Positions 1 through 64,000 of a DNA stretch of 64,000 nucleotides are shown here, piece by piece (positions within the stretch are counted from its first letter, which is position 1; the number at the start of each line of letters is the position of its first letter). The stretch comes from Candidatus Poribacteria bacterium. GTDB taxonomy: Bacteria; Poribacteria; WGA-4E; JAJDTR01. The stretch spans positions 519,700-583,699 of the forward strand of contig CBDDPW010000021.1 in assembly GCA_965232535.1 (NCBI GenBank). The letters run 5' to 3'. A program made the position numbers and the translations under genes. The notes below the pieces were generated by a model. That model worked only from the letters and a program-made list of their open reading frames with translations. It made no database searches and was not told where the DNA came from.

Positions 1-2699
1 CTCGACATTAAAGCCCGGCGGTAGACTCAAGGCTTTCACCGAGGGTTGGATGCCCACAATCGCCCGCTGATGGCAGTGACCGTGGAAAAGGATGTCTTTC
101 CGATCATCGGTAAAATCCAGGTTGAGTTCGCCCGCTTCATGAGCATCCATCAGAAACTCGTCGATCATGAAGGCATGCTCTCCGACGAGTTTGGCATCAC
201 TGCCCTCAATCAAATCGACGTAATCATCTCGCAGCGCCAAGACACAGCTCGGCTCACACCCGACGATGGGGATTCCCTTCGCCGCGTACGGTTTTAACTG
301 TTCGACATTGTATCGCGCATTTTCAATCGCCTGATCAAGCATACCCTTGGAAATCATCGGGCGCCCGCAGCACTTTTTCTGCGGCAAGATTACCTCGAAC
401 CCCGCAGTTTCCAGCACATGGAGCGCCGCCTCTCCGATGTGAGGGTAGTTATAGTTCATAAAGGTATCGTGAAAGAGAACAACTTGTTTTCTCTGATTTC
501 CGGTTGGGCGCTGCCGTCCTGCAAACCGTTTCTCGAAAGTTCTGTGGACAAATCTTGGCAAGGAACGCCGTTGATCTACTCCAACGTATTTTTCCAAGAT
601 TCGCTTGGAAAACCGACGGTTAGCGAACCAATTCGACAGCGGCGCAAACTTCGATCCAAACTTGCTGAACCGGGCAATATCTCCAAAAAGGCGATTGCGG
701 ATCGGCAACCCGCGTTCTTTGTAGTAGTGGGCAAGAAACTCGTATTTGATCTTTGCCATATCCACATTCGATGGACATTCCGCTTTACAGGCTTTGCACT
801 CCAGGCAAAGATCAAGCACTTCGTGAAGCCGTTCGCTCTTGAAATCCTCGCGCGCCAGATTTCCTGAAATGACAGCGCGCAGAGCATTTGCCCTGCCGCG
901 GGTGGAATGTTCCTCTTCACGCGTTCCGATAAAAGAGGGCACATTGTTCCTGTCAAGGTCTTTCGACATGCCCCGACGCCGTTGCACATCTCAATCGCCC
1001 CGGCGAATCCGTCTTGGCTCGAAAAATCAAAGTAGGTATCAATCTTGATAGTGCGATAGTTTGGTCCAAACCGTAACGATTCGGTCATTGGCGGCGGATC
1101 AATAATCTTACCCGGATTCATGATGTTGGTCGGGTCAAAAGCGGATTTGACTTCACGCAAGGCACCGTAGATCCGGGGGCCGAACATGCTTTCGATCCAT
1201 TCGCTGCGCACAAGCCCGTCGCCGTGCTCGCCACTCATTGCACCGCCGAGTTCCATCAGCAGATCTCGAACATGCGCGGCGATAGAGTGCATCTTCTGAA
1301 TATCGGACTCCGACTTGAGATTAATGACCGGTCGATTATGAAGCAATCCAACACTAGCGTGCGCATAGTGGGAGGCGGTTGTATCGTGGTCGGCGACAAT
1401 TTTGTCGAATCGCCGCACATACTCGGGCAGATCCTTAATTGCAACAGCGGCATCTTCAACAAACCCAACCGGTTTATGATCTCCCGTCGTACCCATGAGC
1501 AATCCAAGCCCCGCTTTCCGCGTCTCCCAGACACGTTGCTTTTCTTCGGCGGTAAAACAGCGCACGAAAGCGTACCCTAAACCAACGGATTTCATTTTGC
1601 GCTCAAGAGCGTCAAGTTTTTCGTACAGTTCATCGTTGGAGTCGCCGTAGAATTCCACTGCCAGAACTGCGCCGGGATCGCCTTTAATGAAATTGGCTAC
1701 TCGCGAGAACTCAAGCGACTGCTTCGTCATGTTGATGATTTTGTCATCGATTAGTTCAACTGCGGTCGGATTACAGTCTAGAATAGGTTGCATCGCCTCC
1801 ATCGACTCAATCAGGGTCTCGAAGTGCAGTACGTTGAGTGCGGTCATTTTGGGCGTTTCGACCAGATCAATTTTTGCTTCGGTAATGGTTGCAAGCGTGC
1901 CCTCCGATCCGACGACAATCTTGGCGAGGCTGAACGGTCGGTCGGCGTCACAACCATCACGCCGGTACGGGGTAACCTCTTTCGTTCCCGCATCAGAAAT
2001 GTACTCGTCCAAGTTGTATCCCGCGACACGCCTGAGAATGCGTGGGTAGCGTTTCCGAATTTCTTCCTCGTTCTCCGCCGTGATTCTACAGATTTCTCGG
2101 TAGATGTGCCCCTCGTCCGAGTCTCCCTCACATTTCGTCGCAAGTTCCTCATACGAAATCGGCTCGGCAATAATCTCGTCGCCGTTAGAAAGAACAAGGC
2201 CAAGCGACATGACATGGTCGATGGTCTTACCGTAAATGAGCGAGTGCGACCCGGCAGAGTTGTTGCCGATTGTGCCGCCTACATTCGCTCGACTACTTGT
2301 CGCCAAGTCCAGTGGATACATCAGACCGTGGGGTTCGAGGTAGTGATTCAAATTATCGATTACGATTCCCGGTTGTACTCTAGCCCATCTTTCCTCGACA
2401 TTGACCTCAATGATTTGATTCATATATTTGGACATGTCGATGATGATAGCTTCCCCTACGGTTTGTCCTGCCAAACTCGTTCCCCCGCCTCGTGGTAGGA
2501 TGGGTACATTTCGTTCATAAGCGATTTTGACCGCCGCAATGACATCCGCTTTGTTTTTCGGTACGACAACGCCAATAGGTTCTATCTGATAAAGGCTCGC
2601 ATCCGTGCTGTAGAGCGCTTTGGAATACGGATCGAAGCGGACTTCGCCTTCAATTTGTCTCAATAGGATTTGTTCCAGTTCTTTGGTCGGATCGTTCAT
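1..2699 (-). pseudogene. FAD-binding (PCMH/GlcD-like) oxidoreductase fused to 4Fe-4S and CCG (GlcF/HdrD-like) domains; frame broken by an apparent 1-nt deletion near 937-939; C-terminus runs off the left edge
   Basis: N-terminus has the FAD_binding_4 pattern (VVVPKNKADV..LPRGGGTSLAGQ). After CNGVGACRKTLTGTMCP the listed frame turns to nonsense. Shifting one base at tgccc|tcttttatc restores CPSFIGTREEEHSTRGRANALR..CLECKACKAECPSNVDMAKIKYEF..KKCCGRPM..GCEPSC..HGHCHQ, which stays open to position 1. I checked this by hand translation of 1-960. Confidence 0.75.
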
Positions 2700-2911
2700 T
2701 CTTGTCTCTACTTGCTTTCAATTATACGGTGAAGTATTTTTCTATACAGATTAGATCTTACACAGCATCAGGAGTATTACGATAGGCAGGGCGTCTTGCC
2801 ATGCCGCGCATAGGCGGTTGTGATCGGGAGGAGATCTCTAAGAGTTCCGTTGCGAATGTCCTAAAAGGGAAGGATTCATAAAGCACATTACATCTGATTC
2901 TAGCGTCCGAA

Positions 2912-4108
2912 TCACATCCACTCCGCCAGTGAGAAGCGTTTACCCGTTTCCGCCGCGATATAAGCCCCGTAGCAGACGGCGACGATGTCTCGCCCCAGTT
3001 CAACGGTGCTCTTGGGTTGTCGTCCACACGAAATCGAATCGCAGAAATCTTGGAGTTCATGGGGAAAACCGTTCATCCAATCTTCGTCGGGGTTGGTAAA
3101 TTGCCATCCCGATCGCGTTTCCACTTTTTCCCGGATGTAGGTGTCTCCCAAGATATCGTCGCTAGGGGCGTAGGTCAACATGCCGGTATTCGGGTTGATA
3201 TTGCAATGCACGACGGCTTTGCTCGAATAGACCGAGATGATGTTTTGGATACCGCCAAGCACCATGTCTGACGCCGTAATCTGCGCGATAGAATCGTCCG
3301 AGAATGTAATCATCATGGATGACCAATCTTCGCAATCTTTCCAGCCTTCGCGTACCCACTTGCCATCTTCCGCCAAGAAACTCTCTATGTGAGTGAGATT
3401 CGCCACCTCTGCGGTGACGCTTTTCGGTTTGATGGGACTTCCGTATTTTCTTACGCCTTCGCAATATTTTAGATAGAGCGCGGCACCAAGAGGATGGCAT
3501 CCCTTATTAATAAGGCTGCCTCCGCCGGAATAGCGCCATTCTTTCGCGTATTCCGAGTGCGATCCGCTGTGTGATTCCTCGCCAGAAATGCGTAGAATCG
3601 TGTTGTCGCTCTCCGCAAGGATATCGTTTGCCTTGGTCACGCTTGGCGCATAAACCCAGTTTTCACCGTAGCAAAAGGTGACCCCGTTCCGAGTGACCGC
3701 GTCCACTACTTCGTCCGCGGCTCTAAGCGCATCTTCAAACATTTGGCGACGGGGTGTTGTGTGTCCGATTAGTGCAGCCTCGCCATTGCCAAAATATCCT
3801 GTGAGCGGTTTCTCGCAGATAATATGTTTTCCGGCTTCGGCGGCTTGAAGCGACAGCGGATAGTGCAAGTAGTTTGGAACGCAGAGGTCAACGATCTCTA
3901 TCTCGGGATCATTCAGAATCGCCGCGTGAGAATCGTAAACTTTCTCAAGGTCGTGTGTCTCGGCGAAGGCGGCTGCTTTTTCTTTTGATTTTGAGGTTAC
4001 GCCTTTAATTCGGACGTTGAGTCCGGGGATTCGCTTGTAGTTTTCAATATGGAATGACGCGGCAAATCCCGCGCCAATCATGCCGATGATAATGGGTTTG
4101 GTTGTCAT
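2912..4108 (-). CDS. Gfo/Idh/MocA family NAD(P)-dependent oxidoreductase
   Basis: 398-aa ORF. N-terminal Rossmann motif IIGMIGAGFAASFH, EKP motif (ICEKPL), typical length. Confidence 0.85.
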   Translation of the reverse strand: MTTKPIIIGMIGAGFAASFHIENYKRIPGLNVRIKGVTSKSKEKAAAFAETHDLEKVYDSHAAILNDPEIEIVDLCVPNYLHYPLSLQAAEAGKHIICEKPLTGYFGNGEAALIGHTTPRRQMFEDALRAADEVVDAVTRNGVTFCYGENWVYAPSVTKANDILAESDNTILRISGEESHSGSHSEYAKEWRYSGGGSLINKGCHPLGAALYLKYCEGVRKYGSPIKPKSVTAEVANLTHIESFLAEDGKWVREGWKDCEDWSSMMITFSDDSIAQITASDMVLGGIQNIISVYSSKAVVHCNINPNTGMLTYAPSDDILGDTYIREKVETRSGWQFTNPDEDWMNGFPHELQDFCDSISCGRQPKSTVELGRDIVAVCYGAYIAAETGKRFSLAEWM

Positions 4109-4630
4109 AGCTCTATGGGACTGAAATTTCCAATTGGATTTATCGGTGAAGGCATAAAACCCATGAATTTTGGAGCATTGAAATCAAGACAATCTAAAGC
4201 CGTGGCCAGTTATGCTCTACGGGTACTCTTCCGTACATTTTATCAGGATCAAGTATCAAGATTTTCTATCGCACGGGATCGGCTATGAAATCTCCGTCGC
4301 ACTCGCTTGAATCTTCATTGCTTCAAACATGTCGGTGTGTTATTCAAACGGGGTTATTCTATCCGATTTATACTCTGTTTTCAACGGTAATCTGTGGAGG
4401 GGAAACAACCTTATCGCCCCGGAGTTTTTTGGAGAGTATTCGCGCATAGATGGACTTGCTTTAATTTTAGGTGCTCCAGGGAATCTCTATCGCACCTTCC
4501 AGACTTCGGAGGAAGATAGAATTATCGAATTCTTCGCTTAATCTTCATTCAGATTTTGGTACAGATAAATGCCATTACCACAATAATGTTTGATTATTAA
4601 TCGCGGCGACTATTGAAGTCGGGATCGGAG

Positions 4631-4656
4631 CCGCGATTCGGAGATTTCCCCTACAG
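4631..4656 (+). repeat. REP-like hairpin, class A variant (ccgcgattcggagatttcccCTACag)
   Basis: Shares gcgattcggaga...CCTACAG with the class A copies listed below. Confidence 0.6.
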
Positions 4657-4715
4657 TGGCAAACTGAGACTATAAATGTACCCATAGATTGACACTTTCG
4701 ATTCTTGGAAAAACA

Positions 4716-4745
4716 TTGACATCGGGACAACCGCTTTGATATATT
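4716..4745 (+). promoter_or_regulatory. candidate sigma70-type promoter upstream of the S8 peptidase gene
   Basis: TTGACA at 4716-4721, an 18-nt spacer, then TATATT at 4740-4745, about 35-40 nt upstream of the start codons at 4780/4786. Sequence match only. Confidence 0.35.
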
Positions 4746-4779
4746 CCGAACGCTTTTGCGTATCGAATAAAGAGGAAAA

Positions 4780-6675
4780 TTGGAAATGTGGTTGACTCAA
4801 AATGCTGTGCGCGCCAAAACATTTGTCGCACTTCTACTCTACTCCTCAGCAGCGGTCTGTATTGATTCTCCCGCCTATCCCGCCGACAGTTCGCTTGCGA
4901 GGCACGCCAAAGTCTCCAGGCTACTGCGTAGTGCGGAGATCCATGAAAATCTAAAGGTGTGGGTAGTTTTCAATGACAAGGGACTTTCGACGGAAGACCA
5001 AGTGTACACTGCATTGGAAACGTACGAATCCCAGATGTCCGTGCGTACCAAGCGCCGCCGCGCTCGCAGGACAGACCTCCCATTCCCCGATATTACCGAT
5101 GTCCCGGTTTCATCTACGTACCTTGATGCTGTGCTTAACGTGGGTGGAAGACTACGCGGCAAGAGTCGGTGGCTCAACGCGATTTCGCTTGAGGCAACCT
5201 CCGCCGAGATTGCCGAGATTGCTCGACTGCCCTTTGTGCGTGCTATCGATCCGATCGAGATTTATGAAAGCACATCTCGACACTCGGAATCGCTACGGGG
5301 TTCCTCGTCTCAGGAAGCACCTCCCGGATTTGCACAGTTAAACTACGGGAATTCACGAGTCCAAATAGAACAGATTCAAGCCAACTTTCTGCACGAGTCG
5401 GGGTTCCGCGGGGAGGGAATGGTAATTGGTCTCTTGGACACGGGATTCAGCTTGGAGCACACCGCACTTCAGCGGGTTGATGTTATTGGCCAGTACGACT
5501 TTGTCAACGATGACGAAAATCCGATGGATGAGATTGGTCAGGACGATCCCGGTGAGGATGATCACGGCTCGATTGTTCTCGGCATACTCGCGGCGAACGC
5601 GCCGGGAACTCTCATGGGGGTTGCTCATCGCGCCAGTTATTTACTTGCCAAGACTGAGAAAGCCTTTCAAAACGGGCAGGAGTTTGAGCACCTCATCGAA
5701 GAGGACTGGTGGATAGAGGGACTGGAATGGGCCGAGGAGATGGGCGCGGAAATCATCTGCAGTTCGCTCGGTTATTCAAAATGGTACCGCTTCGAAGACC
5801 TTGACGGGAAGACCTCAAAATTAACCATTGCCGCAAATCTCGCCGTAGAGAAGGGGATGTCCGTAATTGTCGCAGCGGGAAATCTGGGAGACCAGCCCCC
5901 CGGTGAATTGGGCTTAGGCGGACACATCAGTGTGCCTGCCGATGGATTCGACGTGCTCGGTATCGGCTCGGTTGACCGTCATGGTAGGGCCCTCCAATTC
6001 AGTTCGCGGGGGCCAACATTTGATGGACGGATAAAGCCGGATGTCGTCGCCATGGGGCTCGGCGTAACAAGCATCGACCCGCTGGAGCGGAGCCGTTTCG
6101 TCCATAATTACCGCGGCACATCGGCGTCCGCTCCTCTTGGCACGGGCGTGGTTGCGCTACTGATGCAGGCGTTCCCTCTCGCCTCGCCTCGCGATATCGC
6201 GACCGCGGTTCGATCAACCGCCTCCCAATCGCACGCACCGGATAACACAGTTGGGCACGGCATCATCCGCAGCCGCACCGCTTTTGAAGCCTTATTTGCG
6301 CAATTTGGTGAAACCGGAAAGCCCGAACCTAGCAGCCTTCAATTCCCTCCCAACTCGCTGCCGGTTACGGTAGGCAGCTTGAAACACGGCGTCTTATTGC
6401 AGAATTATCCCAACCCGTTCAATGCGGAGACTTGGATTCCATTCAGACTGATGCAGCCGAGCCGGGTAACGATTCGCATATTCGATTTGCGAGGCGGCTT
6501 GATTTCTCGTATCGCGATTGGCAGTCTCCCTATCGGGAATTATTCGGCGAAGCCCGAGGCGGTATACTGGAATGGCCGTAACCTTAACGATGAACGGGTG
6601 GCGAGCGGAGTCTATTTTTATGAGTTGGAGGCTTCGGGAGAAAGACACGTGCGGAGTTTAACAGTGTTGGAATAG
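4780..6675 (+). CDS. secreted S8 (subtilisin-like) serine peptidase with C-terminal beta-sandwich sorting/FlgD-Ig-like domain
   Basis: Catalytic triad contexts GLLDTGF (Asp), DDHGS (His), GTSASAP (Ser). N-terminal signal-like segment. C-terminal LLQNYPNPFNAETWIPF...GVYFYEL resembles T9SS/FlgD-type C-terminal domains. The start may be ATG 4786, with AGAGGA 9 nt upstream. Confidence 0.85.
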   Translation: MEMWLTQNAVRAKTFVALLLYSSAAVCIDSPAYPADSSLARHAKVSRLLRSAEIHENLKVWVVFNDKGLSTEDQVYTALETYESQMSVRTKRRRARRTDLPFPDITDVPVSSTYLDAVLNVGGRLRGKSRWLNAISLEATSAEIAEIARLPFVRAIDPIEIYESTSRHSESLRGSSSQEAPPGFAQLNYGNSRVQIEQIQANFLHESGFRGEGMVIGLLDTGFSLEHTALQRVDVIGQYDFVNDDENPMDEIGQDDPGEDDHGSIVLGILAANAPGTLMGVAHRASYLLAKTEKAFQNGQEFEHLIEEDWWIEGLEWAEEMGAEIICSSLGYSKWYRFEDLDGKTSKLTIAANLAVEKGMSVIVAAGNLGDQPPGELGLGGHISVPADGFDVLGIGSVDRHGRALQFSSRGPTFDGRIKPDVVAMGLGVTSIDPLERSRFVHNYRGTSASAPLGTGVVALLMQAFPLASPRDIATAVRSTASQSHAPDNTVGHGIIRSRTAFEALFAQFGETGKPEPSSLQFPPNSLPVTVGSLKHGVLLQNYPNPFNAETWIPFRLMQPSRVTIRIFDLRGGLISRIAIGSLPIGNYSAKPEAVYWNGRNLNDERVASGVYFYELEASGERHVRSLTVLE

Positions 6676-6746
6676 GGTTGGAAAAAGGAAGGATGGAGGA
6701 TGGAAGAAGTAGTGATCGGTAGGGAGTGGCCAGATCTGAAGGGGAT

Positions 6747-6777
6747 GAAACCGAGCCATCGGGAGAAACTCGGTTTC
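6747..6777. repeat. class E palindromic hairpin (GAAACCGAG-N13-CTCGGTTTC) between convergent genes
   Basis: 9-bp perfect stem. Lies between the S8 peptidase stop (6675) and the M42 peptidase stop (6789). Confidence 0.75.
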
Positions 6778-6788
6778 GCGCCGGATTT

Positions 6789-7856
6789 TTATACGAGTGA
6801 AGCAACGGCGTTTTTGTCGAGTTTTGGAAGGAGCTGTAGGAGTAGATCAAGCGTCGCCAAATAGTCGTCGATGTTGATGATTGACACGTGGCTATGAATG
6901 TATCGTGCGGGTACGCCCAATACAATTGAGGGCACGCCGCTTCCGACCTGGTGAATCGAGCCTGCATCTGTTCCACCGGATTGACGCACCGCGAGCTGAT
7001 GAGGAATCTGATGCGACTTCGCAGTCTCAACGACGAACTCACATAGCCGGGGGCTTGGAATCATCGTTGGGTCGTACAGCCGAATCTGTACGCCGCCTCC
7101 AAGTCTTCCTTGCACGGCGTCACTATCGGTTCCCGGGGTATCGTCTGCCGGGGGACCTTCCAAGACTATGGCGACGTCGGGTTGAACTATATGCGCCACC
7201 GTTCGGGCTCCGCGCAATCCCACCTCCTCTTGTGCGCTGCCGGAACCGACTACCGTGTTCGGGTGTTTACCGAGTTTTTGGAGCGTTTGAATCACAAGCG
7301 CCACCCCGAGACGGTTATCAAAGGCTTTCGCGGAATACAGTTTGGGATTCTTCATCGGCATAAAGGGAGCGTACGGGACGATTGGACATCCGGGCACGAC
7401 GCCAAATTCATCGGAAGCTTGATCGTCACTTTCTGCCCCGATATCAATAAATAGATTCTGAAATTCCATCACCTTCTCGCGCGAACCGGTACCGAGGAGG
7501 TGAGGCGGAATGGAACCGATGACTCCTGGAACTTTTCCGCGCTTGGTCACGATGTGCACCCGCTGAGCGAGCAGCGTATGCGCCCACCAGCCACCCACCG
7601 GAAGGAATTTTACATACCCGGAATCCGTTACGCGTTGTACGATGAAACCGACCTCATCAAGATGAGAATCGAGAAGAACGCGAGGTTCGCGAGCCTCTCC
7701 TTGTTTGGTACAGAAGATGCTACCCAATCGATCTCTGTCGATAGGACCGATATGCGCCAGACGGGATTGGAAAATTGCTTGTACTTCGGTCTCATGTCCA
7801 GGGATTCCGGCAGCTTGGGTCAGTTCTTCCAGTAACTCAATTGATTTTTGGCCCAT
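6789..7856 (-). CDS. M42 family metallopeptidase (FrvX/YsdC-like aminopeptidase)
   Basis: 355-aa ORF with LLDSHLDEVGF, AFDNRLG and QEEVGLRGA motifs typical of M42 peptidases. Confidence 0.85.
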   Translation of the reverse strand: MGQKSIELLEELTQAAGIPGHETEVQAIFQSRLAHIGPIDRDRLGSIFCTKQGEAREPRVLLDSHLDEVGFIVQRVTDSGYVKFLPVGGWWAHTLLAQRVHIVTKRGKVPGVIGSIPPHLLGTGSREKVMEFQNLFIDIGAESDDQASDEFGVVPGCPIVPYAPFMPMKNPKLYSAKAFDNRLGVALVIQTLQKLGKHPNTVVGSGSAQEEVGLRGARTVAHIVQPDVAIVLEGPPADDTPGTDSDAVQGRLGGGVQIRLYDPTMIPSPRLCEFVVETAKSHQIPHQLAVRQSGGTDAGSIHQVGSGVPSIVLGVPARYIHSHVSIINIDDYLATLDLLLQLLPKLDKNAVASLV

Positions 7857-8509
7857 ATTATTTCCTTTACATTTTCTTCGTAATGTCTCGAATTCTGTAT
7901 CCCTATGACGACATATAGAACTTGTTTGAAATCTCTAGGTATCGCTCGAAAAACGCCGTTTAGCCTTCCTAGAAAATTTCATACTTTTCATAATTTTCAT
8001 ACCAAAATGGAGATTAGAAACAGCGTAGGAAAGGCGCGGGAATCCTTGCTATGACTGGATTTTATGGCGTTTCGGTATTTAGGTCATTTAGACATTGTTA
8101 TGAAACCTTGTCTGCCATTTAAGGCAATTAGGGTTTCAGCTTGACGCCTAGATGAACGTCGCTTAGGGCTTGAACGCATGTCGGGTGACAAAGCTTCTTT
8201 TAGTCGTTATTGAAGAAAGCATCCTTGAATTGACGATGGTTAAGCTCATCCTTTAAGGGTCGCGATCAGGAGATTGGTCGGACCAGCCAACGTGTATCAG
8301 CGTGATTATACTCTATTTGGCTGACTCAATCAATGCGTCAAAATATTTACCTGAGTTCGCATCTATGAACAGTATGCTTCATCCCGTCCCCACGCGGCGG
8401 GCTTCGGAAAAATCGTGGACAACCTTCTCAAGTTTTGGTAGAATGAGACTATAACAGAGGTTTACTTCTTGAGGTCAGCGTACAAGCTCAATCTGAAAGG
8501 ACGCATTAA

Positions 8510-9241
8510 ATGGCAGAAAAGAACGTGAAGCAGCGGATGCGCGATGGGGAGGTCATAATGTGCGGGAAAATGGCACTAGCATCAGACCTTTCCGATGTTA
8601 GGGCTACGCTAGAAGCGGGCGGAATCGATCTTTTGCAGTGTGATAGTCAACACGTTCCGTTCAATGAGGAACGGCTCATCCCCTATTGTAACCTTGCCGA
8701 GGAGTACAATGTCCCGGTTCTGTTTCGGATAAAGAACACACGCTTAACCTACCAGATTGGAAATTGGGCGGATTTGGGACCCACGGGCTTCGAGGTGCCG
8801 CAAGTGGAAACGGAGGCTATGGTGGATGAAGCGCTAGATGCCCTTTATTACCCTCCCGTCGGTAAGCGCAGTTGGGGACCCGCCCACGGATTCGGGTTCA
8901 CGCCGGACCGTGAACGTGTCGAGTACGCCAAATGGTGGAACGAAACTTGTATACTCTTGTTACAGGTGGAGTCCGTCAACGCAGTCACGAATGCAAGGAA
9001 ATTCGCCAAAGCGGGGGTTGACTGTATCTCTTTCGGTCCCGCAGATTTGACCATTAACCTTCGCAATTACCCGCATCATCCGTTGAGTCTACCATCATCT
9101 GCACATCACCTTTTATCAGATGAGATTGTGCGACATGTTGGCGATCAGCTAAAGGGCAGCGGCGTTTCAATCTGCCTTCGCGGCATCGCACCGGAGGATC
9201 GCGACAGGTATATTGACATGGGGGTTAACGTGTTCTTGTAA
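8510..9241 (+). CDS. HpcH/HpaI-family aldolase-like protein
   Basis: 243-aa ORF. LLQVESVNAVTNARKFAKAGVDCISFGPADLT resembles the conserved HpcH/HpaI aldolase/citrate-lyase beta core. Confidence 0.6.
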   Translation: MAEKNVKQRMRDGEVIMCGKMALASDLSDVRATLEAGGIDLLQCDSQHVPFNEERLIPYCNLAEEYNVPVLFRIKNTRLTYQIGNWADLGPTGFEVPQVETEAMVDEALDALYYPPVGKRSWGPAHGFGFTPDRERVEYAKWWNETCILLLQVESVNAVTNARKFAKAGVDCISFGPADLTINLRNYPHHPLSLPSSAHHLLSDEIVRHVGDQLKGSGVSICLRGIAPEDRDRYIDMGVNVFL

Positions 9242-9347
9242 CGCTGCACTCCGGAGTTGCCGCAGCGAGTTGACATGTGCTCAGAGTTGGGGTATTGGTT
9301 GCTTCGGGGCCCACGCGGCAGTTTGTAGAATTTTCATTTGAAAGGGG

Positions 9348-9779
9348 ATGGAGATGGCTCCGGAACAACAGGGCAGACACGATTTGGTTGAGTTTCTGAT
9401 ACAGGAAAATGTCCGCCTAGAGGTTTATTGGCGAGACGATCAGGCGGGTTATGGGCCTGCGGTGTCCATCTATGCCTACGATCAGGAGGTTTTGCGGCTC
9501 GATTGTTTCGGTGAAGAAAACGACAAAAAGGGTAGGGGGCACTGTCATGTCAACTTAAGGCAAACCAGGGCGCGGCAATGGAATTACCTTCCCGGAACTG
9601 TTAAAGATCACATTGGTCAGGCGATGCATGACATGCGAGAAAATCTGAACTATTGTCTGCAGACGAATATTGATGAGAGGATTCAGAATACGACTGTCGA
9701 TTCTAGCACATTGGAACCGATTGCTGAGCAGGTCGAATCAAAAATGCTAGGTTACATGAATCAACTCGGTTTGGACTAA
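9348..9779 (+). CDS. hypothetical protein
   Basis: 143-aa ORF with GGGGATGG upstream of the ATG. No recognisable motif. Confidence 0.45.
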   Translation: MEMAPEQQGRHDLVEFLIQENVRLEVYWRDDQAGYGPAVSIYAYDQEVLRLDCFGEENDKKGRGHCHVNLRQTRARQWNYLPGTVKDHIGQAMHDMRENLNYCLQTNIDERIQNTTVDSSTLEPIAEQVESKMLGYMNQLGLD

Positions 9780-9936
9780 CAGAAAGGCAGTGACTAGTGG
9801 TCAGTGGCTAGCAGCCAGTAAAAGCAGGGGAAGCATAATACCAATAGACGTGCGATAAAGGCTTAATTCCGCTAAGAACACTTATCTAGATTTGGTTATC
9901 ACAATTTGTGTGCATCTGCCCAGGTTGCGAACGAAA

Positions 9937-9968
9937 GAAACCGAGTTTCCAAGAAGAAACTCGGTTTC
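9937..9968. repeat. class E palindromic hairpin
   Basis: gaaaccgagtttccaagaagaaactcggtttc, between convergent gene ends 9779 and 10007. Confidence 0.75.
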
Positions 9969-10006
9969 AGGGTAAGTGAGTCTATCCTACAGGGTAATAC
10001 GCGGAT

Positions 10007-11143
10007 TTATCGGCGGATTACAAAGCCGGCGGCGGCAACAGATTTGGCAAAGACGTCTTCATCTAACCTAAGACCGAATCCGGGGGTGCAGGGAACCTTG
10101 ACGTGCCCGTCGGAGATTTCGTAGTCGGAGGCATCCAGACCGGGGGTTGATGCCTCATCCCATTCGACGAATTCAAAACCCCGGACTTTGGCTGCCAGGT
10201 GAGCCGCGACGTAGTTGCCGTAATGACCACCGTAATGATGGGGCGCGCTGCCAATCTCCCATTCGTCAAGTTGGGGACCAAGTTGCAACCAGTGCGTGAA
10301 ACCAGGATTGAAGATGTCATACTGGATGATATCTATCAAGCCTTCTCGCGCCCAATTAACCAGATTGGGTGATGCATCACCCTCTCCATCAGCGATGCGT
10401 GTCTCGAGCCCCTCCGCGTCTAGCCATTCACGCAGGCTCGCGTAGAATTTCGGATCTTCATGGAAGGCTTCCTCCATCCAGTACACGTTGGCATCCGCTG
10501 AGCTACCCAGTACGCGTTTCGTCAAACTCAAATTATATCCGTTGTTGGCATCTATCAGGATGGTCGCGTCTGCGCCCACAGCTTCCCGAACGGCGCGGAT
10601 GACACGGACATCTCTTGCCGTTCCTTTTTCGAGCGGCATGTGCATGGCACCGCGTCCGACCTTTATCTTGAACGCTTTATGCCCCCGCGCCACCCCTTCC
10701 AAGGCTTCCGACGCAATAAGAGACGCCGCTTCACTGTCATCTTTGATGTGAAGGTCATCGATGTACAATGACGTATCGTAGCAAGGCACACGAAAAACTT
10801 CGTCGCTGTCGGGTTTGCCGCCCAAGAGTGCGTAGACCGGTTTGCCGGTTAGCTGTCCCGCCAAATCCCAGAGTGGATATTCAAGCACGCGAAACCGCTT
10901 GTCAACACCGTGTTCCGGATCGAACATCCGGCTTAGTTTAAAGCCGAGAAGCGATTCCGCTTGTTCTTTGGTCAACGGCGACCAACCAAAGCCAGTTGCG
11001 CCATTATCGGCAGTAATACGGGCAATGCCCGGTCTAACCTGTGTTCCATGCTCTCCCAATCGCGAGTTGCATCCTGCGTGTCGCGGTCTGGTTCCGGTTA
11101 GGCGCGTCCATTCAATTCGATTGATGCTTGAATCGTTCATCAA
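10007..11143 (-). CDS. enolase-superfamily enzyme (mandelate racemase/muconate lactonizing enzyme family, sugar-acid dehydratase-like)
   Basis: 378-aa ORF. KIKVGR, ILIDANNGY and MEEAF metal-ligand contexts are typical of the MR/MLE family. Confidence 0.8.
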   Translation of the reverse strand: MMNDSSINRIEWTRLTGTRPRHAGCNSRLGEHGTQVRPGIARITADNGATGFGWSPLTKEQAESLLGFKLSRMFDPEHGVDKRFRVLEYPLWDLAGQLTGKPVYALLGGKPDSDEVFRVPCYDTSLYIDDLHIKDDSEAASLIASEALEGVARGHKAFKIKVGRGAMHMPLEKGTARDVRVIRAVREAVGADATILIDANNGYNLSLTKRVLGSSADANVYWMEEAFHEDPKFYASLREWLDAEGLETRIADGEGDASPNLVNWAREGLIDIIQYDIFNPGFTHWLQLGPQLDEWEIGSAPHHYGGHYGNYVAAHLAAKVRGFEFVEWDEASTPGLDASDYEISDGHVKVPCTPGFGLRLDEDVFAKSVAAAGFVIRR

Positions 11144-11358
11144 ACTTTTTTGGGAAATTCCGACAACCCCAACATATGGGGGATAGTCTTTATTCAGTCG
11201 CTTAATCTCACTCTACAATAAGAGTTATGTATCTGTTTAGTCCACCGGTCTGAATTTGCCAATCCAGACCGAGCGGGCAGGGAACACGCCGAGTAGGGAA
11301 ATACAATGCTTCCGATGAATCGGGAGTTTACATGCCCAGAACGGACGTGCAATGAAAA

Positions 11359-11473
11359 GGGATCTCTATCAGGATCTACTATTGGAACTCTATCGCAGTC
11401 ACTATCCGTTCCTTTGATCCTTCACTATTCGTTCAGTTGATCACTCATTGTCCATTCGCTTGATCACTACTAC
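11359..11473 (+). repeat. class I array: head GGGATCTCTATC/GGAACTCTATCGC, three 23-nt units ending TTGATC, then a CTACTAC tail
   Basis: Units agtcactatccgttcctttgatc / cttcactattcgttcagttgatc / actcattgtccattcgcttgatc, read directly. Confidence 0.8.
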
Positions 11474-11519
11474 AAACCGACATCGTTGATATAGATTGAT
11501 GGACTAAACAGTTGCAGAG

Positions 11520-12794
11520 TTATTTTCTAGCGATTAAGTGTCTGCCGCGATGCTGACGGCATCGGTACACTCCCCCATAATGCCGTTCATAGATGTATTC
11601 GTATACACCTTCCGAGACGCTACGCAGGATTTCTGTGCGGCGACTCACCCATGATCCGAAGGATTGGAAGCGATTCCGCAGATTGATTTTTGTCCTGTCC
11701 TCGATGATGCCGGTCAATATATACGCGCGCTGTTTCCCTTTCGGGTCGGTGATGACCAGAATCCCACTGTCTCCCACCATGCCATAAACCGTGCCGGTTT
11801 TGTTGTAGACGTGTACACCCCGCGGAATGCAGGTTTTGTCGTATAGGCGATCGCCCTTAGGCAACCGCAAATAATGTTTCATTTTCGGAGAATGGGGAAG
11901 GCGTCCCAGCCACAACTGATTGTAGAAACGGTTCATGTCGTGCGCCGAGGTCATGTTCCGATAGGTACGCCCGCCGTTTGGAATATATTCAACGATACGC
12001 GTATGCTCGAAATAGGGATAGTTCCACTTGAGGAGTTGATTGACGCGGTCGGGACCGCCAAGTAATCTGATGAAATAGTTTGTCGAGGTGTTATAACTCC
12101 TCTGAATCATGTTTTTCAGTTGTCGGCGATTCTGGTTTGTGTGATGCAATCGTCCCTGTCGAACCTCGTGAAAATAGACCAACATCACAAAATTTTTGAT
12201 AAGGGATGCCGCCATCATGGGCTGATCCTCGTTAATCGAAACGACCTTTTTCCCCTTAGAAATGTCGTAGACCACAAAACTCGTTCTGTCCGTCGATGCC
12301 AAGCGACGTCGAAATCGATTACTCTTGATGTATCTATCAATTCCCGCTTCAAGGGGTGAGTCCACGGACAGGTCCGGCGACTGCGACTTTTTGACGGCTG
12401 TCTTGCCAGACGGATTTTGGGGCACTCGTCCGCGATCTTGCAGCAGATCCATGGCTTCAGATCCTCGCTGTCTTGTCAAGTTGGCTTGGCATAGCAGCGG
12501 ATTGTGTTGCAGGATCGGCTCCATACTTTCTATGAGGCCTACTTCCCCATTTTGAATCGGGCCGAAACAACCGGCGCTGATGTCCACAACCTCTGCGTTT
12601 CCTTCATACGGCTCATGAACTTCAGGCGTCGAATCCGAATCCATATCTGTACTAGACGCCCAGCTGAAGTTCATGCCACAGTTGACGGGTTCCAACAGCG
12701 ACGATGAAAGGAAAACTGCCGAGAAACAGACCAGTACCAACCGGAGTTTTCTTTTTGTTGAATTTATATTAGGATTCGTCCTCAATCGATACAT
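11520..12794 (-). CDS. secreted class A beta-lactamase-like serine hydrolase
   Basis: SxxK (ASLIK), an SxN-like motif (STN) and KTG (NKTGT) in the expected order. I prefer the start at the internal Met (MYRLRT..hydrophobic signal) over ORF start 12857. Confidence 0.65.
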   Translation of the reverse strand: MYRLRTNPNINSTKRKLRLVLVCFSAVFLSSSLLEPVNCGMNFSWASSTDMDSDSTPEVHEPYEGNAEVVDISAGCFGPIQNGEVGLIESMEPILQHNPLLCQANLTRQRGSEAMDLLQDRGRVPQNPSGKTAVKKSQSPDLSVDSPLEAGIDRYIKSNRFRRRLASTDRTSFVVYDISKGKKVVSINEDQPMMAASLIKNFVMLVYFHEVRQGRLHHTNQNRRQLKNMIQRSYNTSTNYFIRLLGGPDRVNQLLKWNYPYFEHTRIVEYIPNGGRTYRNMTSAHDMNRFYNQLWLGRLPHSPKMKHYLRLPKGDRLYDKTCIPRGVHVYNKTGTVYGMVGDSGILVITDPKGKQRAYILTGIIEDRTKINLRNRFQSFGSWVSRRTEILRSVSEGVYEYIYERHYGGVYRCRQHRGRHLIARK

Positions 12795-13247
12795 AGTGTT
12801 CAAAATGAAATCTCTCCAAAACAATCGAACGTTGGGAACGCAGAACCGAATCGGCACTAGCGGCGCCCCCGAGTGGTTATGGAATAAATGCGGTATAATG
12901 TAACCAAGGCTATGAATGTCAACTTTATTTGAATGATCGATTAGCGTATTGGTGGTTTAATTTCAAAAAACATATGGCACATTTGGGGTGGCTGTGCGGT
13001 TAGAACGGGAGTTCTATCGCACGCTACAAATTCGTTCCGAATCGGTGGTGACTTGCTTAGAATTTACTGATTCGTAGGGGCGAGGTTACCCCGCTTCTAC
13101 GACATAGGGCTGCGCGCCACGCCCGTTGTTTTCGAGTATACCCGCCTTGACGTACACCAAGGTGAAGACTCCAAGAACGGAGATGGGTTCAATTCGTTGA
13201 ATGTTAACATGCCCTATAAACTTAGCAGACAACTCGCCCATGTCGGA

Positions 13248-14381
13248 TTAGGTAGACTGTGTGTCCTCTATGATTTCGACATTTGCGCGCGGAAGCGTTA
13301 TTTGCGCTCCATCCTCCAGCTCGATTTCCAAAATGCGCACCTTGGCGCCGGTTTCAAGCTGTTGGAGTTCGACCGGCAACGCGGTAACCCGACCAAGATT
13401 TCCGAAGTAGGGTTCACGAATTACACGAATCGGAGTGTCGATTTCAAGTTTTCCGGCTACGACGGCGTCCTCTATAAGATGCTCGCTTGATTCGAAAGGA
13501 ACAACAATCTCCGGGCGTACCACTCCAGCGCGAATTTGGGTTGTACCGTTGATGGATGTTTTGAGACCTTGTCGTTCCTTTAGTAGATCGAACGTACGAT
13601 CCGCCATCCGGATTTTTCCAAAGCCCTCGGTCACAACGAGGGTAATACCGATATCCTCGGAACCAGTTATGGCGACACCGAGTTCATAACCCAAGAGCTC
13701 CCGGAGATCTTTGTCATCAATACCGCCTACAATCAATCCTCTGACTCCGCCGCGAATCGCTGCTTGAATCGCATCGTGCGTAACAATCGAACCGCCGACA
13801 AGGATTTTGTCCCGGTGTTCAGGCTGAATCAGGTCAGATGTGAGCGGCGCATCAGGGGAGCCGACGACGACTTCCAGTATACCAAGGGTTTCGCCTCCGA
13901 TACCGAAGATTCCCTGAATGTAGGTACCGTAGGTTTCGACGGTAACCCCGTCGTTACCAGCGATGTCGGTGACAGATCCATCTACATAAGCTCTCACCTC
14001 GACAGGGATTGGCGGCTCGCGAAGAATCACCTGTCCGGTGACGTTGGAAATGTTTTCGATCGTTCCAGAAATTGGTGAACGTACTTGCGATTTGAAAAGA
14101 CCGAAAATCCCTTTCGTCTCCGCGAGGATTTCGTCCTTTTCAATCCCTTCTCCTACCTTTTTGGTTGTGTATTCGTCCACATCGTTCGCGGGGACGCTGA
14201 GCAGATTTGCAATATTCACCAGTTGCACATTACCGGGGAGATCCGCCTTTGCAACGACCTCGTCGGCACGAACATTGTCGCCGACATCGACAAGCACTTC
14301 GCCTTCGAGAGGGAGTCTTCGCTCCTTGTGTATCGTCATACCTTTCGAGACTTTCAGTCCCGGCGTATAGGCGTGCGCCAC
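13248..14381 (-). CDS. conserved hypothetical protein, co-operonic with the CPBP protease
   Basis: 377-aa ORF with a GTG start 3 nt after the upstream gene's stop. Long uninterrupted frame. No motif I can name with confidence. Confidence 0.6.
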   Translation of the reverse strand: MAHAYTPGLKVSKGMTIHKERRLPLEGEVLVDVGDNVRADEVVAKADLPGNVQLVNIANLLSVPANDVDEYTTKKVGEGIEKDEILAETKGIFGLFKSQVRSPISGTIENISNVTGQVILREPPIPVEVRAYVDGSVTDIAGNDGVTVETYGTYIQGIFGIGGETLGILEVVVGSPDAPLTSDLIQPEHRDKILVGGSIVTHDAIQAAIRGGVRGLIVGGIDDKDLRELLGYELGVAITGSEDIGITLVVTEGFGKIRMADRTFDLLKERQGLKTSINGTTQIRAGVVRPEIVVPFESSEHLIEDAVVAGKLEIDTPIRVIREPYFGNLGRVTALPVELQQLETGAKVRILEIELEDGAQITLPRANVEIIEDTQST

Positions 14382-14384
14382 GAA

Positions 14385-15200
14385 TCAAACCTCGTAATGC
14401 TGTTGGCTTTCGGCAAACCGTTGCTGGAGGGCAAAGAAAGCAGTGACAAACAGTATGACGCCAATCACGTCGAACCACCACGGTTGCAACTGAATTGGTC
14501 CTGTCGGATCCGATGAATACCCTCTGATTTCAATCTCCATCCCCAAAACAACCATCGGTATCGCATTTTTAAATGCATGTCCGAAGACACATGGCACGAT
14601 GGAACCTGTCCGAATTCTCCACCAAGCCAGGATTATCCCACCTACGAAGGCAGCTACGAATTGCCACGGATTAAAATGGAAGATGCCAAATAGCAGAGCC
14701 GAGACGACAATGGATTTTGGAACTGAATATTTGCGTAGGAATCCATCCAAAATTAGGCCGCGGAACAGGATTTCTTCCGTTAGGGGCGCAACAACTATGA
14801 GCGCCAGAATCGATCCCCAAAGACTCTGTTCCGCTCGTACCAAATCCACCAGCTGATTCATCAACCATTCCGGCGCGGGCAGCAGTGTACGTAGAACGTT
14901 GTCCGCCTCGGAGAGGAGGATTTCCAGGCCCAAGATTAGGAGTACCATTAACGGATATAGGGAACGCTCTACAGATGCGGCGGGACAGATATCCGAAAAC
15001 GATCGACTTGATTTGCCGATGCCCCATTTAATTATTAGTCCAAACGCTACGGCACTGATTGCCCCCTGGCAAGCGGGATGTTCATGCAACGGATAATCAA
15101 TCCAAACACCGACCAAATAGAGGGGGATACCTACGAGAATCAGGAGAAAGAGGAGGCATATTAACAGCCAAACGGACTGGCGGATATCCGGATAGTACAC
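14385..15200 (-). CDS. CPBP (CAAX/Abi) family intramembrane glutamic endopeptidase
   Basis: Multi-TM protein with EEILFRG, FGIFH and HAFKN motifs. Confidence 0.85.
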   Translation of the reverse strand: MYYPDIRQSVWLLICLLFLLILVGIPLYLVGVWIDYPLHEHPACQGAISAVAFGLIIKWGIGKSSRSFSDICPAASVERSLYPLMVLLILGLEILLSEADNVLRTLLPAPEWLMNQLVDLVRAEQSLWGSILALIVVAPLTEEILFRGLILDGFLRKYSVPKSIVVSALLFGIFHFNPWQFVAAFVGGIILAWWRIRTGSIVPCVFGHAFKNAIPMVVLGMEIEIRGYSSDPTGPIQLQPWWFDVIGVILFVTAFFALQQRFAESQQHYEV

Positions 15201-15349
15201 TTTATTTTGTGTGTCCTCATAAGCCGACTTTTTTCAGTTTGTCTTTGTATCCTCAAAACCTGATTGAAAAATCGGCGGCAAAGCCATTATTGGCCACCAA
15301 TTGCTGTTTTTATACACCTTGAGGATTTCTGACACGGAAATGGCTATGT

Positions 15350-15426
15350 GAGTTCTATCGCACCCCTTAATCGCTGGTATGATCGCTATCCGCTCCTTTG
15401 TTCGGTCCCCAGCCGGTCACTTGATC
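15350..15426 (+). repeat. degenerate class I-like array
   Basis: gagttctatcgc head and ..cacttgatc end with diverged units. Confidence 0.45.
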
Positions 15427-15649
15427 GCCAGTCGGAGCCTTCCGTGAAGCCTCGTGTCTTTTGGCAACAGTATAGAGTTTAACGACGATTTACCCCTATA
15501 TCGTTTCATCGGATTTGACTCGTACGAGGCATGCCAACGGACTAAATCAGAAAATTAAGCCTGTTGCAGATTCTAGTCTTCGCAACTAATAATCACATAT
15601 ACTAGCGGCTCATAGCACTCTTTTTGTCCACAATGGACTTTTACCGCTC

Positions 15650-15732
15650 GGGATTTTCTATCGCGTTGGATTAACTATGGGAGCTCTATAGCACGGGATT
15701 GGCTATCGCCCTTGTTATCCACTCGGTTGATC
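15650..15732 (+). repeat. degenerate class I-like array
   Basis: gggattttctatcgc ... ggctatcgcccttgttatccactcggttgatc. Confidence 0.4.
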
Positions 15733-15798
15733 TGTTTGATTGCGGTATGCACAAACCAAATGAAGTTGAAAAAATAATTCGGTAATATCTTAACGATG

Positions 15799-15830
15799 CT
15801 CGGTGCGGTTAGGAAACCGCACCTACCGAG
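15799..15830 (+). repeat. REP-like hairpin class B (GGTGCGGTT-N4-AACCGCACC-TACCG)
   Basis: ctcggtgcggttaggaaaccgcacctaccgag. Confidence 0.8.
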
Positions 15831-16010
15831 TTTAGGGAAAACTAGAATTACCGATTTAAATACTTAATCTTCATACAGTTTGTGCTACAAGGGCGCGTCC
15901 GATATCGTCATCGTTCATCGAATGACAATGACAATACGCGATGACACGAATATAAACGACAATTGCATCGCGGACATCATAGATGAAGCTAACGATGGCT
16001 ATTGCGCGCG

Positions 16011-16397
16011 TTAAATCTCCAGATCCAGTTCATCAAAGACTTCTTGGGCATCATGAAATGCGGAATGAGCGGCGGGTAAACCGCAGTATATTGCCGATTG
16101 GAGCACGACTTCTTTGATTTCTTCGATGGAAACGCCGTTGTTTAGCGCGGCTTTGACATGCAGTCGAAACTCGGTTTTTCTATTGAGAGCAATCAGCATC
16201 CCGACCGTAACGAGACTTCGAGAGTGCTTAGACAACTGGGGACGTGACCAGACCTCGCCCCACGCGTAACGGGTCGTCAAATCTTGGAAGGTGTCACTAA
16301 AGGCGGTGGCATTGGCTAGGGATCGATCAACATGCTCGTCTCCAAGGACTGCTCTTCGGATTTGCATGCCTTTCTCATAGCGTTCGTTTTCATCCAT
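16011..16397 (-). CDS. carboxymuconolactone decarboxylase (AhpD-like) family protein
   Basis: 128-aa ORF. YAWGEVWSRP..LVTVGMLIALNR..EEIKEVVLQSAIYCGLPAA is the typical CMD/PcaC pattern. Confidence 0.85.
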   Translation of the reverse strand: MDENERYEKGMQIRRAVLGDEHVDRSLANATAFSDTFQDLTTRYAWGEVWSRPQLSKHSRSLVTVGMLIALNRKTEFRLHVKAALNNGVSIEEIKEVVLQSAIYCGLPAAHSAFHDAQEVFDELDLEI

Positions 16398-16436
16398 CTG
16401 TCAATGTTCCTCGTGAATTCAGTGCCTCGGAGAAAG

Positions 16437-16583
16437 GAGGTCGCGATCAGGAGGGGGAACTCTATCGCCTTCCTTATTCAGTCAGTTGATCTCCTACAGT
16501 CGGGTTTCGCTGTGCTTAACCCAACTTATGATTTCTCTCGGTAGCTCTCGCGCAGGTTACGGCATACGGAGTATGCCTACTAC
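16437..16583 (+). repeat. mosaic of modules: A-variant, class I (1 unit), D-variant, class F hairpin
   Basis: ggaggtcgcgatcaggaggg; ggaactctatcgccttccttattcagtcagttgatctcctacag; tcgggtttcgctgtgcttaacccaacttatg; ggcatacggagtatgcctactac. Confidence 0.75.
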
Positions 16584-16596
16584 ATTCGCTGGCAAA

Positions 16597-17595
16597 TCAC
16601 GGTCTGTCCAATTCAACTACGCCGTGCTGTCGGCATAGGACGGCTTCATAGAGTCTCATTGTCCCGAGGCAGTCGTGGATGCTTGAAATCGGCTCACACT
16701 CTTCTCGGATAGCGCTGGCGAATTCGGTTAGGCTGTATCCGTCGCCGGTCAGTTCGCCGTTGCGTTGATCGCTGAAGTTGTCCGTAAAATGGTTTTGGGA
16801 TTCGGTGTAGTGGGCAATGCACCATAAACCGTCGAGGACAATGTATTCGCCCTGACCGGTGATTTCAACGCGGTCATAGTTACGCTTCCATAGTCGGTGG
16901 CTGTTGAGTTGCAGCGTTCCGACGGCTCCACTCTCGAACTGCAGGGTTACGGCAAAAGCGCCTTGTCCCCCAATTTCGTTGTGGAAAGAGGAAATCGCTT
17001 TGACCTCTCCACCGATGTAGCGAATCAGATTGAAATAGTGAATTGCGAAATCCAGCAAATAGACTTGCGCCGCTCCGCACCCCACTGTCTCGCCCGATTT
17101 GGAAAGACGCGAGCGGTAGTTTCCGGAGCAGAATGATCCAAGAATCTGAGTCGCATTGCCGAAACTCTCCCGCTGCATGATTTCTATGGCATGTTTCACG
17201 CCGAGGCTAAACCGCCGCTGAAAGTTCACCATCACGACTTTGTTCCTACGATTCGCGACTTCGGCTATCTCGGTCGCTGCCGCGAGGGTTTCCGCGGGCG
17301 GTTTCGGTACGAAGACGTGATATCCGGCTTCAAGAGATTCGCAGACAAGGGATTGGCGTGCTTCGGGGCCGGCACAGATAATCATGGCTTCAATGTCTTC
17401 ATTTTCCCACATCTTATGGTAGTCCGAATACCATTGCCCCGTGCCGAATTTCCCCAGCACATTTTTTGCTCTTTCCTCGTCAAGCTCGCAGATCACCTGT
17501 AAGGCAATCGGGGCGAAGTGCAGTGCCGGATAGAGTGTATGCCTCGCGAAGCCGCCTGCGCCGATAAAACCTGTTCGCAGCGGTTTTAAGTCCAT
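16597..17595 (-). CDS. Gfo/Idh/MocA family oxidoreductase
   Basis: 332-aa ORF. N-terminal GFIGAGGFA Rossmann motif and VFVPKPP (EKP-like) motif. Confidence 0.8.
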   Translation of the reverse strand: MDLKPLRTGFIGAGGFARHTLYPALHFAPIALQVICELDEERAKNVLGKFGTGQWYSDYHKMWENEDIEAMIICAGPEARQSLVCESLEAGYHVFVPKPPAETLAAATEIAEVANRRNKVVMVNFQRRFSLGVKHAIEIMQRESFGNATQILGSFCSGNYRSRLSKSGETVGCGAAQVYLLDFAIHYFNLIRYIGGEVKAISSFHNEIGGQGAFAVTLQFESGAVGTLQLNSHRLWKRNYDRVEITGQGEYIVLDGLWCIAHYTESQNHFTDNFSDQRNGELTGDGYSLTEFASAIREECEPISSIHDCLGTMRLYEAVLCRQHGVVELDRP

Positions 17596-17995
17596 GAATG
17601 CCTCTCCTGCCGCCCCTTAGCGGTCATTGACCTTGTGCCATAAATTTATAGTAGACATTTTTCCAAAAAAAATCTGGAGTCTATATGACTTCGGCCGTGT
17701 CGTAACTCGTTATTGTATGGGGCCGATGGCGTGTTAACTCAGTTTTTTCAGTTATTTCGGTTTTTTCAGTTTGTTCACAGCACGTTTTTTTGGGGCATTG
17801 TGCAGGGCTTCCGCCTGCTTGAGCACCCGCGGAGCAAGTCATGACGCGGGTTTTCAGGTTGTTGAGGTGCGGTACATGTTAGCGGAAAAAGCATTGTAAA
17901 GATCGTTTTAACGAAGTTTTGTTTCAGGTATTATCTTGCCGGCTACCGGACTTGCGTTACCGGCGGCGGATTTCTGCCTCACGAACCTGTCAGCC

Positions 17996-18178
17996 TAAAT
18001 GGTGATCTCGGTAAGTGTTTATGTAAGTGAGGAGGTCGCGATTCGGAGATCGCTCCTACAATCAGTCGGGTGACGTAAGGCGGTGTACGGCACACGGGAA
18101 TCTCTATGGGATCTCTATCGCCTTCACTATTCGTTCAGTTGATCACTCGCTATCCACTCGCTTGATCCTACTACTTTG
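17996..18178 (+). repeat. composite repeat: leader taaatggt..gtaagtga, class A hairpin, linker, class I (2 units), CTACTAC
   Basis: Read directly. Same module order as 18445-18668 and 34995-35130. Confidence 0.8.
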
Positions 18179-18444
18179 CTTGATCGCCGCTTTTCTCATT
18201 GAACCGATACAGCGAAAAGAGATGCCAACGGAGCGGGTTCTTCGGAATCGTAATGCTAACAAAATGCTAACAGAAAAAAGTCCCGCAGCCATGACGGTTT
18301 GTCATGATGCGCTACAATATACCACATACACGTTAAGTTATCAATCTAAAAGTAACGAGTTGCGGGAGGGAAGAAAAGTTGGCTGACAGTGGTTATTCCA
18401 TTTCTTCAAAATGACTGTGCACAATTGGTAGATGGCGTGAGTTG

Positions 18445-18668
18445 GAATCGCGATTCGGAGATCGCTCCTACAATCTGTCCGGTGATGTAAGGCGGTGTAC
18501 GGCACACGGGGATCTCTATCGCACTCGCTATCCACTCGCTTGATCCTACTACTTTGAAACCATGCCATATACTCTTGGCGAATGAACCACTAAATGGTTT
18601 TCTCGGCAAGTGTTTATGTAAGTGAAGATGTCGCGATTCGGAGATCGCTCCTACAATCTGTCGGGTGG
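18445..18668 (+). repeat. composite repeat: class A, linker, class I (1 unit), ctactactttgaaaccatgccatat.. segment, leader, second class A
   Basis: Class A copies at 18447-18473 and 18630-18657. The leader at 18590-18629 is about 90% identical to 17996-18034. Confidence 0.8.
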
Positions 18669-18819
18669 TGGGTTCTTTTGTGCATTCGATTTGCTGAAGA
18701 TATACCAGCCCCGTGGCTGCTTTGTTTGCTAATCAGTGTTTTCTGTATTTTCCGCTGTATCCGCGATTCAGACAATAATTATGCGCACTCCTCAAATATA
18801 TAGAGGATTGGAGCGGCGG

Positions 18820-19695
18820 CTACTCCTCAAGAAAGTGTGTTATTTCTTCGACCACCTTTTTTGCGTTCTCGCCAAGGATCATTGTAAGGTGGTTGCCGGG
18901 CACTTTCACATATTTTCCATCTGTAAGCAGCCTAGCCGTTTCCGAGGCATACTCGCAGGGCAAGACGGGCGGTGTGCCGGGGGCGCCGTAAGCCCCCGGA
19001 GCGTTGAGCAACAGCGTCGGATGCTCCACTTGAGCCACAAGCTGGCACCAATCTACCTCGTCGCTCTTCGCCGATGCTTCTTGAATTACTTTGCGAGGCG
19101 TGCGAGGTTTCACGCTTCCGTCCGACCGAAATTCGACATCCGCTCGATAGTGTGCTTCGATGTATTGGTCCCAATACCCGTCAAGGAACGGCATCCCCTT
19201 CGCCAAATTCAGGTAGGCGTCCCACGATGGGAATACTTTATCGAGCCGGTCCAGCGAGGGTTTAAGGAGGTCGCCGGTGCCGGAGGGCCAGGATATGGCG
19301 GAATCAACGACGACCAGTTTACTGAAACGTTCCGGGTACTTTGCCACCATGTAGAGCGCCAACATGCCGCCAAAGGAGTGCCCACCGAGCACTACTTGCT
19401 CGAACCCCAGTACATCCAACATGCCCACTACGTCCGCCGCGTGGTCAACCATGCCGTAGCCGGTGTCGGGTTTATCGCTCAGCCCGCGGCCCCGTAAGTC
19501 GAGAGCGAGGACGCGGTGCGCCTTGTTTAAGCCGGCGTGAATGAGACCACCAAACGAGTAGGCGTTATTTGTCAACCCCGGCATGAGCACCAAGGGGGGA
19601 TCGGCGCCGGCGTAATCCAAGTAGTGAATTCGGATGTTGTTCGTACGCGCAAAGGCTGCCATCACGCTGTTCCCGGACGGAATTGAGGGCACCAC
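18820..19695 (-). CDS. alpha/beta-fold hydrolase
   Basis: 291-aa ORF. HG-oxyanion region LVLMPGL, nucleophile elbow GHSFGG, C-terminal His context (VPGNHL). Confidence 0.85.
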   Translation of the reverse strand: MVPSIPSGNSVMAAFARTNNIRIHYLDYAGADPPLVLMPGLTNNAYSFGGLIHAGLNKAHRVLALDLRGRGLSDKPDTGYGMVDHAADVVGMLDVLGFEQVVLGGHSFGGMLALYMVAKYPERFSKLVVVDSAISWPSGTGDLLKPSLDRLDKVFPSWDAYLNLAKGMPFLDGYWDQYIEAHYRADVEFRSDGSVKPRTPRKVIQEASAKSDEVDWCQLVAQVEHPTLLLNAPGAYGAPGTPPVLPCEYASETARLLTDGKYVKVPGNHLTMILGENAKKVVEEITHFLEE

Positions 19696-19924
19696 CGGGA
19701 ATTATCATACCAGATTTTCTGCTACGCGTCAACCTGAAATTGGGAGATTTTTGGTGATTATATAATCAATTTTGGGGGTGGTGCATATTGGAACAATCGT
19801 ATCAATCTGTGACTGTGGAGCCCCTCTCTTTTTCGTTCTTGACTGGAGGTGTAATGAATGGGAACTCCACGACCGAATTTTGGAGAAGATTAATGGAGAT
19901 TTGGAATTGGGGATTATCGGCAAC

Positions 19925-19994
19925 TGTCTGAATCACGGATTACGGGATCTCTACCGCGCTCGCTATTCACTCGCTTGCTGGATTACGCAGATTA
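19925..19994 (+). repeat. module J (tgtctgaatcacggattac...gattacgcagatta) with a class I unit in its centre
   Basis: Compare with the compact copy at 43138-43182. Here 19944-19980 is gggatctctaccgcgctcgctattcactcgcttgctg. Confidence 0.65.
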
Positions 19995-20389
19995 CACGGA
20001 TAAAAAACACTTACCCGGCGTAGTTTTGCAGCTTGAAGATTTTTATTGGCGATTATGATGTAAGAAAGAGAAGAGATTGACGAGCAGCCAAATTAGGCCT
20101 GACCCTCTTCAGCGAAAAGAGGTTGACATCTAGAAATGCGCATTGTATGGTAATAATTCAGTTCGGCTTTAGGAACGACAATGGTTATTGCTCATAATTA
20201 TCACCAACGTAAATTCAAACCTGTGCGGAAAAGCGCTTAAAACGATTCAGTTTTTGTACGAAGGACTTGACATCTCCTTTTCGTAATAGGAAAAATTAAT
20301 CGGGTTGGCGCAAGAATTAGCGGCGCTGAATGGTTAGTCTAAGTTGAAAACCAACCGCAACGCCAACACCATAAACATACGGAGCATTC

Positions 20390-22486
20390 ATGACACAACC
20401 AGACAACATCCACACGATACTTAAAGACACTGATTATCATCTTTTTCTGTTCAAGGAAAACGAAATTGACAGTCTGCGTGATAGAATTTTCTTTAAAACT
20501 GTTAGAGAAAAAGAACGCCCGTTTGTAAACTGTATCGTGCGGAATAAGGACATTCAGTTAAAACCTGAGGAAGTCGTGCGTCAGCTTTATGCGGCAAGAC
20601 TCATTAATCAATACGGCTATTCCAAAACACGGTTGGCTTTTGAATATTCTGTTAACTTTGGCAGGCAAAAGAAAAGCGCCGATATTGTCATTCTCGACAA
20701 AGATCGGCCGGATACCGCTTATATTATCGTTGAGTTGAAAAAGCCCAAACTCAAGGACGGTAAAAACCAACTGCGCTCCTATTGCAACGCAACCGGAGCA
20801 CCGATTGGGGTCTGGACAAATGGAGAGTTTATTTCTCATTACCATCGCAAAGACCCAAATTACTTCGAAGAAATTAGCGATATTCCTAACGTTAACCAAG
20901 CCTTGAAGGATATTCTCAATGAACGTTTCACTTTGAAGGGCCTCATCCTCAAGGACAAGATTGCCACCGAGAGAAAATCGCTGAAAGACATTGTTTTGGA
21001 AATGGAGGATGAGGTGTTGGCAAATGCCGGAGTAGATGTCTTTGAGGAGGTTTTCAAACTCGTATTCACTAAACTCTATGATGAATATGAAAGCCGCAGA
21101 GATAAGGAATTCCTCAACCGATCTGTCCGACTACGCACTAAAACCGCTATACATGAGAATCAGCCCAATTATCTTTATGGCGAGGATTATGAAACCCTCA
21201 AGGCAGTGGTTAAGGAAATTCCAGATGGCGACTTCCGCCCGATGGAATTTAGAAACACCGGACAGACTGACACAGAACTTAAGAACAAGATCCAGCGTCT
21301 TTTTGACGCTGCAAAAACACAGTGGCCTGGGGTTTTTTCAGAAGGCTCCGCTTTTGAACTCACTGACAGCCATTTGGCTATTTGCGTAGCCAGCTTGCAA
21401 GATGTCAAGCTGTTCAACTCCAATCTGTTGGTGGTGGATGAAGCTTTTGAATATTTGGTGAACAAATCTGCCAAAGGCGAAAAAGGGCAGTATTTTACGC
21501 CACGCCATGTAATTGATATGTGCGTGGAGATGCTGAATCCCAAACCCGGCGAATATATGATTGATACCGCGTCAGGCAGTTGCGGTTTCCCGGTGCATAC
21601 CATCTTCAAAATCACTGGCCACCTTTTCTCCAATCAAGAAATACCAGAAGCAGATAAGCAGAACGTGCGCAAAGTCTTCGGTATTGACTTCGACGAAAAA
21701 ACAGTTAGGGTTTCCAGAACGTTGAATCTGATTGCCGGGGATGGAGAAAGCAATGTTTTGCACTTGAATACGTTGGATTTTGAACGCTGGAGCGACAGAA
21801 CAGAGGGTGACAGAAAATGGATAAGAACCTATGCCGAGGGTTTTGAACGGTTGGAAAAACTGAGAACCAACATAGGGGAAAACCAGAACTTTAACTTTGA
21901 CATTCTGATGGCAAATCCTCCCTTTGCGGGAGACATTAAGGAGAGCCGTTTGCTGCATAAATACCAACTCGGATTTAAGGCAAACAAGGAACCGCAAAGC
22001 AAAGTTGGACGCGACATTCTGTTTATTGAGCGCAATCTGGATTTTCTCAAACCAGGTGGGCGCATGGCGATTGTGCTTCCGCAGGGAAGGTTTAATAACA
22101 CATCAGATAAACATATCCGCGATTTTGTTGCCGAGCGTGCACGCATCCTGGCGGTCATCGGTCTACACATTAACACTTTCAAGCCCCACACTGGTACTAA
22201 GACTAGCGTACTGTTTGTGCAAAAATGGGACGATGGAGACCTTTGTCCCAAAGTTGACGATTATCCTATTTTCTTTGCCGTGAGCGAAAAAGGTGGGAAG
22301 GACAACTCTGGTGATTACGTCTATCTCAAGAATGAGGATTCGAAGGACAAGCTCGACAGAAATGGGCATCTAATCGTCGACCACGATTTACATAACCACA
22401 ACGGCGAATTGCCGGATGGAATCGCTGAAGCGTTTATTGAATGGGCGAAGGCCGAGAGACTGTCATTTTGGCGTCATGATGAATGA
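20390..22486 (+). CDS. fusion of an HSDR_N-type PD-(D/E)xK nuclease domain and a gamma-class N6-adenine DNA methyltransferase (HsdM/BcgI-A-like)
   Basis: N-terminus: KPEEVVRQ..SADIVIL..AYIIVELKKPK..QLRSY..WTNG (HSDR_N pattern with a D...ExK core). C-terminus: methylase motif I IDTASGSCGF and motif IV NPPFAG. GGAG RBS before the ATG. Confidence 0.85.
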   Translation: MTQPDNIHTILKDTDYHLFLFKENEIDSLRDRIFFKTVREKERPFVNCIVRNKDIQLKPEEVVRQLYAARLINQYGYSKTRLAFEYSVNFGRQKKSADIVILDKDRPDTAYIIVELKKPKLKDGKNQLRSYCNATGAPIGVWTNGEFISHYHRKDPNYFEEISDIPNVNQALKDILNERFTLKGLILKDKIATERKSLKDIVLEMEDEVLANAGVDVFEEVFKLVFTKLYDEYESRRDKEFLNRSVRLRTKTAIHENQPNYLYGEDYETLKAVVKEIPDGDFRPMEFRNTGQTDTELKNKIQRLFDAAKTQWPGVFSEGSAFELTDSHLAICVASLQDVKLFNSNLLVVDEAFEYLVNKSAKGEKGQYFTPRHVIDMCVEMLNPKPGEYMIDTASGSCGFPVHTIFKITGHLFSNQEIPEADKQNVRKVFGIDFDEKTVRVSRTLNLIAGDGESNVLHLNTLDFERWSDRTEGDRKWIRTYAEGFERLEKLRTNIGENQNFNFDILMANPPFAGDIKESRLLHKYQLGFKANKEPQSKVGRDILFIERNLDFLKPGGRMAIVLPQGRFNNTSDKHIRDFVAERARILAVIGLHINTFKPHTGTKTSVLFVQKWDDGDLCPKVDDYPIFFAVSEKGGKDNSGDYVYLKNEDSKDKLDRNGHLIVDHDLHNHNGELPDGIAEAFIEWAKAERLSFWRHDE

Positions 22487-22516
22487 AACAAAGGGGGATG
22501 AGGTTAGTATTCGATT

Positions 22517-23272
22517 ATGAGTTATATAGGAAACGAACAACATTGGAAACAGCTGATAGAAGTAGATTGGCTTGGACAATATGTCAAAACTTGGATCGCA
22601 TTCAATGCTTGGTATAGAAATAGCTTTAAGCTGAAAAACGATTGGAGAATTATTGAAGCAATCAAGAACGACGAAGGCGACATTTGCACGAAGATTGAGA
22701 CTTTTTTGGTAGGCAACAGCTCGGACCAGGAAACGTTCCAGTCAGCCGTAGCAGACCTCCATCGGGCGCTCTCAGATACAATCATAAAGTCCAAAGATAG
22801 AAAGATTTCCTTTGAGGAAATTGAAGATTATAGGCACGCCAAATCCGTTGATGAGATAAAAAACAGGGTGTCATACAGAATTGAAATAGACATTGTCGAG
22901 AAAAAGCGCCTTATTACGATAACAAATTCCAAAGGAACAACGATTTATTCTGCAACTATAGACTGGAAGCAAGAAAGGGACAACTATAATCCGCATCAAG
23001 TGGACACATTATCACACGCGCAAAATGGGGCTCTCCGCGGGTTTCTTAAGGAATCATCACCAATTCACAACTTACTTCGCTATGGGAGCAATCCTCTTGA
23101 GATTGGCAGTTTCAAATTCACAGACAACCCGAACCTAATCGCCCGGGGAATAATTGAAGTCCTTTACCAATTGAGAAATGCTCTTTTTCACGGGGAAATA
23201 ACTCCTGATCTGAAAGCACAGAGGACATATCAGCCGGCGTATCTCATTCTAAAGTCAATAATCCCAATGTGA
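22517..23272 (+). CDS. HEPN-domain protein (putative RNase) embedded between the methylase and S genes
   Basis: 251-aa ORF 30 nt after the upstream stop. C-terminal VLYQLRNALFHGEITPD carries the Rx4H HEPN signature in an RN..H context. Confidence 0.6.
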   Translation: MSYIGNEQHWKQLIEVDWLGQYVKTWIAFNAWYRNSFKLKNDWRIIEAIKNDEGDICTKIETFLVGNSSDQETFQSAVADLHRALSDTIIKSKDRKISFEEIEDYRHAKSVDEIKNRVSYRIEIDIVEKKRLITITNSKGTTIYSATIDWKQERDNYNPHQVDTLSHAQNGALRGFLKESSPIHNLLRYGSNPLEIGSFKFTDNPNLIARGIIEVLYQLRNALFHGEITPDLKAQRTYQPAYLILKSIIPM

Positions 23273-23374
23273 AGCAACATGGAAGGCGCCAAGCAGTGTC
23301 GAGAATTGAACTGTGGCTTTAATATCTGGAACCAATAGATGTCAAACACGGTAGCACCATGACGAGGGCTAACG

Positions 23375-24778
23375 ATGCAGTATTCAATTATAAATTTCAG
23401 TCAAATTAGCACGCAATTGCTCAGACTTGAAGCTGAATTTTACAATTCGAATTCGCTGTTGAATTCCTACTGTTTTTCAGGCGTAGAAGTGATTGATTTC
23501 GTTCAGTACGGAACCTCTGAAGAATTGAATGAAGAAAATAAAGGGTATCCAACTTTACGATTAAATGAGTTTTCGTCATTTTTCATAAAACATCCTCAAA
23601 AATATTGCGACAAAATTGACGAGGAAACATACCAGTCTCTCGCTTTGAAAAAAGGTGATGTTTTAATCTGTAGGACAAACGGTAATCCTCGGCTCGTAGG
23701 AAAATCGGCGATTGTGCCAGAAGATTGTAATTATGCTTTTGCGTCTTACTTATTCCGAGTTAGACCAAAAGAGGAGATATTGTTGCCAACAACCCTCGTT
23801 ACATATTTAAATTCAACAGTGGGTAGGGCCGAAATTGAGAAGCATCTCATGGTAAGCAATCAAGCAAATTTCAGTCCGGCTAAATTTCGAGAAATGCTGA
23901 TTCCACGGTTTGGAGAAAAAATTCAGTCACGTGTTGACAAATCCATTTGGGAGTCTTACTGCAAACACAGCAATTCAACGCAGATTTACACGCAAGCTGA
24001 GACTCTCTTTCTCTCCGACTTGGGCCTTGCTAACTGGAAACCTAAACATCGGCTAGCTTTTGTTGAGGGGTTCGCCAAGGCGCGACAGGTAGAACGTCTT
24101 GATGCTGATTATTTTCAACCGAAATACGATGAAATGGTCAGAGCGATAAAAAAATATCCAGGTGGCTGGGATACCCTTCAAAACTTGACAACAATAAAGA
24201 AATGCGTCGAGGTAGGAAGTGACCAATACCTTCCGGAAGGGATCCCTTTTGTCCGCGTTAGCAATTTGAGTCCGTTCGAAATTACTGAAGAAAAGTACAT
24301 CTCCGAGGCGATGTATGCAAAGTTGATAAAACACCAACCTAGACAGGGTGAAATACTCCTGAGCAAAGACGCAACTCCAGGTATTGCTTATTATCTGCGT
24401 GAACAACCACCGAAGATGATTCCTTCAGGCGGGATACTGCGTTTGGAGAGCAAAACGGACGACATTGAGAACGAGTATTTGATGTTAGTTCTAAATTCAA
24501 GGCCGACTACGGAGCAAGTAAACCGCGATGTAGGCGGGTCAGTGATACTCCATTGGAGACCAGATCAGGTTAAAGCAACAATTATTCCAATCCTTCCCAA
24601 GGATAAGCAAGTACAAATCCGAAATAAGATTACTGCATCCTTTGAGTTAAGAAAGCAGTCTAGGCAACTACTGGAATGCGCCAAACGGGCAGTTGAGATT
24701 GCAATTGAGCAAAACGAGCAAGTTGCCGTTGAATGGCTGGAAGATGCAACTAATAGACTCCGTTGTAAACGTCCCTAG
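23375..24778 (+). CDS. hsdS: restriction-modification specificity subunit (HsdS-like, two target-recognition domains)
   Basis: 467-aa ORF. Duplicated TRD architecture with conserved spacer helices (e.g. SRVDKSIWESY.. and QIRNKITASFELRKQSRQLLECAKRAVEIAIEQ). Confidence 0.85.
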   Translation: MQYSIINFSQISTQLLRLEAEFYNSNSLLNSYCFSGVEVIDFVQYGTSEELNEENKGYPTLRLNEFSSFFIKHPQKYCDKIDEETYQSLALKKGDVLICRTNGNPRLVGKSAIVPEDCNYAFASYLFRVRPKEEILLPTTLVTYLNSTVGRAEIEKHLMVSNQANFSPAKFREMLIPRFGEKIQSRVDKSIWESYCKHSNSTQIYTQAETLFLSDLGLANWKPKHRLAFVEGFAKARQVERLDADYFQPKYDEMVRAIKKYPGGWDTLQNLTTIKKCVEVGSDQYLPEGIPFVRVSNLSPFEITEEKYISEAMYAKLIKHQPRQGEILLSKDATPGIAYYLREQPPKMIPSGGILRLESKTDDIENEYLMLVLNSRPTTEQVNRDVGGSVILHWRPDQVKATIIPILPKDKQVQIRNKITASFELRKQSRQLLECAKRAVEIAIEQNEQVAVEWLEDATNRLRCKRP

Positions 24779-24788
24779 GCAATAGGTA

Positions 24789-25427
24789 ATGAGGCGCTAC
24801 ACTAAAATATTGATTTGGGAAAACAAGAAACGACTGAATAAGTTGATGGAATTCCGGGATTACATTCTTACGTACTTCAATAATAGCCGTGCCGAATGGA
24901 TAATGGATCCAAGAGTCGAAGAAGTCGCTGCACAAGAAGCTAGGTTCAACATTAATTTATCAATGAAAGAAGCCCACTCCATAATTCTTAAATCTGGAAT
25001 AACACCAACGCTTAGCTGGACTCTTCCGTCAGCAGGAGGAAGGTACTCAACGAATGTCGATCTAATTGAGAACATTTTTAACCTTCATGAATTCCAAATT
25101 GATCCGCGTCTTGTGCTTGATAACATTGATAGGGCAATTGGCATTTATGCATCTAACACCAGATCGGCACTTATCAGAATATTTAATCCGTTCTTTTACA
25201 TAGGGTTGGTGTTTGATTTTATTTCGGATCTGCCGTTTATTGCTCTTGGAAAACTTGGCTTTAACCACCACAAGGCAAGATCGTCAGCAATAGGTCGCCT
25301 AGTCAAAGGATTTTTTTACCTAATCACAGTCTTTGCCGCATTCCTAACGATATTGCATCTCTTGGGGTACTTGGATCCCGTAAAGCAGTTCGTGCATGAA
25401 TTTTTGGGCACAGAAAATGTCAATTAA
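24789..25427 (+). CDS. hypothetical protein with soluble N-domain and two C-terminal transmembrane helices
   Basis: 212-aa ORF starting 10 nt after the hsdS stop. Hydrophobic segments FNPFFYIGLVFDFISDLPFIALG and GFFYLITVFAAFLTILHLLGYL. Confidence 0.55.
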   Translation: MRRYTKILIWENKKRLNKLMEFRDYILTYFNNSRAEWIMDPRVEEVAAQEARFNINLSMKEAHSIILKSGITPTLSWTLPSAGGRYSTNVDLIENIFNLHEFQIDPRLVLDNIDRAIGIYASNTRSALIRIFNPFFYIGLVFDFISDLPFIALGKLGFNHHKARSSAIGRLVKGFFYLITVFAAFLTILHLLGYLDPVKQFVHEFLGTENVN

Positions 25428-25611
25428 ATTCGAGACAGCAAGCACCTTCGACCAGGCCAACCCAGTGTAGGCCATTTTGCATGAGGTCACCTGCATACGT
25501 ACGTAACGGAGCGAGTTTGAGATTTGCCCATGCAAGTGCAAGGGCTTCATTCGTCTAAAATGTAATGCTAAAGTATGATGTTCATTTAACTTACTAGATT
25601 TTGAGGATAAA

Positions 25612-26274
25612 ATGTACGAATTCACAAAACTTCAACTTTCCCAAGATGAATTCAACAACTTAGTTTTCATGGGTCCTGCTCCGTGGTGGGAAAAGGAACA
25701 AATTGACCCTCCTGGCTGGAATCAGCAGGAACGCGGCAGATTACCCCTCGAAGAACAGCACAAGTTTCTGCTTTGTCTTTGCCATAAGCCGCTGAAGCAG
25801 GTTGTCGAAATGGTTATAGAGAGATCCGGGGTTCAAGGGCCGAAACTAGATCCAACACGTGTTTTTCAGAATATATCCGTAGTAGCTAGAGGCGAGAAAA
25901 CTCCATGGTTTGAGCGCCATGTGTGTCTGAGTCGACATCTTCACAAGAGTCTAATGGACGAGCTCTGGGTTCGCAATCTTACGAAATTTGGCGGCGGAGA
26001 AAGAGATAAATGCCCAAGCGGGACGTTTTATACTGAGGATGGAAATCATCGCGCCCTTGTTTACGCAATGCACGTTGAGTGCGGCGTATTAAATTATGAA
26101 CCTGTTGCAGCAATACACGCAACATCTTGGGATCTTACCAGCGGTATCCTCGGTCACCAAGTCCAGAGCGCACATGTTTTGGAAAACAATGGTAGACTGC
26201 AAGACAATAATAGGCGCTTGGCGGGGCAATTCCACATGCACCTTGACCGCTATGAACGATTAACACATCCATAA
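25612..26274 (+). CDS. hypothetical protein with possible ParB/Srx-like fold
   Basis: 220-aa ORF. FYTEDGNHRALVYAM resembles the DGxHR..A core of ParB-like nuclease/Srx domains. Weak single-motif evidence. Confidence 0.45.
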   Translation: MYEFTKLQLSQDEFNNLVFMGPAPWWEKEQIDPPGWNQQERGRLPLEEQHKFLLCLCHKPLKQVVEMVIERSGVQGPKLDPTRVFQNISVVARGEKTPWFERHVCLSRHLHKSLMDELWVRNLTKFGGGERDKCPSGTFYTEDGNHRALVYAMHVECGVLNYEPVAAIHATSWDLTSGILGHQVQSAHVLENNGRLQDNNRRLAGQFHMHLDRYERLTHP

Positions 26275-26537
26275 ATGGAGAGGTTTTGATTTGCTTATGG
26301 GTTGACCATTGAAATAACCCGGCGGTTTCTAACGCCCTGAAACCTGTCGCCCCTCCGGGGCTTTGGTGTGTAGTGATTCCGCGTTACTATACACCTTTCG
26401 CACCTCTGGTGCTTTCAAAGGCTGGCGAAGGCTTAAATTATCGCACTTGTTATTCTGTCTTTTGATTCCTACAAAGGCTAGAGAGATCGCTCCCACAGAG
26501 GCGAACAAAGTTCCTATCACAGTATGGAGGGAATTGT

Positions 26538-26570
26538 AGAAACCAAGTTTTGAAGAAAAAACTCGGTTTC
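26538..26570. repeat. class E palindromic hairpin
   Basis: gaaaccaagttttgaagaaaaaactcggtttc, between convergent gene ends 26274 and 26617. Confidence 0.75.
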
Positions 26571-26616
26571 ATGTAGTGTGGAATACCACATCTAGATTGT
26601 CAACGAGGCTTTTAAA

Positions 26617-27645
26617 TTAGCGCCAATGGAGATGGTGGAAATCGTGACTGGTTGATGTAATCTGCGACATGTCCCCTGACTCAACGTCTATAATGAAGAT
26701 TTCGCTTGTGCGTCTGCCGCCACGATCTCCGCCGATGAAGCCAATTTGGCTGCTATCGGGGCTCCAAGTCGCATCTCTGCCTCGGTAGCGGCTTAGATTT
26801 TGATAGCTCTTGAACTTTCCGTTCTCTACGGTTGCGATGCAGATATCGCCCGCCGCATAGAACAGGATCTGGTTCCCGTCGGGCGACCATCTTTCTATAC
26901 GCTGACACGGCGGCTCGTCACGCTGGAGAAACCATAACCCGGTGGTGCCGACGACTTCCGGTTGAGCGAGCGCGAGGAACCCGTCGGTCGTGAAAGCGAT
27001 CCATTTGCGGTCGGGAGACCACTCGGGCCACCTGACTCCTTTTGGCAACGCTTCAAGCAGTTTGTTTTTAGGCTCTATGATTTTCTCTCCCTCCGCATCC
27101 CAGTGAAACCAGCCTTCCGCCCACCTCCGGGTTCTCCAGCGTTTGGTCGATTTGCCGTCAACGGTTACGACCCAGTTCTCCAATCGATCTTTCGGACGGT
27201 CAATCTCTACCACAACGAGAATGGCATCACCGCGCGGCGACCACCTGAAGTCGTGGATGCGAAATTGTTTCTTGACAAGCCGCACTCTCTCGGCGCCGTC
27301 TGGCTTCATCACATAGAGCGCTTCCGCCTCATCAACGCCGGATACATACGCAATTAGGGTTCCGTCGGGAGACCATCGAGGTCTGCGGGAAAGCCCGTCG
27401 TCGGTGAGTCGGCGGAATTCGGTACCGTTTGGACTCATCGTGCCGATGTCATACCGATAAAATTCCCACCACTTTTTCGTGCCTCGGCCTTTTTCGAGGG
27501 TGCCCGTTGCCGCTCGGAAACCGTCCCGATTCAGGAAGGGTTCGCGGATGGCGAATACCAATCTGCCTGACCCGTCTCGCGCCAGGGATAGGTCGGTTGC
27601 CATTACGAGGAGAATGAGGATCCCAAACAGGTATTTTTTAGACAT
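26617..27645 (-). CDS. secreted PD40/TolB-like beta-propeller repeat protein
   Basis: Signal peptide MSKKYLFGILILLVMA and repeated WSPDG motifs (RWSPDGTLIAY, RWSPRGD, EWSPDRKWIAF, RWSPDGNQILF, TWSPDSSQIGF). Confidence 0.8.
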   Translation of the reverse strand: MSKKYLFGILILLVMATDLSLARDGSGRLVFAIREPFLNRDGFRAATGTLEKGRGTKKWWEFYRYDIGTMSPNGTEFRRLTDDGLSRRPRWSPDGTLIAYVSGVDEAEALYVMKPDGAERVRLVKKQFRIHDFRWSPRGDAILVVVEIDRPKDRLENWVVTVDGKSTKRWRTRRWAEGWFHWDAEGEKIIEPKNKLLEALPKGVRWPEWSPDRKWIAFTTDGFLALAQPEVVGTTGLWFLQRDEPPCQRIERWSPDGNQILFYAAGDICIATVENGKFKSYQNLSRYRGRDATWSPDSSQIGFIGGDRGGRRTSEIFIIDVESGDMSQITSTSHDFHHLHWR

Positions 27646-27735
27646 GGTGTTATCCTTCCACGTTTTGTGAAGTGTTCGGAAATGTAGAGATAGTATAATA
27701 TTTTAGGGAGATACCGAGGTATCAAGAAATTCGAT

Positions 27736-28101
27736 GTGCACCCTACAAAATGACTATCGAGGAAAGCGTTGGGTTTCGCTGCGCTCTACCCAACCTACGC
27801 ACTTCTCTTAGTCCTAATCGGACGGGGGCCGGTGCGGTTGGAAACCGCACCTACCGGATGGGGTGCGACGTATAACCTCACCGACACTAAGCGAACTCCC
27901 TTAAATTGATCCCTGTGGAGGGATTCTATCGCGGTCGCTGTTCGCTCCCTTGATCCTTCACTATTCGTTCAGTTGATTCTGTTCAGTCGCTTGATTCCAC
28001 CCTACTACAAACCTGCGGTCGCGATTCGGAGATCGCTCCTACAGAAGACCTGACAGGTTTTACAGGGCAGAAACCGAGTTTTGAGGAAAAAACTCGGTTT
28101 C
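27736..28101 (+). repeat. BIME-like cluster of six different modules: C (partial) 27736, D 27768-27799, B 27829-27857, I 27920-28008, A 28017-28044, E 28070-28101
   Basis: All read directly. All CTAC tails are on the + strand. Confidence 0.85.
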
Positions 28102-28116
28102 TAGTGTGTGCTGTGT

Positions 28117-31100
28117 TTAAATTAATTTGCGGTAAAGGATTAGATGTTCGTAATCGACTGTTACCTCAAAGGCAGTGCGGAGCGGGTCGGCGAAGGGGCT
28201 TCGTGCGGCGACTTCGCCATTGATAGTTTCGATGGTGATGCGGCGGAGCGGCTGAAATTCTCGTTTGAGAAGGTGGTGCAGGACGCCGAGGTAGTCTTGC
28301 ATTTGCGGGTCGTCGCACGGCACATTGAATTTCAGCGCCTTGCCGTTCCGCTCGGAAATCATGACAATCCGGCGTCCTCGATAGACGAGGTGGGTACCAG
28401 GAACGCGTTTGGGCAGTTTGCCTTTGACGGCGTCAAGCTGGACGCCGCATAATGACACAGGATCTGTAGCATTGATCCAGTAGACTTTATCTTCCGGAAG
28501 TTGCCGGCTCAGCACTCGAAACGCTTGATGCGAGATAAACTGGGGGCCGGGTATGCCGTGAAAGAAGTAGCCCGCCAATACTTCGCCGGACAATTCCATG
28601 ATTCGCAATGAGCGAAAAACGTTCGACCAGCGGAACGCGGGCAATTCTCGTTGAAGCAGTTCCCGAAACAGAATGCCGAATCGGTCCAGCAATAACCGGG
28701 CACGGTCTTTTTTGCGTTCCTCGGATTCAAGGAGGTCGTCCGAAAGGTCAAGTGTTGGCAGTCGATACCAGTTGCCGACATGGGAGCTTGAACCTTTCCA
28801 TCTGGCGAATTCGGCGCGGTGACTGATGCGGCGACCTCTTCCTCGCCCTTTGTCTAGTCCAATTTCGGGCGGCTTGAATTTGCTCAGTACACCTCGTCGG
28901 AGCGCCAAGAAGGTGTCGTTTGCTACACGCCCCTCCCAGACGAATTCCCAGAGTTGATTTGTTAACGGCGCAGCACTCATGCCCGAGGTTCGGAGCAGAG
29001 AGGAGAAATCGTATCGCCCCGTTTCGTCCGGGAAGAAATTGTCAAGATTGCTCTCTTCGCGGTTCTCAGGGTGATGCGTCCCAGCGTCATCTTCTTCCTC
29101 GCGATTGAACTCAACTTGGTTCGGCAGGTTTTCGGCGGTTTCTTCGTGCGTCAGGTCGAAATCCTCTTCAAAGTAGAAGGTCACGCGGCGATTTTCGCCG
29201 CCGATCCACCTTAGTCCCCCTTCCATCATGGCGGAATCGAGCCATGACGTGTTATAAACGCGACATCTGGCGGGGAAGATTTCCGATTCCCACAAGCCCG
29301 CCGTTGCCGGATAGCATACCAACTGCTCAATATTAGCTAGCAGACCGTCAACATCGTCCGCAGGAGTCATCAGTTTTTGGAAATTGGCAAGGAACACGGT
29401 CAGCCACTCAAATTCCAGCGGTTCAAAACTTGGCGCCGCATCTCGCCGCGTCAGGCGAAGAAGTATTTCGAAGTTTTCGCTATCGCACAGGGTTTCGGCT
29501 GTAGCATCCTCTACAAGCTGACCGACGATGATTTTCTGCGAATCTGCGAGGTCGTCCAGCGCCAGACTGAGTTGAACCTCCGCTATGCCGAGGGTTTCGC
29601 CAATGTACTCGGAAGTGGTGGGGCCATAGAACTGCAACCATTCACCGATGAGCGAGGTTAGCTCTTGAGCGTCATCAATCGCGGAGGAATCGGCGTCCTT
29701 AACTTCAGGCTTAAAGTTGAGCGGGGCTTTTGGTTTGCCGAGCGATTCACCTTCGATCGATTCTATATTGTCGTAGAGAACACAGATTCGGGGCATCATT
29801 TCCAAGGCAACAATCAGTGAATCAGAGGCTTCCGGCGGCTTTATCAGCACAAGCTTGTCGGCTATAGGCGAGAGAATCTCGTCCGGTTCAAGGTTGTGAT
29901 CGCTACGGATGGCTTCAAGAAGCGTGCTCCACTCCGGTGCGGGGATGAGGAGCCGTTCCTTCACCCAATCGATTAGATCTACCGGAGTCTGGGGGGAATA
30001 TCCCGGACTGAGTCGACGACGTTTCTGTTCAAACTGGCGGATAAGGGTTGAGGAAACGGTCGGACGCAACCCGGGTGTAAACACGACATCGCGCAGGAGG
30101 TCACTTCGGAGCATCGAGGTAGTGGTCGCCGTGGAATGGTCACTCATATACATGTACTCGTTTATCTGCCGCCAAGAGGCGTTTTGCGCCATCGGGCTGG
30201 CGTAGGCGGTGGGCACCGCTGTCCAACGGATAGAGCCGGATTCTAACTCGGCGAGCACTTGCTGGAGGCTGTCCAGATCAAACTCGTCTTGGAGGCAGGT
30301 ACGCCAGGTCTCAAGAAGGATCGGAAAATCCTCGTACTGCATTACGGCGGTCATCAACTTCTGCGACCGGAGTCGGCTCAACCAGAGCGGCATCCGTTGG
30401 TTCATCTTGCCGCTTGATGTCATGAGTAACGAGGTTCCGGCACACTCTCTGAACCTTGCGCAGAAGAATCCGGAACCTTCGAGTTGCCTGCGAAGCAGGG
30501 GTTGAAGCGTCGCACTTGTCACCAATGAGAGGAGTTCGGCAGGAGGCAATTCATCCGGAAGCATAAGGACAACGCCGTCATCCGTCGCGTGAACTTCGAG
30601 TTGATATCCGAATCGGTCTGCCCATGCCGACGCAAGCGCCACACCGTACGGTCGATTGACTTTGGCACCCCAGAAGGTGTGAATGACCACCTGATTCCCC
30701 GGTATCCCTTCATGACCGGTATCGACAATTTCGACGAGCACGTGGCGGCGATGCGGCAGATCGCAGTCCGTGGCATCTTTCTGTCTTTGGAGGAAATCTA
30801 CCAGTTGCATCGCAGCGGTCTCCTCCATGCAATTCAGGCACTGCAAATCGTCAAGATAGTCGGGATCGTCGAGACGCCGGTTTGCCTCCTCGAGAAAGAG
30901 ACCGATACGTTCAGAGAAGTGAAAATCCCTGCCATAATCTTCGGCGCGCCAAAACGGGGCTTCCTTCTGAGGCGATCGATTTGGCAGAACGAAAACATCG
31001 CTATGGGTGACACGCTCGACTCGCCACGTCTGCGTACCGAGCGTAAAGACGCTCCCCTCTCCATTTTCCCAGACAAACTCCTCGTCAAGCTCACCAATTC

Positions 31101-32658
31101 GAGCGTTGGTTTCGGCGTGGCGCATGTGAAAATAGCCGCGGTCGGGTATAGTCCCGCCGAACATGTAGACCGCCTGAACAGCTCCCTTCCTAGCGGACAC
31201 GGTATTGTCGAGCCGGTCAATCGAAACACGCTGTTTGAGTTCGCGGATTCGGCTGTCGGCGTAACGCCCCGCCAACATATTCAGTACTTGGTCAAACTGC
31301 TCACGCCCCAGGTGACGATAGGGGTAGCTCGTCCTGAGATGCGTGTAGAGTTCATCCATGTCCCACGTCTGCATCGCCGCCATTGAGACGATTATTTGGG
31401 ACAGCACATCGAGGGGACATTTCACGGGCTTGACAGCCTCGATCGCCTGTTCACCGATAGCCTCCGCGAGCACGGCGGCATCAAGAAAATCGCGTGCATG
31501 CGTCGGATAAACCGTCGCACGGCTTACTTCGCCGACTTGGTGCCCGGCGCGGCCGATTCGCTGAATGGCGGAAGATATCGAGAACGGTGATTGGATAAGA
31601 ACGACTTCGTCCAGTGAGCCGATGTCAATACCCATTTCCAGCGAACTCGTGGCAATGATAGCCTTCAATTCACCGGCTTTGAGTTTGGATTCGACAGACT
31701 CGCGAAGCTCGCGCGACAAGGATCCGTGGTGCGCATAGGCGACGGGCTCCTCCTCCTCGGCGTTTATCATCATCGTCAGCCGCTCACAGAGCCTTCTGCT
31801 GTTGGCGAAAAGTAGGGTAGACTGATGTCGATTTATGATTTTCTTGAAATCTTCAACGAGGGGATCCCAGAACGACTCGTGCCCCGGATCCTCGGCGGCT
31901 TCATCCGGATATCGGACGTGCACTTCGTACTGTTTATCGGCTTTTGAAGAGATTAGCGATACGTGTCTCGGTGTATATTGCGGATTATACAGGTCGCCAT
32001 CAGTTCTGTATCCGCCAACGAACTCGGCAACAGTCTCCATGGGTCGAATTGTGGCGGATAGCCCAATCCGCTGGAATTCGCCAGAAAGTGGGATGAGACG
32101 GTCCACGGCGGTAATCAGATGCGTTCCGCGCTTTGTGCCGAAAACTGCGTGAATCTCGTCAAGAATTACGGTAGAAATCTTGGTCAGGTTGGATCTCCCG
32201 CCTCCGGAACTTAGGAGAAGATTCAGGCTCTCCGGGGTGGTGATGAGAATTTCCGGCGGGTGGCGCTGCATTTGGCGGCGATCAGAGTGCGGCGTGTCTC
32301 CACTACGGGTCAGAACCCGGATATTGGGGAAGGGGTGTCCCGCGTCTTCGAAGACCTGTCTTAGTCCCCGCAGCGGCTCCAGAAGATTTCGACGAATGTC
32401 GTTGTTGAGCGCTTTCAGAGGTGAGACATATAGGACGCTGGTGTGTCCGAGGGGCAACTCCTCCGTGACCAGTTGATTGATTGCCCAGAGAAAGGCTGTC
32501 AGGGTCTTGCCGCTACCGGTCGGCGCGGTGACCAGAACGTGTTCGCCTCCGACAATCTTGGGCCATGCGTGGGCTTGAGCATCCGTCGGATCGCCAATTG
32601 CCTCGGTAAACCATTTCGCGACGAGTGGATGGAATTGGGAAAGAGGGGTTTGGGGCAT
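28117..32658 (-). CDS. lhr: Lhr-like large ATP-dependent DEAD/DEAH-box helicase
   Basis: 1513-aa ORF. Walker A APTGSGKT, DEIH box, SAT-like LSATI, HHGSLS, and the long C-terminal extension typical of Lhr. Confidence 0.9.
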   Translation of the reverse strand: MPQTPLSQFHPLVAKWFTEAIGDPTDAQAHAWPKIVGGEHVLVTAPTGSGKTLTAFLWAINQLVTEELPLGHTSVLYVSPLKALNNDIRRNLLEPLRGLRQVFEDAGHPFPNIRVLTRSGDTPHSDRRQMQRHPPEILITTPESLNLLLSSGGGRSNLTKISTVILDEIHAVFGTKRGTHLITAVDRLIPLSGEFQRIGLSATIRPMETVAEFVGGYRTDGDLYNPQYTPRHVSLISSKADKQYEVHVRYPDEAAEDPGHESFWDPLVEDFKKIINRHQSTLLFANSRRLCERLTMMINAEEEEPVAYAHHGSLSRELRESVESKLKAGELKAIIATSSLEMGIDIGSLDEVVLIQSPFSISSAIQRIGRAGHQVGEVSRATVYPTHARDFLDAAVLAEAIGEQAIEAVKPVKCPLDVLSQIIVSMAAMQTWDMDELYTHLRTSYPYRHLGREQFDQVLNMLAGRYADSRIRELKQRVSIDRLDNTVSARKGAVQAVYMFGGTIPDRGYFHMRHAETNARIGELDEEFVWENGEGSVFTLGTQTWRVERVTHSDVFVLPNRSPQKEAPFWRAEDYGRDFHFSERIGLFLEEANRRLDDPDYLDDLQCLNCMEETAAMQLVDFLQRQKDATDCDLPHRRHVLVEIVDTGHEGIPGNQVVIHTFWGAKVNRPYGVALASAWADRFGYQLEVHATDDGVVLMLPDELPPAELLSLVTSATLQPLLRRQLEGSGFFCARFRECAGTSLLMTSSGKMNQRMPLWLSRLRSQKLMTAVMQYEDFPILLETWRTCLQDEFDLDSLQQVLAELESGSIRWTAVPTAYASPMAQNASWRQINEYMYMSDHSTATTTSMLRSDLLRDVVFTPGLRPTVSSTLIRQFEQKRRRLSPGYSPQTPVDLIDWVKERLLIPAPEWSTLLEAIRSDHNLEPDEILSPIADKLVLIKPPEASDSLIVALEMMPRICVLYDNIESIEGESLGKPKAPLNFKPEVKDADSSAIDDAQELTSLIGEWLQFYGPTTSEYIGETLGIAEVQLSLALDDLADSQKIIVGQLVEDATAETLCDSENFEILLRLTRRDAAPSFEPLEFEWLTVFLANFQKLMTPADDVDGLLANIEQLVCYPATAGLWESEIFPARCRVYNTSWLDSAMMEGGLRWIGGENRRVTFYFEEDFDLTHEETAENLPNQVEFNREEEDDAGTHHPENREESNLDNFFPDETGRYDFSSLLRTSGMSAAPLTNQLWEFVWEGRVANDTFLALRRGVLSKFKPPEIGLDKGRGRGRRISHRAEFARWKGSSSHVGNWYRLPTLDLSDDLLESEERKKDRARLLLDRFGILFRELLQRELPAFRWSNVFRSLRIMELSGEVLAGYFFHGIPGPQFISHQAFRVLSRQLPEDKVYWINATDPVSLCGVQLDAVKGKLPKRVPGTHLVYRGRRIVMISERNGKALKFNVPCDDPQMQDYLGVLHHLLKREFQPLRRITIETINGEVAARSPFADPLRTAFEVTVDYEHLILYRKLI

Positions 32659-32678
32659 ACGCGTTGTGCGTTAGCAAA

Positions 32679-32707
32679 AAGGCTGGTGCGCTGTGCGCAC
32701 CCTACAA
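32679..32707 (+). repeat. REP-like hairpin class C (AAGGCTGGTGCGC-N3-GCGCACC-CTACAA)
   Basis: aaggctggtgcgctgtgcgcaccctacaa, 21 nt upstream of the Lhr start codon. Confidence 0.8.
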
Positions 32708-32976
32708 CTGTACTTATAAGGATTTCTATGGATACTCTACCGGGATTTGCTATTGCGCTCATTAGTCATTCGTTGGACTCTTTCAATCCTAATCAATGTG
32801 GGGACTTGAGTCAATTGAAATCAATCAGAACTTGCTCTCATGCCCAAGGCGATTAGGCAGGTTTAGGTAGTAACAGAAAAGTAAGTGTGGGTGTTTGGTG
32901 TTGAAGAGGGAAGAAGGTAAATCGGTGAATTGATAATCGTTGATTCCGTTTAGATCGAAAGGTTGGAAACCGAATA

Positions 32977-33266
32977 GTTGGGTTTCACTGCGTTCAACCC
33001 AACCTACGGGCTCGTTCGATCTCCTTCGATTGTTGATGGCGCCGCCAAGAGATGGTGGGCATGGGATCTCTATGGGATCTCTATCGCCTTCACTATTCGT
33101 TCAGTTGATCACTCGCTATCCACTCGTTTGATTCCACCCTACAGTTATATACGAAACGATGATGCGGGTTTAGGCGGTAACAGGAAAGCGGGAAAGGAAC
33201 GCAGAGGTGAGTTCCCTACGGTGCCCATCACAGTCATGGGACGGCACAGGGGCCGTCCCCTACAAA
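32977..33266 (+). repeat. mosaic: class D 32977-33009, class I (2 units) 33063-33144, two unique GTAG-type hairpins 33196-33221 and 33238-33266
   Basis: gttgggtttcactgcgttcaacccaacctacgg; ggaacgcagaggtgagttccctacgg; gggacggcacaggggccgtcccctacaaa. Confidence 0.8.
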
Positions 33267-33395
33267 TAGCCCTAGGGGATTCTGTCGGTTTCTGGTTGAT
33301 TTTCGATACCGGCTATAGTAGAATGCCGCACAGACTAACCGGGTTCCTTTCTCTCTCGCGTTCTTCACAACCTACCGACCAAGGAGGCACCTACC

Positions 33396-34706
33396 GTGAA
33401 CCGGTTGTCCCGCAGTACTTTCTTCCCGCTTAAACCTTTGGAACATCTGCTGATTGCGATTGGAATCGTCGCGTCGTTGCTGCCTGCATCGTCGTTTGGC
33501 ACTGCTCAGGAAGCGACATCCACTTTATCGGGGCGCGTCCTTGACGTAGATGGAAATCCACTTTCCGGGCTCCCGATAGCTGTCCAGTATGTCGAGATAT
33601 CGCATAATGACGTGTGGCTAACCCATATTATGCTTGAGGAGGACGAACATGTCCTAGAAGCGTACGCTGCTTTGCCCAAATCGGCAACCGATGATCTGGG
33701 TCGGTTTTCTTTTTCAGATATTATACCTAGTCTCATCCAGTTCATCGCGCAACCTGCGCATTTGCCGCCTGAAGAGCCGCTATCGCCCGGCTTTGATTTG
33801 AAGATATTCAATCCGGACTCCGAGATACTGTCAATCAAACGCGGGGCGATAACCTTTTATCCATACTACCAAGAACCTCCTCCGTTCGGCGGTATCACGT
33901 TTGCCATTGAACCCGGGGCACACCTCCAAAATCTTGAGGTCACAGTAAGACCTCGGATGCGAATTCGCGCTCAAGTGGTTTTTTCCGACGGTACTCCGCT
34001 CCCCAACGCGGAAGTTCAGATTGATGTGCGGCGACGAGATTTCAATGGGAGCGGTTCCGGCAGTCGCAGTGGATTGCTCCGGACGGACGATGCGGGTTAT
34101 TTTGTGCACTATGTGAAGGAACCGGCGATTTACTCCGTTGCGGTCGAATTTCAAGGGCTTAGGGCAACTTCAAAGCGGTTCGCGCTTGAAGATGGCGAAC
34201 GACGCGAAGATTTGGTCATCACCCTTGACAGCGAGCCCGTGCCCGTGGAACCAACTCCTGAGCGGGAAGAACCGGAGCGCGAGGGAGAGTGGGTGCTGAA
34301 TCCCGCGAACGGGCACTCCTACAAGGTCATTCATTGCGAGGACCGGGAGGACGCTCAGGCGAAAGCGGTTAGCGAAAGGGCGCATTTGGTCTCAATCAAC
34401 GATTCGGCGGAGCAGAAATGGCTCGTGAGCATCTTTGGGAGCATACCCTATTGGATTGGTCTGACCGATGGAGACGAGGAGGGCGAGTGGCGCTGGATGA
34501 GCGGGGAAGCTGTCGGTTACACGAACTGGGCGCCGAATGAACCAATGGACGCGGAGTGGGGAGACGAGGATTATGTTTTTATGGGGTTGTCGCCGGATGG
34601 GAAGTGGTATGATGTTGGGCCCGGTAACCCGACGTGGCGGATGACCCAGATGGCTATCATCGAAAAGGGAGATTTGGCATTGGTGGCGCCGGAGGAGGGA
34701 GATTGA
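33396..34706 (+). CDS. secreted protein: carboxypeptidase-regulatory-like Ig domains plus C-terminal C-type lectin-like domain (paralog A)
   Basis: GTG start after GGAGG. Signal-like N-terminus. STLSGRVLDVDGNPLSG (CarboxypepD_reg-like). C-terminus AHLVSINDSAEQKWL..YWIGLTDGDEEGEWRWMSGEAVGYTNWAPNEP matches the CTLD core. Confidence 0.75.
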   Translation: MNRLSRSTFFPLKPLEHLLIAIGIVASLLPASSFGTAQEATSTLSGRVLDVDGNPLSGLPIAVQYVEISHNDVWLTHIMLEEDEHVLEAYAALPKSATDDLGRFSFSDIIPSLIQFIAQPAHLPPEEPLSPGFDLKIFNPDSEILSIKRGAITFYPYYQEPPPFGGITFAIEPGAHLQNLEVTVRPRMRIRAQVVFSDGTPLPNAEVQIDVRRRDFNGSGSGSRSGLLRTDDAGYFVHYVKEPAIYSVAVEFQGLRATSKRFALEDGERREDLVITLDSEPVPVEPTPEREEPEREGEWVLNPANGHSYKVIHCEDREDAQAKAVSERAHLVSINDSAEQKWLVSIFGSIPYWIGLTDGDEEGEWRWMSGEAVGYTNWAPNEPMDAEWGDEDYVFMGLSPDGKWYDVGPGNPTWRMTQMAIIEKGDLALVAPEEGD

Positions 34707-34788
34707 TTCGAGCCTAGTTAATTCGTGGGAAATCGGCAATCAATGATTGAAGGGTTTCGCCAAGCCAGAAAATGGAACCTCAAGAGCT

Positions 34789-35517
34789 AATGGTTTGCTT
34801 TCTAAGAACATAAGGTAGGCGTTGGTAGTTGACATTGTCTGAACTGTGATTCATGGGATTACCTTGATTGCTGGTGTCTAGTTATCCAGGGGTGAGCCGA
34901 GTAAACTGTACCTTGATGCCACCGGGATTTAGGGAAGAAACCAAGTTTTCAAGAAAAAACTTGGTTTCGATATGTGTTAAATACAAGTAGGAAGGTCGCG
35001 ACCTGGAGGTCGCTCCTACCGGCCGTTGGGTGGTGAAAGGCGGTTTACGGCACACGGAGTGTGCCTACTACTTTGAAATGATGCCATATTCTCTTGGCGA
35101 ATGAACCATTATTGGTTTACTTTTTAAGAACGTAAGGTGGGCGTTGGGTGTCGGTAGTTAATATTGTCTGAACTGTGATTCATGGGATTCTTGTGATTAC
35201 CTTGATTGCATGTGGCAAGTTCCCGGTGATGAGTCGGCTAGATCGTTATCTTGAGCGCACTAGGATTCAGGGAAGAAACCAAGTTTTCAAGAAAAAACTG
35301 GGGTTCGATATGTGTTAAATACAAGTAGGAAGGTCGCGACCGGGAGGTCGGTCCTACCGGCCGTTGGGTGGTGAAAGGCGGTTTACGGCACACGGAGTGT
35401 GCCTACTACTTTGAAATGATGCCATATAGACTTAGCGAGAAGACCATTATTGGTTTACTTTTTAAGAACGTATGGCAAGTGTTGGGTGTCGGTGCGGTTA
35501 GAAACCGCACCTACCGA
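34789..35517 (+). repeat. tandem composite repeat, about 2.1 copies (periods 322 and 338 bp), ending in a class B hairpin (35489-35517)
   Basis: The anchor tggttt(g/a)ct recurs at 34791, 35113 and 35451. Each copy carries module K, a class E hairpin (34937, 35275), class A' (34995, 35333) and class F (35049, 35387). Confidence 0.85.
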
Positions 35518-35642
35518 CATGGTAGAACGGTTTCTTGTGACAGTCTCGTAATCATTAGATACTTAGCGAGTAGGCCATTATGTTAAACAATTTCAAATAC
35601 GTGCAGTTTAGAATTCCTATTTTCCCACGAAGGGTTATCGAC

Positions 35643-37529
35643 ATGAGAATACTGTTTGCCTTATTATCGCTTTTCACGATCTCCTCGCTTAGTGCGTCAC
35701 AAGAGTTCCCTCAGTGGGGTTTGCCCGAAGGGGTTACGGTGCGTCTCGGCAAAGGCGCCGTAAGCCAAATTCAGTTTTCACCCGACGGCGCGCGGCTCGC
35801 CGTGGGCACTAACATCGGGACCTGGATTTACGACACTACAACCCATAGATCGAACGCACTAATCGCCGTGAATGCGGGTTATGTACGGAGTCTGGCGTAC
35901 AGCCCGGATGGCAGCCTGCTAGCGATTGGGAGTTTGGACAATACTATCCATCTTTGGAGTGACGCAACAGCGGAGCATTTGCTAACTTTGGAGGGCCACA
36001 CTGCGGGAGTCATTAGTACAATCTTTAGTAAGAATGGCACCACGCTTTCAAGTGCGGGTTACGATAACACCATCCGTCTTTGGGATACCGTGACGGGAGA
36101 ACAGAAGTCGTCATTGGAATTAACGGGTCTGAGCGATCATAAGTATTGGGGCGCAGGCAGAGTATTCAGTCCGGATAATTCAATACTTGCAGTCTGGGAT
36201 TATGAGAATGACATTTACATGTGGGATGCGTCAACAGGAACTCGCCTGCGCACGCTGAAAGGACATACGGAACATGCTACAAGCGCTGCCTTTAGCCCGG
36301 ACGGATCAATACTGGCAAGTGGGAGTTGGGGGGACAGCGTCCGTTTGTGGAATGCGGCTAACGGCGCTCCTTTGCGCCAGCTCCTTGATGACGAAGCACA
36401 AAAGATCAAGTGCGTGGAATTTAGCCCGGATGGAAACATTCTAGCGTGCGGATACAATGACAATTCAGTCCGACTGTGGGATGTCACGTCGGGGGCGCTA
36501 TTGCGAAGGCTGAAAGAACATACGGGTTGGGTTTTTGACATCGCCTTCAGCCCGGATGGCGCTACACTCGCAACTGCTAGCGACGACGCTACAATTCGCT
36601 TTTGGAAAACGGCGACGGGCGCCCATTCGGGGACGCTCGTGGGACACATGAGACCGGTCTACACCATCGATTTCAGCCCGGATGGCGCATTACTGGCAAG
36701 TGGAAGTCGGAGCAATCCCGCTCGTCTGTGGGATGTCGTGACAGGTGCGTATAAACGTTCGATAGGACCAGAGTTTTCGAGTGCTAATAGCCTCGTCTTT
36801 GGACCGAATGGACGTCGGTTGGCGATCGGGAGTGATTACCAAACTGTAGAGCTTTGGAATGTCAGAACGGGTAGAAGCCTCCGAACATTAATTAACGATG
36901 ATGGGTCCGACCATAGCATTGCGCTCAGCCCGGATGGCTCGACACTGGCGAACTGGAACGGAGAGGCCGCCATTCATTTGTGGAATGCCAATAGAGGCGT
37001 GATACTGCGTACCCTTGAGTGGGATCCACCGGAGATTACCCAAAACGTGTACAGACCGGCACGATCTACCTTGGCGTTCAGTCCGGATGGCGCAATGCTG
37101 GCAGGTGGTAGTCTCGATACTACGATCCGTCTTTGGGATGTTGCGACGGGCGCGCACCAGCGATCCCTCAAGGGGCATACGGCTGACATCATTAGCGTCG
37201 CTTATAGCCCGGATGGAAGCATGTTGGTGAGTGGAAGCGGGGATCATACCGCCCGCATCTGGGACATCGCTTCGGGGGATTGTTACCGGGTTTTGGAGGG
37301 ACATACTTCGCACGTCACTACAGTCGTCTTCAGTCCGGATGGGGACACCGTAGCTAGTGGTAGCCGTGACAGCCATATTCGGCTCTGGGAGACGGCGACA
37401 GGTGCACATAGACGGACACTAAAAGGGCACGGTTCTGATGTCATTAGCCTTTCGTTCAGCCCGGATGGCAGAACGTTGGGAAGCGGAAGTTACGACGGCA
37501 CCGTGCTGTTGTGGGATCTTTCGCGCTAG
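35643..37529 (+). CDS. secreted WD40-repeat protein (about 14 blades)
   Basis: 14 recurrences of the FSPDG..LASGS.D.T.RLWD pattern. Start chosen at MRILFALLSLFTISSLSA (signal peptide) rather than ORF start 35580. Confidence 0.9.
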   Translation: MRILFALLSLFTISSLSASQEFPQWGLPEGVTVRLGKGAVSQIQFSPDGARLAVGTNIGTWIYDTTTHRSNALIAVNAGYVRSLAYSPDGSLLAIGSLDNTIHLWSDATAEHLLTLEGHTAGVISTIFSKNGTTLSSAGYDNTIRLWDTVTGEQKSSLELTGLSDHKYWGAGRVFSPDNSILAVWDYENDIYMWDASTGTRLRTLKGHTEHATSAAFSPDGSILASGSWGDSVRLWNAANGAPLRQLLDDEAQKIKCVEFSPDGNILACGYNDNSVRLWDVTSGALLRRLKEHTGWVFDIAFSPDGATLATASDDATIRFWKTATGAHSGTLVGHMRPVYTIDFSPDGALLASGSRSNPARLWDVVTGAYKRSIGPEFSSANSLVFGPNGRRLAIGSDYQTVELWNVRTGRSLRTLINDDGSDHSIALSPDGSTLANWNGEAAIHLWNANRGVILRTLEWDPPEITQNVYRPARSTLAFSPDGAMLAGGSLDTTIRLWDVATGAHQRSLKGHTADIISVAYSPDGSMLVSGSGDHTARIWDIASGDCYRVLEGHTSHVTTVVFSPDGDTVASGSRDSHIRLWETATGAHRRTLKGHGSDVISLSFSPDGRTLGSGSYDGTVLLWDLSR

Positions 37530-37795
37530 CTGTAAGGGTAAAGACTGAGATGTGCGCCGGAATCAGTTACATTAGCCGCCAATTCAAAGTTCCAAGATTC
37601 GGGCTGAATCATGAGTTTCATTGCCGTATTAGACATTTGGCGGGAGGCGGTATTTCATTTGAGTTCCCTGCAGTAACCTTGAAAGTCTGATCTGCGATTT
37701 GGCGATTATAGTCATTCACAATTATATTTACACATATTATGATTGTATGCTACTCGATTTGATAGTTGAAGATTGCTACGACAAATCAACTACCT

Positions 37796-38154
37796 GTAGG
37801 AGCGAGCCTTGCCCAAGACAGGAGATCGCGACCGGGAGGTCGCTCCTACCGGGCGTTGGGTGTCGGTAGTTAATATTGTCTGAACTGTGATTCATGGGAT
37901 TCTTGTGATTACCTTGATTGCATGTGGCAAGTTGCCGGTGATGAGTCGGCTAGATCGTTATCTTGAGGTCACTAGGATTCAGGGAAGAAACCAAGTTTTC
38001 AAGAAAAAACTGGGTTTCGATATGTGTTAAATACAAGTAGGAAGGTCGCGACCGGGAGAAGATCTCTATCGTCATCCTTATTCTTTCGTTTGATTGCACT
38101 CTATAAGAAACTAGCTTGGTGTTGGGTTTCACTCTGTTCAACCCAACCTACAGG
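37796..38154 (+). repeat. mosaic: GTAGGAGCGA/TCGCTCCTAC inverted pair with class A' (37825-37850), a 208-bp copy of the tandem unit (37851-38058), class I (38059-38105), class D (38121-38154)
   Basis: 37851-38058 differs from 35139-35347 at about 4 positions by eye. Confidence 0.85.
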
Positions 38155-38197
38155 TTAATCGTCTCTCATAGCCAGTCACTAAACAGAGGGCTTTACC

Positions 38198-47547: not shown

Positions 47548-47898
47548 TTGGGAGCAAGAACAATGGCTGAGTTAACGCAGATGAAGTGTGTTGCATGTCG
47601 GCGAGACGCCCCCCGAGCTACGGAGGCGGAGATTGCGGAATATCTGCCGCAGACACCGGATTGGGAGATTGTAGAACGCGAGAACATTAAGAGGCTGGAG
47701 CGTGTTTTCAAATTCGATGATTTTCCCCAAGCGCTGTCGTTCACGAACAGGGTGGGAGAATTGGCGGAATCGGAGGGGCATCACCCCGCACTTTTGACGG
47801 AATGGGGCAGAGTAACGGTGACGTGGTGGACTCACAAAATACGAGGATTGCACCGGAACGATTTCATTGCGGCGGCAAAGACGGACCAATTGTATTGA
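47548..47898 (+). CDS. 4a-hydroxytetrahydrobiopterin (pterin-4a-carbinolamine) dehydratase
   Basis: 116-aa [39 protein letters not shown] is the classic PCD pattern. Confidence 0.9.
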
Positions 47899-48022
47899 AA
47901 TTTCGCATTCTTCTAGGGAAGTTTGAGTAACAGGAGCCCATTCAATAAGCAGAAGTGAAAGCAATTTCTGGCTATTTGAACACTGTTGAATGTCGTCCCG
48001 ACGGCACTTTCAAAGGCTGGTG

Positions 48023-48052
48023 CGCACTGCGCACCCTACAAAACTGAACCTT
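48023..48052 (+). repeat. REP-like hairpin class C
   Basis: aaggctggtgcgcactgcgcaccctacaaa. Confidence 0.8.
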
Positions 48053-48081
48053 CGACATTTGCTTCTGATCGAGTTCCCATT

Positions 48082-49308
48082 ATGAGACTCCTCTTCCTAT
48101 CAATCACAGTTCCTTATCCAGCAACAGACGGCGGTCGGCTACGGGTGCTGAATTTGCTCAAACAGACCGCTCAGCGGAACCGGGTTACTTTCTTGGCGTT
48201 GGAAACGCAACCGACTGACAAGGAGGGAATTGAGTATCTTCGGAGTCTCGGGATTGAAGCACACCTCGTTTCACACACCTCCCGGTTACCGCCAATCACC
48301 TTTCGATCCGTGAGCCAAGCCGTATTTAAGCGGAAACCGCTGACGGTAGCTCGGTATGATGTCCCCACATTTCGGAGAGCATTCCATTCGTTGCTAGACA
48401 CGGGAAGTTATGATTTGATCCATTATGAGATGTTCCATACCGGCCAGTATTACCTAGAAACGAATGCAAGGAGTTTGCTATCCCTCCAGAACGTTGATTC
48501 GCACATCTGGCGCCGCCTTCGCGAACAGACACCAAACCCTCTTCGACGCGGCCTGTTCCGGACCCAAGAATGCGCGTTTCGACGATTCGAGCGTACTATG
48601 TGCAATCGTTTCAACCTTGTCGCTTGTGCGTCAGGAGTTGATCGAGATCTCATGGATGAGATCTGTCCGGGGCTAAACTCGGACGTGATTCCCAACGGCG
48701 TCGATACCACACTGTACCAGCCAAATCATGAAGTTGAAGAAGAGGCGACGCTAATTTATACGGGCAGCATGGATTGGTTTCCAAACGAAGATGCGGCTAT
48801 CTACTTCATCGACGACATCCTTCCCACGATTCAAGAAAAGCGCCCGAACCTGAAATTTTATGTTGTCGGGCAGTTTCCCAGCGAGCGCCTAAAGCGCTAC
48901 GGCAACCGCCCCGGAGTCATTATTACCGGTCGGGTAGATGATGTTAAACCGTACATCGCACGCGCCACGGTTTATGTTGTGCCGTTGAGGATTGGCGGCG
49001 GCACGCGTCTAAAAATCCTAGAGGCATTGGCTATGGGAAAGGCTGTCGTGTCGACAAGTGTCGGCGCCGAGGGATTGAATTTAAGCGAGGGGGATGAAAT
49101 CACGATTGCCGACGAGTCGGCGACGTTTGCCGATGGCGTTCTTCAGCTCATGGAAAACGGATGCATGCGACGGGGACTAGGCGACAACGGAAGGCGACGT
49201 GTTGAGACAGAATATGATTGGCGACGGATCGGAGAAAAATTGCAGAGGCTGTATGAAGCGGTGGTGGCTGAGGATTCCGGGATAACGGGTACGATCCATA
49301 ATCCGTAA
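48082..49308 (+). CDS. GT4-family (GT-B fold) glycosyltransferase
   Basis: MRLLFLSITVPYPATDGG N-terminus. C-terminal GGTRLKILEALAMGKAVVSTSVGAEGL motif. The ORF-track start 47986 would read through a REP-like hairpin (48023-48052), so I prefer the internal ATG. Confidence 0.8.
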   Translation: MRLLFLSITVPYPATDGGRLRVLNLLKQTAQRNRVTFLALETQPTDKEGIEYLRSLGIEAHLVSHTSRLPPITFRSVSQAVFKRKPLTVARYDVPTFRRAFHSLLDTGSYDLIHYEMFHTGQYYLETNARSLLSLQNVDSHIWRRLREQTPNPLRRGLFRTQECAFRRFERTMCNRFNLVACASGVDRDLMDEICPGLNSDVIPNGVDTTLYQPNHEVEEEATLIYTGSMDWFPNEDAAIYFIDDILPTIQEKRPNLKFYVVGQFPSERLKRYGNRPGVIITGRVDDVKPYIARATVYVVPLRIGGGTRLKILEALAMGKAVVSTSVGAEGLNLSEGDEITIADESATFADGVLQLMENGCMRRGLGDNGRRRVETEYDWRRIGEKLQRLYEAVVAEDSGITGTIHNP

Positions 49309-49328
49309 AGTTTTGGCTAAGTGTTTGA

Positions 49329-49988
49329 ATGCAAGAACCTACGCGCGGTCAGTTACTGAAACTTTATCACCAACTTAAAACGGCGTATGGGTCGCAGGCG
49401 TGGTGGCCGGCTGACACACCATTTGAGGTAATACTAGGTGCAATCTTGGTGCAATCGACTGCGTGGCGAAATGTTGTTAAGGCAATCGATAATCTGAGGG
49501 CTGCAAATCTTCTCACACCATCGAGGTTAGGAGCAATTTCGCAGACGGAATTGGAGGAGCTTGTCCGTCCCTCCGGGTATTTCCGCGTTAAAGCGAAGAA
49601 GGTTCGAGCGTTCGTGACACACTTGCAGGCACACCACAACTATCGGCTGGATTCACTGTTTGCCGCTGACGTTTTCACGTTGCGGGAGGAGTTGCTGTCA
49701 ATTTATGGAATTGGGAATGAGACCGCCGATTCAATTATACTCTATGCGGCGGAGAAGCCTATCTTTGTGATCGATTCTTATACCCATCGTTTACTGTCGC
49801 GACTGGGCTGGATAGCAGGGAAATATGACTATGGCAAGCTGCAAGCAATTTTTATGAATGCGCTCCCTCATGACGCGCGTTTGTTTAACGAATTTCACGC
49901 GCTAATTGACCGCCACAGTTCAAGAATATGTCGAAAAACTCCGCTGTGTGGAGAGTGTACACTCCGGAGTGATTGCCCTTTTTCTTGA
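49329..49988 (+). CDS. endonuclease III-like HhH-GPD base-excision repair protein with Fe-S cluster loop
   Basis: HhH motif LLSIYGIGNETADSIILYA. C-terminal Cys cluster CRKTPLCGECTLRSDCP. Confidence 0.8.
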   Translation: MQEPTRGQLLKLYHQLKTAYGSQAWWPADTPFEVILGAILVQSTAWRNVVKAIDNLRAANLLTPSRLGAISQTELEELVRPSGYFRVKAKKVRAFVTHLQAHHNYRLDSLFAADVFTLREELLSIYGIGNETADSIILYAAEKPIFVIDSYTHRLLSRLGWIAGKYDYGKLQAIFMNALPHDARLFNEFHALIDRHSSRICRKTPLCGECTLRSDCPFS

Positions 49989-50009
49989 TGGAGAGAAAAC
50001 TGCCAAATA

Positions 50010-50092
50010 GTTGGGTTTCACTGTGTTCAACCCAACCTACGGACTGGGTAATACCATGAATCGGAGTCGCGATTCGGAGATCGCTCCTACGG
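50010..50092 (+). repeat. class D (50010-50042) plus class A (50066-50092) between convergent genes
   Basis: gttgggtttcactgtgttcaacccaacctacgg ... gtcgcgattcggagatcgctcctacgg. Confidence 0.85.
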
Positions 50093-50167
50093 TCTGGGTG
50101 GACCATGCCAGAATTCGAGTTTACACGAGAAACGTGAGCCTCTAAGCGGATGTCCGCAGGTATGGTA

Positions 50168-50914
50168 TCAGGCGGATTGGAGGATGGCGTCGTCGGAGGC
50201 TAATTGGATGGGAACGGGCGGGCCGTGGCCTGGCCCAAGAATAGGGACATTGGAAAACGCGTTGTAACAGCAGATGTAGGCGAGGCGCGGAAGCTTTGAA
50301 AGATTGGGTTCGGAAGCGTGGAGGAGATTGCAGTGGAAGAACAGCACGCTGCCCGGTTTGGCTTCCACAAAATGAACCGGCAGCCTCGACTCAAGGGCTT
50401 CGGCACGTTTAGGTTCGATTCCATGCTGGCTTCCTATGTTGGCGTGGTCGAGGCGTCCGAGCAGGTGGGAACCGACCATGACTTTTAGACAGCCGTTGGC
50501 TTTGATGGCTTCATCAATAGTAATCATGGCAGAAGCCAATCCCGGATAGGGGCAACCGTCGCGGTACCAGTAGCCGTAGTCTTGGTGCCATTCCCAAGCG
50601 CCGCCGCCTTCAGGGTATTTGAGCATTACCTTACTATGCCAGTGGTAGACCTCATCCCGAAGCACCGATCTTATAGAGTTGACAATGCGAGGGTTCGCCG
50701 ACACCGCACCGAAAACATCGTCTCCGATGTCTTTCCATATTGCCAATGGAGACTCGTTTCCAGCTGCATCGTGTGCCGTAACAGTATGCTCTCCCACGCG
50801 TGAAGCGGAGGCGACTGCTTTGCGTAGTATATCGACTTCGTCGATTGAAAACAACCCTTCGACCAGGACAAATCCATCACGATCAAAATCGGCTATTTGG
50901 TCTATGTTGAGCAT
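50168..50914 (-). CDS. phytanoyl-CoA dioxygenase (PhyH) family Fe(II)/2-oxoglutarate oxygenase
   Basis: 248-aa ORF. HxD context WHQDYGYW, distal His FFHCNLLHAS. Confidence 0.8.
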   Translation of the reverse strand: MLNIDQIADFDRDGFVLVEGLFSIDEVDILRKAVASASRVGEHTVTAHDAAGNESPLAIWKDIGDDVFGAVSANPRIVNSIRSVLRDEVYHWHSKVMLKYPEGGGAWEWHQDYGYWYRDGCPYPGLASAMITIDEAIKANGCLKVMVGSHLLGRLDHANIGSQHGIEPKRAEALESRLPVHFVEAKPGSVLFFHCNLLHASEPNLSKLPRLAYICCYNAFSNVPILGPGHGPPVPIQLASDDAILQSA

Positions 50915-50979
50915 GCTGTTTGTCGATGTCGGTCACTGCCGGCAAACGTCACGGCTGACGGCGTATTCCTTCAGCCGGG

Positions 50980-52167
50980 TCACAACACATCCTTCGCTGC
51001 CAAACGGATGGCGTTTGCGGTTTTGTCAATCTGCTCCTCTGTCATGTCGGGCTGAATGCCGACCCGAATCGCACGACTTAGATAGTCCAACGTCCGAGGG
51101 CACATGCGATCGGAGTAATGAATTTTGCCTTCGTATGCGGGATGCGAGTAAGGCAACCCGTTCGGATGGTAGGTTTTCTTCTCAAGGATATAGTGCCAAT
51201 TCGAATAGACGTGCCTGTCTCCATTCCCGTGAGTGTACATGGGACCGCTTGGAGTGCCATATTTACCCATTGCTTCTCCAAACTTGACTGCGAGATCCGG
51301 GGTCGGAAGGAAAAACGCGACCGATAAATTGCAATCGCCGTTTTCATCGTGAAGTTTCCGCATCTCAATACCGTCCACATCGGCGATTGCTCGGCGTAGT
51401 TTGGCGTTCCGAATTTTCGTGTTTTCCAGATAATCATCAAGGCGCGTCAGCTGCACAGATGCAACGGCGCCGCGAATCTCATCCATTCTGAAGTTCATGC
51501 CCGGGAAGGCGGCTTGGGATTGCTTCGAGATTCCCCACAGATTTCCCGCATCGTGCGCCATGCGGGCTCTATCGTACAAATCGTCATCATCGGTAATCAC
51601 GACACCCCCTTCGCCGGTAATAAGAATTTTGCTCTGCTGCATGCTGAAGCATCCGATGTCACCGTATGTGCCGACTCTTTTGCCGTTGACCGAGGCTCCC
51701 ATTGCTTGAGCACAATCTTCAATTACGACGAGATTATGCTTTTCGGCTAACGCTTTTATCTTGGGCATATCCGATGGCATGCCCAACATATGCACGGGAA
51801 TGATTGCCTTCGTCCGTGGCGTAATCTTGGTTTCGATGTCCTCCGGATCGATTGAAAGGGATTCATCAATCTCTGCAATAATCGGAACGGCGTTCGCAAT
51901 CACGACGGCAGACGGCGTCGCAATCCAGGTGTATCCCGAAATGATGACCTCGTCGCCGAGACCCACACCGGCGGCGTATAACGCAACGATTAACGAGGCG
52001 GTGCCCCCATTCGTCGCAAGCGCATGCTTGACGCCAAACTTTTCTGCCATGCCTTTTTCAAAGGCGGCGACTGTGGATTCCTCGGGGCCATACCGACAAA
52101 GTTCGCCTGATCTCAAGACTTTTAGCACCGCTTGTTCCTCTTCTTTACCTATACGCGCCATCGTCAA
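50980..52167 (-). CDS. DegT/DnrJ/EryC1/StrS family PLP-dependent aminotransferase
   Basis: 395-aa ORF. GDEVIISGYTW, IPVHMLG and CFSMQQSKILITGEGG (PLP lysine context). Confidence 0.85.
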   Translation of the reverse strand: MTMARIGKEEEQAVLKVLRSGELCRYGPEESTVAAFEKGMAEKFGVKHALATNGGTASLIVALYAAGVGLGDEVIISGYTWIATPSAVVIANAVPIIAEIDESLSIDPEDIETKITPRTKAIIPVHMLGMPSDMPKIKALAEKHNLVVIEDCAQAMGASVNGKRVGTYGDIGCFSMQQSKILITGEGGVVITDDDDLYDRARMAHDAGNLWGISKQSQAAFPGMNFRMDEIRGAVASVQLTRLDDYLENTKIRNAKLRRAIADVDGIEMRKLHDENGDCNLSVAFFLPTPDLAVKFGEAMGKYGTPSGPMYTHGNGDRHVYSNWHYILEKKTYHPNGLPYSHPAYEGKIHYSDRMCPRTLDYLSRAIRVGIQPDMTEEQIDKTANAIRLAAKDVL

Positions 52168-52570
52168 TTTCTCCTTGTCTCTATGGGATTCATGTTACGG
52201 TAGACTTCTCAATTTGGGAATTTCGAAGCGTCACAACGTTCCGATCTTGAGCGGGATTTCTAGTGTCTTTCGTGTCAGGATAGAGCGGATTAAAGGCGAC
52301 CTCTGTAGCGCCAGCCATCTGTCGGTTTTCGGTCTTGTCAGGTGTTCCGGAAACTGATAATTCTAGCGCGAGTGTTGTAGAGGAGCACCCATTTTATATT
52401 GTCCCGTTGCCGTCATTCGTAGAGGAATACCTTGCGGCATTAGGACTTTAGACACTACCACAGTCCGCCTTTTGATGCAAGCATCAAGTTCTGAACGTGC
52501 AAATCACAATGGGTTTATACGGCAGGCGGTGACCGACGTACAACCGACTATCCATTGTCGGAAATCGTAA

Positions 52571-52618
52571 GGAATCTCTATCACTGTCGTTATTCACTCC
52601 TTTGATTCCATCTACAGG
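52571..52618 (+). repeat. class I, single unit
   Basis: ggaatctctatcac tgtcgttattcactcctttgatt ccatctacagg. Confidence 0.7.
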
Positions 52619-52804
52619 CGACAATATTGGCAACTATCCCTATACTAATCATAGGGGGTATAGCGACAGCCCACAGATGTGGCTGGTTATAGATTTATTT
52701 TCAACACCCATGGAATATGATACAATCTGATTATTCAATCAGTTTCCGAAGAACACCATTAGACTAAACTTGCTGTAGATTAAGTACAAAAGGGCGTATT
52801 CTGT

Positions 52805-53707
52805 ATGCAGCCATTCTTGCAGATGGCAATTGGCGTCCTCGCCGCTGTTGCCGTATCTCTAGCGTTCATTTTCCAGTCCAGTTTTGGAGATTCACGGCAT
52901 GCGCTGAGCATCATTGGCGCTATCGCAATCGTAATTGCCAGTCTATATATTTTGCGAACCCGACTCGTTCGATGGGGGAATCGAAGCCGGCTGTTAAAAT
53001 ATCACCAAGGGATTTCCTCGTTCGGATTGTGTCTTGTCTTGGTACATTCAGGCATCAAACCGGAAACATGGCATTCATGGCTGACGTTTTGCTTGGCGTG
53101 GCTGAACCTGGGAAGCGGGGTTGCGGTTAGCCTGACAAGAGCGCGGATCCGGCGAATCCTGCTGCGCTGCCATTTGGCATTGGCGCCCATTTTGTTGATA
53201 GCAGTGATCGTCCATGGGCGTGAGAAACTCGAACACGATGAATTCTTCCCTTTAACGGAAGAACACGACATTCCGTGCGCTCAGTGTCATACCTCAAAAC
53301 CGTTGATGTTTCGTATGGGTGTAGAGTTTGAGAGCGAGCTAACTGTAGATGAAAACTTGTCTGGAAACATTCAGTGGGAGTTTGAGGTCCGACACATGCC
53401 AATCTCCCAATATGCCACGGTGGCAACAAAAAAGAAAGCCGCTGAATGGTTGATAACTGACCTCAACAATCAACGGAAGTACATCGTCAAAAAGGAAAAG
53501 GAGGGACTAGACATCTACGCCGATTCGGTTTATAGAACCTACACGTGCCGAACGTGCCACGTTCATAATACCCCGGAGATTCAGGATGTGCATGAGGTGC
53601 ACGGCGTGAGTGTTTTTGATAGATGCTTGGATTGCCATCAAACCGAGTTGAACGGGACGCGGTACGGGAAACAGAAGGCGGGATGGGAGTATGATCCCAA
53701 TTGGTAG
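52805..53707 (+). CDS. membrane-anchored tri-haem c-type cytochrome (N-terminal 5-TM domain with conserved His residues)
   Basis: Three CxxCH motifs (CAQCH, CRTCH, CLDCH) in the C-terminal half. About five N-terminal hydrophobic helices, two containing His (LVLVHSG, AVIVHG). Confidence 0.65.
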   Translation: MQPFLQMAIGVLAAVAVSLAFIFQSSFGDSRHALSIIGAIAIVIASLYILRTRLVRWGNRSRLLKYHQGISSFGLCLVLVHSGIKPETWHSWLTFCLAWLNLGSGVAVSLTRARIRRILLRCHLALAPILLIAVIVHGREKLEHDEFFPLTEEHDIPCAQCHTSKPLMFRMGVEFESELTVDENLSGNIQWEFEVRHMPISQYATVATKKKAAEWLITDLNNQRKYIVKKEKEGLDIYADSVYRTYTCRTCHVHNTPEIQDVHEVHGVSVFDRCLDCHQTELNGTRYGKQKAGWEYDPNW

Positions 53708-53721
53708 ATTTTAGGAATTGT

Positions 53722-54936
53722 ATGTACCACAGGAAATCAAACAAAAAAGTGAAAGCCAGGCTTTGTGCCAGTGTCCTCATATTTTTTAGCGCTCTTTTGG
53801 TTCAGTGTATTTCTGGGGAGGCGATGGCAGCTTCCGAAGGGGAAAACACGCAGGCGGCAGGCAAACCTAATTCTTCGGAACCGGAGGATTTGGAGGCATC
53901 GCAAAGAGCCCAGGAACTTTGGAGGACATATTTCTCCGCCGATGGCAGATTTCGACAGGAAAGCATTTTTCGGGAGGGTACTCCGAGCCGTTATCGCTAT
54001 CGCATCAGATTCCGTTTGGGCGGAAATTTCCCGATCCATCCGCACGCTAATCTTGGATTCAGAATGGTCACGGGTGCAACGGACGACCCGACTACTGGCA
54101 ACGTGGATCTTGACGATTATTTTTCGAAGAAGGGTTTCAATCTTGATCGACTGTTCCTTCGATATTCGCCGAATTCGTCACTAACGCTTACCATTGGTAA
54201 GTTCCCTAATCCGTTTGAACGCGTCGAGTTGGTGTTTCACAACGACGTGCAGTTTGAAGGGGCAGCGCAGCAGTTTCGTATGAACGACATGGGCTTTATT
54301 CGTCAGGCGCGGGTAAATCTTGGGCAATTCATTCTGGCGGAATCCAAGAGCGGTGCAGATACCAACCTCTTCGCAGGGCAATTGTTCCTCAAGGGGTTTC
54401 ATTTTAACGGGCTGTCGTTTGGTGCGATGCTTTATGAATATCGGAATGAGGATGCCATCGCCCAAGCGGTTGAGGACGGTAGGCTAGGCGGCGGGGATAC
54501 GAACGCGCGGATTGGGGCGGGTACCGGCACATCTACCTATCTATTCGGATTTAGGGTTGTTGAATGGCTTGCAAAGTATGAATCCAAAATTGGATTAATG
54601 CCTATGAGATTTATCGGTGTTTTTGCACAGAATCTATTGGCGGATTTTGATGACAAAGCATATTGGCTTGAGGTTGGCGTTGGACCAATTGCACGTCTGA
54701 ACAGATTACGGGGGCTTTACCATTATGTTCGGGTTGAACGGGAATCGATGATATCGAACTATAACAATGCCGATATATTCAATCCAAATATGCAGGGCCA
54801 TGGATTTAAAGTTGCTTTGCCGCTTTCAGAGAATATCGGCGCTGAAGCGTTATATTTCGTAGCGAAGAATATCCTTTCCTCCGGAGCTAATCCGTATCAA
54901 CATAAAACCAGGGTGCAGATTAAGGCGAAATTTTAG
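53722..54936 (+). CDS. putative outer-membrane porin-like beta-barrel
   Basis: Signal peptide (KARLCASVLIFFSALLV). IGKFPNPFERVELVFHNDVQFEGAA resembles the 'putative porin' family signature. Alternating beta pattern and a C-terminal Phe (IKAKF). Confidence 0.6.
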   Translation: MYHRKSNKKVKARLCASVLIFFSALLVQCISGEAMAASEGENTQAAGKPNSSEPEDLEASQRAQELWRTYFSADGRFRQESIFREGTPSRYRYRIRFRLGGNFPIHPHANLGFRMVTGATDDPTTGNVDLDDYFSKKGFNLDRLFLRYSPNSSLTLTIGKFPNPFERVELVFHNDVQFEGAAQQFRMNDMGFIRQARVNLGQFILAESKSGADTNLFAGQLFLKGFHFNGLSFGAMLYEYRNEDAIAQAVEDGRLGGGDTNARIGAGTGTSTYLFGFRVVEWLAKYESKIGLMPMRFIGVFAQNLLADFDDKAYWLEVGVGPIARLNRLRGLYHYVRVERESMISNYNNADIFNPNMQGHGFKVALPLSENIGAEALYFVAKNILSSGANPYQHKTRVQIKAKF

Positions 54937-55007
54937 TGTTTCGCCAATATTTTGGATTGCGTTGCTCGCTGGTGGCAGTCCTTGGCCCGCCGCGTGAGTC
55001 AATTCGA

Positions 55008-55033
55008 GGAACGCAGATCGGCGTTCCTTACAC
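55008..55033 (+). repeat. REP-like hairpin with TTAC tail (GGAACGC-agatcg-GCGTTCC-TTACAC), 7 nt left of the IS5 insertion
   Basis: 7-bp perfect stem. The tail differs from the CTAC consensus by one base. Confidence 0.5.
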
Positions 55034-55040
55034 CCCTTTA

Positions 55041-55991
55041 GAGCCTGTTTGAAAAGTCATTTGATTCGATTTCGCATCAAGTAGATGGAAGCGATGTATA
55101 CCATAGTTTCAGCAGTCTTAGGAAAGCGTTCATAATCCAAAGTCAATCGACGAAACCAACCAAGCCAAGAGAATGTGCGTTCAACAATCCATCGTAACGG
55201 AACAACTTCAAACCCCTGCTGCCCTAGCGTAGATGCAATCTCTAGTTGACACTGATGAGCCAGATATAACCAGTCTTCTAATTCGCCGCGATAGGCGGCA
55301 TCGGCACACACCAACTGAATTGTTATGTACCAGCTAAACACTTCTGTTAGTAACTCGATAGCTATCTGATTGTCACTAACATTGGCATCAGTGACTTTGA
55401 CCATCAATGGAATACCCGTCGTATCCGTTACCAGATGGCGTTTGCGTCCTTTGACCTTCTTGTGACCATCAAATCCTCTAGTCTCCGCCAGTTCCGTCGT
55501 CTTAACGGATTGGCTGTCAATGATAGCTGCTGTCGGTGATGGTTGTTTGCCGCCATCACAACGTGTTTGTTCGCGAAGTGCCTGATGAATCAAGAGCCAT
55601 GTGTTGTCGACTTGCCACTTTCTGAAATGGTAATAGACGGTTTGCCACGGTGGCATATTATGGGGTAGCATTCGCCACTGGCAACCGGACTTGACGACAT
55701 AAAAGATAGCATTGATGATTAAGCACATCTCCCATTTTGGAGGTCTGCCTAATGGTTGAGGGGCTGGCAGAAACGAGGACAGTTTCTCCCACTGTGCATC
55801 AGTCAAATCACTGGGATAACGCTTGCGGTTCATGTTTACTCCTTTCATTGGTTCAGATTTAACTGCTCCAATGAGTAAACGTAAACATCAACCGTTCAGA
55901 CAACTTTTTTCTTTTTCTAATAGGTTCTTGAGGGCATTTACCCCAAAATAGCCCTTTCTCTAAGGCGATTCCGGACTTTTCAAACAGGCTC
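55041..55991 (-). mobile_element. intact IS5-family insertion sequence (951 bp) with 18-bp perfect terminal inverted repeats and a TTA target-site duplication
   Basis: IRL GAGCCTGTTTGAAAAGTC at 55041-55058 is the reverse complement of 55974-55991. TTA sits at 55038-55040 and 55992-55994. A single transposase ORF lies inside. Confidence 0.85.
55057..55848 (-). CDS. IS5-family DDE transposase
   Basis: 263-aa ORF. N-terminus RYPSDLTDAQWEKL..GRPPKW..IINAIFYVVKSGCQWRMLP is typical of the IS5/IS427-IS1031 group. The stop codon lies inside the left IR. Confidence 0.9.
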   Translation of the reverse strand: MKGVNMNRKRYPSDLTDAQWEKLSSFLPAPQPLGRPPKWEMCLIINAIFYVVKSGCQWRMLPHNMPPWQTVYYHFRKWQVDNTWLLIHQALREQTRCDGGKQPSPTAAIIDSQSVKTTELAETRGFDGHKKVKGRKRHLVTDTTGIPLMVKVTDANVSDNQIAIELLTEVFSWYITIQLVCADAAYRGELEDWLYLAHQCQLEIASTLGQQGFEVVPLRWIVERTFSWLGWFRRLTLDYERFPKTAETMVYIASIYLMRNRIK

Positions 55992-56010
55992 TTAGCGAGG
56001 AAACCAAATG

Positions 56011-56183
56011 GTTGGGTTTCGCGGCGTTCAACCCAACCTACAGGATAAAACTATACTCAGCATCGGTTAATTTTGCACAATTATGCACCGCAGGTTTGTC
56101 GCAGCGATCTCCGAATCGCGATGGTCGGGAATCGAAAGGGATTTCTATCGCACTCGCTATCCACTCGCTTGATTCCTCCTACC
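56011..56183 (+). repeat. mosaic: class D 56011-56044, inverted class A 56101-56122, class I 56138-56183
   Basis: gttgggtttcgcggcgttcaacccaacctacagg; gcagcgatctccgaatcgcgat (reverse complement of class A); gggatttctatcgcactcgctatccactcgcttgattcctcctacc. Confidence 0.8.
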
Positions 56184-56369
56184 ACCTGCAAAACTCACGC
56201 TCCATTTCTTGAATCCTAAAAAACGCAACTCCCAACAGCGTAGACTATATATCCGTTGAAGGGGGTGATGGGTATAATATCATGGCCGTGTTCGAGGGCG
56301 GGCAAACGAACACTCTAAACACCTGCACCGCCTAGCCGAAACAGGCGGAAGGATAGGTACTGCGCAGCA

Positions 56370-58025
56370 TTGACAATGGAGATGAAGACAAACATGACAT
56401 ACCGTGACACATTAGAAAAAATCCGGCTCGCATTTCCCCAGCCGGTATCCGATTCCATTCATGACTCCTACTTCGTGCATTCGATTATGCGCGCATTAGA
56501 TCAGGTTGATGCGCTCAAATCACATCTGCCGATGCTTGGTGACGTGGTGGCTGGAGATTTCGAGAAAGCAAAGGGGCAAGTGTTGCCGGAGGCGATGTCT
56601 TCGGTTGAAGATGTCACGGCAGAGTTAGTGGAATATCTACGAGGAATGACGATCTTTGGGCACCCTCGCACTCAGCAGAACGTCATCCCTCCCCCGACAA
56701 TTCCAAGCTTGATTGGGGTGCTCCTCGCTTCGCTGCACAATCCCAATATCTCATGGGATGAATACAGCCGCTTGGTTGCATTGGCCGAAGTTGAAGCGGT
56801 CGCAATGACCTCAAAATTGATAGGGTACGATCCGGAAGCGTCGAGCGGCGTATTTACCTTTGGCGGCACCGGGACAACACTATACGGGGTGAAGCTTGGC
56901 TTGGAAAAAGCCTGCGCGGAAACGATGCAGAAGGGTACGCCCGAAGAGCTAGCCGTTTTCGTGTCGGACGCGGGTCATTACTGCGCTTCCAACATAGTGG
57001 GGTGGCTCGGAATCGGGACGAACAATCTGATTACCATCCCGACAACAGTTGAAAACGAAATCGATCTCGCCCAACTTGAGCAACAGGCTCGTACAGCATT
57101 TGGAGACGGGAAAAAGATTGCTGCCATCATTGCCACATTGGGGACGACAGACTCGTTCGGATTGGACGACTTGGAGAGTATTGCGGCGTTACGCGACACG
57201 CTAGTCGAAGAGTTTCAGCTCGACTACAAGCCGCACATTCACGCGGACGCCGTTATCGGGTGGGCATGGTCGGTGTTCAATGACTACGATATGGAAAAGA
57301 ACTCTCTCGGATTCCGTCCGCGCACCATCCGTGCATTGGCGGGAGCTTGTCGGCGAATACAGCATTTATCTCTGGCGGATTCGGTCGGAATCGACTTCCA
57401 CAAGACCGGCTTTGCACCCTATATTTCCAGCCTCGTTCTCGTCAGGAATCGATCGGATTTGGAGTTGGTGACTCGACAGCCGGAACAGATGCCTTACCTC
57501 TACCACTTTGGAGATTACCGTCCCGGAATGTTCACGCTTGAGACCTCCAGAGCAGGGACAGGACCGCTTGCGGCTCTCGCCAATTTCCGACTGTTCGGCG
57601 AAGAGGGGTTGCGCGTAATTTTGGGGCACATTGTTGAGATGACGCAACTGCTGCGCGAACATCTTGAAGGTCAGGAGGGCACGACCGTGTTGAATCGCGA
57701 TAATTTCGGTACTGTCACGCTATTCCGCGCCTATCCGATAGGCGTGGACACGTTTTCAATCAAGCGACAGGAGTTCGAGGACGAAGCGTACCGCGATAGC
57801 CTGCTTTCACATAACAATTACAACCGAGAAATCTACAAATATGTGCATTCGGAGGCGATGGCGGGCAGAGGGGTTGTCATTTCGCTAACGGATTGCTATC
57901 GGCGAACCAGTTACGGTGAGCCTATCGTTGCCTTGAAGTCATATATCCTGTCGCCCTTTGTCGATGAGGATGATGTCAAATCAGTGGTGTCGAAGGTTTT
58001 GGAGGCGAGAGAGAAGGTGGGTTAG
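56370..58025 (+). CDS. group II PLP-dependent decarboxylase-like enzyme (fold type I)
   Basis: 551-aa ORF. FTFGGTGTTLYG, HADAVIGW and GIDFHKTG (PLP lysine). The exact start among TTG 56370 / ATG 56376 / ATG 56394 is uncertain. Confidence 0.8.
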   Translation: MTMEMKTNMTYRDTLEKIRLAFPQPVSDSIHDSYFVHSIMRALDQVDALKSHLPMLGDVVAGDFEKAKGQVLPEAMSSVEDVTAELVEYLRGMTIFGHPRTQQNVIPPPTIPSLIGVLLASLHNPNISWDEYSRLVALAEVEAVAMTSKLIGYDPEASSGVFTFGGTGTTLYGVKLGLEKACAETMQKGTPEELAVFVSDAGHYCASNIVGWLGIGTNNLITIPTTVENEIDLAQLEQQARTAFGDGKKIAAIIATLGTTDSFGLDDLESIAALRDTLVEEFQLDYKPHIHADAVIGWAWSVFNDYDMEKNSLGFRPRTIRALAGACRRIQHLSLADSVGIDFHKTGFAPYISSLVLVRNRSDLELVTRQPEQMPYLYHFGDYRPGMFTLETSRAGTGPLAALANFRLFGEEGLRVILGHIVEMTQLLREHLEGQEGTTVLNRDNFGTVTLFRAYPIGVDTFSIKRQEFEDEAYRDSLLSHNNYNREIYKYVHSEAMAGRGVVISLTDCYRRTSYGEPIVALKSYILSPFVDEDDVKSVVSKVLEAREKVG

Positions 58026-58140
58026 GGTTAGGGGTTCCATAGTCCAGAAATAAATAGCGAATTGGATATCTGATGGTTACCGAAGAAAAACGGTGAGAAT
58101 AGTCGCCGAAGATCAAAAATGCGATGGGGATTAGAGACTC

Positions 58141-58345
58141 GGGGACGCAGATCTGCGTCCGCTACGATTAGCGTAGGGAACGTTGATCGTTGTTCCCTAC
58201 AAAGCACAGAAGAAGGGGAACTGGTGACTTGATGATTGCAGATGGTAAGTTGGTATTACGAATACAATGAATGAGTAAGCGAAAAGCGGTGGGCATCGGA
58301 TCTCTATCGTACTCGCTAATCGCTCGTTTGATCCCACCCTACAAT
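58141..58345 (+). repeat. mosaic: two unique GTAG-type hairpins (58141-58166, 58173-58200), module L, class I (58298-58345)
   Basis: ggggacgcagatctgcgtccgctacg; GTAGGGAAC-gttgatcgtt-GTTCCCTAC; ggatctctatcgtactcgctaatcgctcgtttgatcccaccctacaat. Confidence 0.75.
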
Positions 58346-58517
58346 ACACTTACAATTTGATGCGATTGCGCTCAAATCTTCCAATTTTCTGTTGACAATG
58401 GTAGATTAAATAGGGTATTCTTTGGGCTGTCAAGGTTTTAACCTTGACATGTTTACCCTTGGCTGAACATGGTCGTTAATCACAAGGGCTTGCGAAATAC
58501 TATCGGAGATTGCGCCG

Positions 58518-58907
58518 TTGTCGATTGATAAACTCAAGTACGTGCTGCTGTCGGACTTCTACAGCAATCTGTTAACGGAAAAGCAGCGAGAATTCCTCAG
58601 CCTTTATTATGAGGAGGATTTGTCGTTGGGAGAGATTTCCGAGAAGTTCGGAATCTCACGGCAGGCGGTGTATGATTCGATTCGGTCGTCTGAGATGTGC
58701 CTTGAACGCTTAGAGAACGAGCTTGGGCTGTTGGCTAGTTTTCAACATCAGCGGGGTGTAGTCACAGATGTGTTGGATCATCTGCAATCACTGGAAACCG
58801 ACGATGTTGGCACAAAGAAACAGGAAACAATTCGGTACATTAAACAACGTCTTCACAGTTTGATTGACCTTCCTCAGTCACCATACGGCGATGAAGCGCG
58901 GAGCTAA
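58518..58907 (+). CDS. ylxM: YlxM/UPF0122 putative HTH protein preceding ffh
   Basis: LLSDFYSNLLTEKQREFLSLYYEEDLSLGEISEKFGISRQAVYDSI is the YlxM signature. The position directly upstream of ffh is conserved. Confidence 0.8.
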   Translation: MSIDKLKYVLLSDFYSNLLTEKQREFLSLYYEEDLSLGEISEKFGISRQAVYDSIRSSEMCLERLENELGLLASFQHQRGVVTDVLDHLQSLETDDVGTKKQETIRYIKQRLHSLIDLPQSPYGDEARS

Positions 58908-58915
58908 AGAAAATT

Positions 58916-60298
58916 ATGTTTGAAAGTTTGACCGAGCGACTACAGGGCACCTTGAAGAAGATTGCCGGTCAAGGCAAACTGACAGAGAAGAACGTGGCTG
59001 ATGCCCTGCGAGATGTGCGAAGGGCGTTGTTGGAAGCGGACGTTAACTTCAAAGTCGCACGCGATTTCATAGAGGATGTCAAGGAGCGCACGCTTGGTCA
59101 ACAGGTGCTGGGCAGTTTGACGCCGGAGCTACAGATTGCGAAGATCATTGGCGATGAACTGACCAAGTTGATGGGGACGCAGGCGGCAAAGATTAACATC
59201 GCACCGAGTGGTCCAACAGTTGTCATGATGGTCGGTCTGCAAGGCTCCGGAAAGACAACCGCCGCCGCCAAATTGGCCCTGAGGTTCCGTTCGGAAGGTC
59301 GAAATCCGCTTTTGGTTGCAGCGGATGTTTACCGGCCGGCGGCGATTAAGCAGTTGGAGGTGCTTGGCGAACAGATTGAGGTTCCCGTGTTTTCGATGGG
59401 CACGGATATATCGCCTGTCGCTATTGTGAATGAAGCGGTTAAACAAGGTCTAAATCGCGGGAATAACTTCGTCATTGTTGACACCGCGGGACGCTTGGCG
59501 ATTGACGAGGAGTTGATGGCGGAACTCCGCAATATAAAGGCGGAGGTAAATCCGACCGAGATTTTGCTCGTCGTCGATGCGATGACGGGACAGGACGCGG
59601 TGAACATCGCCGAGCATTTCAATGACAGTCTGGATATTGACGGCGTTGTTTTGACCAAGCTGGACGGCGATGCGCGCGGCGGCGCGGCGCTTTCAATTCG
59701 CGCCGTGACCCATAAACCGATTAAGTTCGTCGGGGTTGGCGAGAAGATTGTTCCAGCGGCGCTGGAGGAATTCCACCCGGATCGTATGGCGTCGCGCATC
59801 TTGGGTGAGGGTGATTTCGCGACTTTGCTTGAGAGAGCAGAATCCATTTTTAGCGACGACCAGGCCGAAGAACTTGAGCGGAAACTGAGCCAAAAACATG
59901 GACTGGATTTCGATGACCTGCTTATGCAGCTCGAGCAGCTTAAGAACATGGGACCTCTGGATCAGTTAATGGACATGATTCCCGGGATGAGCAAGCTCCC
60001 AGTAAAAGGTATGGCGCCGGATGAAAATCAACTAAAATATGCGAAGGCAATCATTCAGTCGATGACCCCAACGGAGCGAAGGAATCCGAGCATACTTGAT
60101 CGCAGCCGCCGTATGCGGATTGCGAATGGAAGCGGTACCGATGTTCGTCAAGTTAATCAGTTGTTTGACCAACTCAAGTTTATGAATCGTATGGTCAAGC
60201 AGCAGACAGGGATGATGGGAATGCCGCAGATTGGACTCAAGTCACCCGGCAAGAAACGGAAGAACTTGAAGCGGCGGAAGAAGCGCAAGTCACGGTAG
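58916..60298 (+). CDS. ffh: signal recognition particle protein Ffh
   Basis: GLQGSGKTT, DTAGR, TKLDGDARGG, a Met-rich M domain and a basic C-terminal tail. Confidence 0.95.
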   Translation: MFESLTERLQGTLKKIAGQGKLTEKNVADALRDVRRALLEADVNFKVARDFIEDVKERTLGQQVLGSLTPELQIAKIIGDELTKLMGTQAAKINIAPSGPTVVMMVGLQGSGKTTAAAKLALRFRSEGRNPLLVAADVYRPAAIKQLEVLGEQIEVPVFSMGTDISPVAIVNEAVKQGLNRGNNFVIVDTAGRLAIDEELMAELRNIKAEVNPTEILLVVDAMTGQDAVNIAEHFNDSLDIDGVVLTKLDGDARGGAALSIRAVTHKPIKFVGVGEKIVPAALEEFHPDRMASRILGEGDFATLLERAESIFSDDQAEELERKLSQKHGLDFDDLLMQLEQLKNMGPLDQLMDMIPGMSKLPVKGMAPDENQLKYAKAIIQSMTPTERRNPSILDRSRRMRIANGSGTDVRQVNQLFDQLKFMNRMVKQQTGMMGMPQIGLKSPGKKRKNLKRRKKRKSR

Positions 60299-60477
60299 GA
60301 TAATAGCGGTTAAGGCTTGGAGATTCAAGCCGAGCGGGAAGGAGTAGTATCCACGCTCCGCCGCGCAGCTATTTTCACAAGAGAACTGGAACTCGGAGTA
60401 TACCCAATACCATTTAAATTTAGTTGAACGTTTGAAACGTTTCTCGGTCTACAACCACAATAAGGAGGAAGTAATTT

Positions 60478-60861
60478 TTGGCAGTTAGAATAAGACTTCA
60501 ACGCCACGGCAGAAAGAAGCGTCCGTTTTATCGACTAGTGGCGGCTGATGCCCGTGCCCAACGAGATGGACGGTTCCTAGAACGCTTAGGTCATTACGAT
60601 CCATTGACTGACCCGGCTGAAGTTGTCATTGATGAAGACAGGGTTTTGAAGTGGCTGAAACGGGGTGCGCAACCGTCGGACACAGCAAAGAACCTTTTGT
60701 CGCAAGCCGGCATTTGGGAGAGGTTCACCGCTGAACGATTAGGAAAACCCGTTCCGACGCGGGAGGAGGAATCTCTTTCGACGGAGGAGGATAGCTCTTC
60801 GTCGACAGACGAAGCGCCCCCTGCCGAAAACGAGAGCGAATCCGCAGACGCTACTTCATAA
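60478..60861 (+). CDS. rpsP: 30S ribosomal protein S16 with about 40-aa acidic/Ser-rich C-terminal extension
   Basis: TTG start after AAGGAGG. (M)AVRIRLQRHGRKKRPFYRLVAADARAQRDGRFLERLGHYDP. Confidence 0.95.
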   Translation: MAVRIRLQRHGRKKRPFYRLVAADARAQRDGRFLERLGHYDPLTDPAEVVIDEDRVLKWLKRGAQPSDTAKNLLSQAGIWERFTAERLGKPVPTREEESLSTEEDSSSSTDEAPPAENESESADATS

Positions 60862-60879
60862 GCGCCAGTTGAATCAACG

Positions 60880-61290
60880 AATTGACACTTGTAATCTAAA
60901 ATCCAAGGTGAACCCGATCGCCGTGGGACGAGAGCCCGCTTCACAAAATCGAAGTTTGTGTTAAGTGTGCGATGCGGGCTACACGTTTAGAACGTGCTTG
61001 ATGATGGTGGGAAGTGCCCACCCTACAGAACCGAATCTACGGAAGATGCATCGGATACACCGGTTGAACCATTTAATTGACACACGCAATTCGATGTCCA
61101 AGTGAATCCAGTCGCGGCGGAACGAGAACCTGCTTGAATAAATCGAAGTTTGTGTTATGCGTGTGATGCGGGCAACGCGGTAAGATCGCGCTCGAAGACG
61201 GTGGGCAGTGCCCACCCTACAAAACCGAATCTGCGGAAGATGCTCTGGATACACCGGTTGCTTCATTCAATCGACGGTTGTAATCCAGGG
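60880..61290 (+). repeat. tandem direct repeat, about 2.1 copies of a 194-195-bp unit, in the rpsP-KH intergenic region
   Basis: Unit starts aattgacac at 60880 and 61075, and aatcgacgg at 61269. Each full unit contains a class G hairpin (61006-61028, 61200-61222). Confidence 0.85.
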
Positions 61291-61353
61291 TAGATTTATT
61301 CGCCACGACATAAGCGACAATCACTATACTGGAATTGTGGTTCAGGGTGTTTT

Positions 61354-61599
61354 ATGTTCAAGGATTTGATTGAATATATTGCAACATCCCTCGTAGATCG
61401 ACCCGAGCAGGTTAAAGTCCATGAAGTTGCAGGAGAGAAGGCTACCATTCTCGAATTGAGCGTTGCGGAGGAAGACTTGGGAAAGATTATCGGCAAACAT
61501 GGACGCACACTCAAATCGATACGGAGTATCTTGTTTGCCGCGGGGATTAAAGCCAATAAAAGGGTTGTGCTTGAACTTATTGAGTCCAATAAAGAGTAG
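61354..61599 (+). CDS. KH-domain RNA-binding protein (YlqC/UPF0109)
   Basis: 81-aa ORF. GKIIGKHGRT GxxG loop. Conserved position after rpsP. Confidence 0.85.
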   Translation: MFKDLIEYIATSLVDRPEQVKVHEVAGEKATILELSVAEEDLGKIIGKHGRTLKSIRSILFAAGIKANKRVVLELIESNKE

Positions 61600-61761
61600 A
61601 GTAGAATCGGAGTTTGAGGCGAAGTTGATTTAGCTCATACGGATGGGAGCTGAAAGATAGGGAGAAAACGTAGTGTTTAAGCTAGACTTACGCCGTTTTA
61701 TTCTCTTGGCTAAGCTGCCGAGGATAGTTGGTTACGCTCACCGAATTGATGAGAGTGGAAT

Positions 61762-62205
61762 ATGGCCGTTATCGTAAAGCGACCCGTAATACTCAAAAAT
61801 GTAGTCACGGAGAGTTTCAAGTCGCAATTGACTAGGGAGCTTGAGCACGCGATAAAACAAATCGCGCAGTGGCTGGAACAGGAGGAGTTTCAGAGCCGCC
61901 GATTAATTTCCGAGGCGCAAAAGCAGTCCCCTAATCGCGTGAATCAGTTACGCGAGGAAATCAGTCAGGAGCGGGGCAAGCAGGAACAGGCGCTTGAGAA
62001 CCTTAAGCAACAGCTCAGTCAGGTGAAACAACTGGAAATCGATTCGTTTTTCGCTAGCGGCACGTACGATGCGCCTGTGAAAATCGAGGTGGGGGATGAT
62101 ATTCGCTCCAAACTGTCTCAGGCGGAGATTATTGTCAAGGATGGACGCGTAATTCAGATTAATGAATGGGCGCCGCAATCTTCCAGTACACCAGATGAAA
62201 ATTGA
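61762..62205 (+). CDS. YlqD-like protein
   Basis: 147-aa coiled-coil-rich ORF between the KH protein and trmD. The V.V...VTE.FK..L start and the GD......AEIIVKDGRVIQI end resemble the YlqD family. Call made from memory of the family pattern only. Confidence 0.55.
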   Translation: MAVIVKRPVILKNVVTESFKSQLTRELEHAIKQIAQWLEQEEFQSRRLISEAQKQSPNRVNQLREEISQERGKQEQALENLKQQLSQVKQLEIDSFFASGTYDAPVKIEVGDDIRSKLSQAEIIVKDGRVIQINEWAPQSSSTPDEN

Positions 62206-62929
62206 TGTTATTGCTCTATTTCCGGAGATTATAACCCCTGCGCTGCGAGTGAGCATTTTGAAGCGCGCTCAAGACGCAGGATTTTTGACAGTTAACGTCC
62301 ACAATCTCAGAGATTTCGCGACCGATCGACATCAAACGGTTGACGACTATCCATACGGCGGCGGTGCAGGAATGATTCTAAAGCCGGAGCCGCTGTTCGC
62401 AGCCGTCAGAGCATTAAGTCCAGAGTCAAACACTCGCGTCATTTATTTGACTCCCCAAGGAAAGCCGTGTACTCAGCGACTTGCCGAAGCGCTTTCTCTT
62501 GAATCACATATCATTCTCATCTGTGGTCGTTATAAAGGGATTGATGAGCGCGTTCGCCAGAAACTGGTTACGGACGAAATTTCGATTGGCGATTATGTGC
62601 TGAGCGGTGGAGAAATCCCGGCGCTTGTACTAATCGATACCATTGGAAGGGTGCTGCCCGGAGTGTTGGGCGATTACGAATCGGCTCAGGACGATTCATT
62701 TAGCCAGCAGATGTTAGATCATCCGCACTATACACGCCCCTCTGATTTTGAGGGGATGAAGGTGCCTGAAGTATTGTTGAGTGGGCACCACGAGAAGATT
62801 ACGCGCTGGAAGTATGAAGAGTCGTTGAAACGAACTGCGGCGCGACGTCCAGATTTACTGAAAGAAATTGAGTTAACAGAAGAGAATACGAATTTCATGC
62901 GCGAGCCAAATGCCAGCGAAGGCATTTGA
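62195..62929 (+). CDS. trmD: tRNA (guanine37-N1)-methyltransferase TrmD
   Basis: MKIDVIALFPE.., YPYGGGAGM, LICGRYKGIDERV, SIGDYVLSGGE. Start chosen at ATG 62195, overlapping the upstream stop by 11 nt. Confidence 0.95.
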   Translation: MKIDVIALFPEIITPALRVSILKRAQDAGFLTVNVHNLRDFATDRHQTVDDYPYGGGAGMILKPEPLFAAVRALSPESNTRVIYLTPQGKPCTQRLAEALSLESHIILICGRYKGIDERVRQKLVTDEISIGDYVLSGGEIPALVLIDTIGRVLPGVLGDYESAQDDSFSQQMLDHPHYTRPSDFEGMKVPEVLLSGHHEKITRWKYEESLKRTAARRPDLLKEIELTEENTNFMREPNASEGI

Positions 62930-63055
62930 TGCACCGAAGATTTTTGACGAGTTTTTCGATTGACGTTCTTTGGGACACACGCACTACCGTTGTCATGAAT
63001 GAAAAACTCGCGTGCGCCGAATTTGAAGAATACAAAATGAAAGGATAGGCAAAAG

Positions 63056-63415
63056 ATGAACTTGATTGAATCGGTCGAGAGTGAATATATAAAGGAGGGT
63101 TTCCCGGAATTCGCCCCGGGTGATATGGTACGAGTCAATACGAAGATTCGGGAGGGTGAGAAGGAACGTGTTCAAGCGTACGAGGGCACTGTGATACGGC
63201 GATCCCATGGCGGATTAAGCGAGACCTTCACGGTTCGACGTGTGGCATTTGGCGAAGGGAGTGAAAGAACGTTTCCGCTGCATTCGCCGAACATAGAGAG
63301 TATTGAGGTGCTCCGATATGGAGCGGTGCGACGCGCCAAATTGTACTATTTGCGGGATCGAACCGGGAATTCTGCAAGAGTTCGCGAGCGAAGACGAGTT
63401 GCAACGGAGAAGTAG
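63056..63415 (+). CDS. rplS: 50S ribosomal protein L19
   Basis: 119-aa [53 protein letters not shown] pattern. Confidence 0.95.
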
Positions 63416-63629
63416 TTTTTTCTGCTTGCTGAAGTATAACCTAGTCGCAAGTATTGGGGAACCCAACCCCTAGAATTTGGCATTCGCACGATACAGGACT
63501 TGGTCACACCCGAATTTGGCAAAGATGAAAAGGAGGTCTTTAATCTTTGTTTTCGGATGTGATGTTGTGCCGACGCAGGGGTGACTTACCATTACTGCGG
63601 AAGAATAGAAAGGTGACCTCGAGATCCAA

Positions 63630-64000
63630 TTGATCGAGCGAGCTTTACACAGAGAGGGTTATCAGCATATCGCGGGCGTTGATGAAGCCGGACGCGGCCC
63701 GCTAGCGGGTCCGGTGGTAGCTGCGGCGGTAATTCTTCCGGTGGATTGCGTCGTCCCGGGGGTAACAGATTCAAAGCAGCTGTCACCGAACCAACGCGAA
63801 CGGCTGTTCGACGACATTCAGCGCGCTTCAACCGCGGTTAAGGTCAGTTGTATCAGCAATACGGTTATCGACGAAGTGAATATCCTGCAGGCTACGTTGC
63901 TGGCGATGCGAAACGCCGTAGAACAACTCCTCCCACCCCCGGATTACGTGCTTGTCGACGGCACGCAACTTCCCGCCATTTCCATACCTTCACAAGCGCT
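63630..64000 (+). CDS. rnhB: ribonuclease HII, N-terminal part (continues beyond the window)
   Basis: Hand translation gives IAGVDEAGRGPLAGPVVAAAVIL..TDSKQLS..ILQATLLAM. A start at TTG 63630 is the only candidate after the in-frame stop at 63606. Confidence 0.85.
   Translation, partial: MIERALHREGYQHIAGVDEAGRGPLAGPVVAAAVILPVDCVVPGVTDSKQLSPNQRERLFDDIQRASTAVKVSCISNTVIDEVNILQATLLAMRNAVEQLLPPPDYVLVDGTQLPAISIPSQA

Follow-up and report, generated by a model that had tools for sequence, protein, structure and literature searches.

Co-oriented GTAG-tagged REP elements of many stem families in a Candidatus Poribacteria chromosome

GTAG-tagged REP elements were described as a superfamily by Di Nocera et al. 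(2013; PMC3733652), with 24 stem families across several phyla and several families per genome. Classical REPs mostly form inverted dimers, head-to-head or tail-to-tail, and the head-to-tail type is reported to be rare (PMC3733652). Inverted doublets are the usual but not a required arrangement: singletons predominate in some published families (PMC3733652). IS200/IS605 elements transpose in a way that is coupled to the lagging-strand template, and a chromosome-wide orientation bias results (PMC3971601; PMC3333891). Published models of REP spread invoke single-stranded DNA at replication forks, and an orientation signature for REPs is not reported there (PMC3333891, PMC8266576). How RAYT enzymes disseminate REPs in vivo is unsettled, and the Poribacteria lineage described here may supply such a signature.

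The window, a 64-kb stretch of the chromosome of a sponge-symbiont poribacterium, has intergenic DNA rich in short REP-type hairpins. These are a known kind of element, belonging to the GTAG-tagged REP/RAYT superfamily published in 2013 and now found in a new phylum; the unusual part is the near-uniform direction of every family along the chromosome. Taken as a whole, the reading we favor is that the repeats are GTAG-tagged REP elements of the Candidatus Poribacteria chromosome mobilized in trans by RAYT, which is probable, and we infer a link between their co-orientation and replication.

Curation yielded 35 mainly intergenic copies, a high number for 64 kb, each a hairpin followed by C(C)TAC on the + strand, that is, GTAG plus hairpin on the - strand, as the initial annotation had described (Table 1). 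That annotation placed its copies correctly to within a few bases, although its count of about 38 falls to 35, and its picture of many stem classes sharing one head holds for the window but is not new, having been published in 2013 (PMC3733652). The TAC is present in 35/35 copies, with C at -1 in 33/35 and C at -2 in 32/35. The copies are 20-32 nt long, with stems of 6-9 bp beginning GG/CC and folding energies of -6 to -11 kcal/mol, and the conserved GTAG marks one foot of the stem, as in GTAG REP systems generally, where a GTAG or GTGG tetranucleotide sits within 2 nt of a single foot. Seven of the eight folded GTAG classes are more stable than shuffles (z -2.1 to -7.2); the class A hairpin alone is weak (-3.7 kcal/mol, z -0.6) and no more stable than shuffles. 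A search of the repeats against Rfam gave no match.

Table 1. Hairpin repeats in the window. For entries on the - strand, the GTAG head is readable on that strand.
Feature	Position	Strand	Remarks
REP, degenerate class A	4630..4654	-	+ strand GCCGCGATTCGGAGATTTCCCCTAC; additional to initial annotation
REP, unique stem (..GCGGTTAGAACGGGAGTTCTATCGCACGCTAC)	12991..13027	-	-9.8 kcal/mol; additional to initial annotation
REP class B, GGTGCGGTTaggaAACCGCACC-TAC	15802..15826	-	
REP class F variant, GGCATACggaGTATGCC-TAC	16561..16580	-	compensatory pair change vs GGCACAC..GTGTGCC
REP class A, GTCGCGATTCGGAGATCGCTCCTAC	18035..18059	-	
REP-like unique hairpin, GCTAC tail	18284..18315	-	-8.9 kcal/mol; weakest call; additional to initial annotation
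REP class A	18447..18471	-	
REP class A	18630..18654	-	
REP class D, GTTGGGT..ACCCAAC-CTAC	27768..27798	-	
REP class B	27831..27854	-	
REP class A	28018..28042	-	
REP class C, GGTGCGCtgtGCGCACC-CTAC	32685..32705	-	
REP class D	32977..33007	-	
REP unique stem, GGAACGCAGAGGTGAGTTCC-CTAC	33196..33219	-	
REP unique stem, GGGACGGC..GCCGTCCC-CTAC	33238..33263	-	z -3.7
REP class A'	34995..35019	-	GTAGGAAG also on 5' side, giving a head at both ends
REP class F	35049..35068	-	head-to-tail pair with A', which lies 30 nt upstream
REP class A' variant (GGTCGGTCCTAC)	35333..35357	-	GTAGGAAG on 5' side, giving a head at both ends
REP class F	35387..35406	-	
REP class B	35491..35514	-	
REP class A'	37825..37849	-	
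REP class D	38121..38151	-	
REP class C, decayed tail (CTTAC)	42107..42127	-	
REP class A'	43034..43058	-	
REP class A	45932..45956	-	
REP, stem GGACAACC..GGTTGTCC-CTAC	47387..47412	-	identical stem in L126 and L129
REP class C	48019..48039	-	upstream of glycosyltransferase gene's likely true start
REP class D	50010..50040	-	orthologous spacer in L126 without copy
REP class A	50066..50090	-	orthologous spacer in L125 and L126 without copy
REP GGAACGCAGATCGGCGTTCC-TTAC, decayed tail	55008..55031	-	CTAC intact at same site in L125
REP class D	56010..56041	-	
REP, GGACGCAgatcTGCGTCC-GCTAC	58143..58165	-	
REP GTAGGGAAC..GTTCCCTAC	58173..58200	-	head at both ends
REP class G, GGTGGGaagtgCCCACC-CTAC	61006..61026	-	
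REP class G	61200..61220	-	
Sole inverted class A copy	56101..56125	+	head mutated, GTCGCAGCG in place of GTAGGAGCG
Inverted half-site GTAGGAGCGA	37796..37805	+	read directly; can pair with TCGCTCCTAC at 37840-37849 as outer stem
Class H hairpin (GAAACCAAGTTTT-SAAG-AAAAAACTYGGTTTC)	9937..9968	+	3 mismatches
Class H hairpin	26539..26570	+	GTA directly before
Class H hairpin	28070..28101	+	
Class H hairpin	34937..34968	+	
Class H hairpin	35275..35306	+	
Class H hairpin	37987..38018	+	

The association of hairpin and tail far exceeds expectation. Perfect hairpins (stem of at least 6, loop 3-16) with CTAC at the 3' foot number 25 on the + strand of the window versus 3 in the opposite sense, and 60 dinucleotide-preserving shuffles gave 1.8±1.3 and 2.1±1.4, respectively (maxima 5 and 6), an enrichment of about 14-fold that bears out the hairpin-tail association against the shuffled control proposed for it. 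CTAC is the top 4-mer immediately 3' of perfect hairpins (11/243), and no CTAC-type excess was found on their mirrored (5') side. For imperfect stems, an energy-based scan with an added class A pattern found 24 intergenic hairpins on the + strand versus 3 on the - strand, and a background of 8:8 inside ORFs.

Ends of IS200/IS605-type and palindrome-associated elements and integron attC sites all use single-stranded hairpins, attC arrays are co-oriented, and there is a likeness between the class D arms (GTTGGGT/ACCCAAC) and attC core sites. That the repeats are one of these, or a chance or compositional artefact, rather than REPs, is nonetheless extremely improbable given the enrichment over shuffles. 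The elements are 20-32 nt long and carry no cargo, and a Pfam scan of the window ORFs of 100 aa or more turned up no tnpA, tnpB or integrase. We rejected IS200/IS605 insertion sequences, finding no left and right hairpins that bracket a cargo, and integron attC sites, because R' precedes R'' in class D (the reverse of R''-L''...L'-R') and large housekeeping genes lie on both strands between copies.

The sense of the repeats ignores transcription. Copies occupy +/+ (13), -/- (10), divergent (8) and convergent (4) gene contexts alike, and the orientation bias is therefore independent of transcription, as the initial annotation had held. No run of four or more T follows any of the 35 copies (A>=4 precedes 2/35), and with a sense independent of the flanking genes, intrinsic terminators were rejected.

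These observations also bear on the idea that the host keeps the hairpins for a polar function (as a signal for chromosome polarity or segregation, a landmark for replication or repair, an RNA stabilizer or a terminator), selection setting their sense. KOPS and Chi are motifs with strand polarity of this kind. Effects on mRNA stability and termination have been reported for REPs in other genomes (PMC3733652), and the repeats are better conserved across species (85-100% identity) than the surrounding genes (65-69%). Such a role is very unlikely to explain the repeats, given the indifference of their sense to transcription and the missing T-runs. The stems also differ wholly between classes, and the shared part, GTAG plus hairpin, is what RAYT reads. 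Orthologous spacers of the window and its close relatives L125 (94-97% identity) and L126 (85-90% identity) carry differing REPs or none; a position-specific function is disfavored because copies are gained and lost at one spacer between close relatives.

Within the collections searched, the repeats are confined to Poribacteria: among the matches listed, more than 115 genome stretches carry the class A 22-mer, and nearly all of these have Candidatus Poribacteria in their titles, the remainder being untitled MAGs. A literature search found no earlier report of REPs in Poribacteria. In lower-GC members of the phylum, class A copies are arranged both as inverted doublets and in mixed orientations.

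The identification as a GTAG-tagged REP/RAYT system follows from RAYT genes in related genomes that are flanked on both sides by the class A repeat of the window. The 64-kb window itself contains no Y1 transposase or RAYT gene or remnant; related Poribacteria (L109, L120, L123, L124 and L128) have RAYT genes. The 157-aa ORF of L109 scores 125.9 bits against NCBIfam REP_Tyr_transpos (cutoff 80) and also matches Pfam Y1_Tnp and, at 1e-8, E. coli TnpA-REP (PDB 4ER8); its HUH and catalytic-Tyr motifs are preserved. Across RAYT homologue clusters (n=331), MPDHxH, WQ, GIR and YCYxNPVR are conserved. Of the residues that contact GTAG in E. coli, W94, Q95 and R104 are conserved in the Poribacteria RAYT and E100 is replaced by D, as in published RAYT subclasses 2.5 and 2.7 (PMC6006769).

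On either side of the L109 gene and its L128 orthologue, which share an aldo/keto-reductase neighbor, lies GTAGGAGCGATCTCCGAATCGCGAC, which is window class A in reverse complement; in L109 each flank bears three doublets that contain class A, and in L128 doublets likewise adjoin the gene. These two bona fide RAYTs uphold the REP/RAYT part of the initial interpretation. Cognate copies also flank the genes of L120, where six A/A'-type heads stand in tandem upstream and a single one downstream, and of L124, whose own GTAGGAGGGCTT hairpin is present in three copies upstream and one downstream. Arrays of a single unit repeated head-to-tail adjoin RAYT genes, and the flanks of the paralogues in L120, L124 and L123 are other GTAGGAG-headed hairpins. 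OZ244829.1 has at least two RAYT paralogues with different flanking heads, and among the 120 RAYT clusters listed, most are represented by one contig each.

The co-orientation extends well beyond the GTAG hairpins of the window. Among repeated 20-mers separated by 200 nt or more, 460 are direct and 1 is inverted, and pairs of intergenic regions sharing 14-mers are 35 direct and 5 inverted in the window (82:44 at other loci, p=9e-4). At least eight unrelated stem families, together with class H, a further hairpin family without a fixed GTAG head (six copies, all on the + strand), keep one sense over about 20 separate intergenic regions and 57 kb. The REPIN/BIME arrangement in inverted doublets is not seen in the window, where 35 copies of one sense face only two or three inverted ones. 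The initial annotation located two of these correctly but called the one at 56101 a full copy, and its head is mutated; the half-site at 37796 can pair with the tail of a neighboring copy. The copy at 56101 looks like a remnant of an inverted doublet of the kind that flanks RAYT in L109.

Syntenic relatives and independent 20-kb loci are also co-oriented, so the single orientation that the initial annotation had noted reaches further than the window. Once aligned, L125 and L126 have the same repeat sense as the window; L120 has an orientation ratio of 1:11, and L128 is mostly of one sense. With transcription-corrected GC skew, the window gives +0.038 and L116 +0.068 (ffh, rpsP, trmD and rplS are on the + strand), and L109 and L128 combine the opposite repeat sense with negative corrected skew. 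Over 118 loci, repeat sense correlates with corrected skew (rho 0.26, p=0.004), although the signs agree at only 57/95 loci, and L120 and L129/L130 are strongly co-oriented with corrected skew near 0. Sampled loci along two complete chromosomes (OZ244563.1, OZ244829.1) show no clean two-arc orientation pattern. The link between repeat sense and replication direction is at most suggestive: for the replication-strand part of the initial interpretation there is a weak correlation, with a polarity the reverse of that of IS608.

Many loci are co-oriented at the scale of 8-20 kb, a pattern that, with the weak relation to skew, the lack of two clean arcs in OZ244563.1 and OZ244829.1, and the one-unit head-to-tail arrays beside RAYT genes, would also suit a REP/RAYT system whose sense is unrelated to replication. 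Short-range, orientation-preserving copying in cis (rolling-circle-like amplification or slippage) would then give regional one-sense blocks that differ from block to block. We regard this as unlikely. Local copying of one element is insufficient because many unrelated families, class H included, share one sense across 57 kb, and the sense is kept in the syntenic L126 though individual copies differ.

Under mobilization by RAYT, the repeats would be non-autonomous GC-rich hairpins of 20-32 nt, reading 5'-GTAG-hairpin on the - strand, that RAYT (TnpA-REP) enzymes, Y1 HUH single-strand DNA transposases, would recognize and move in trans. The enzymes would be encoded elsewhere in the genome, with one paralogue per stem family or small family group. 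The near-complete co-orientation of all families could arise if RAYT works on a single strand whose exposure at the replication fork is unequal. Copies with the active strand on the lagging-strand template might be preferentially excised or cleaved and then lost, or new copies might be attached to the 3'-OH ends that the nascent lagging strand offers. The RAYT-recognized GTAG strand is the C-rich strand, and we infer that it is the leading-strand template. The fork model needs an extra assumption, because this polarity is opposite to that of the IS200/IS605 elements documented in PMC3971601 and by Ton-Hoang 2010, as cited in PMC3333891. We therefore put forward only tentatively, as possible rather than likely, that all REP families of this lineage are polarized with respect to replication, as is a second hairpin family linked to a distinct Y1 enzyme, with the RAYT-recognized strand kept off the lagging-strand template in reverse of IS200/IS605.

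With dozens of copies and many families facing one direction regardless of transcription, the question can be tested on public complete Poribacteria chromosomes. If replication polarity is true, the repeats would be the first in-genome readout of REP dissemination by RAYT, and REPs would be markers of replichore polarity. If the polarity is only regional, they would simply extend a well-known repeat family by one ordinary member. An uncultivated sponge-symbiont phylum also joins the hosts of REP/RAYT systems.

Among known systems, integron attC sites resemble the window repeats in being imperfect palindromes used as folded single strands, with a shared orientation in arrays, but the window has no cassette structure, its copies being scattered among ordinary chromosomal genes on both strands. 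IS200/IS605 elements (IS608, ISDra2) similarly rely on a Y1 HUH transposase that uses one strand of hairpin DNA in single-stranded form and reads a tetranucleotide 5' of the hairpin foot. In contrast, the window elements are 20-32 nt long, lack distinct left and right ends and contain no tnpA or tnpB, and their GTAG strand is the C-rich strand, whereas the active strand of IS608 has the leading-strand sequence. The closest likeness is to the E. coli REP/BIME and Pseudomonas REPIN-RAYT systems and the 24 GTAG families: a GC-rich hairpin of 20-40 nt with an unpaired GTAG at one foot and, in the Poribacteria relatives, an HUH/Y1 enzyme of about 157 aa flanked by its own REPs. As in the GTAG superfamily, many stem families share one head, several occur in a genome, and copies are intergenic and numerous. 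Unlike in earlier GTAG REPs, the host phylum is new, and unlike classical REPs, the window copies are singletons or head-to-tail pairs of one sense. Distinctive among GTAG REPs are the presence of at least eight families within 64 kb and the placement of 8/35 copies in divergent (promoter-side) spacers.

The hairpins described in the initial annotation, whose copy positions were correct to within a few bases, are far too frequent to be due to chance. When the 64-kb window was scanned mechanically for perfect hairpins (stem of at least 6, loop of 3-16) bearing CTAC at their 3´ foot, 25 sites were detected on the + strand and 3 facing the other way, compared with 1.8±1.3 and 2.1±1.4 in the two senses across 60 dinucleotide-preserving shuffles. 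CTAC was also the commonest 4-mer directly 3´ of perfect hairpins, with no excess on the mirrored side. When imperfect stems were allowed in an energy-based scan, and the class A pattern was added, the main sense was favored 24:3 in intergenic DNA, with background levels (8:8) inside ORFs. Approximately 38 copies had been counted by eye; curation gives 35. TAC is invariant across these copies, and the two bases preceding it, which usually close the stem, are C in 33/35 and 32/35. Thus, the unit shared on the - strand is 5´-GTA-GG(stem)...(stem)CC. Of the eight folded GTAG classes, seven are more stable than shuffled sequences (z -2.1 to -7.2); the exception is class A (z -0.6).

Other identities for the hairpins were considered. 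Intrinsic termination was rejected because a T-run is found downstream of 0/35 copies and the sense of the repeats is independent of the genes. Known RNA families were set aside since Rfam finds no match in the window, and attC sites or IS200/IS605 ends since no integrase, tnpA or tnpB was found among the window's ORFs of at least 100 aa scanned against Pfam.

The strong strand bias claimed initially is seen not only for perfect hairpins but also for repeated 20-mers and 16-mers at least 200 nt apart in the window (460 direct vs 1 inverted and 644 vs 25, respectively), as well as for different intergenic regions when paired by shared 14-mers (35 direct, 5 inverted). Each of the few pieces found inverted is atypical: copy 56101 has a mutated head, half-site 37796 pairs with the tail of a neighboring copy, and copies 34995 and 58173 have heads at both ends. 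As had been proposed, the bias does not follow transcription, given that a single sense is kept whether the flanking genes are both on the + strand (13 copies), both on the - strand (10), divergent (8) or convergent (4). The REPs of the window, short hairpin repeats, are co-oriented and arranged singly or head-to-tail, an unusual organization.

The genes of the window, whose GC content is 50%, are ordinary chromosomal ones and lie on both strands. They include those for Lhr helicase, a type I restriction-modification system, WD40 and lectin-domain proteins and a TonB-dependent receptor, together with ffh, rpsP, trmD and rplS; one IS5/IS1182-type insertion sequence is also present. A block of 42% GC, which holds type I restriction-modification genes, was probably acquired horizontally. 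Three mechanical ORFs of at least 100 aa either cross REP-rich spacers or lengthen real genes upstream across a REP. None matches a known family, and they are probably not genes.

A further hairpin family, class H (GAAACCAAGTTTT-SAAG-AAAAAACTYGGTTTC), lacks a fixed GTAG head and has six copies in the window. It leads a composite unit, found twice in one spacer, in which class H is followed by A´, F and a conserved tail, tactttgaaatgatgccatat..cttggcgaatgaacc; a related composite has A and then F. Tandem Repeats Finder called nothing at 17.5-38.3 kb, indicating that the repeated composites there do not form a regular array. We also noted a 35-110 nt module that starts with GG(R)ATCTCTATCG, ends with ..GAT, and follows the 5´ arm and loop of a class F, A or G REP, taking the place of most of the 3´ arm ahead of the CCTAC tail. 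It resembles a second element capable of inserting into REP loops or recombining with them.

Features of the window and of related loci (L109, L125, L128 and L079, from related Poribacteria)
Feature	Location	Strand	Remarks
Class H copies	window 9937, 26539, 28070, 34937, 35275, 37987	+ (all six)	
Composite units	window 34930-35120, 35270-35460		class H first
Related composite	window 18.0-18.65 kb		A, then F
GG(R)ATCTCTATCG module	window 18092-18172, 18503-18541; L109 4440-4490, 4795-4850; L125 spacers		
Low-GC block	window 20001-24000		
N6_Mtase/HSDR_N fusion	window 20390-22486		type I restriction-modification, low-GC block
Specificity subunit	window 23375-24778		type I restriction-modification
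Mechanical ORFs	window 18027-18386, 32978-33433, 47986-48084		
Hairpin GGCTGA..TCAGCC	window 50915-50980		PhyH-DegT spacer
IS5/IS1182-family insertion sequence	window 55041-55991		
DDE transposase of this element	window 55057-55848	-	
RAYT	L109 3845-4318		
RAYT	L128 8012-8509		
Y1_Tnp-like ORF	L079 5561-7707		between cas2 and cas1

The proposal that these repeats belong to a REP/RAYT system, RAYT being the Y1 HUH single-strand DNA transposase thought to move REPs, is supported by related genomes, but no Y1 transposase gene was found within the 64-kb window. A tblastn search with E. coli TnpA-REP (sequence confirmed against PDB 4ER8) identified a 157-aa ORF in L109, from OZ244829.1, which passes the NCBIfam equivalog "REP-associated tyrosine transposase" with 125.9 bits against a cutoff of 80 and also matches Pfam Y1_Tnp. 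Its 331 homologue clusters (E<=1e-10), those with a named source being labelled Poribacteria transposase or RayT, conserve the motifs MPDHxH, WQ, GIR and YCYxNPVR. The W, Q and R residues with which the E. coli enzyme contacts GTAG are retained, and E100 is replaced by D, a substitution found in published RAYT subclasses 2.5 and 2.7 (PMC6006769). A search for such genes with flanking inverted copies had been suggested. The L109 RAYT has three doublets on each side, each consisting of GTAGGAGCGATCTCCGAATCGCGAC (window class A in exact reverse complement), a spacer of ~25 nt and GGGAATCGGAATTCCCTCCTAC. An 88% identical orthologue in a second genome (L128) has the same flanks, and in both genomes an aldo/keto-reductase gene adjoins the RAYT, which would fit a single, vertically inherited locus. 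On the 6.15-Mb L109 chromosome, a second paralogue (L120) is preceded by six GTAGGAGCGATCTCCAGGTCGCGA heads in tandem and lies in a locus that also holds classes A´, B and C; other paralogues are flanked by GTAGGAGGGCTTTGTAAGCCCGA (L124) or GTAGGAGGAACCTCC... (L123).

Separately, a 188-aa Y1_Tnp-like ORF in L079 (OZ252032.1) reaches 70.6 bits with the RAYT model, under the cutoff of 80, and has a class H hairpin on both sides. The ORF and class H may represent a second Y1/hairpin system that interrupts a CRISPR adaptation operon.

The class A 22-mer GCGATTCGGAGATCGCTCCTAC matched >115 stretches in the species-representative genome collection; among the matches listed, nearly all carriers are titled Candidatus Poribacteria, with a few untitled MAGs; complete chromosomes of 5-7 Mb account for several. 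Against these genomes, identity is 85-100% for the window's intergenic repeats, compared with 65-69% for genes. In the viral-contig collection, the only exact 22-mer match was in L133 (IMGVR_UViG_2681813469_000001, 52 kb), which may represent a prophage of Poribacteria or a piece of chromosome wrongly classed as viral; this single match does not suggest that phages spread the repeats.

A 99.3% identical sister strain, found via trmD and with a contig that begins inside the window, and two syntenic relatives, L125 (94-97% identical) and L126 (85-90%), come from sponge-type metagenome assemblies. Orthologous spacers of the window, L125 and L126 differ in repeats. The spacer between HhH-GPD and PhyH has classes D and A in the window, a class G derivative and class H in L125, and is empty (37 nt) in L126. 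Between PhyH and DegT, class F is intact in L126 and decayed in L125, and the window has an unrelated hairpin with no CTAC tail; by sequence comparison, hairpin potential is retained here with the sequence swapped. The insertion sequence of the window (terminal inverted repeats GAGCCTGTTTGAAAAGTC, 3-bp target duplication TTA) is missing from L125 and sits 9 nt beyond the tail of REP 55008-55031. Insertion sequences are known to target REPs (Tobes and Pareja, 2006, as cited in PMC3971601). The L128 source genome has a 92% identical copy, and of the look-ups with the IS transposase, one matched a single place and the other five places on four contigs.

Single orientation extends beyond the window: in other loci, pairs of intergenic regions sharing 14-mers are 82 direct vs 44 inverted (p=9e-4), and local co-orientation is general. 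The suggested link to the replicating strand is plausible, with evidence on both sides. The + strand of the window, which carries its ribosomal and SRP genes, is G-rich after gene-strand correction of GC skew (b=+0.038), as are the 10 kb that follow in the sister strain (L116, +0.068), L125 (+0.064) and L126 (+0.050) in window orientation. Repeats follow the window's sense 6:0 in L125 and 7:1 in L126, the lone exception being the mirror of a two-headed copy. Two independent regions, L109 and L128, have the opposite repeat sense and corrected skews of -0.054 and -0.045. Net orientation and corrected skew are correlated over 118 loci (rho 0.26, p 0.004), but the signs agree in just 57/95 loci. 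Also counted against the link, class A forms inverted doublets in lower-GC Poribacteria, and L120 (1:11) and L129/L130 (0:6) are co-oriented, yet have corrected skew near zero. Placing loci from complete chromosomes into two orientation arcs gave no clean pattern, the gene-strand-corrected skew being noisy at 8 kb. Nor could replication be marked with KOPS-like, Chi-like or de novo skewed oligomers, which were too rare; the 7-mers with the greatest skew were the repeats themselves.

The polarity that a replication-strand basis would imply is unexpected. RAYT reads the 5´-GTAG-hairpin strand (PMC3479197, PMC8266576), which in the window is the C-rich - strand and, we infer, the leading-strand template. 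In contrast, the active strand of IS608-type elements sits on the lagging-strand template (PMC3333891, PMC3971601), so a fork-linked bias, if real, needs a different step. Exposure of the active strand on the lagging-strand template might lead to preferential loss of a copy, or a RAYT-5´-phosphotyrosine intermediate could be joined to 3´-OH ends of the nascent lagging strand.

We found no paper on REPs in Poribacteria and, in the RAYT/REP literature searched, no reported REP orientation bias relative to replication, as has been established for IS200/IS605 elements (PMC3971601). Many stem classes do share one head in the window, but sequence-unrelated hairpins of this kind were already known, since Di Nocera et al. 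(2013; PMC3733652) described REPs as a GTAG-tagged superfamily of 24 stem families. Members are known from several phyla, the PVC group and Cyanobacteria among them, one genome can hold several families, and RAYT genes are bordered by GTAG repeats (PMC3733652). The element in the window is of this GTAG REP/RAYT kind, in a phylum new for it. Its organization is the opposite of that in the published genomes, where inverted dimers, head-to-head or tail-to-tail, dominate and head-to-tail arrangements are absent or rare in most (PMC3733652), whereas the copies in the window are singletons or head-to-tail.

Follow-up and report, generated by a model that had tools for sequence, protein, structure and literature searches.

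A predicted helicase-less nuclease-methylase and specificity subunit pair with variable neighbours in a low-GC island of Candidatus Poribacteria

Restriction-modification (RM) enzymes built from a fused restriction and modification protein (R~M) and a specificity (S) subunit, and lacking a translocase, have been described as the BcgI/BsaXI type (PMC3874165). A counterpart in Zymomonas mobilis ZM4, HsdMSc, comprises an HsdR_N-HsdM fusion (ZMO1934) and an HsdS (ZMO1933); experiments showed that it methylates and that, independently of the cell's other HsdR, it lowers plasmid uptake site-dependently, its restriction being weak (PMC8432527). HEPN genes embedded in RM operons also have a published precedent, and the position of the Rx4H motif in HEPN domains has been described (PMC3710099).

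The window considered here, a 64-kb stretch of DNA (64,000 nucleotides) from a Candidatus Poribacteria contig, holds five genes, termed g1 to g5, that an earlier sequence-only reading had grouped into one composite defence module. ORF calling confirmed all five on the plus strand, with gaps of 30, 102, 10 and 184-185 nt, as that reading had given them (Table 1). The drop in GC claimed from its hand counts was borne out by a computed profile: the island has 43.0% GC against 50.8% for the rest of the window, the flanking genes have 55-57%, and no 6.3-kb stretch in the window is lower. The gap in which the island sits is indeed repeat-rich, but the repeats belong to a dispersed, genome-wide family and do not border the island specifically; their 28-nt core occurs in seven copies across the window (including 28019, 45933, 50067 and 56094). 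Promoter-like matches were no more numerous than in shuffled controls, and terminator-like sites overall showed no excess over such controls, the hairpin after g5 being the only plus-strand one of the island. Relatives of g1 at 73-80% identity were found in metagenome-assembled genomes from several phyla, and the content of the island varies among strain-level relatives, in which the junction carries transposase and integrase fragments. Given the GC dip, the spread of g1 relatives across phyla and this variability, acquisition of the island as foreign DNA, as had been suggested, is plausible.

Table 1. Positions of genes, domains and candidate non-coding elements of the island, numbered from the first letter of the window.
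Feature	Position	Strand	Details
Leader upstream of g1	19696..20389	+	non-coding, low GC (42%; 0.422)
Dispersed 34-nt repeat, one copy in leader	19944-19977		
Two promoter-like TTGACA sites in leader	20123-20151, 20267-20296	+	candidates only
g1	20390-22486	+	698 aa
HSDR_N_2 domain of g1	20564..20887	+	residues 59-166; Pfam E 8.7e-27, full profile
N6_Mtase domain of g1	21434..22276	+	residues 349-629; Pfam E 3.9e-31
g2	22517-23272	+	251 aa
Rx4H motif of g2	23174..23191	+	R220-N-A-L-F-H225
g3	23375-24778	+	467 aa
g4	24789-25427	+	212 aa
g5	25612-26274	+	220 aa
Terminator-like hairpin after g5	26349..26361	+	GCCCCTCCGGGGC then TTTGGTGT

The product of g1 is predicted to be a fused restriction and modification protein. 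Pfam matches to HSDR_N_2 and N6_Mtase agree with its earlier description as a PD-(D/E)xK nuclease core, here N-terminal, joined to a gamma-class N6-adenine methylase, and motifs I (IDTASGSCGF) and IV (NPPFAG) of the latter are each at least 95% conserved across the family. The PADLOC model PDLC03034 'MTase_I' covers g1 near full length (952 bits). Among PDB sequences, the best match was RM.BsaXI (8w0p; E 4.1e-21, residues 497-613), while the N-terminal domain gave none. To judge from its profile matches, g3 encodes a DNA specificity subunit with two target-recognition domains, as had been proposed; Pfam Methylase_S (E 3e-8) and, in two stretches, PADLOC Specificity_I models (best E 9.6e-32) were matched. 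Co-occurrence was then assessed in a census of 80 loci anchored on g1 relatives. These were adjoined by g3 in 70 loci, and eight of the ten loci without an adjacent g3 are cut by contig ends, leaving 70 of 72 assessable; the nuclease-methylase/S pair is real, and g1 plus g3 is the conserved unit.

No HsdR is encoded in or beside the locus, as claimed, nor anywhere in the 64-kb window, whose sole SF2 helicase is a full-architecture Lhr (28117-32658, minus strand); in the related loci, too, no SF2/HsdR cluster lies near the g1-g3 pair. The lack of a helicase had been stressed in that reading. It is not anomalous but to be expected, because R~M + S layouts of the BcgI/BsaXI type and that of Zymomonas HsdMSc were already described, the latter restricting without HsdR.

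Between g1 and g3 lies g2, apparently an accessory protein of a large, unannotated and uncatalogued family (119 homologues found; 717 clusters at 50% identity) with no match in Pfam, PADLOC or NCBIfam. The sequence LRNALFHG, with which it had been said to end, is present at residues 219-226 but is followed by 25 further residues. Neither R220 nor H225 varies in 44 sequences or in 81 diverse homologues, where Y217 is the only other invariant residue. In an AF2 model (pLDDT 89.9, pTM 0.87), R220 lies where the penultimate helix (205-224) ends and H225 opens the loop that leads to the last helix (232-248), and a large beta-rich insert of roughly 115 residues is set between long helices; as modelled, both motif position and insert match the description of HEPN domains (PMC3710099). 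Sub-threshold matches to HEPN_Swt1 land on the motif region. No Pfam HEPN model attained threshold, Foldseek against PDB and BFVD returned nothing significant despite the confident model, profiles run against PDB sequences gave no match, and hhalign against DUF4145 proteins resident in the same slot gave a probability of 0.3%, leaving the HEPN fold unsupported by fold or profile search. With its motif, g2 is a probable candidate for a HEPN-like RNase.

The gene was present in 19 of the 80 loci, and each copy examined (these 19, L081-L084, L096-L098 and a Klebsiella plasmid) abuts an HSDR_N_2-methylase (M) or S gene, which bears out the proposed embedding of an Rx4H gene in a nuclease-methylase/S pair and accords with the precedent invoked for it (PMC3710099). 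In related loci, the same M-S slot holds DUF4145/HEPN (five loci), PIN (two) or RhuM (two) genes, or nothing (about 38). Such strict linkage to one RM class, together with the large insert and the failure to match any HEPN structure or family, would also suit a structural or regulatory RM subunit that serves in controlling assembly, in timing restriction relative to methylation or in DNA binding, its Arg and His being used for binding. This role is rather unlikely, however. Most g1/g3 pairs (61 of 80) lack g2, and hence it is not an essential subunit; bona fide toxin or RNase domains fill the slot in other loci; and an Rx4H pair plus one Tyr as the sole invariant residues is a pattern typical of a catalytic site.

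With respect to the pair itself, g1 and g3 could constitute a DNA methyltransferase only, that is, an orphan or epigenetic M + S enzyme with no restriction, whose HSDR_N_2 domain is non-catalytic and binds DNA or regulates. Annotation leans this way: the REBASE-derived PADLOC model names g1 a 'type I methyltransferase' and not an RM enzyme, and PADLOC and GenBank annotators call proteins of this type either that or 'N-6 DNA methylase'. The weak restriction by the Zymomonas relative also fits, but that same system lowers plasmid uptake site-dependently without HsdR, and the genes around the g1-g3 pair are of toxin and defence types. Moreover, in an alignment of 74 homologues at 51-81% identity, the putative catalytic residues E115 and K117 were found in all 74 and D98 in 73, the remaining one having a gap. 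Because this triad is invariant across such divergence, the nuclease is unlikely to have decayed, and a purely methylating enzyme is improbable.

The two downstream genes are less closely tied to the pair. By hydropathy, g4 has a soluble N-terminal part followed by the two C-terminal hydrophobic segments that had been read as TM helices (approximately 127-158 and 166-198), and no family match was obtained in Pfam, PADLOC or NCBIfam. Homologues numbered 120; as in the window, an S gene precedes g4 in L002, L003, L081-L085 and L095, and loci L090-L094 carry it without any RM gene. It is a small membrane protein loosely associated with RM, although some functional tie to the S gene may exist because the g3-g4 gap is only 10 nt and the order recurs in several divergent loci. 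The DGNHR motif recognized in g5 is present (residues 143-147) and invariant in 40 homologues, and an invariant HATSW motif accompanies it. The top Foldseek matches of its AF2 model (pLDDT 78.6) were to sulfiredoxin but not significant, and a ParB/Srx fold was not confirmed by this search. Found elsewhere without g1-g3 beside unrelated neighbours, g5 is probably an adjacent gene independent of the RM module.

If the five genes made up one integrated defence system, with the nuclease-methylase/S pair as a sensor to which g2 as RNase, g4 as membrane effector and a ParB/Srx-like g5 are coupled, this would account for the placing of all of them on one strand with tight spacing and no plus-strand terminator-like site before the end of g5, for the low GC of the whole block, and for the recurrence of this gene order, in full in L084 and in part in L083. 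These two loci do not provide independent evidence because each comes from a strain-level relative and occupies the same chromosomal site; the five-gene order was conserved only in such relatives, which themselves differ in which of g1-g5 remain. Co-occurrence with the M/S pair elsewhere was found for g2 (19 of 80) and g4 (2 of 80) but not for g5 (0 of 80), which comes and goes independently among near-identical islands. Homologues of both g4 and g5 are found where no M/S pair is nearby, and the GC content of g5 (46.9%) exceeds that of g1-g4 (39.7-44.3%). The census has already largely refuted the integrated system, which is very unlikely; the locus does not amount to a new five-gene defence system, and the composite module is not supported.

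The island is likely a mosaic, composed of a helicase-less R~M + S core (g1 and g3), an optional g2 that is likely an Rx4H RNase, a loosely linked g4 and an unrelated g5. From their domains, g1 and g3 would form a self-contained RM enzyme of an already known two-protein kind, with nuclease fused to methylase and no need of a helicase. The S subunit would read a bipartite DNA site and position two copies of g1, whose methylase domain would mark host DNA at adenine and whose fused PD-(D/E)xK domain would cut unmethylated DNA near the site without ATP-driven translocation, in the manner of BcgI/BsaXI; this cleavage geometry is inferred. Occupying the variable M-S junction slot, g2 may, if coupled to the pair at all, provide a second, toxin-type line of defence or stabilise the RM, by analogy with PrrC and the RM-embedded HEPN, PIN and RhuM genes. 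The small membrane protein g4 often accompanies S genes on their 3' side, and g5 would be an unrelated neighbour.

Of the systems to which the locus may be compared, MADS (methylation-associated defence system) has homologous M and S proteins, MAD2 and MAD5, with the same HSDR_N-methylase layout, and the PADLOC mad2 and mad5 models match, as do NCBIfam MAD2 over nearly the whole of g1 (284 bits) and MAD5 over g3 (132 bits), yet the reading of the locus as a reduced or degenerate MADS is extremely unlikely given scores far under the equivalog cut-offs of 720 and 400, the far higher score of g1 against the REBASE-type model, the lack of PADLOC matches to g2, g4 and g5 and of flanking ATPase, kinase or extra nuclease genes, and the absence of the remaining mad genes beside g1 relatives in all 80 loci. 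With the RM-embedded HEPN/Abi genes (PrrC in EcoprrI, DUF4145, the Abi2/Swt1 clade and ApeA), g2 shares the form of a small Rx4H gene inside an RM operon (PMC3710099), and DUF4145 shares its very slot. It differs from PrrC and RloC in having no ABC-ATPase domain, and from the group in reaching no curated HEPN model, in its beta-rich insert, in lacking structural neighbours in both PDB and BFVD, and in a host RM that is a helicase-less fusion and not a classical type I system. Zymomonas HsdMSc has the same domain architecture as g1 and g3, also without HsdR, a likeness drawn from the described layout; unlike the present locus, its published description is of two genes with no accessory gene lodged among them. 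BcgI and BsaXI (type IIB, multimeric type IIG) are likewise single-chain fusions of an N-terminal PD-(D/E)xK cleavage domain to a gamma-class adenine methylase, with a separate two-TRD S subunit and no translocase (PMC3874165), and RM.BsaXI is the closest match to g1 of solved structure, with similarity confined to the methylase motif IV region. In contrast to these enzymes, g1 has a nuclease domain of HSDR_N_2 type and is classed by REBASE-derived models as a type I M, the S subunit g3 is of full type I size, and an extra gene, g2, is carried between the RM and S genes.

Each of the five plus-strand reading frames that a sequence-only reading had assigned to the island was found, together with every motif it quoted from their products. 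The drop in base composition was also borne out: GC content is 43.0% in the island and 50.8% in the remainder of the window, no other stretch of this length in the window has so low a value, and the genes flanking the island, which encode a hydrolase, a PD40 protein and the helicase Lhr, are at 55-57% GC.

Genes of the island, with positions in the window
Gene	Position (nt)	Strand	Length	Product
g1	20390-22486	+	698 aa	HSDR_N_2 nuclease-N6-adenine methylase fusion
g2	22517-23272	+	251 aa	Rx4H accessory protein
g3	23375-24778	+	467 aa	two-TRD S subunit
g4	24789-25427	+	212 aa	small membrane protein
g5	25612-26274	+	220 aa	DGNHR-motif protein

The island had also been placed in a repeat-rich intergenic gap; repeats are indeed present near it, but they are of a dispersed, genome-wide type and carry no border signature. 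In the gene-free 1.2-kb gap at 17596-18819, a 78-nt repeat occurs three times (17995, 18407 and 18590) beside several repeats of 28-35 nt, and four or more further intergenic sites of the window (28019, 45933, 50067 and 56094) carry the 28-nt core, TCGCGATTCGGAGATCGCTCCTACAATC. With seven occurrences of this core scattered across the window, the family is a dispersed genomic repeat and its role as an island border was ruled out; it suggests a REP- or MITE-like element of this genome. The window contains no tRNA and no Rfam family that could mark an integration site, and matches in a promoter and terminator scan of the island did not rise above shuffled expectation.

The g1 protein matches Pfam HSDR_N_2 over the full profile at residues 59-166 (E 8.7e-27) and N6_Mtase at residues 349-629 (E 3.9e-31). 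The 74 full-length homologues retain methylase motifs I and IV, which together with the N6_Mtase match place the protein with the gamma-class N6-adenine methylases; the PD-(D/E)xK core residues D98, E115 and K117 are invariant in them. A REBASE-derived PADLOC model labelled as a type I methylase scored it at 952 bits. Its best sequence match to a solved structure is the type IIB enzyme RM.BsaXI (E 4.1e-21), confined to residues 497-613, and its N-terminal 292 aa have no sequence match in the PDB. The g3 protein is identified as a specificity subunit by the PADLOC Specificity_I models, which match it in two stretches, and by Pfam Methylase_S. When one genome of each species was scanned, 80 loci were recovered with g1 relatives at 51-80% identity, mostly in metagenome-assembled genomes (MAGs) of Candidatus Poribacteria and otherwise in sponge-associated phyla, Gastranaerophilales, cyanobacteria and elsewhere. 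An S gene follows the g1 relative in 70 of these; eight of the other ten are cut by contig ends, giving 70 of 72 assessable loci. The position after S is often occupied by an AAA_21/AAA_15 ATPase of approximately 390-400 aa (L012, L013, L020, L023, L024, L033, L044 and L080), mostly paired with a 236-aa DUF4276-like partner; in this helicase-less restriction-modification (RM) class it is the second variable place for accessory genes.

As had been remarked from the sequence, the locus lacks HsdR: none is encoded in the island, in the 64-kb window or in the 80 related loci. Clustering of all neighbouring reading frames in those loci revealed no HsdR-like or other SF2 family that might supply a hidden R subunit, and none was found among the large reading frames of the window, where the sole SF2 helicase is Lhr (28117-32658), present with its full architecture. 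Judged from its genes, the island core is a predicted helicase-less RM enzyme of a known kind, type I-like or type IIB. Since annotation pipelines record g1-type proteins as plain "N-6 DNA methylase", counts of restriction systems probably miss part of these loci.

The observation itself was thus confirmed, and its interpretation is supported in part; a tblastn and HMM census over the 80 g1-anchored loci led us to reject the five genes as one conserved module. The state of the island varies among strain-level relatives that carry it at the same place in the chromosome, in the order hydrolase, island, PD40, Lhr. One (L084) has all five genes, three (L081-L083) have lost g1 where transposase and integrase fragments mark the junction, and one (L085) retains an S remnant with g4 and g5 only. 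Identity between the window and L084 is 85% for g1, 91% for g2, 61% for g3, 80% for g4 and 80% for g5; the low value for g3 against the 80-91% of its neighbours is consistent with TRD exchange (S compared at 23375-24778 in the window and 6470-7906 in L084, the closest relative). Upstream of its hydrolase gene, L084 carries the decayed form of a second S-like gene and, after it, a g4-like gene with a frameshift (3-1745), and the matching place in the window holds repeat-rich non-coding DNA only. Relatives of g1 with 73-79% amino acid identity occur in MAGs of different phyla, namely Caldilineaceae, Dehalococcoidia, Gammaproteobacteria, Nitrospirales and Limisphaerales (L001, L004, L005, L019, L039, L040, L057 and L069; the match lies at approximately 10001-12100 in each full-length locus), and this distribution points to recent exchange of the helicase-less RM enzyme among members of the same communities. 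Taken together, the differing island states, the GC dip and the spread of g1 relatives across phyla support horizontal mobility, in line with the acquisition suggested earlier; no empty site was found, the flanking hydrolase having drawn no close relatives from a metagenome scan.

Neither of the two distal genes has a match in Pfam, PADLOC or NCBIfam. For g4, whose product has two C-terminal hydrophobic segments, 120 homologues were collected. It starts 7-24 nt after the S gene in the window and in L002, L003, L081-L085 and L095, and it also occurs without an RM system, with an AAA_15/21 ATPase as neighbour in L090-L092 and, in L093-L094, within a glycosyltransferase cluster of Omnitrophica. 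The 66 homologues of g5 share invariant DGNHR and HATSW motifs; D143-G-N-H-R147, of the DGxHR type associated with the ParB/Srx fold, is invariant in 40 of the family. The predicted structure (pLDDT 78.6) gave human sulfiredoxin as its top two Foldseek matches in the PDB, at the level of a hint (E 0.9-1.6, TM 0.19/0.31); Pfam ParBc matched none of 40 family members and a profile search of PDB sequences returned nothing. The distribution of g5 speaks against a place in the module: it is absent from all 80 g1 loci in the HMM census, is present in just one of three near-identical g1-less islands, and is found with unrelated neighbours (before an unrelated methylase/S pair in L087 and next to a SNIPE nuclease in L088). 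An independent g4-g5 cassette was also considered and is weakened by the S remnant at the same site in L085 and by g5 without g4 in L087-L089. Both genes are read here as bystanders or as cargo with a loose tie to the RM system.

The main remaining interest lies in g2, the gene between methylase and S, which represents an uncatalogued family tightly linked to helicase-less RM enzymes. It has 119 close homologues, and a profile search extended the family to at least 717 clusters at 50% identity, none of which carried an annotation; g2 itself has no match in Pfam, PADLOC or NCBIfam. The HMM census placed it in 19 of the 80 g1 loci, within the M-S gap in 11 Poribacteria-type loci and directly after S in eight Gastranaerophilales-type loci. 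All further copies that were placed (L081-L084, L096-L098 and a Klebsiella plasmid) adjoin a methylase or S gene. That plasmid, NZ_LR890357.1, is conjugative and comes from Klebsiella pneumoniae; its gene order is methylase, S, g2-like gene and then two DUF262 genes. At least 717 clusters, no catalogue entry and linkage of every copy examined to this RM class make it a concrete candidate for a new group of toxins or RNases associated with RM systems, and the intact plasmid copy makes the idea testable in a standard host. The intact module (L099) spans 175746-179961 of this IncFIB/IncFII plasmid; the protein accessions of the intact Klebsiella INF231 plasmid module are WP_086812921, WP_086812922 and WP_114502763. 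In 463 other Klebsiella plasmids, a C-terminal 138-aa remnant is all that remains of the g2-like gene, and in the one annotation examined (L100, NZ_CP083067.1, 158122-158538) it abuts IS1.

Elsewhere the M-S slot is empty (approximately 38 loci) or holds DUF4145 (five loci), PIN (two, L040 and L095), RhuM (two) or DUF5677-like genes (two). Toxin-type genes of the DUF4145, PIN and RhuM kind are listed among those embedded in RM operons in a survey of HEPN proteins (PMC3710099). The variable slot, whether filled by g2, DUF4145, PIN or RhuM or left empty, offers a natural comparison for the recruitment of second-line effectors by RM systems. Two further small genes were observed. A 216-aa reading frame in the distant locus L096 (6768-7418) overlaps the end of the g2 homologue and has a weak match to Ribonuc_2-5A (KEN, HEPN-type; E 0.006). 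A family of 217-226 aa with an invariant RNxxxH, lacking any Pfam match and aligning with g2 at 0.7% probability in hhalign, precedes the methylase at short distance in loci of the Gastranaerophilales type, approximately 125-860 nt from the g1 relatives of L047, L048, L050, L052 and L056.

The g2 protein had been called a HEPN RNase from its Rx4H motif. The motif stood up well, with R220 and H225 invariant in sets of 44 and 81 homologues and joined only by Y217 as invariant residues across the more diverse set of 81. In a confident AlphaFold model (pLDDT 89.9, pTM 0.87), helices at 18-36, 69-87, 205-224 and 232-248 are accompanied by a large beta-rich insert (88-204) after the second long helix; R220 closes the penultimate helix and H225 opens the loop between it and the last helix. 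This order of elements, as distinct from a 3D superposition, agrees with the HEPN topology described previously (PMC3710099). Fold and profile searches added no match at threshold. Foldseek searches gave no HEPN entry among the PDB matches (best E 0.28, TM approximately 0.15) and nothing significant in BFVD, nulls that are not decisive because the method performs poorly when a short all-helical core is interrupted by a large insert. Searching PDB sequences with profiles gave nothing, and no curated HEPN-clan profile in Pfam reached threshold with the 44 or 81 family members or with 20 individual members. Below threshold, HEPN_Swt1 matched three of the 44 members (best E 4e-4), one of these matches falling on the motif region at 16.3 bits against a cut-off of 27.5; HEPN_Apea and HEPN_LA2681 gave one weak match each among family members, and hhalign against DUF4145 returned 0.3% probability. 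On motif and model, a HEPN-like RNase is the most likely reading of g2, somewhat better than evenly balanced, and g2 is a candidate member of the superfamily. The PrrC/RloC anticodon nucleases possess an N-terminal ABC-type ATPase that g2, at 251 aa and with no ATPase-domain match, lacks, and it is therefore not a member of the PrrC family.

It is conceivable, if rather doubtful, that methylase, S and g2 form a distinct and widespread three-gene defence module, in which the Rx4H protein would be coupled specifically to helicase-less HsdR_N-methylase/S enzymes and would work like a PrrC that has no ATPase: it would stay inactive as long as it is bound to the RM complex, and loss of that complex to a phage anti-restriction factor would turn it into an RNase. 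Such a module would be spread over sponge symbionts, Poribacteria among them, and would also occur in Gastranaerophilales and on a Klebsiella IncF plasmid, and its Rx4H protein would be uncatalogued, with an overall fold that has no match in the PDB or BFVD.

For the RM core with g2 as an optional partner, the mechanism we propose is as follows. S would bind a bipartite site and carry two g1 subunits, the methylase domains of which would protect host DNA, while the fused PD-(D/E)xK domains would cut unmethylated DNA close to the site without ATP-driven translocation. By analogy with PrrC, g2 may serve as a toxin-type RNase that backs up or stabilizes the RM enzyme, and g4 and g5 would stand outside the scheme. 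We infer all of its steps but one: for the Zymomonas system, and for that one only, experiments have shown that incoming DNA is restricted in a site-dependent way with no HsdR involved (PMC8432527).

Among described systems, membership of MADS was considered and rejected. The g1 protein scored 284 bits against MAD2 (equivalog cut-off 720) and the g3 protein 132 bits against MAD5 (cut-off 400), none of the other mad genes (ATPase, kinase and nuclease components) is present in the locus, and PADLOC matches nothing in g2, g4 or g5; the sub-threshold similarity reflects shared ancestry of the M/S pair, not membership. With classical type I RM (HsdR/HsdM/HsdS), the locus shares the gamma-class methylase subunit and the two-TRD S subunit, but the HsdR with its SF2 translocase motor is missing from it. 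Type IIB or BcgI-like R~M + S enzymes have in common with it a PD-(D/E)xK domain fused N-terminally to a gamma methylase, as in g1, and a separate two-TRD S subunit, as in g3, encoded beside the RM gene. The Zymomonas HsdMSc type likewise combines HsdR_N and HsdM in one protein, with an adjacent HsdS and no cognate HsdR (PMC8432527). In Z. mobilis ZM4, the HsdR_N-HsdM fusion ZMO1934 and the HsdS ZMO1933, which have no HsdR, methylate their own site and reduce the uptake of plasmids without help from the other HsdR of the cell (PMC8432527). Because a class of helicase-less restriction enzymes has thus been described, the apparent anomaly of the absent HsdR is removed.

Follow-up and report, generated by a model that had tools for sequence, protein, structure and literature searches.

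Gene X, located between a modification gene and a specificity gene in a Candidatus Poribacteria genome, encodes a candidate new accessory RNase effector. Its product carries an Rx4H motif that is conserved throughout a large and unnamed protein family, and intact members of this family were found only next to one clade of motor-less restriction modules. The data are best read as an RNase effector whose action is coupled to that of the restriction proteins and, judged from conserved sequence features and from analogy with known systems, gene X is probably an RNA-cutting back-up to the restriction system. The relation to HEPN proteins, the RNase activity, the binding to the restriction proteins and the trigger are what we infer from the comparisons described below.

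Gene X and its genomic surroundings

The window that was analysed is a stretch of 64 kb, and the coordinates given here refer to this window. The genes and the region of interest are the following:

19700..26400, no strand: low-G+C islet in the composition profile, containing the RM, X and S genes and two non-conserved ORFs
20390..22486, + strand: RM subunit gene, 698 aa (Pfam HSDR_N_2, N6_Mtase and Eco57I; PADLOC MTase_I PDLC03034, 4e-287)
22517..23272, + strand: gene X, ORF with ATG start and a translation of 251 aa, from a family without annotation in which the R-[N/C]-x3-H-G motif is invariant
23375..24778, + strand: S subunit gene, 467 aa (Pfam Methylase_S; PADLOC Specificity_I 9.6e-32 over two stretches; EcoKI S in the PDB)

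The stop of the upstream gene (22486) and the start of gene X are separated by 30 nt, another 102 nt lie between the end of gene X and the start of the S gene (23375), and all three genes are located on the + strand. The ORF, its spacing to both neighbours and the common strand are therefore as described in the initial annotation. By the measure of sequence conservation gene X is a real gene, because one search gave 119 homologues and an exhaustive profile search gave 711 clusters, distributed over many phyla. Scans with consensus promoters and terminators gave only background levels.

The region around the three genes shows a G+C content of 41-46%, compared to 50-55% in the flanks, and this lower G+C content suggests that the islet was acquired horizontally, which is probably how it arrived in this genome. 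Of note, the two ORFs downstream of the S gene (24789..25427 and 25612..26274) were considered as parts of the system and rejected; they are absent from all related loci.

The flanking genes form a motor-less restriction module

The upstream gene had been described as a methylase that, together with an hsdS gene, belongs to a restriction-modification operon. This is correct insofar as the protein contains a gamma N6-adenine methyltransferase (N6_Mtase match of 3.9e-31 in Pfam) and the S protein is a two-TRD specificity subunit, each half of which matches type I S models. However, the RM protein is a fusion of a nuclease and a methyltransferase, and hsdR is missing. The two domains of this fusion are predicted at the following positions:

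20564..20887, + strand: PD-(D/E)xK nuclease domain, residues 59-166 of the RM subunit (HSDR_N_2 8.7e-27; D98, E115-x-K117 and Q127-x3-Y131)
21434..22276, + strand: N6-adenine methyltransferase domain, residues 349-629 of the RM subunit, with intact D-x3-G-x2-GF and NPPF motifs

The listed nuclease residues and the methyltransferase motifs are invariant in 19 RM homologues, down to an identity of 28%. The best PDB sequence match of the RM protein is RM.BsaXI (4e-21), ahead of type I HsdM, with the best stretch covering the methyltransferase region only. An HsdR gene was found neither in the 64-kb window, in which the sole helicase is Lhr-type and encoded on the opposite strand, nor in the flanks of related loci. 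On these sequence features, RM and S are best read as a motor-less, type IIB-like module and not as a classical type I hsdRMS system. The likeness to the type IIB enzymes BsaXI and BcgI lies in the N-terminal PD-(D/E)xK domain joined to a gamma N6-adenine methyltransferase, the separate two-TRD S subunit and the lack of a motor. In the papers found on them, type IIB enzymes are two-component systems of RM and S, and a third gene with an Rx4H motif is a new element at the X locus.

RM and S are also homologous to MAD2 and MAD5 of the MADS system (NCBIfam 2.7e-84 and 2.5e-38; PADLOC mad2 and mad5), but with 283.7 bits against a cut-off of 720 for MAD2, and 132.1 against 400 for MAD5, the matches are far below the equivalog cut-offs. 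A search of gene X against PADLOC, including the mad models, gave nothing at E<=0.01, and none of the other ORFs scanned beside the trio, including the two downstream ORFs, match mad models.

A large protein family that escapes existing models

In one search, 119 homologues of gene X were found at E<=1e-13, none of which had a Pfam domain or a name. The exhaustive profile search yielded 711 clusters at 50% identity with a threshold of E<=1e-3, and 366 clusters with E<=1e-10. The closest homologues come from Candidatus Poribacteria, and further hosts are Bacteroidales, Aquificota, many gut Clostridia, Lentisphaeria, Helicobacter and IncF plasmids of Klebsiella. Remnants of the gene were detected in 466 records of Klebsiella and related plasmids, and no homologue was found among phage records. 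Two apparent fusions, with MobA/MobL and AAA_25 (P0204 and P0234), were not counted as true architectures, since X is cut short in these proteins at residue ~57, apparently through a rearrangement or an insertion.

None of the family models in Pfam, NCBIfam, PADLOC v2 and PHROGs matches the X protein, and searches with sets of 41 and 134 family members against Pfam, NCBIfam and PADLOC gave no significant match either. A profile of the C-terminal part, run against a set of 5.8 billion proteins, retrieved short fragments of the X family and nothing else. The family has no name in any source, and a description was absent from the literature searched. Since Pfam, NCBIfam, PADLOC v2 and PHROGs contain no model for it, defence-system finders that are built on these libraries would miss the family.

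Gene X depends on the restriction module, but not vice versa

As a next-door partner, gene X is very constant. In 30 of 33 X-anchored loci an RM and an S gene were adjacent and on the same strand, the other three loci contained only X fragments, and an intact X away from an RM+S pair did not occur among the 33. The 30 linked loci come from Poribacteria, Bacteroidales, Clostridia, Lentisphaeria, Aquificota, Helicobacter and a Klebsiella plasmid, and the genes frequently overlap or stand only a few nt apart. The gene order is M-X-S in Poribacteria and Helicobacter, M-S-X in Clostridia, Bacteroidales and the Klebsiella plasmid, and X-M in Aquificota; the trio on the Klebsiella plasmid (NZ_LR890357.1) is intact. 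The view, already put forward in the initial annotation, that gene X is linked to the modification and specificity genes on either side of it is thus borne out.

The picture is different when RM is taken as the anchor. In a scan of 35 metagenome loci, X was present in L041, L046 and L053, and a long variant, X', in L058, L060 and L063, whereas RM and S were found without X in L047, L049, L055, L061, L062 and L068. The next gene in these X-less loci encodes the housekeeping enzyme glycerol-3-phosphate dehydrogenase (L047), a defence-type protein (GmrSD_N in L055 and DUF4357/RAMA in L068) or a recombinase (L062), and there was no recognisable next gene in L049 and L061. Because intact X is always located beside RM and S, while RM and S often stand alone, X is an optional, clade-specific add-on that needs RM+S, and not the other way around. 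RM+S modules lacking X are common, indicating that X is dispensable for their basic function, and an obligatory third subunit, which was considered as a role for X, was rejected on the outcome of the RM-anchored scan. The one-way dependence argues both against a core subunit and against a free-standing toxin. Gene X had been described as inserted between the methylase and S genes, and its optional nature with respect to M and S agrees with this wording, but it is a recurrent partner of a specific clade and not a random insertion.

These loci also bear on the possibility that X acts on its own as a toxin or abortive-infection gene, merely resides in restriction loci and is functionally uncoupled from RM and S. 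Such a gene could be missing next to RM+S, as was observed, unrelated defence genes are commonly embedded in RM operons (Payne et al. 2024 preprint), and sister loci hold other defence genes at the position of X, namely GmrSD_N in L055 and DUF4357/RAMA in L068. However, in 33 loci from many phyla no intact X was found outside one RM+S clade, the adjacency of X to RM+S outlasts changes in gene order, phage copies of X are absent, and a lone RNase without antitoxin or sensor would require restraint. We therefore regard an uncoupled toxin as quite unlikely.

An invariant Rx4H motif

The peptide IIEVLYQLRNALFHGEITPD, corresponding to residues 212-231 of the X protein, contains the motif on which the assignment as an RNase was originally based:

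23174..23191, + strand: R220-N-A-L-F-H225, putative catalytic Rx4H motif (invariant columns in 134 representatives; 175/175 sequences), with the codon of R220 at 23174-23176 and that of H225 at 23189-23191

In a single sequence this motif is no more than chance would give: 28 of the 54 long ORFs of the window contain R-x4-H (43 occurrences in 19,414 residues; 4 for RNxxxH). Given how common it is in these ORFs, the case stands on conservation and context. In an alignment of 134 representatives, with identities of 20-53%, the only invariant columns are R220 and H225, followed by the near-invariant G226, P230, Y217, Y238, D17, N30 and W32. In a smaller set (n=41), Y217, R220 and H225 were among the invariant residues, and R-x4-H was found at the same place in all 175 distinct family sequences. 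Thus, the R-N-x3-H motif reported for gene X is present, its Arg and His are invariant across the family, and a lack of conservation among homologues, named at the outset as a finding that would speak against the proposal, was not observed. The residue following the Arg is Asn in 99 and Cys in 76 (43%) of the 175 sequences. By the HEPN criterion this polar residue is usually N, D or H, and Cys is atypical.

The Arg and His might also serve binding and not RNA cleavage, in which case X would be a non-catalytic accessory or regulatory subunit of RM+S that might tune cleavage versus methylation, connect sites with each other, or act as a binder of DNA, RNA or a nucleotide. The tight and often overlapping arrangement with the RM and S genes would fit such a subunit, as would the fact that neither profiles nor folds point to a nuclease family (see below), and some HEPN-like domains are binding modules only (PMC3710099). 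On the other hand, Arg and His residues that keep a constant distance and are the sole invariant residues over such divergence form the signature of a catalytic site. Moreover, in many loci the RM+S unit works in the absence of X, and known type IIB enzymes, e.g. BsaXI, require RM and S only. We consider a non-catalytic subunit unlikely, although it ranks first among the alternatives to an RNase effector, followed by the uncoupled embedded toxin and, last, the DNA nuclease discussed below.

A predicted split helical core with a swappable insert

AlphaFold models were made of two family members, the protein encoded in the window (pLDDT 90.4, pTM 0.87) and a 30%-identical member (pLDDT 91.5, pTM 0.82), and the two models agree. 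They divide the X protein into three predicted parts:

22568..22777, + strand: N-terminal helical half of the core, residues 18-87 (AlphaFold pLDDT 90.4; conservation; kept in X')
22778..23128, + strand: beta-rich insert, residues 88-204 (secondary structure in two models; outside the X profile match in L058, L060 and L063)
23129..23260, + strand: C-terminal helical hairpin, helices 205-224 and 232-248 (structure; conservation; kept in X')

The N-terminal half is modelled as four helices (18-36, 42-50, 53-65 and 69-87) and carries the near-invariant D17, N30 and W32 (WIAFNAWY). The insert of ~115 residues consists of a four-stranded sheet, helices and a hairpin, so the protein is not the minimal HEPN protein that it was initially thought to be. 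The C-terminal hairpin is the most conserved part of the family. In both models, R220 is near the end of helix 205-224, H225 opens the next loop, and 232-248 is the last helix. The motif helix ends at 224 (220 in P0119), with the Arg four residues before the end and the His as the first residue of the loop. The peptide with the motif had been assigned to the C-terminal helix; it is present at residues 212-231, but the models place the motif where the penultimate helix ends. Seen at the level of predicted secondary structure, the placement of the Rx4H motif matches published descriptions of HEPN proteins (PMC3710099).

With 366-473 aa, the variant X' (L058, L060 and L063) is longer than X, and the X profile matches only its N-terminal helices and its C-terminal hairpin, including the RNALFH motif; its middle region is different from the X insert and larger. 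Since X' retains both ends of the core and differs in the middle, the conserved unit of X is, by sequence conservation and modelling, a helical core that is split by an exchangeable insert, and this layout is HEPN-like.

Tests for HEPN membership

Profile searches did not support the classification of gene X as a HEPN protein. Its identification as a HEPN RNase had been made conditional on a hit in such searches, and these were negative in Pfam, NCBIfam, PADLOC and PHROGs. The HEPN models, comprising Pfam clan CL0291 and later HEPN_* models, gave nothing at E<=0.01 for X itself. Among other members of the family, sub-threshold matches were found to HEPN_Swt1 in 3 of 41 members (best 4e-4, below the cut-off), to HEPN_Apea in 1, and to DUF4209 in 5 of 134. 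These matches fall on regions 64-136, 24-102 and 219-258, and they were dropped as convergent support for HEPN since the regions are inconsistent and the scores are at noise level. For a profile-profile comparison by hhalign we used one bona fide HEPN family, pEK499_p136 (PF18736), built from a plasmid gene annotated as 'HEPN family nuclease'. This gave a single local alignment with RNxxxH in register, with a probability of <2%, an E-value of 0.035-0.13 and a length of 18-57 columns. PDB sequence searches with the full profile, a C-terminal profile of 52 residues and an insert-deleted profile returned no HEPN protein.

Fold comparisons gave a similar result. In Foldseek searches of the PDB with the two models, the best E-values were 0.11 and 0.32, and HEPN proteins were absent from the top 50; a search of BFVD with one model gave nothing significant (no E<0.01). 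The interrupted helical core may defeat Foldseek, so the predicted fold may be either new or too interrupted for this method. In conclusion, X is HEPN-like in its motif, in the position of the motif and in its layout, but its membership of the superfamily is unproven, because the profiles are negative, the hhalign alignment covers the motif only, and Foldseek shows no HEPN neighbour.

Foldseek matched the insert, weakly and without significance, to DNA or ssDNA binders, namely MvaI, PUR-alpha and the p32 fold, and this, together with the absence of HsdR from every locus, could be taken to mean that X is a DNA-directed nuclease or nickase that acts within restriction and replaces the missing HsdR. 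However, these matches have E>0.2, the RM subunit already possesses an intact and conserved PD-(D/E)xK site, X lacks a metal-binding acidic motif, and RM+S exists without X. A role as DNA nuclease is therefore very improbable.

Comparison with known restriction-associated RNases

HEPN RNases inside R-M operons are an established theme, with PrrC functioning as a second line of defence (PMC3710099), and nearly all occurrences of PrrC are inside type I RM systems (Payne et al. 2024 preprint). Like PrrC of the EcoprrI type Ic hsdMSR system, X is a protein with an Rx4-6H motif that is encoded in an RM locus and almost only there, and the proposed logic, by analogy, would also be the same, i.e. a latent RNase that is silenced by restriction proteins and acts as a second line of defence. 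There are also differences. PrrC contains a regulatory N-terminal ABC ATPase, whereas X, with 251 aa, has none and matches no PrrC or RloC model; searches of Pfam, NCBIfam and PADLOC agree with the initial annotation that X has no ATPase or other known sensor domain. Furthermore, the host system of PrrC has an HsdR, while at the X locus the nuclease is fused to the methyltransferase and HsdR is absent. No sequence or profile similarity between X and PrrC was detected. X thus resembles PrrC in logic and not in architecture.

The single-domain HEPN proteins that have been listed in R-M operons (Abi2/AbiD/AbiF, ApeA, AbiU2, AbiJ, C6orf70/DUF4209 and pEK499_p136; Anantharaman et al. 2013, PMC3710099) are another group to which X can be likened. 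Like X, they are small proteins encoded in restriction loci, with a conserved R-[polar]-x3-H motif where a helix ends and with a variable insert that interrupts the helical core. Unlike these families, X shows no significant model match, carries a large beta-rich insert and its own WIAFNAWY helix, and has a Cys after the Arg in 43% of the sequences. HEC-08, a DUF3644 HEPN protein with zinc fingers (Payne et al. 2024 preprint), is comparable in being a single gene embedded in a methylase-containing defence system. It is a validated embedded defence gene, and defence depends on the His of its Rx4-6H motif (Payne et al. 2024 preprint). HEC-08 is, however, recognisable as HEPN by Pfam and by structural comparison with the PDB, which X is not, and its host system (Hma) and domain make-up differ from those of X.

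An Rx4H effector embedded in a restriction locus is a type that has been known since 2013. What we did not find in the libraries and papers searched are the X family itself, the split core with a beta-rich insert, and the exclusive tie to a clade of motor-less nuclease-methyltransferase and S modules.

A model for the function of gene X

According to the model that we favour, X is a latent Rx4H RNase that docks on a self-sufficient RM+S module and is freed when restriction fails, a scenario to which we assign about an even chance. RM and S would form a complete DNA restriction-modification enzyme that can do without further subunits. X would bind the RM+S complex, probably via its insert, and be kept silent there until restriction is blocked or overwhelmed during an infection. 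The freed Rx4H site would then cut RNA in a metal-independent manner, resulting in a translation stop and an aborted infection. The release of a latent RNase when restriction is inhibited has been proposed for R-M-linked HEPN proteins in general, and has been shown for PrrC (PMC3710099).

A further scenario, which we see as possible but rather doubtful, is that RM, S and X constitute an undescribed three-component defence system in which X is a partner with a new fold, its split helical core carrying a convergent or extremely diverged Rx4H motif, and its swappable insert functioning as a sensor or dock. The motor-less nuclease-methyltransferase would sense how the DNA is methylated, and X would respond to failed or engaged restriction by cutting RNA. 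If so, X would found a nuclease family without a solved relative, and its insert would be the part that senses either a phage anti-restriction protein or the condition of the RM complex.

Implications

For the restriction modules themselves, the analysis implies that members of this clade annotated as 'N-6 DNA methylase' are in fact nuclease-methyltransferase fusions, and that 'orphan M+S' pairs of the RM clade may be complete restriction systems. As for gene X, few of the known restriction loci with a latent RNase (PrrC, Abi-type HEPN) have been dissected, and all of them are recognisable by existing models. The X family is confined to one clade of type IIB-like restriction modules that lack a motor. 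Should X indeed be an Rx4H RNase under the control of RM and S, the locus would provide a compact three-gene model, free of an ATPase, in which immunity at the DNA level is wired to suicide at the RNA level, and it would show that not all HEPN-like effectors have been catalogued so far.

A low-G+C islet around the RM-X-S module

The gene for X, the Rx4H-motif protein, and the RM and S genes on either side of it (nuclease-methyltransferase and specificity subunit, respectively) are located in a block of distinct base composition. The block, the two ORFs that follow S within it, and a helicase gene further downstream are listed below.

Window 19700-26400: low-G+C block of ~6.7 kb, 41-46% G+C against 50-55% in the flanks
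Window 24789-25427: 212-aa ORF in the low-G+C islet, without a family match
Window 25612-26274: 220-aa ORF in the low-G+C islet, without a family match
Window 28117-32658, minus strand: Lhr-type helicase of 1513 aa (DEAD, Helicase_C, DEAD_assoc, WH_Lhr)

This drop in G+C content between the two flanks suggests that the block is a horizontally gained islet that carries the entire RM-X-S module. Neither of the two small ORFs is kept beside X in other loci, and the pair may make up a small cassette of its own, for defence or addiction. The 212-aa ORF ends in two hydrophobic, transmembrane-like stretches, and the 220-aa ORF contains a DGNHR motif, akin to the ParB/DUF262-type DGxxR nucleotide-binding motif. 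The Lhr-type helicase matched the PADLOC DpdJ model (3e-152), and is probably a housekeeping Lhr outside any defence system.

Neighbourhoods of the module in other genomes

In three gut metagenome contigs (L002-L004), a preQ0/queuosine-precursor gene set was found next to a module with the order M-S-X.

L002 ~2600-5450 and 10900-20800: the two flanks of the module, with the preQ0/queuosine-precursor gene set

The full preQ0 set, consisting of PTPS, the radical SAM protein QueE, GTP cyclohydrolase I, QueC, and QueF, is located upstream. Fic and two large uncharacterised proteins are encoded on the opposite side, together with two helicases, one UvrD-like and one of the SNF2/DEAD type. The arrangement resembles an island for 7-deazaguanine (Dpd-like) DNA modification located beside the module. 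On a Candidatus Poribacteria chromosome (OY282386.1; L001/L006), the M-X-S trio lies within a defence island, with a DUF4238 protein upstream and a PARIS-like pair of an AAA_15/AAA_21 ATPase and DUF4276 downstream, the latter adjoined by a Pup-proteasome/UBact cluster. One RM+S locus without X (L055) encodes a GmrSD_N protein followed by the ORF listed here.

L055 9518-10132: 203-aa ORF, RNILAH motif at position 134 of the protein, no Pfam match

This ORF may be a further unannotated Rx4H protein in the niche of X.

Klebsiella plasmids and disrupted copies of X

X was matched by 466 plasmid records, nearly all from Klebsiella, of which a single one covered at least 80% of the protein. Two of these records, both Klebsiella IncF plasmids, were looked at: in the record with at least 80% coverage (NZ_LR890357.1, L034) the M-S-X trio is intact, and in NZ_CP103606.1 (L035) X is reduced to a 138-aa C-terminal remnant and M and S are lost. 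At both loci two DUF262 genes are next in line, arranged similarly to TgvAB, a GmrSD-type pair in Vibrio cholerae (PMC11411939). In two further X-family proteins (P0204 and P0234), X is cut off at approximately residue 57 and continues in-frame with a MobA/MobL relaxase or AAA_25 N-terminus; these represent one X allele broken on two occasions, apparently by a mobile element inserting into the gene.

The RM gene and its clade

Some relatives in the metagenome loci L050-L053 carry RM and S as one ORF of ~1170 aa, a single chain as in type IIG/IIB fusions, and in one of these loci (L053) X is located immediately upstream of the fused gene. The RM gene of the window was initially read as a methylase, and is in fact a fusion.

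Window 20390-22486: nuclease-methyltransferase fusion, PD-(D/E)xK site intact

The site comprises D98, E115-x-K117, and Q127-x3-Y131, and hsdR is absent throughout the 64-kb window. The RM homologue on NZ_LR890357.1 carries 'N-6 DNA methylase' as its sole annotation. Within this clade, M+S pairs that look like 'orphans' may be complete type IIB-like restriction systems.
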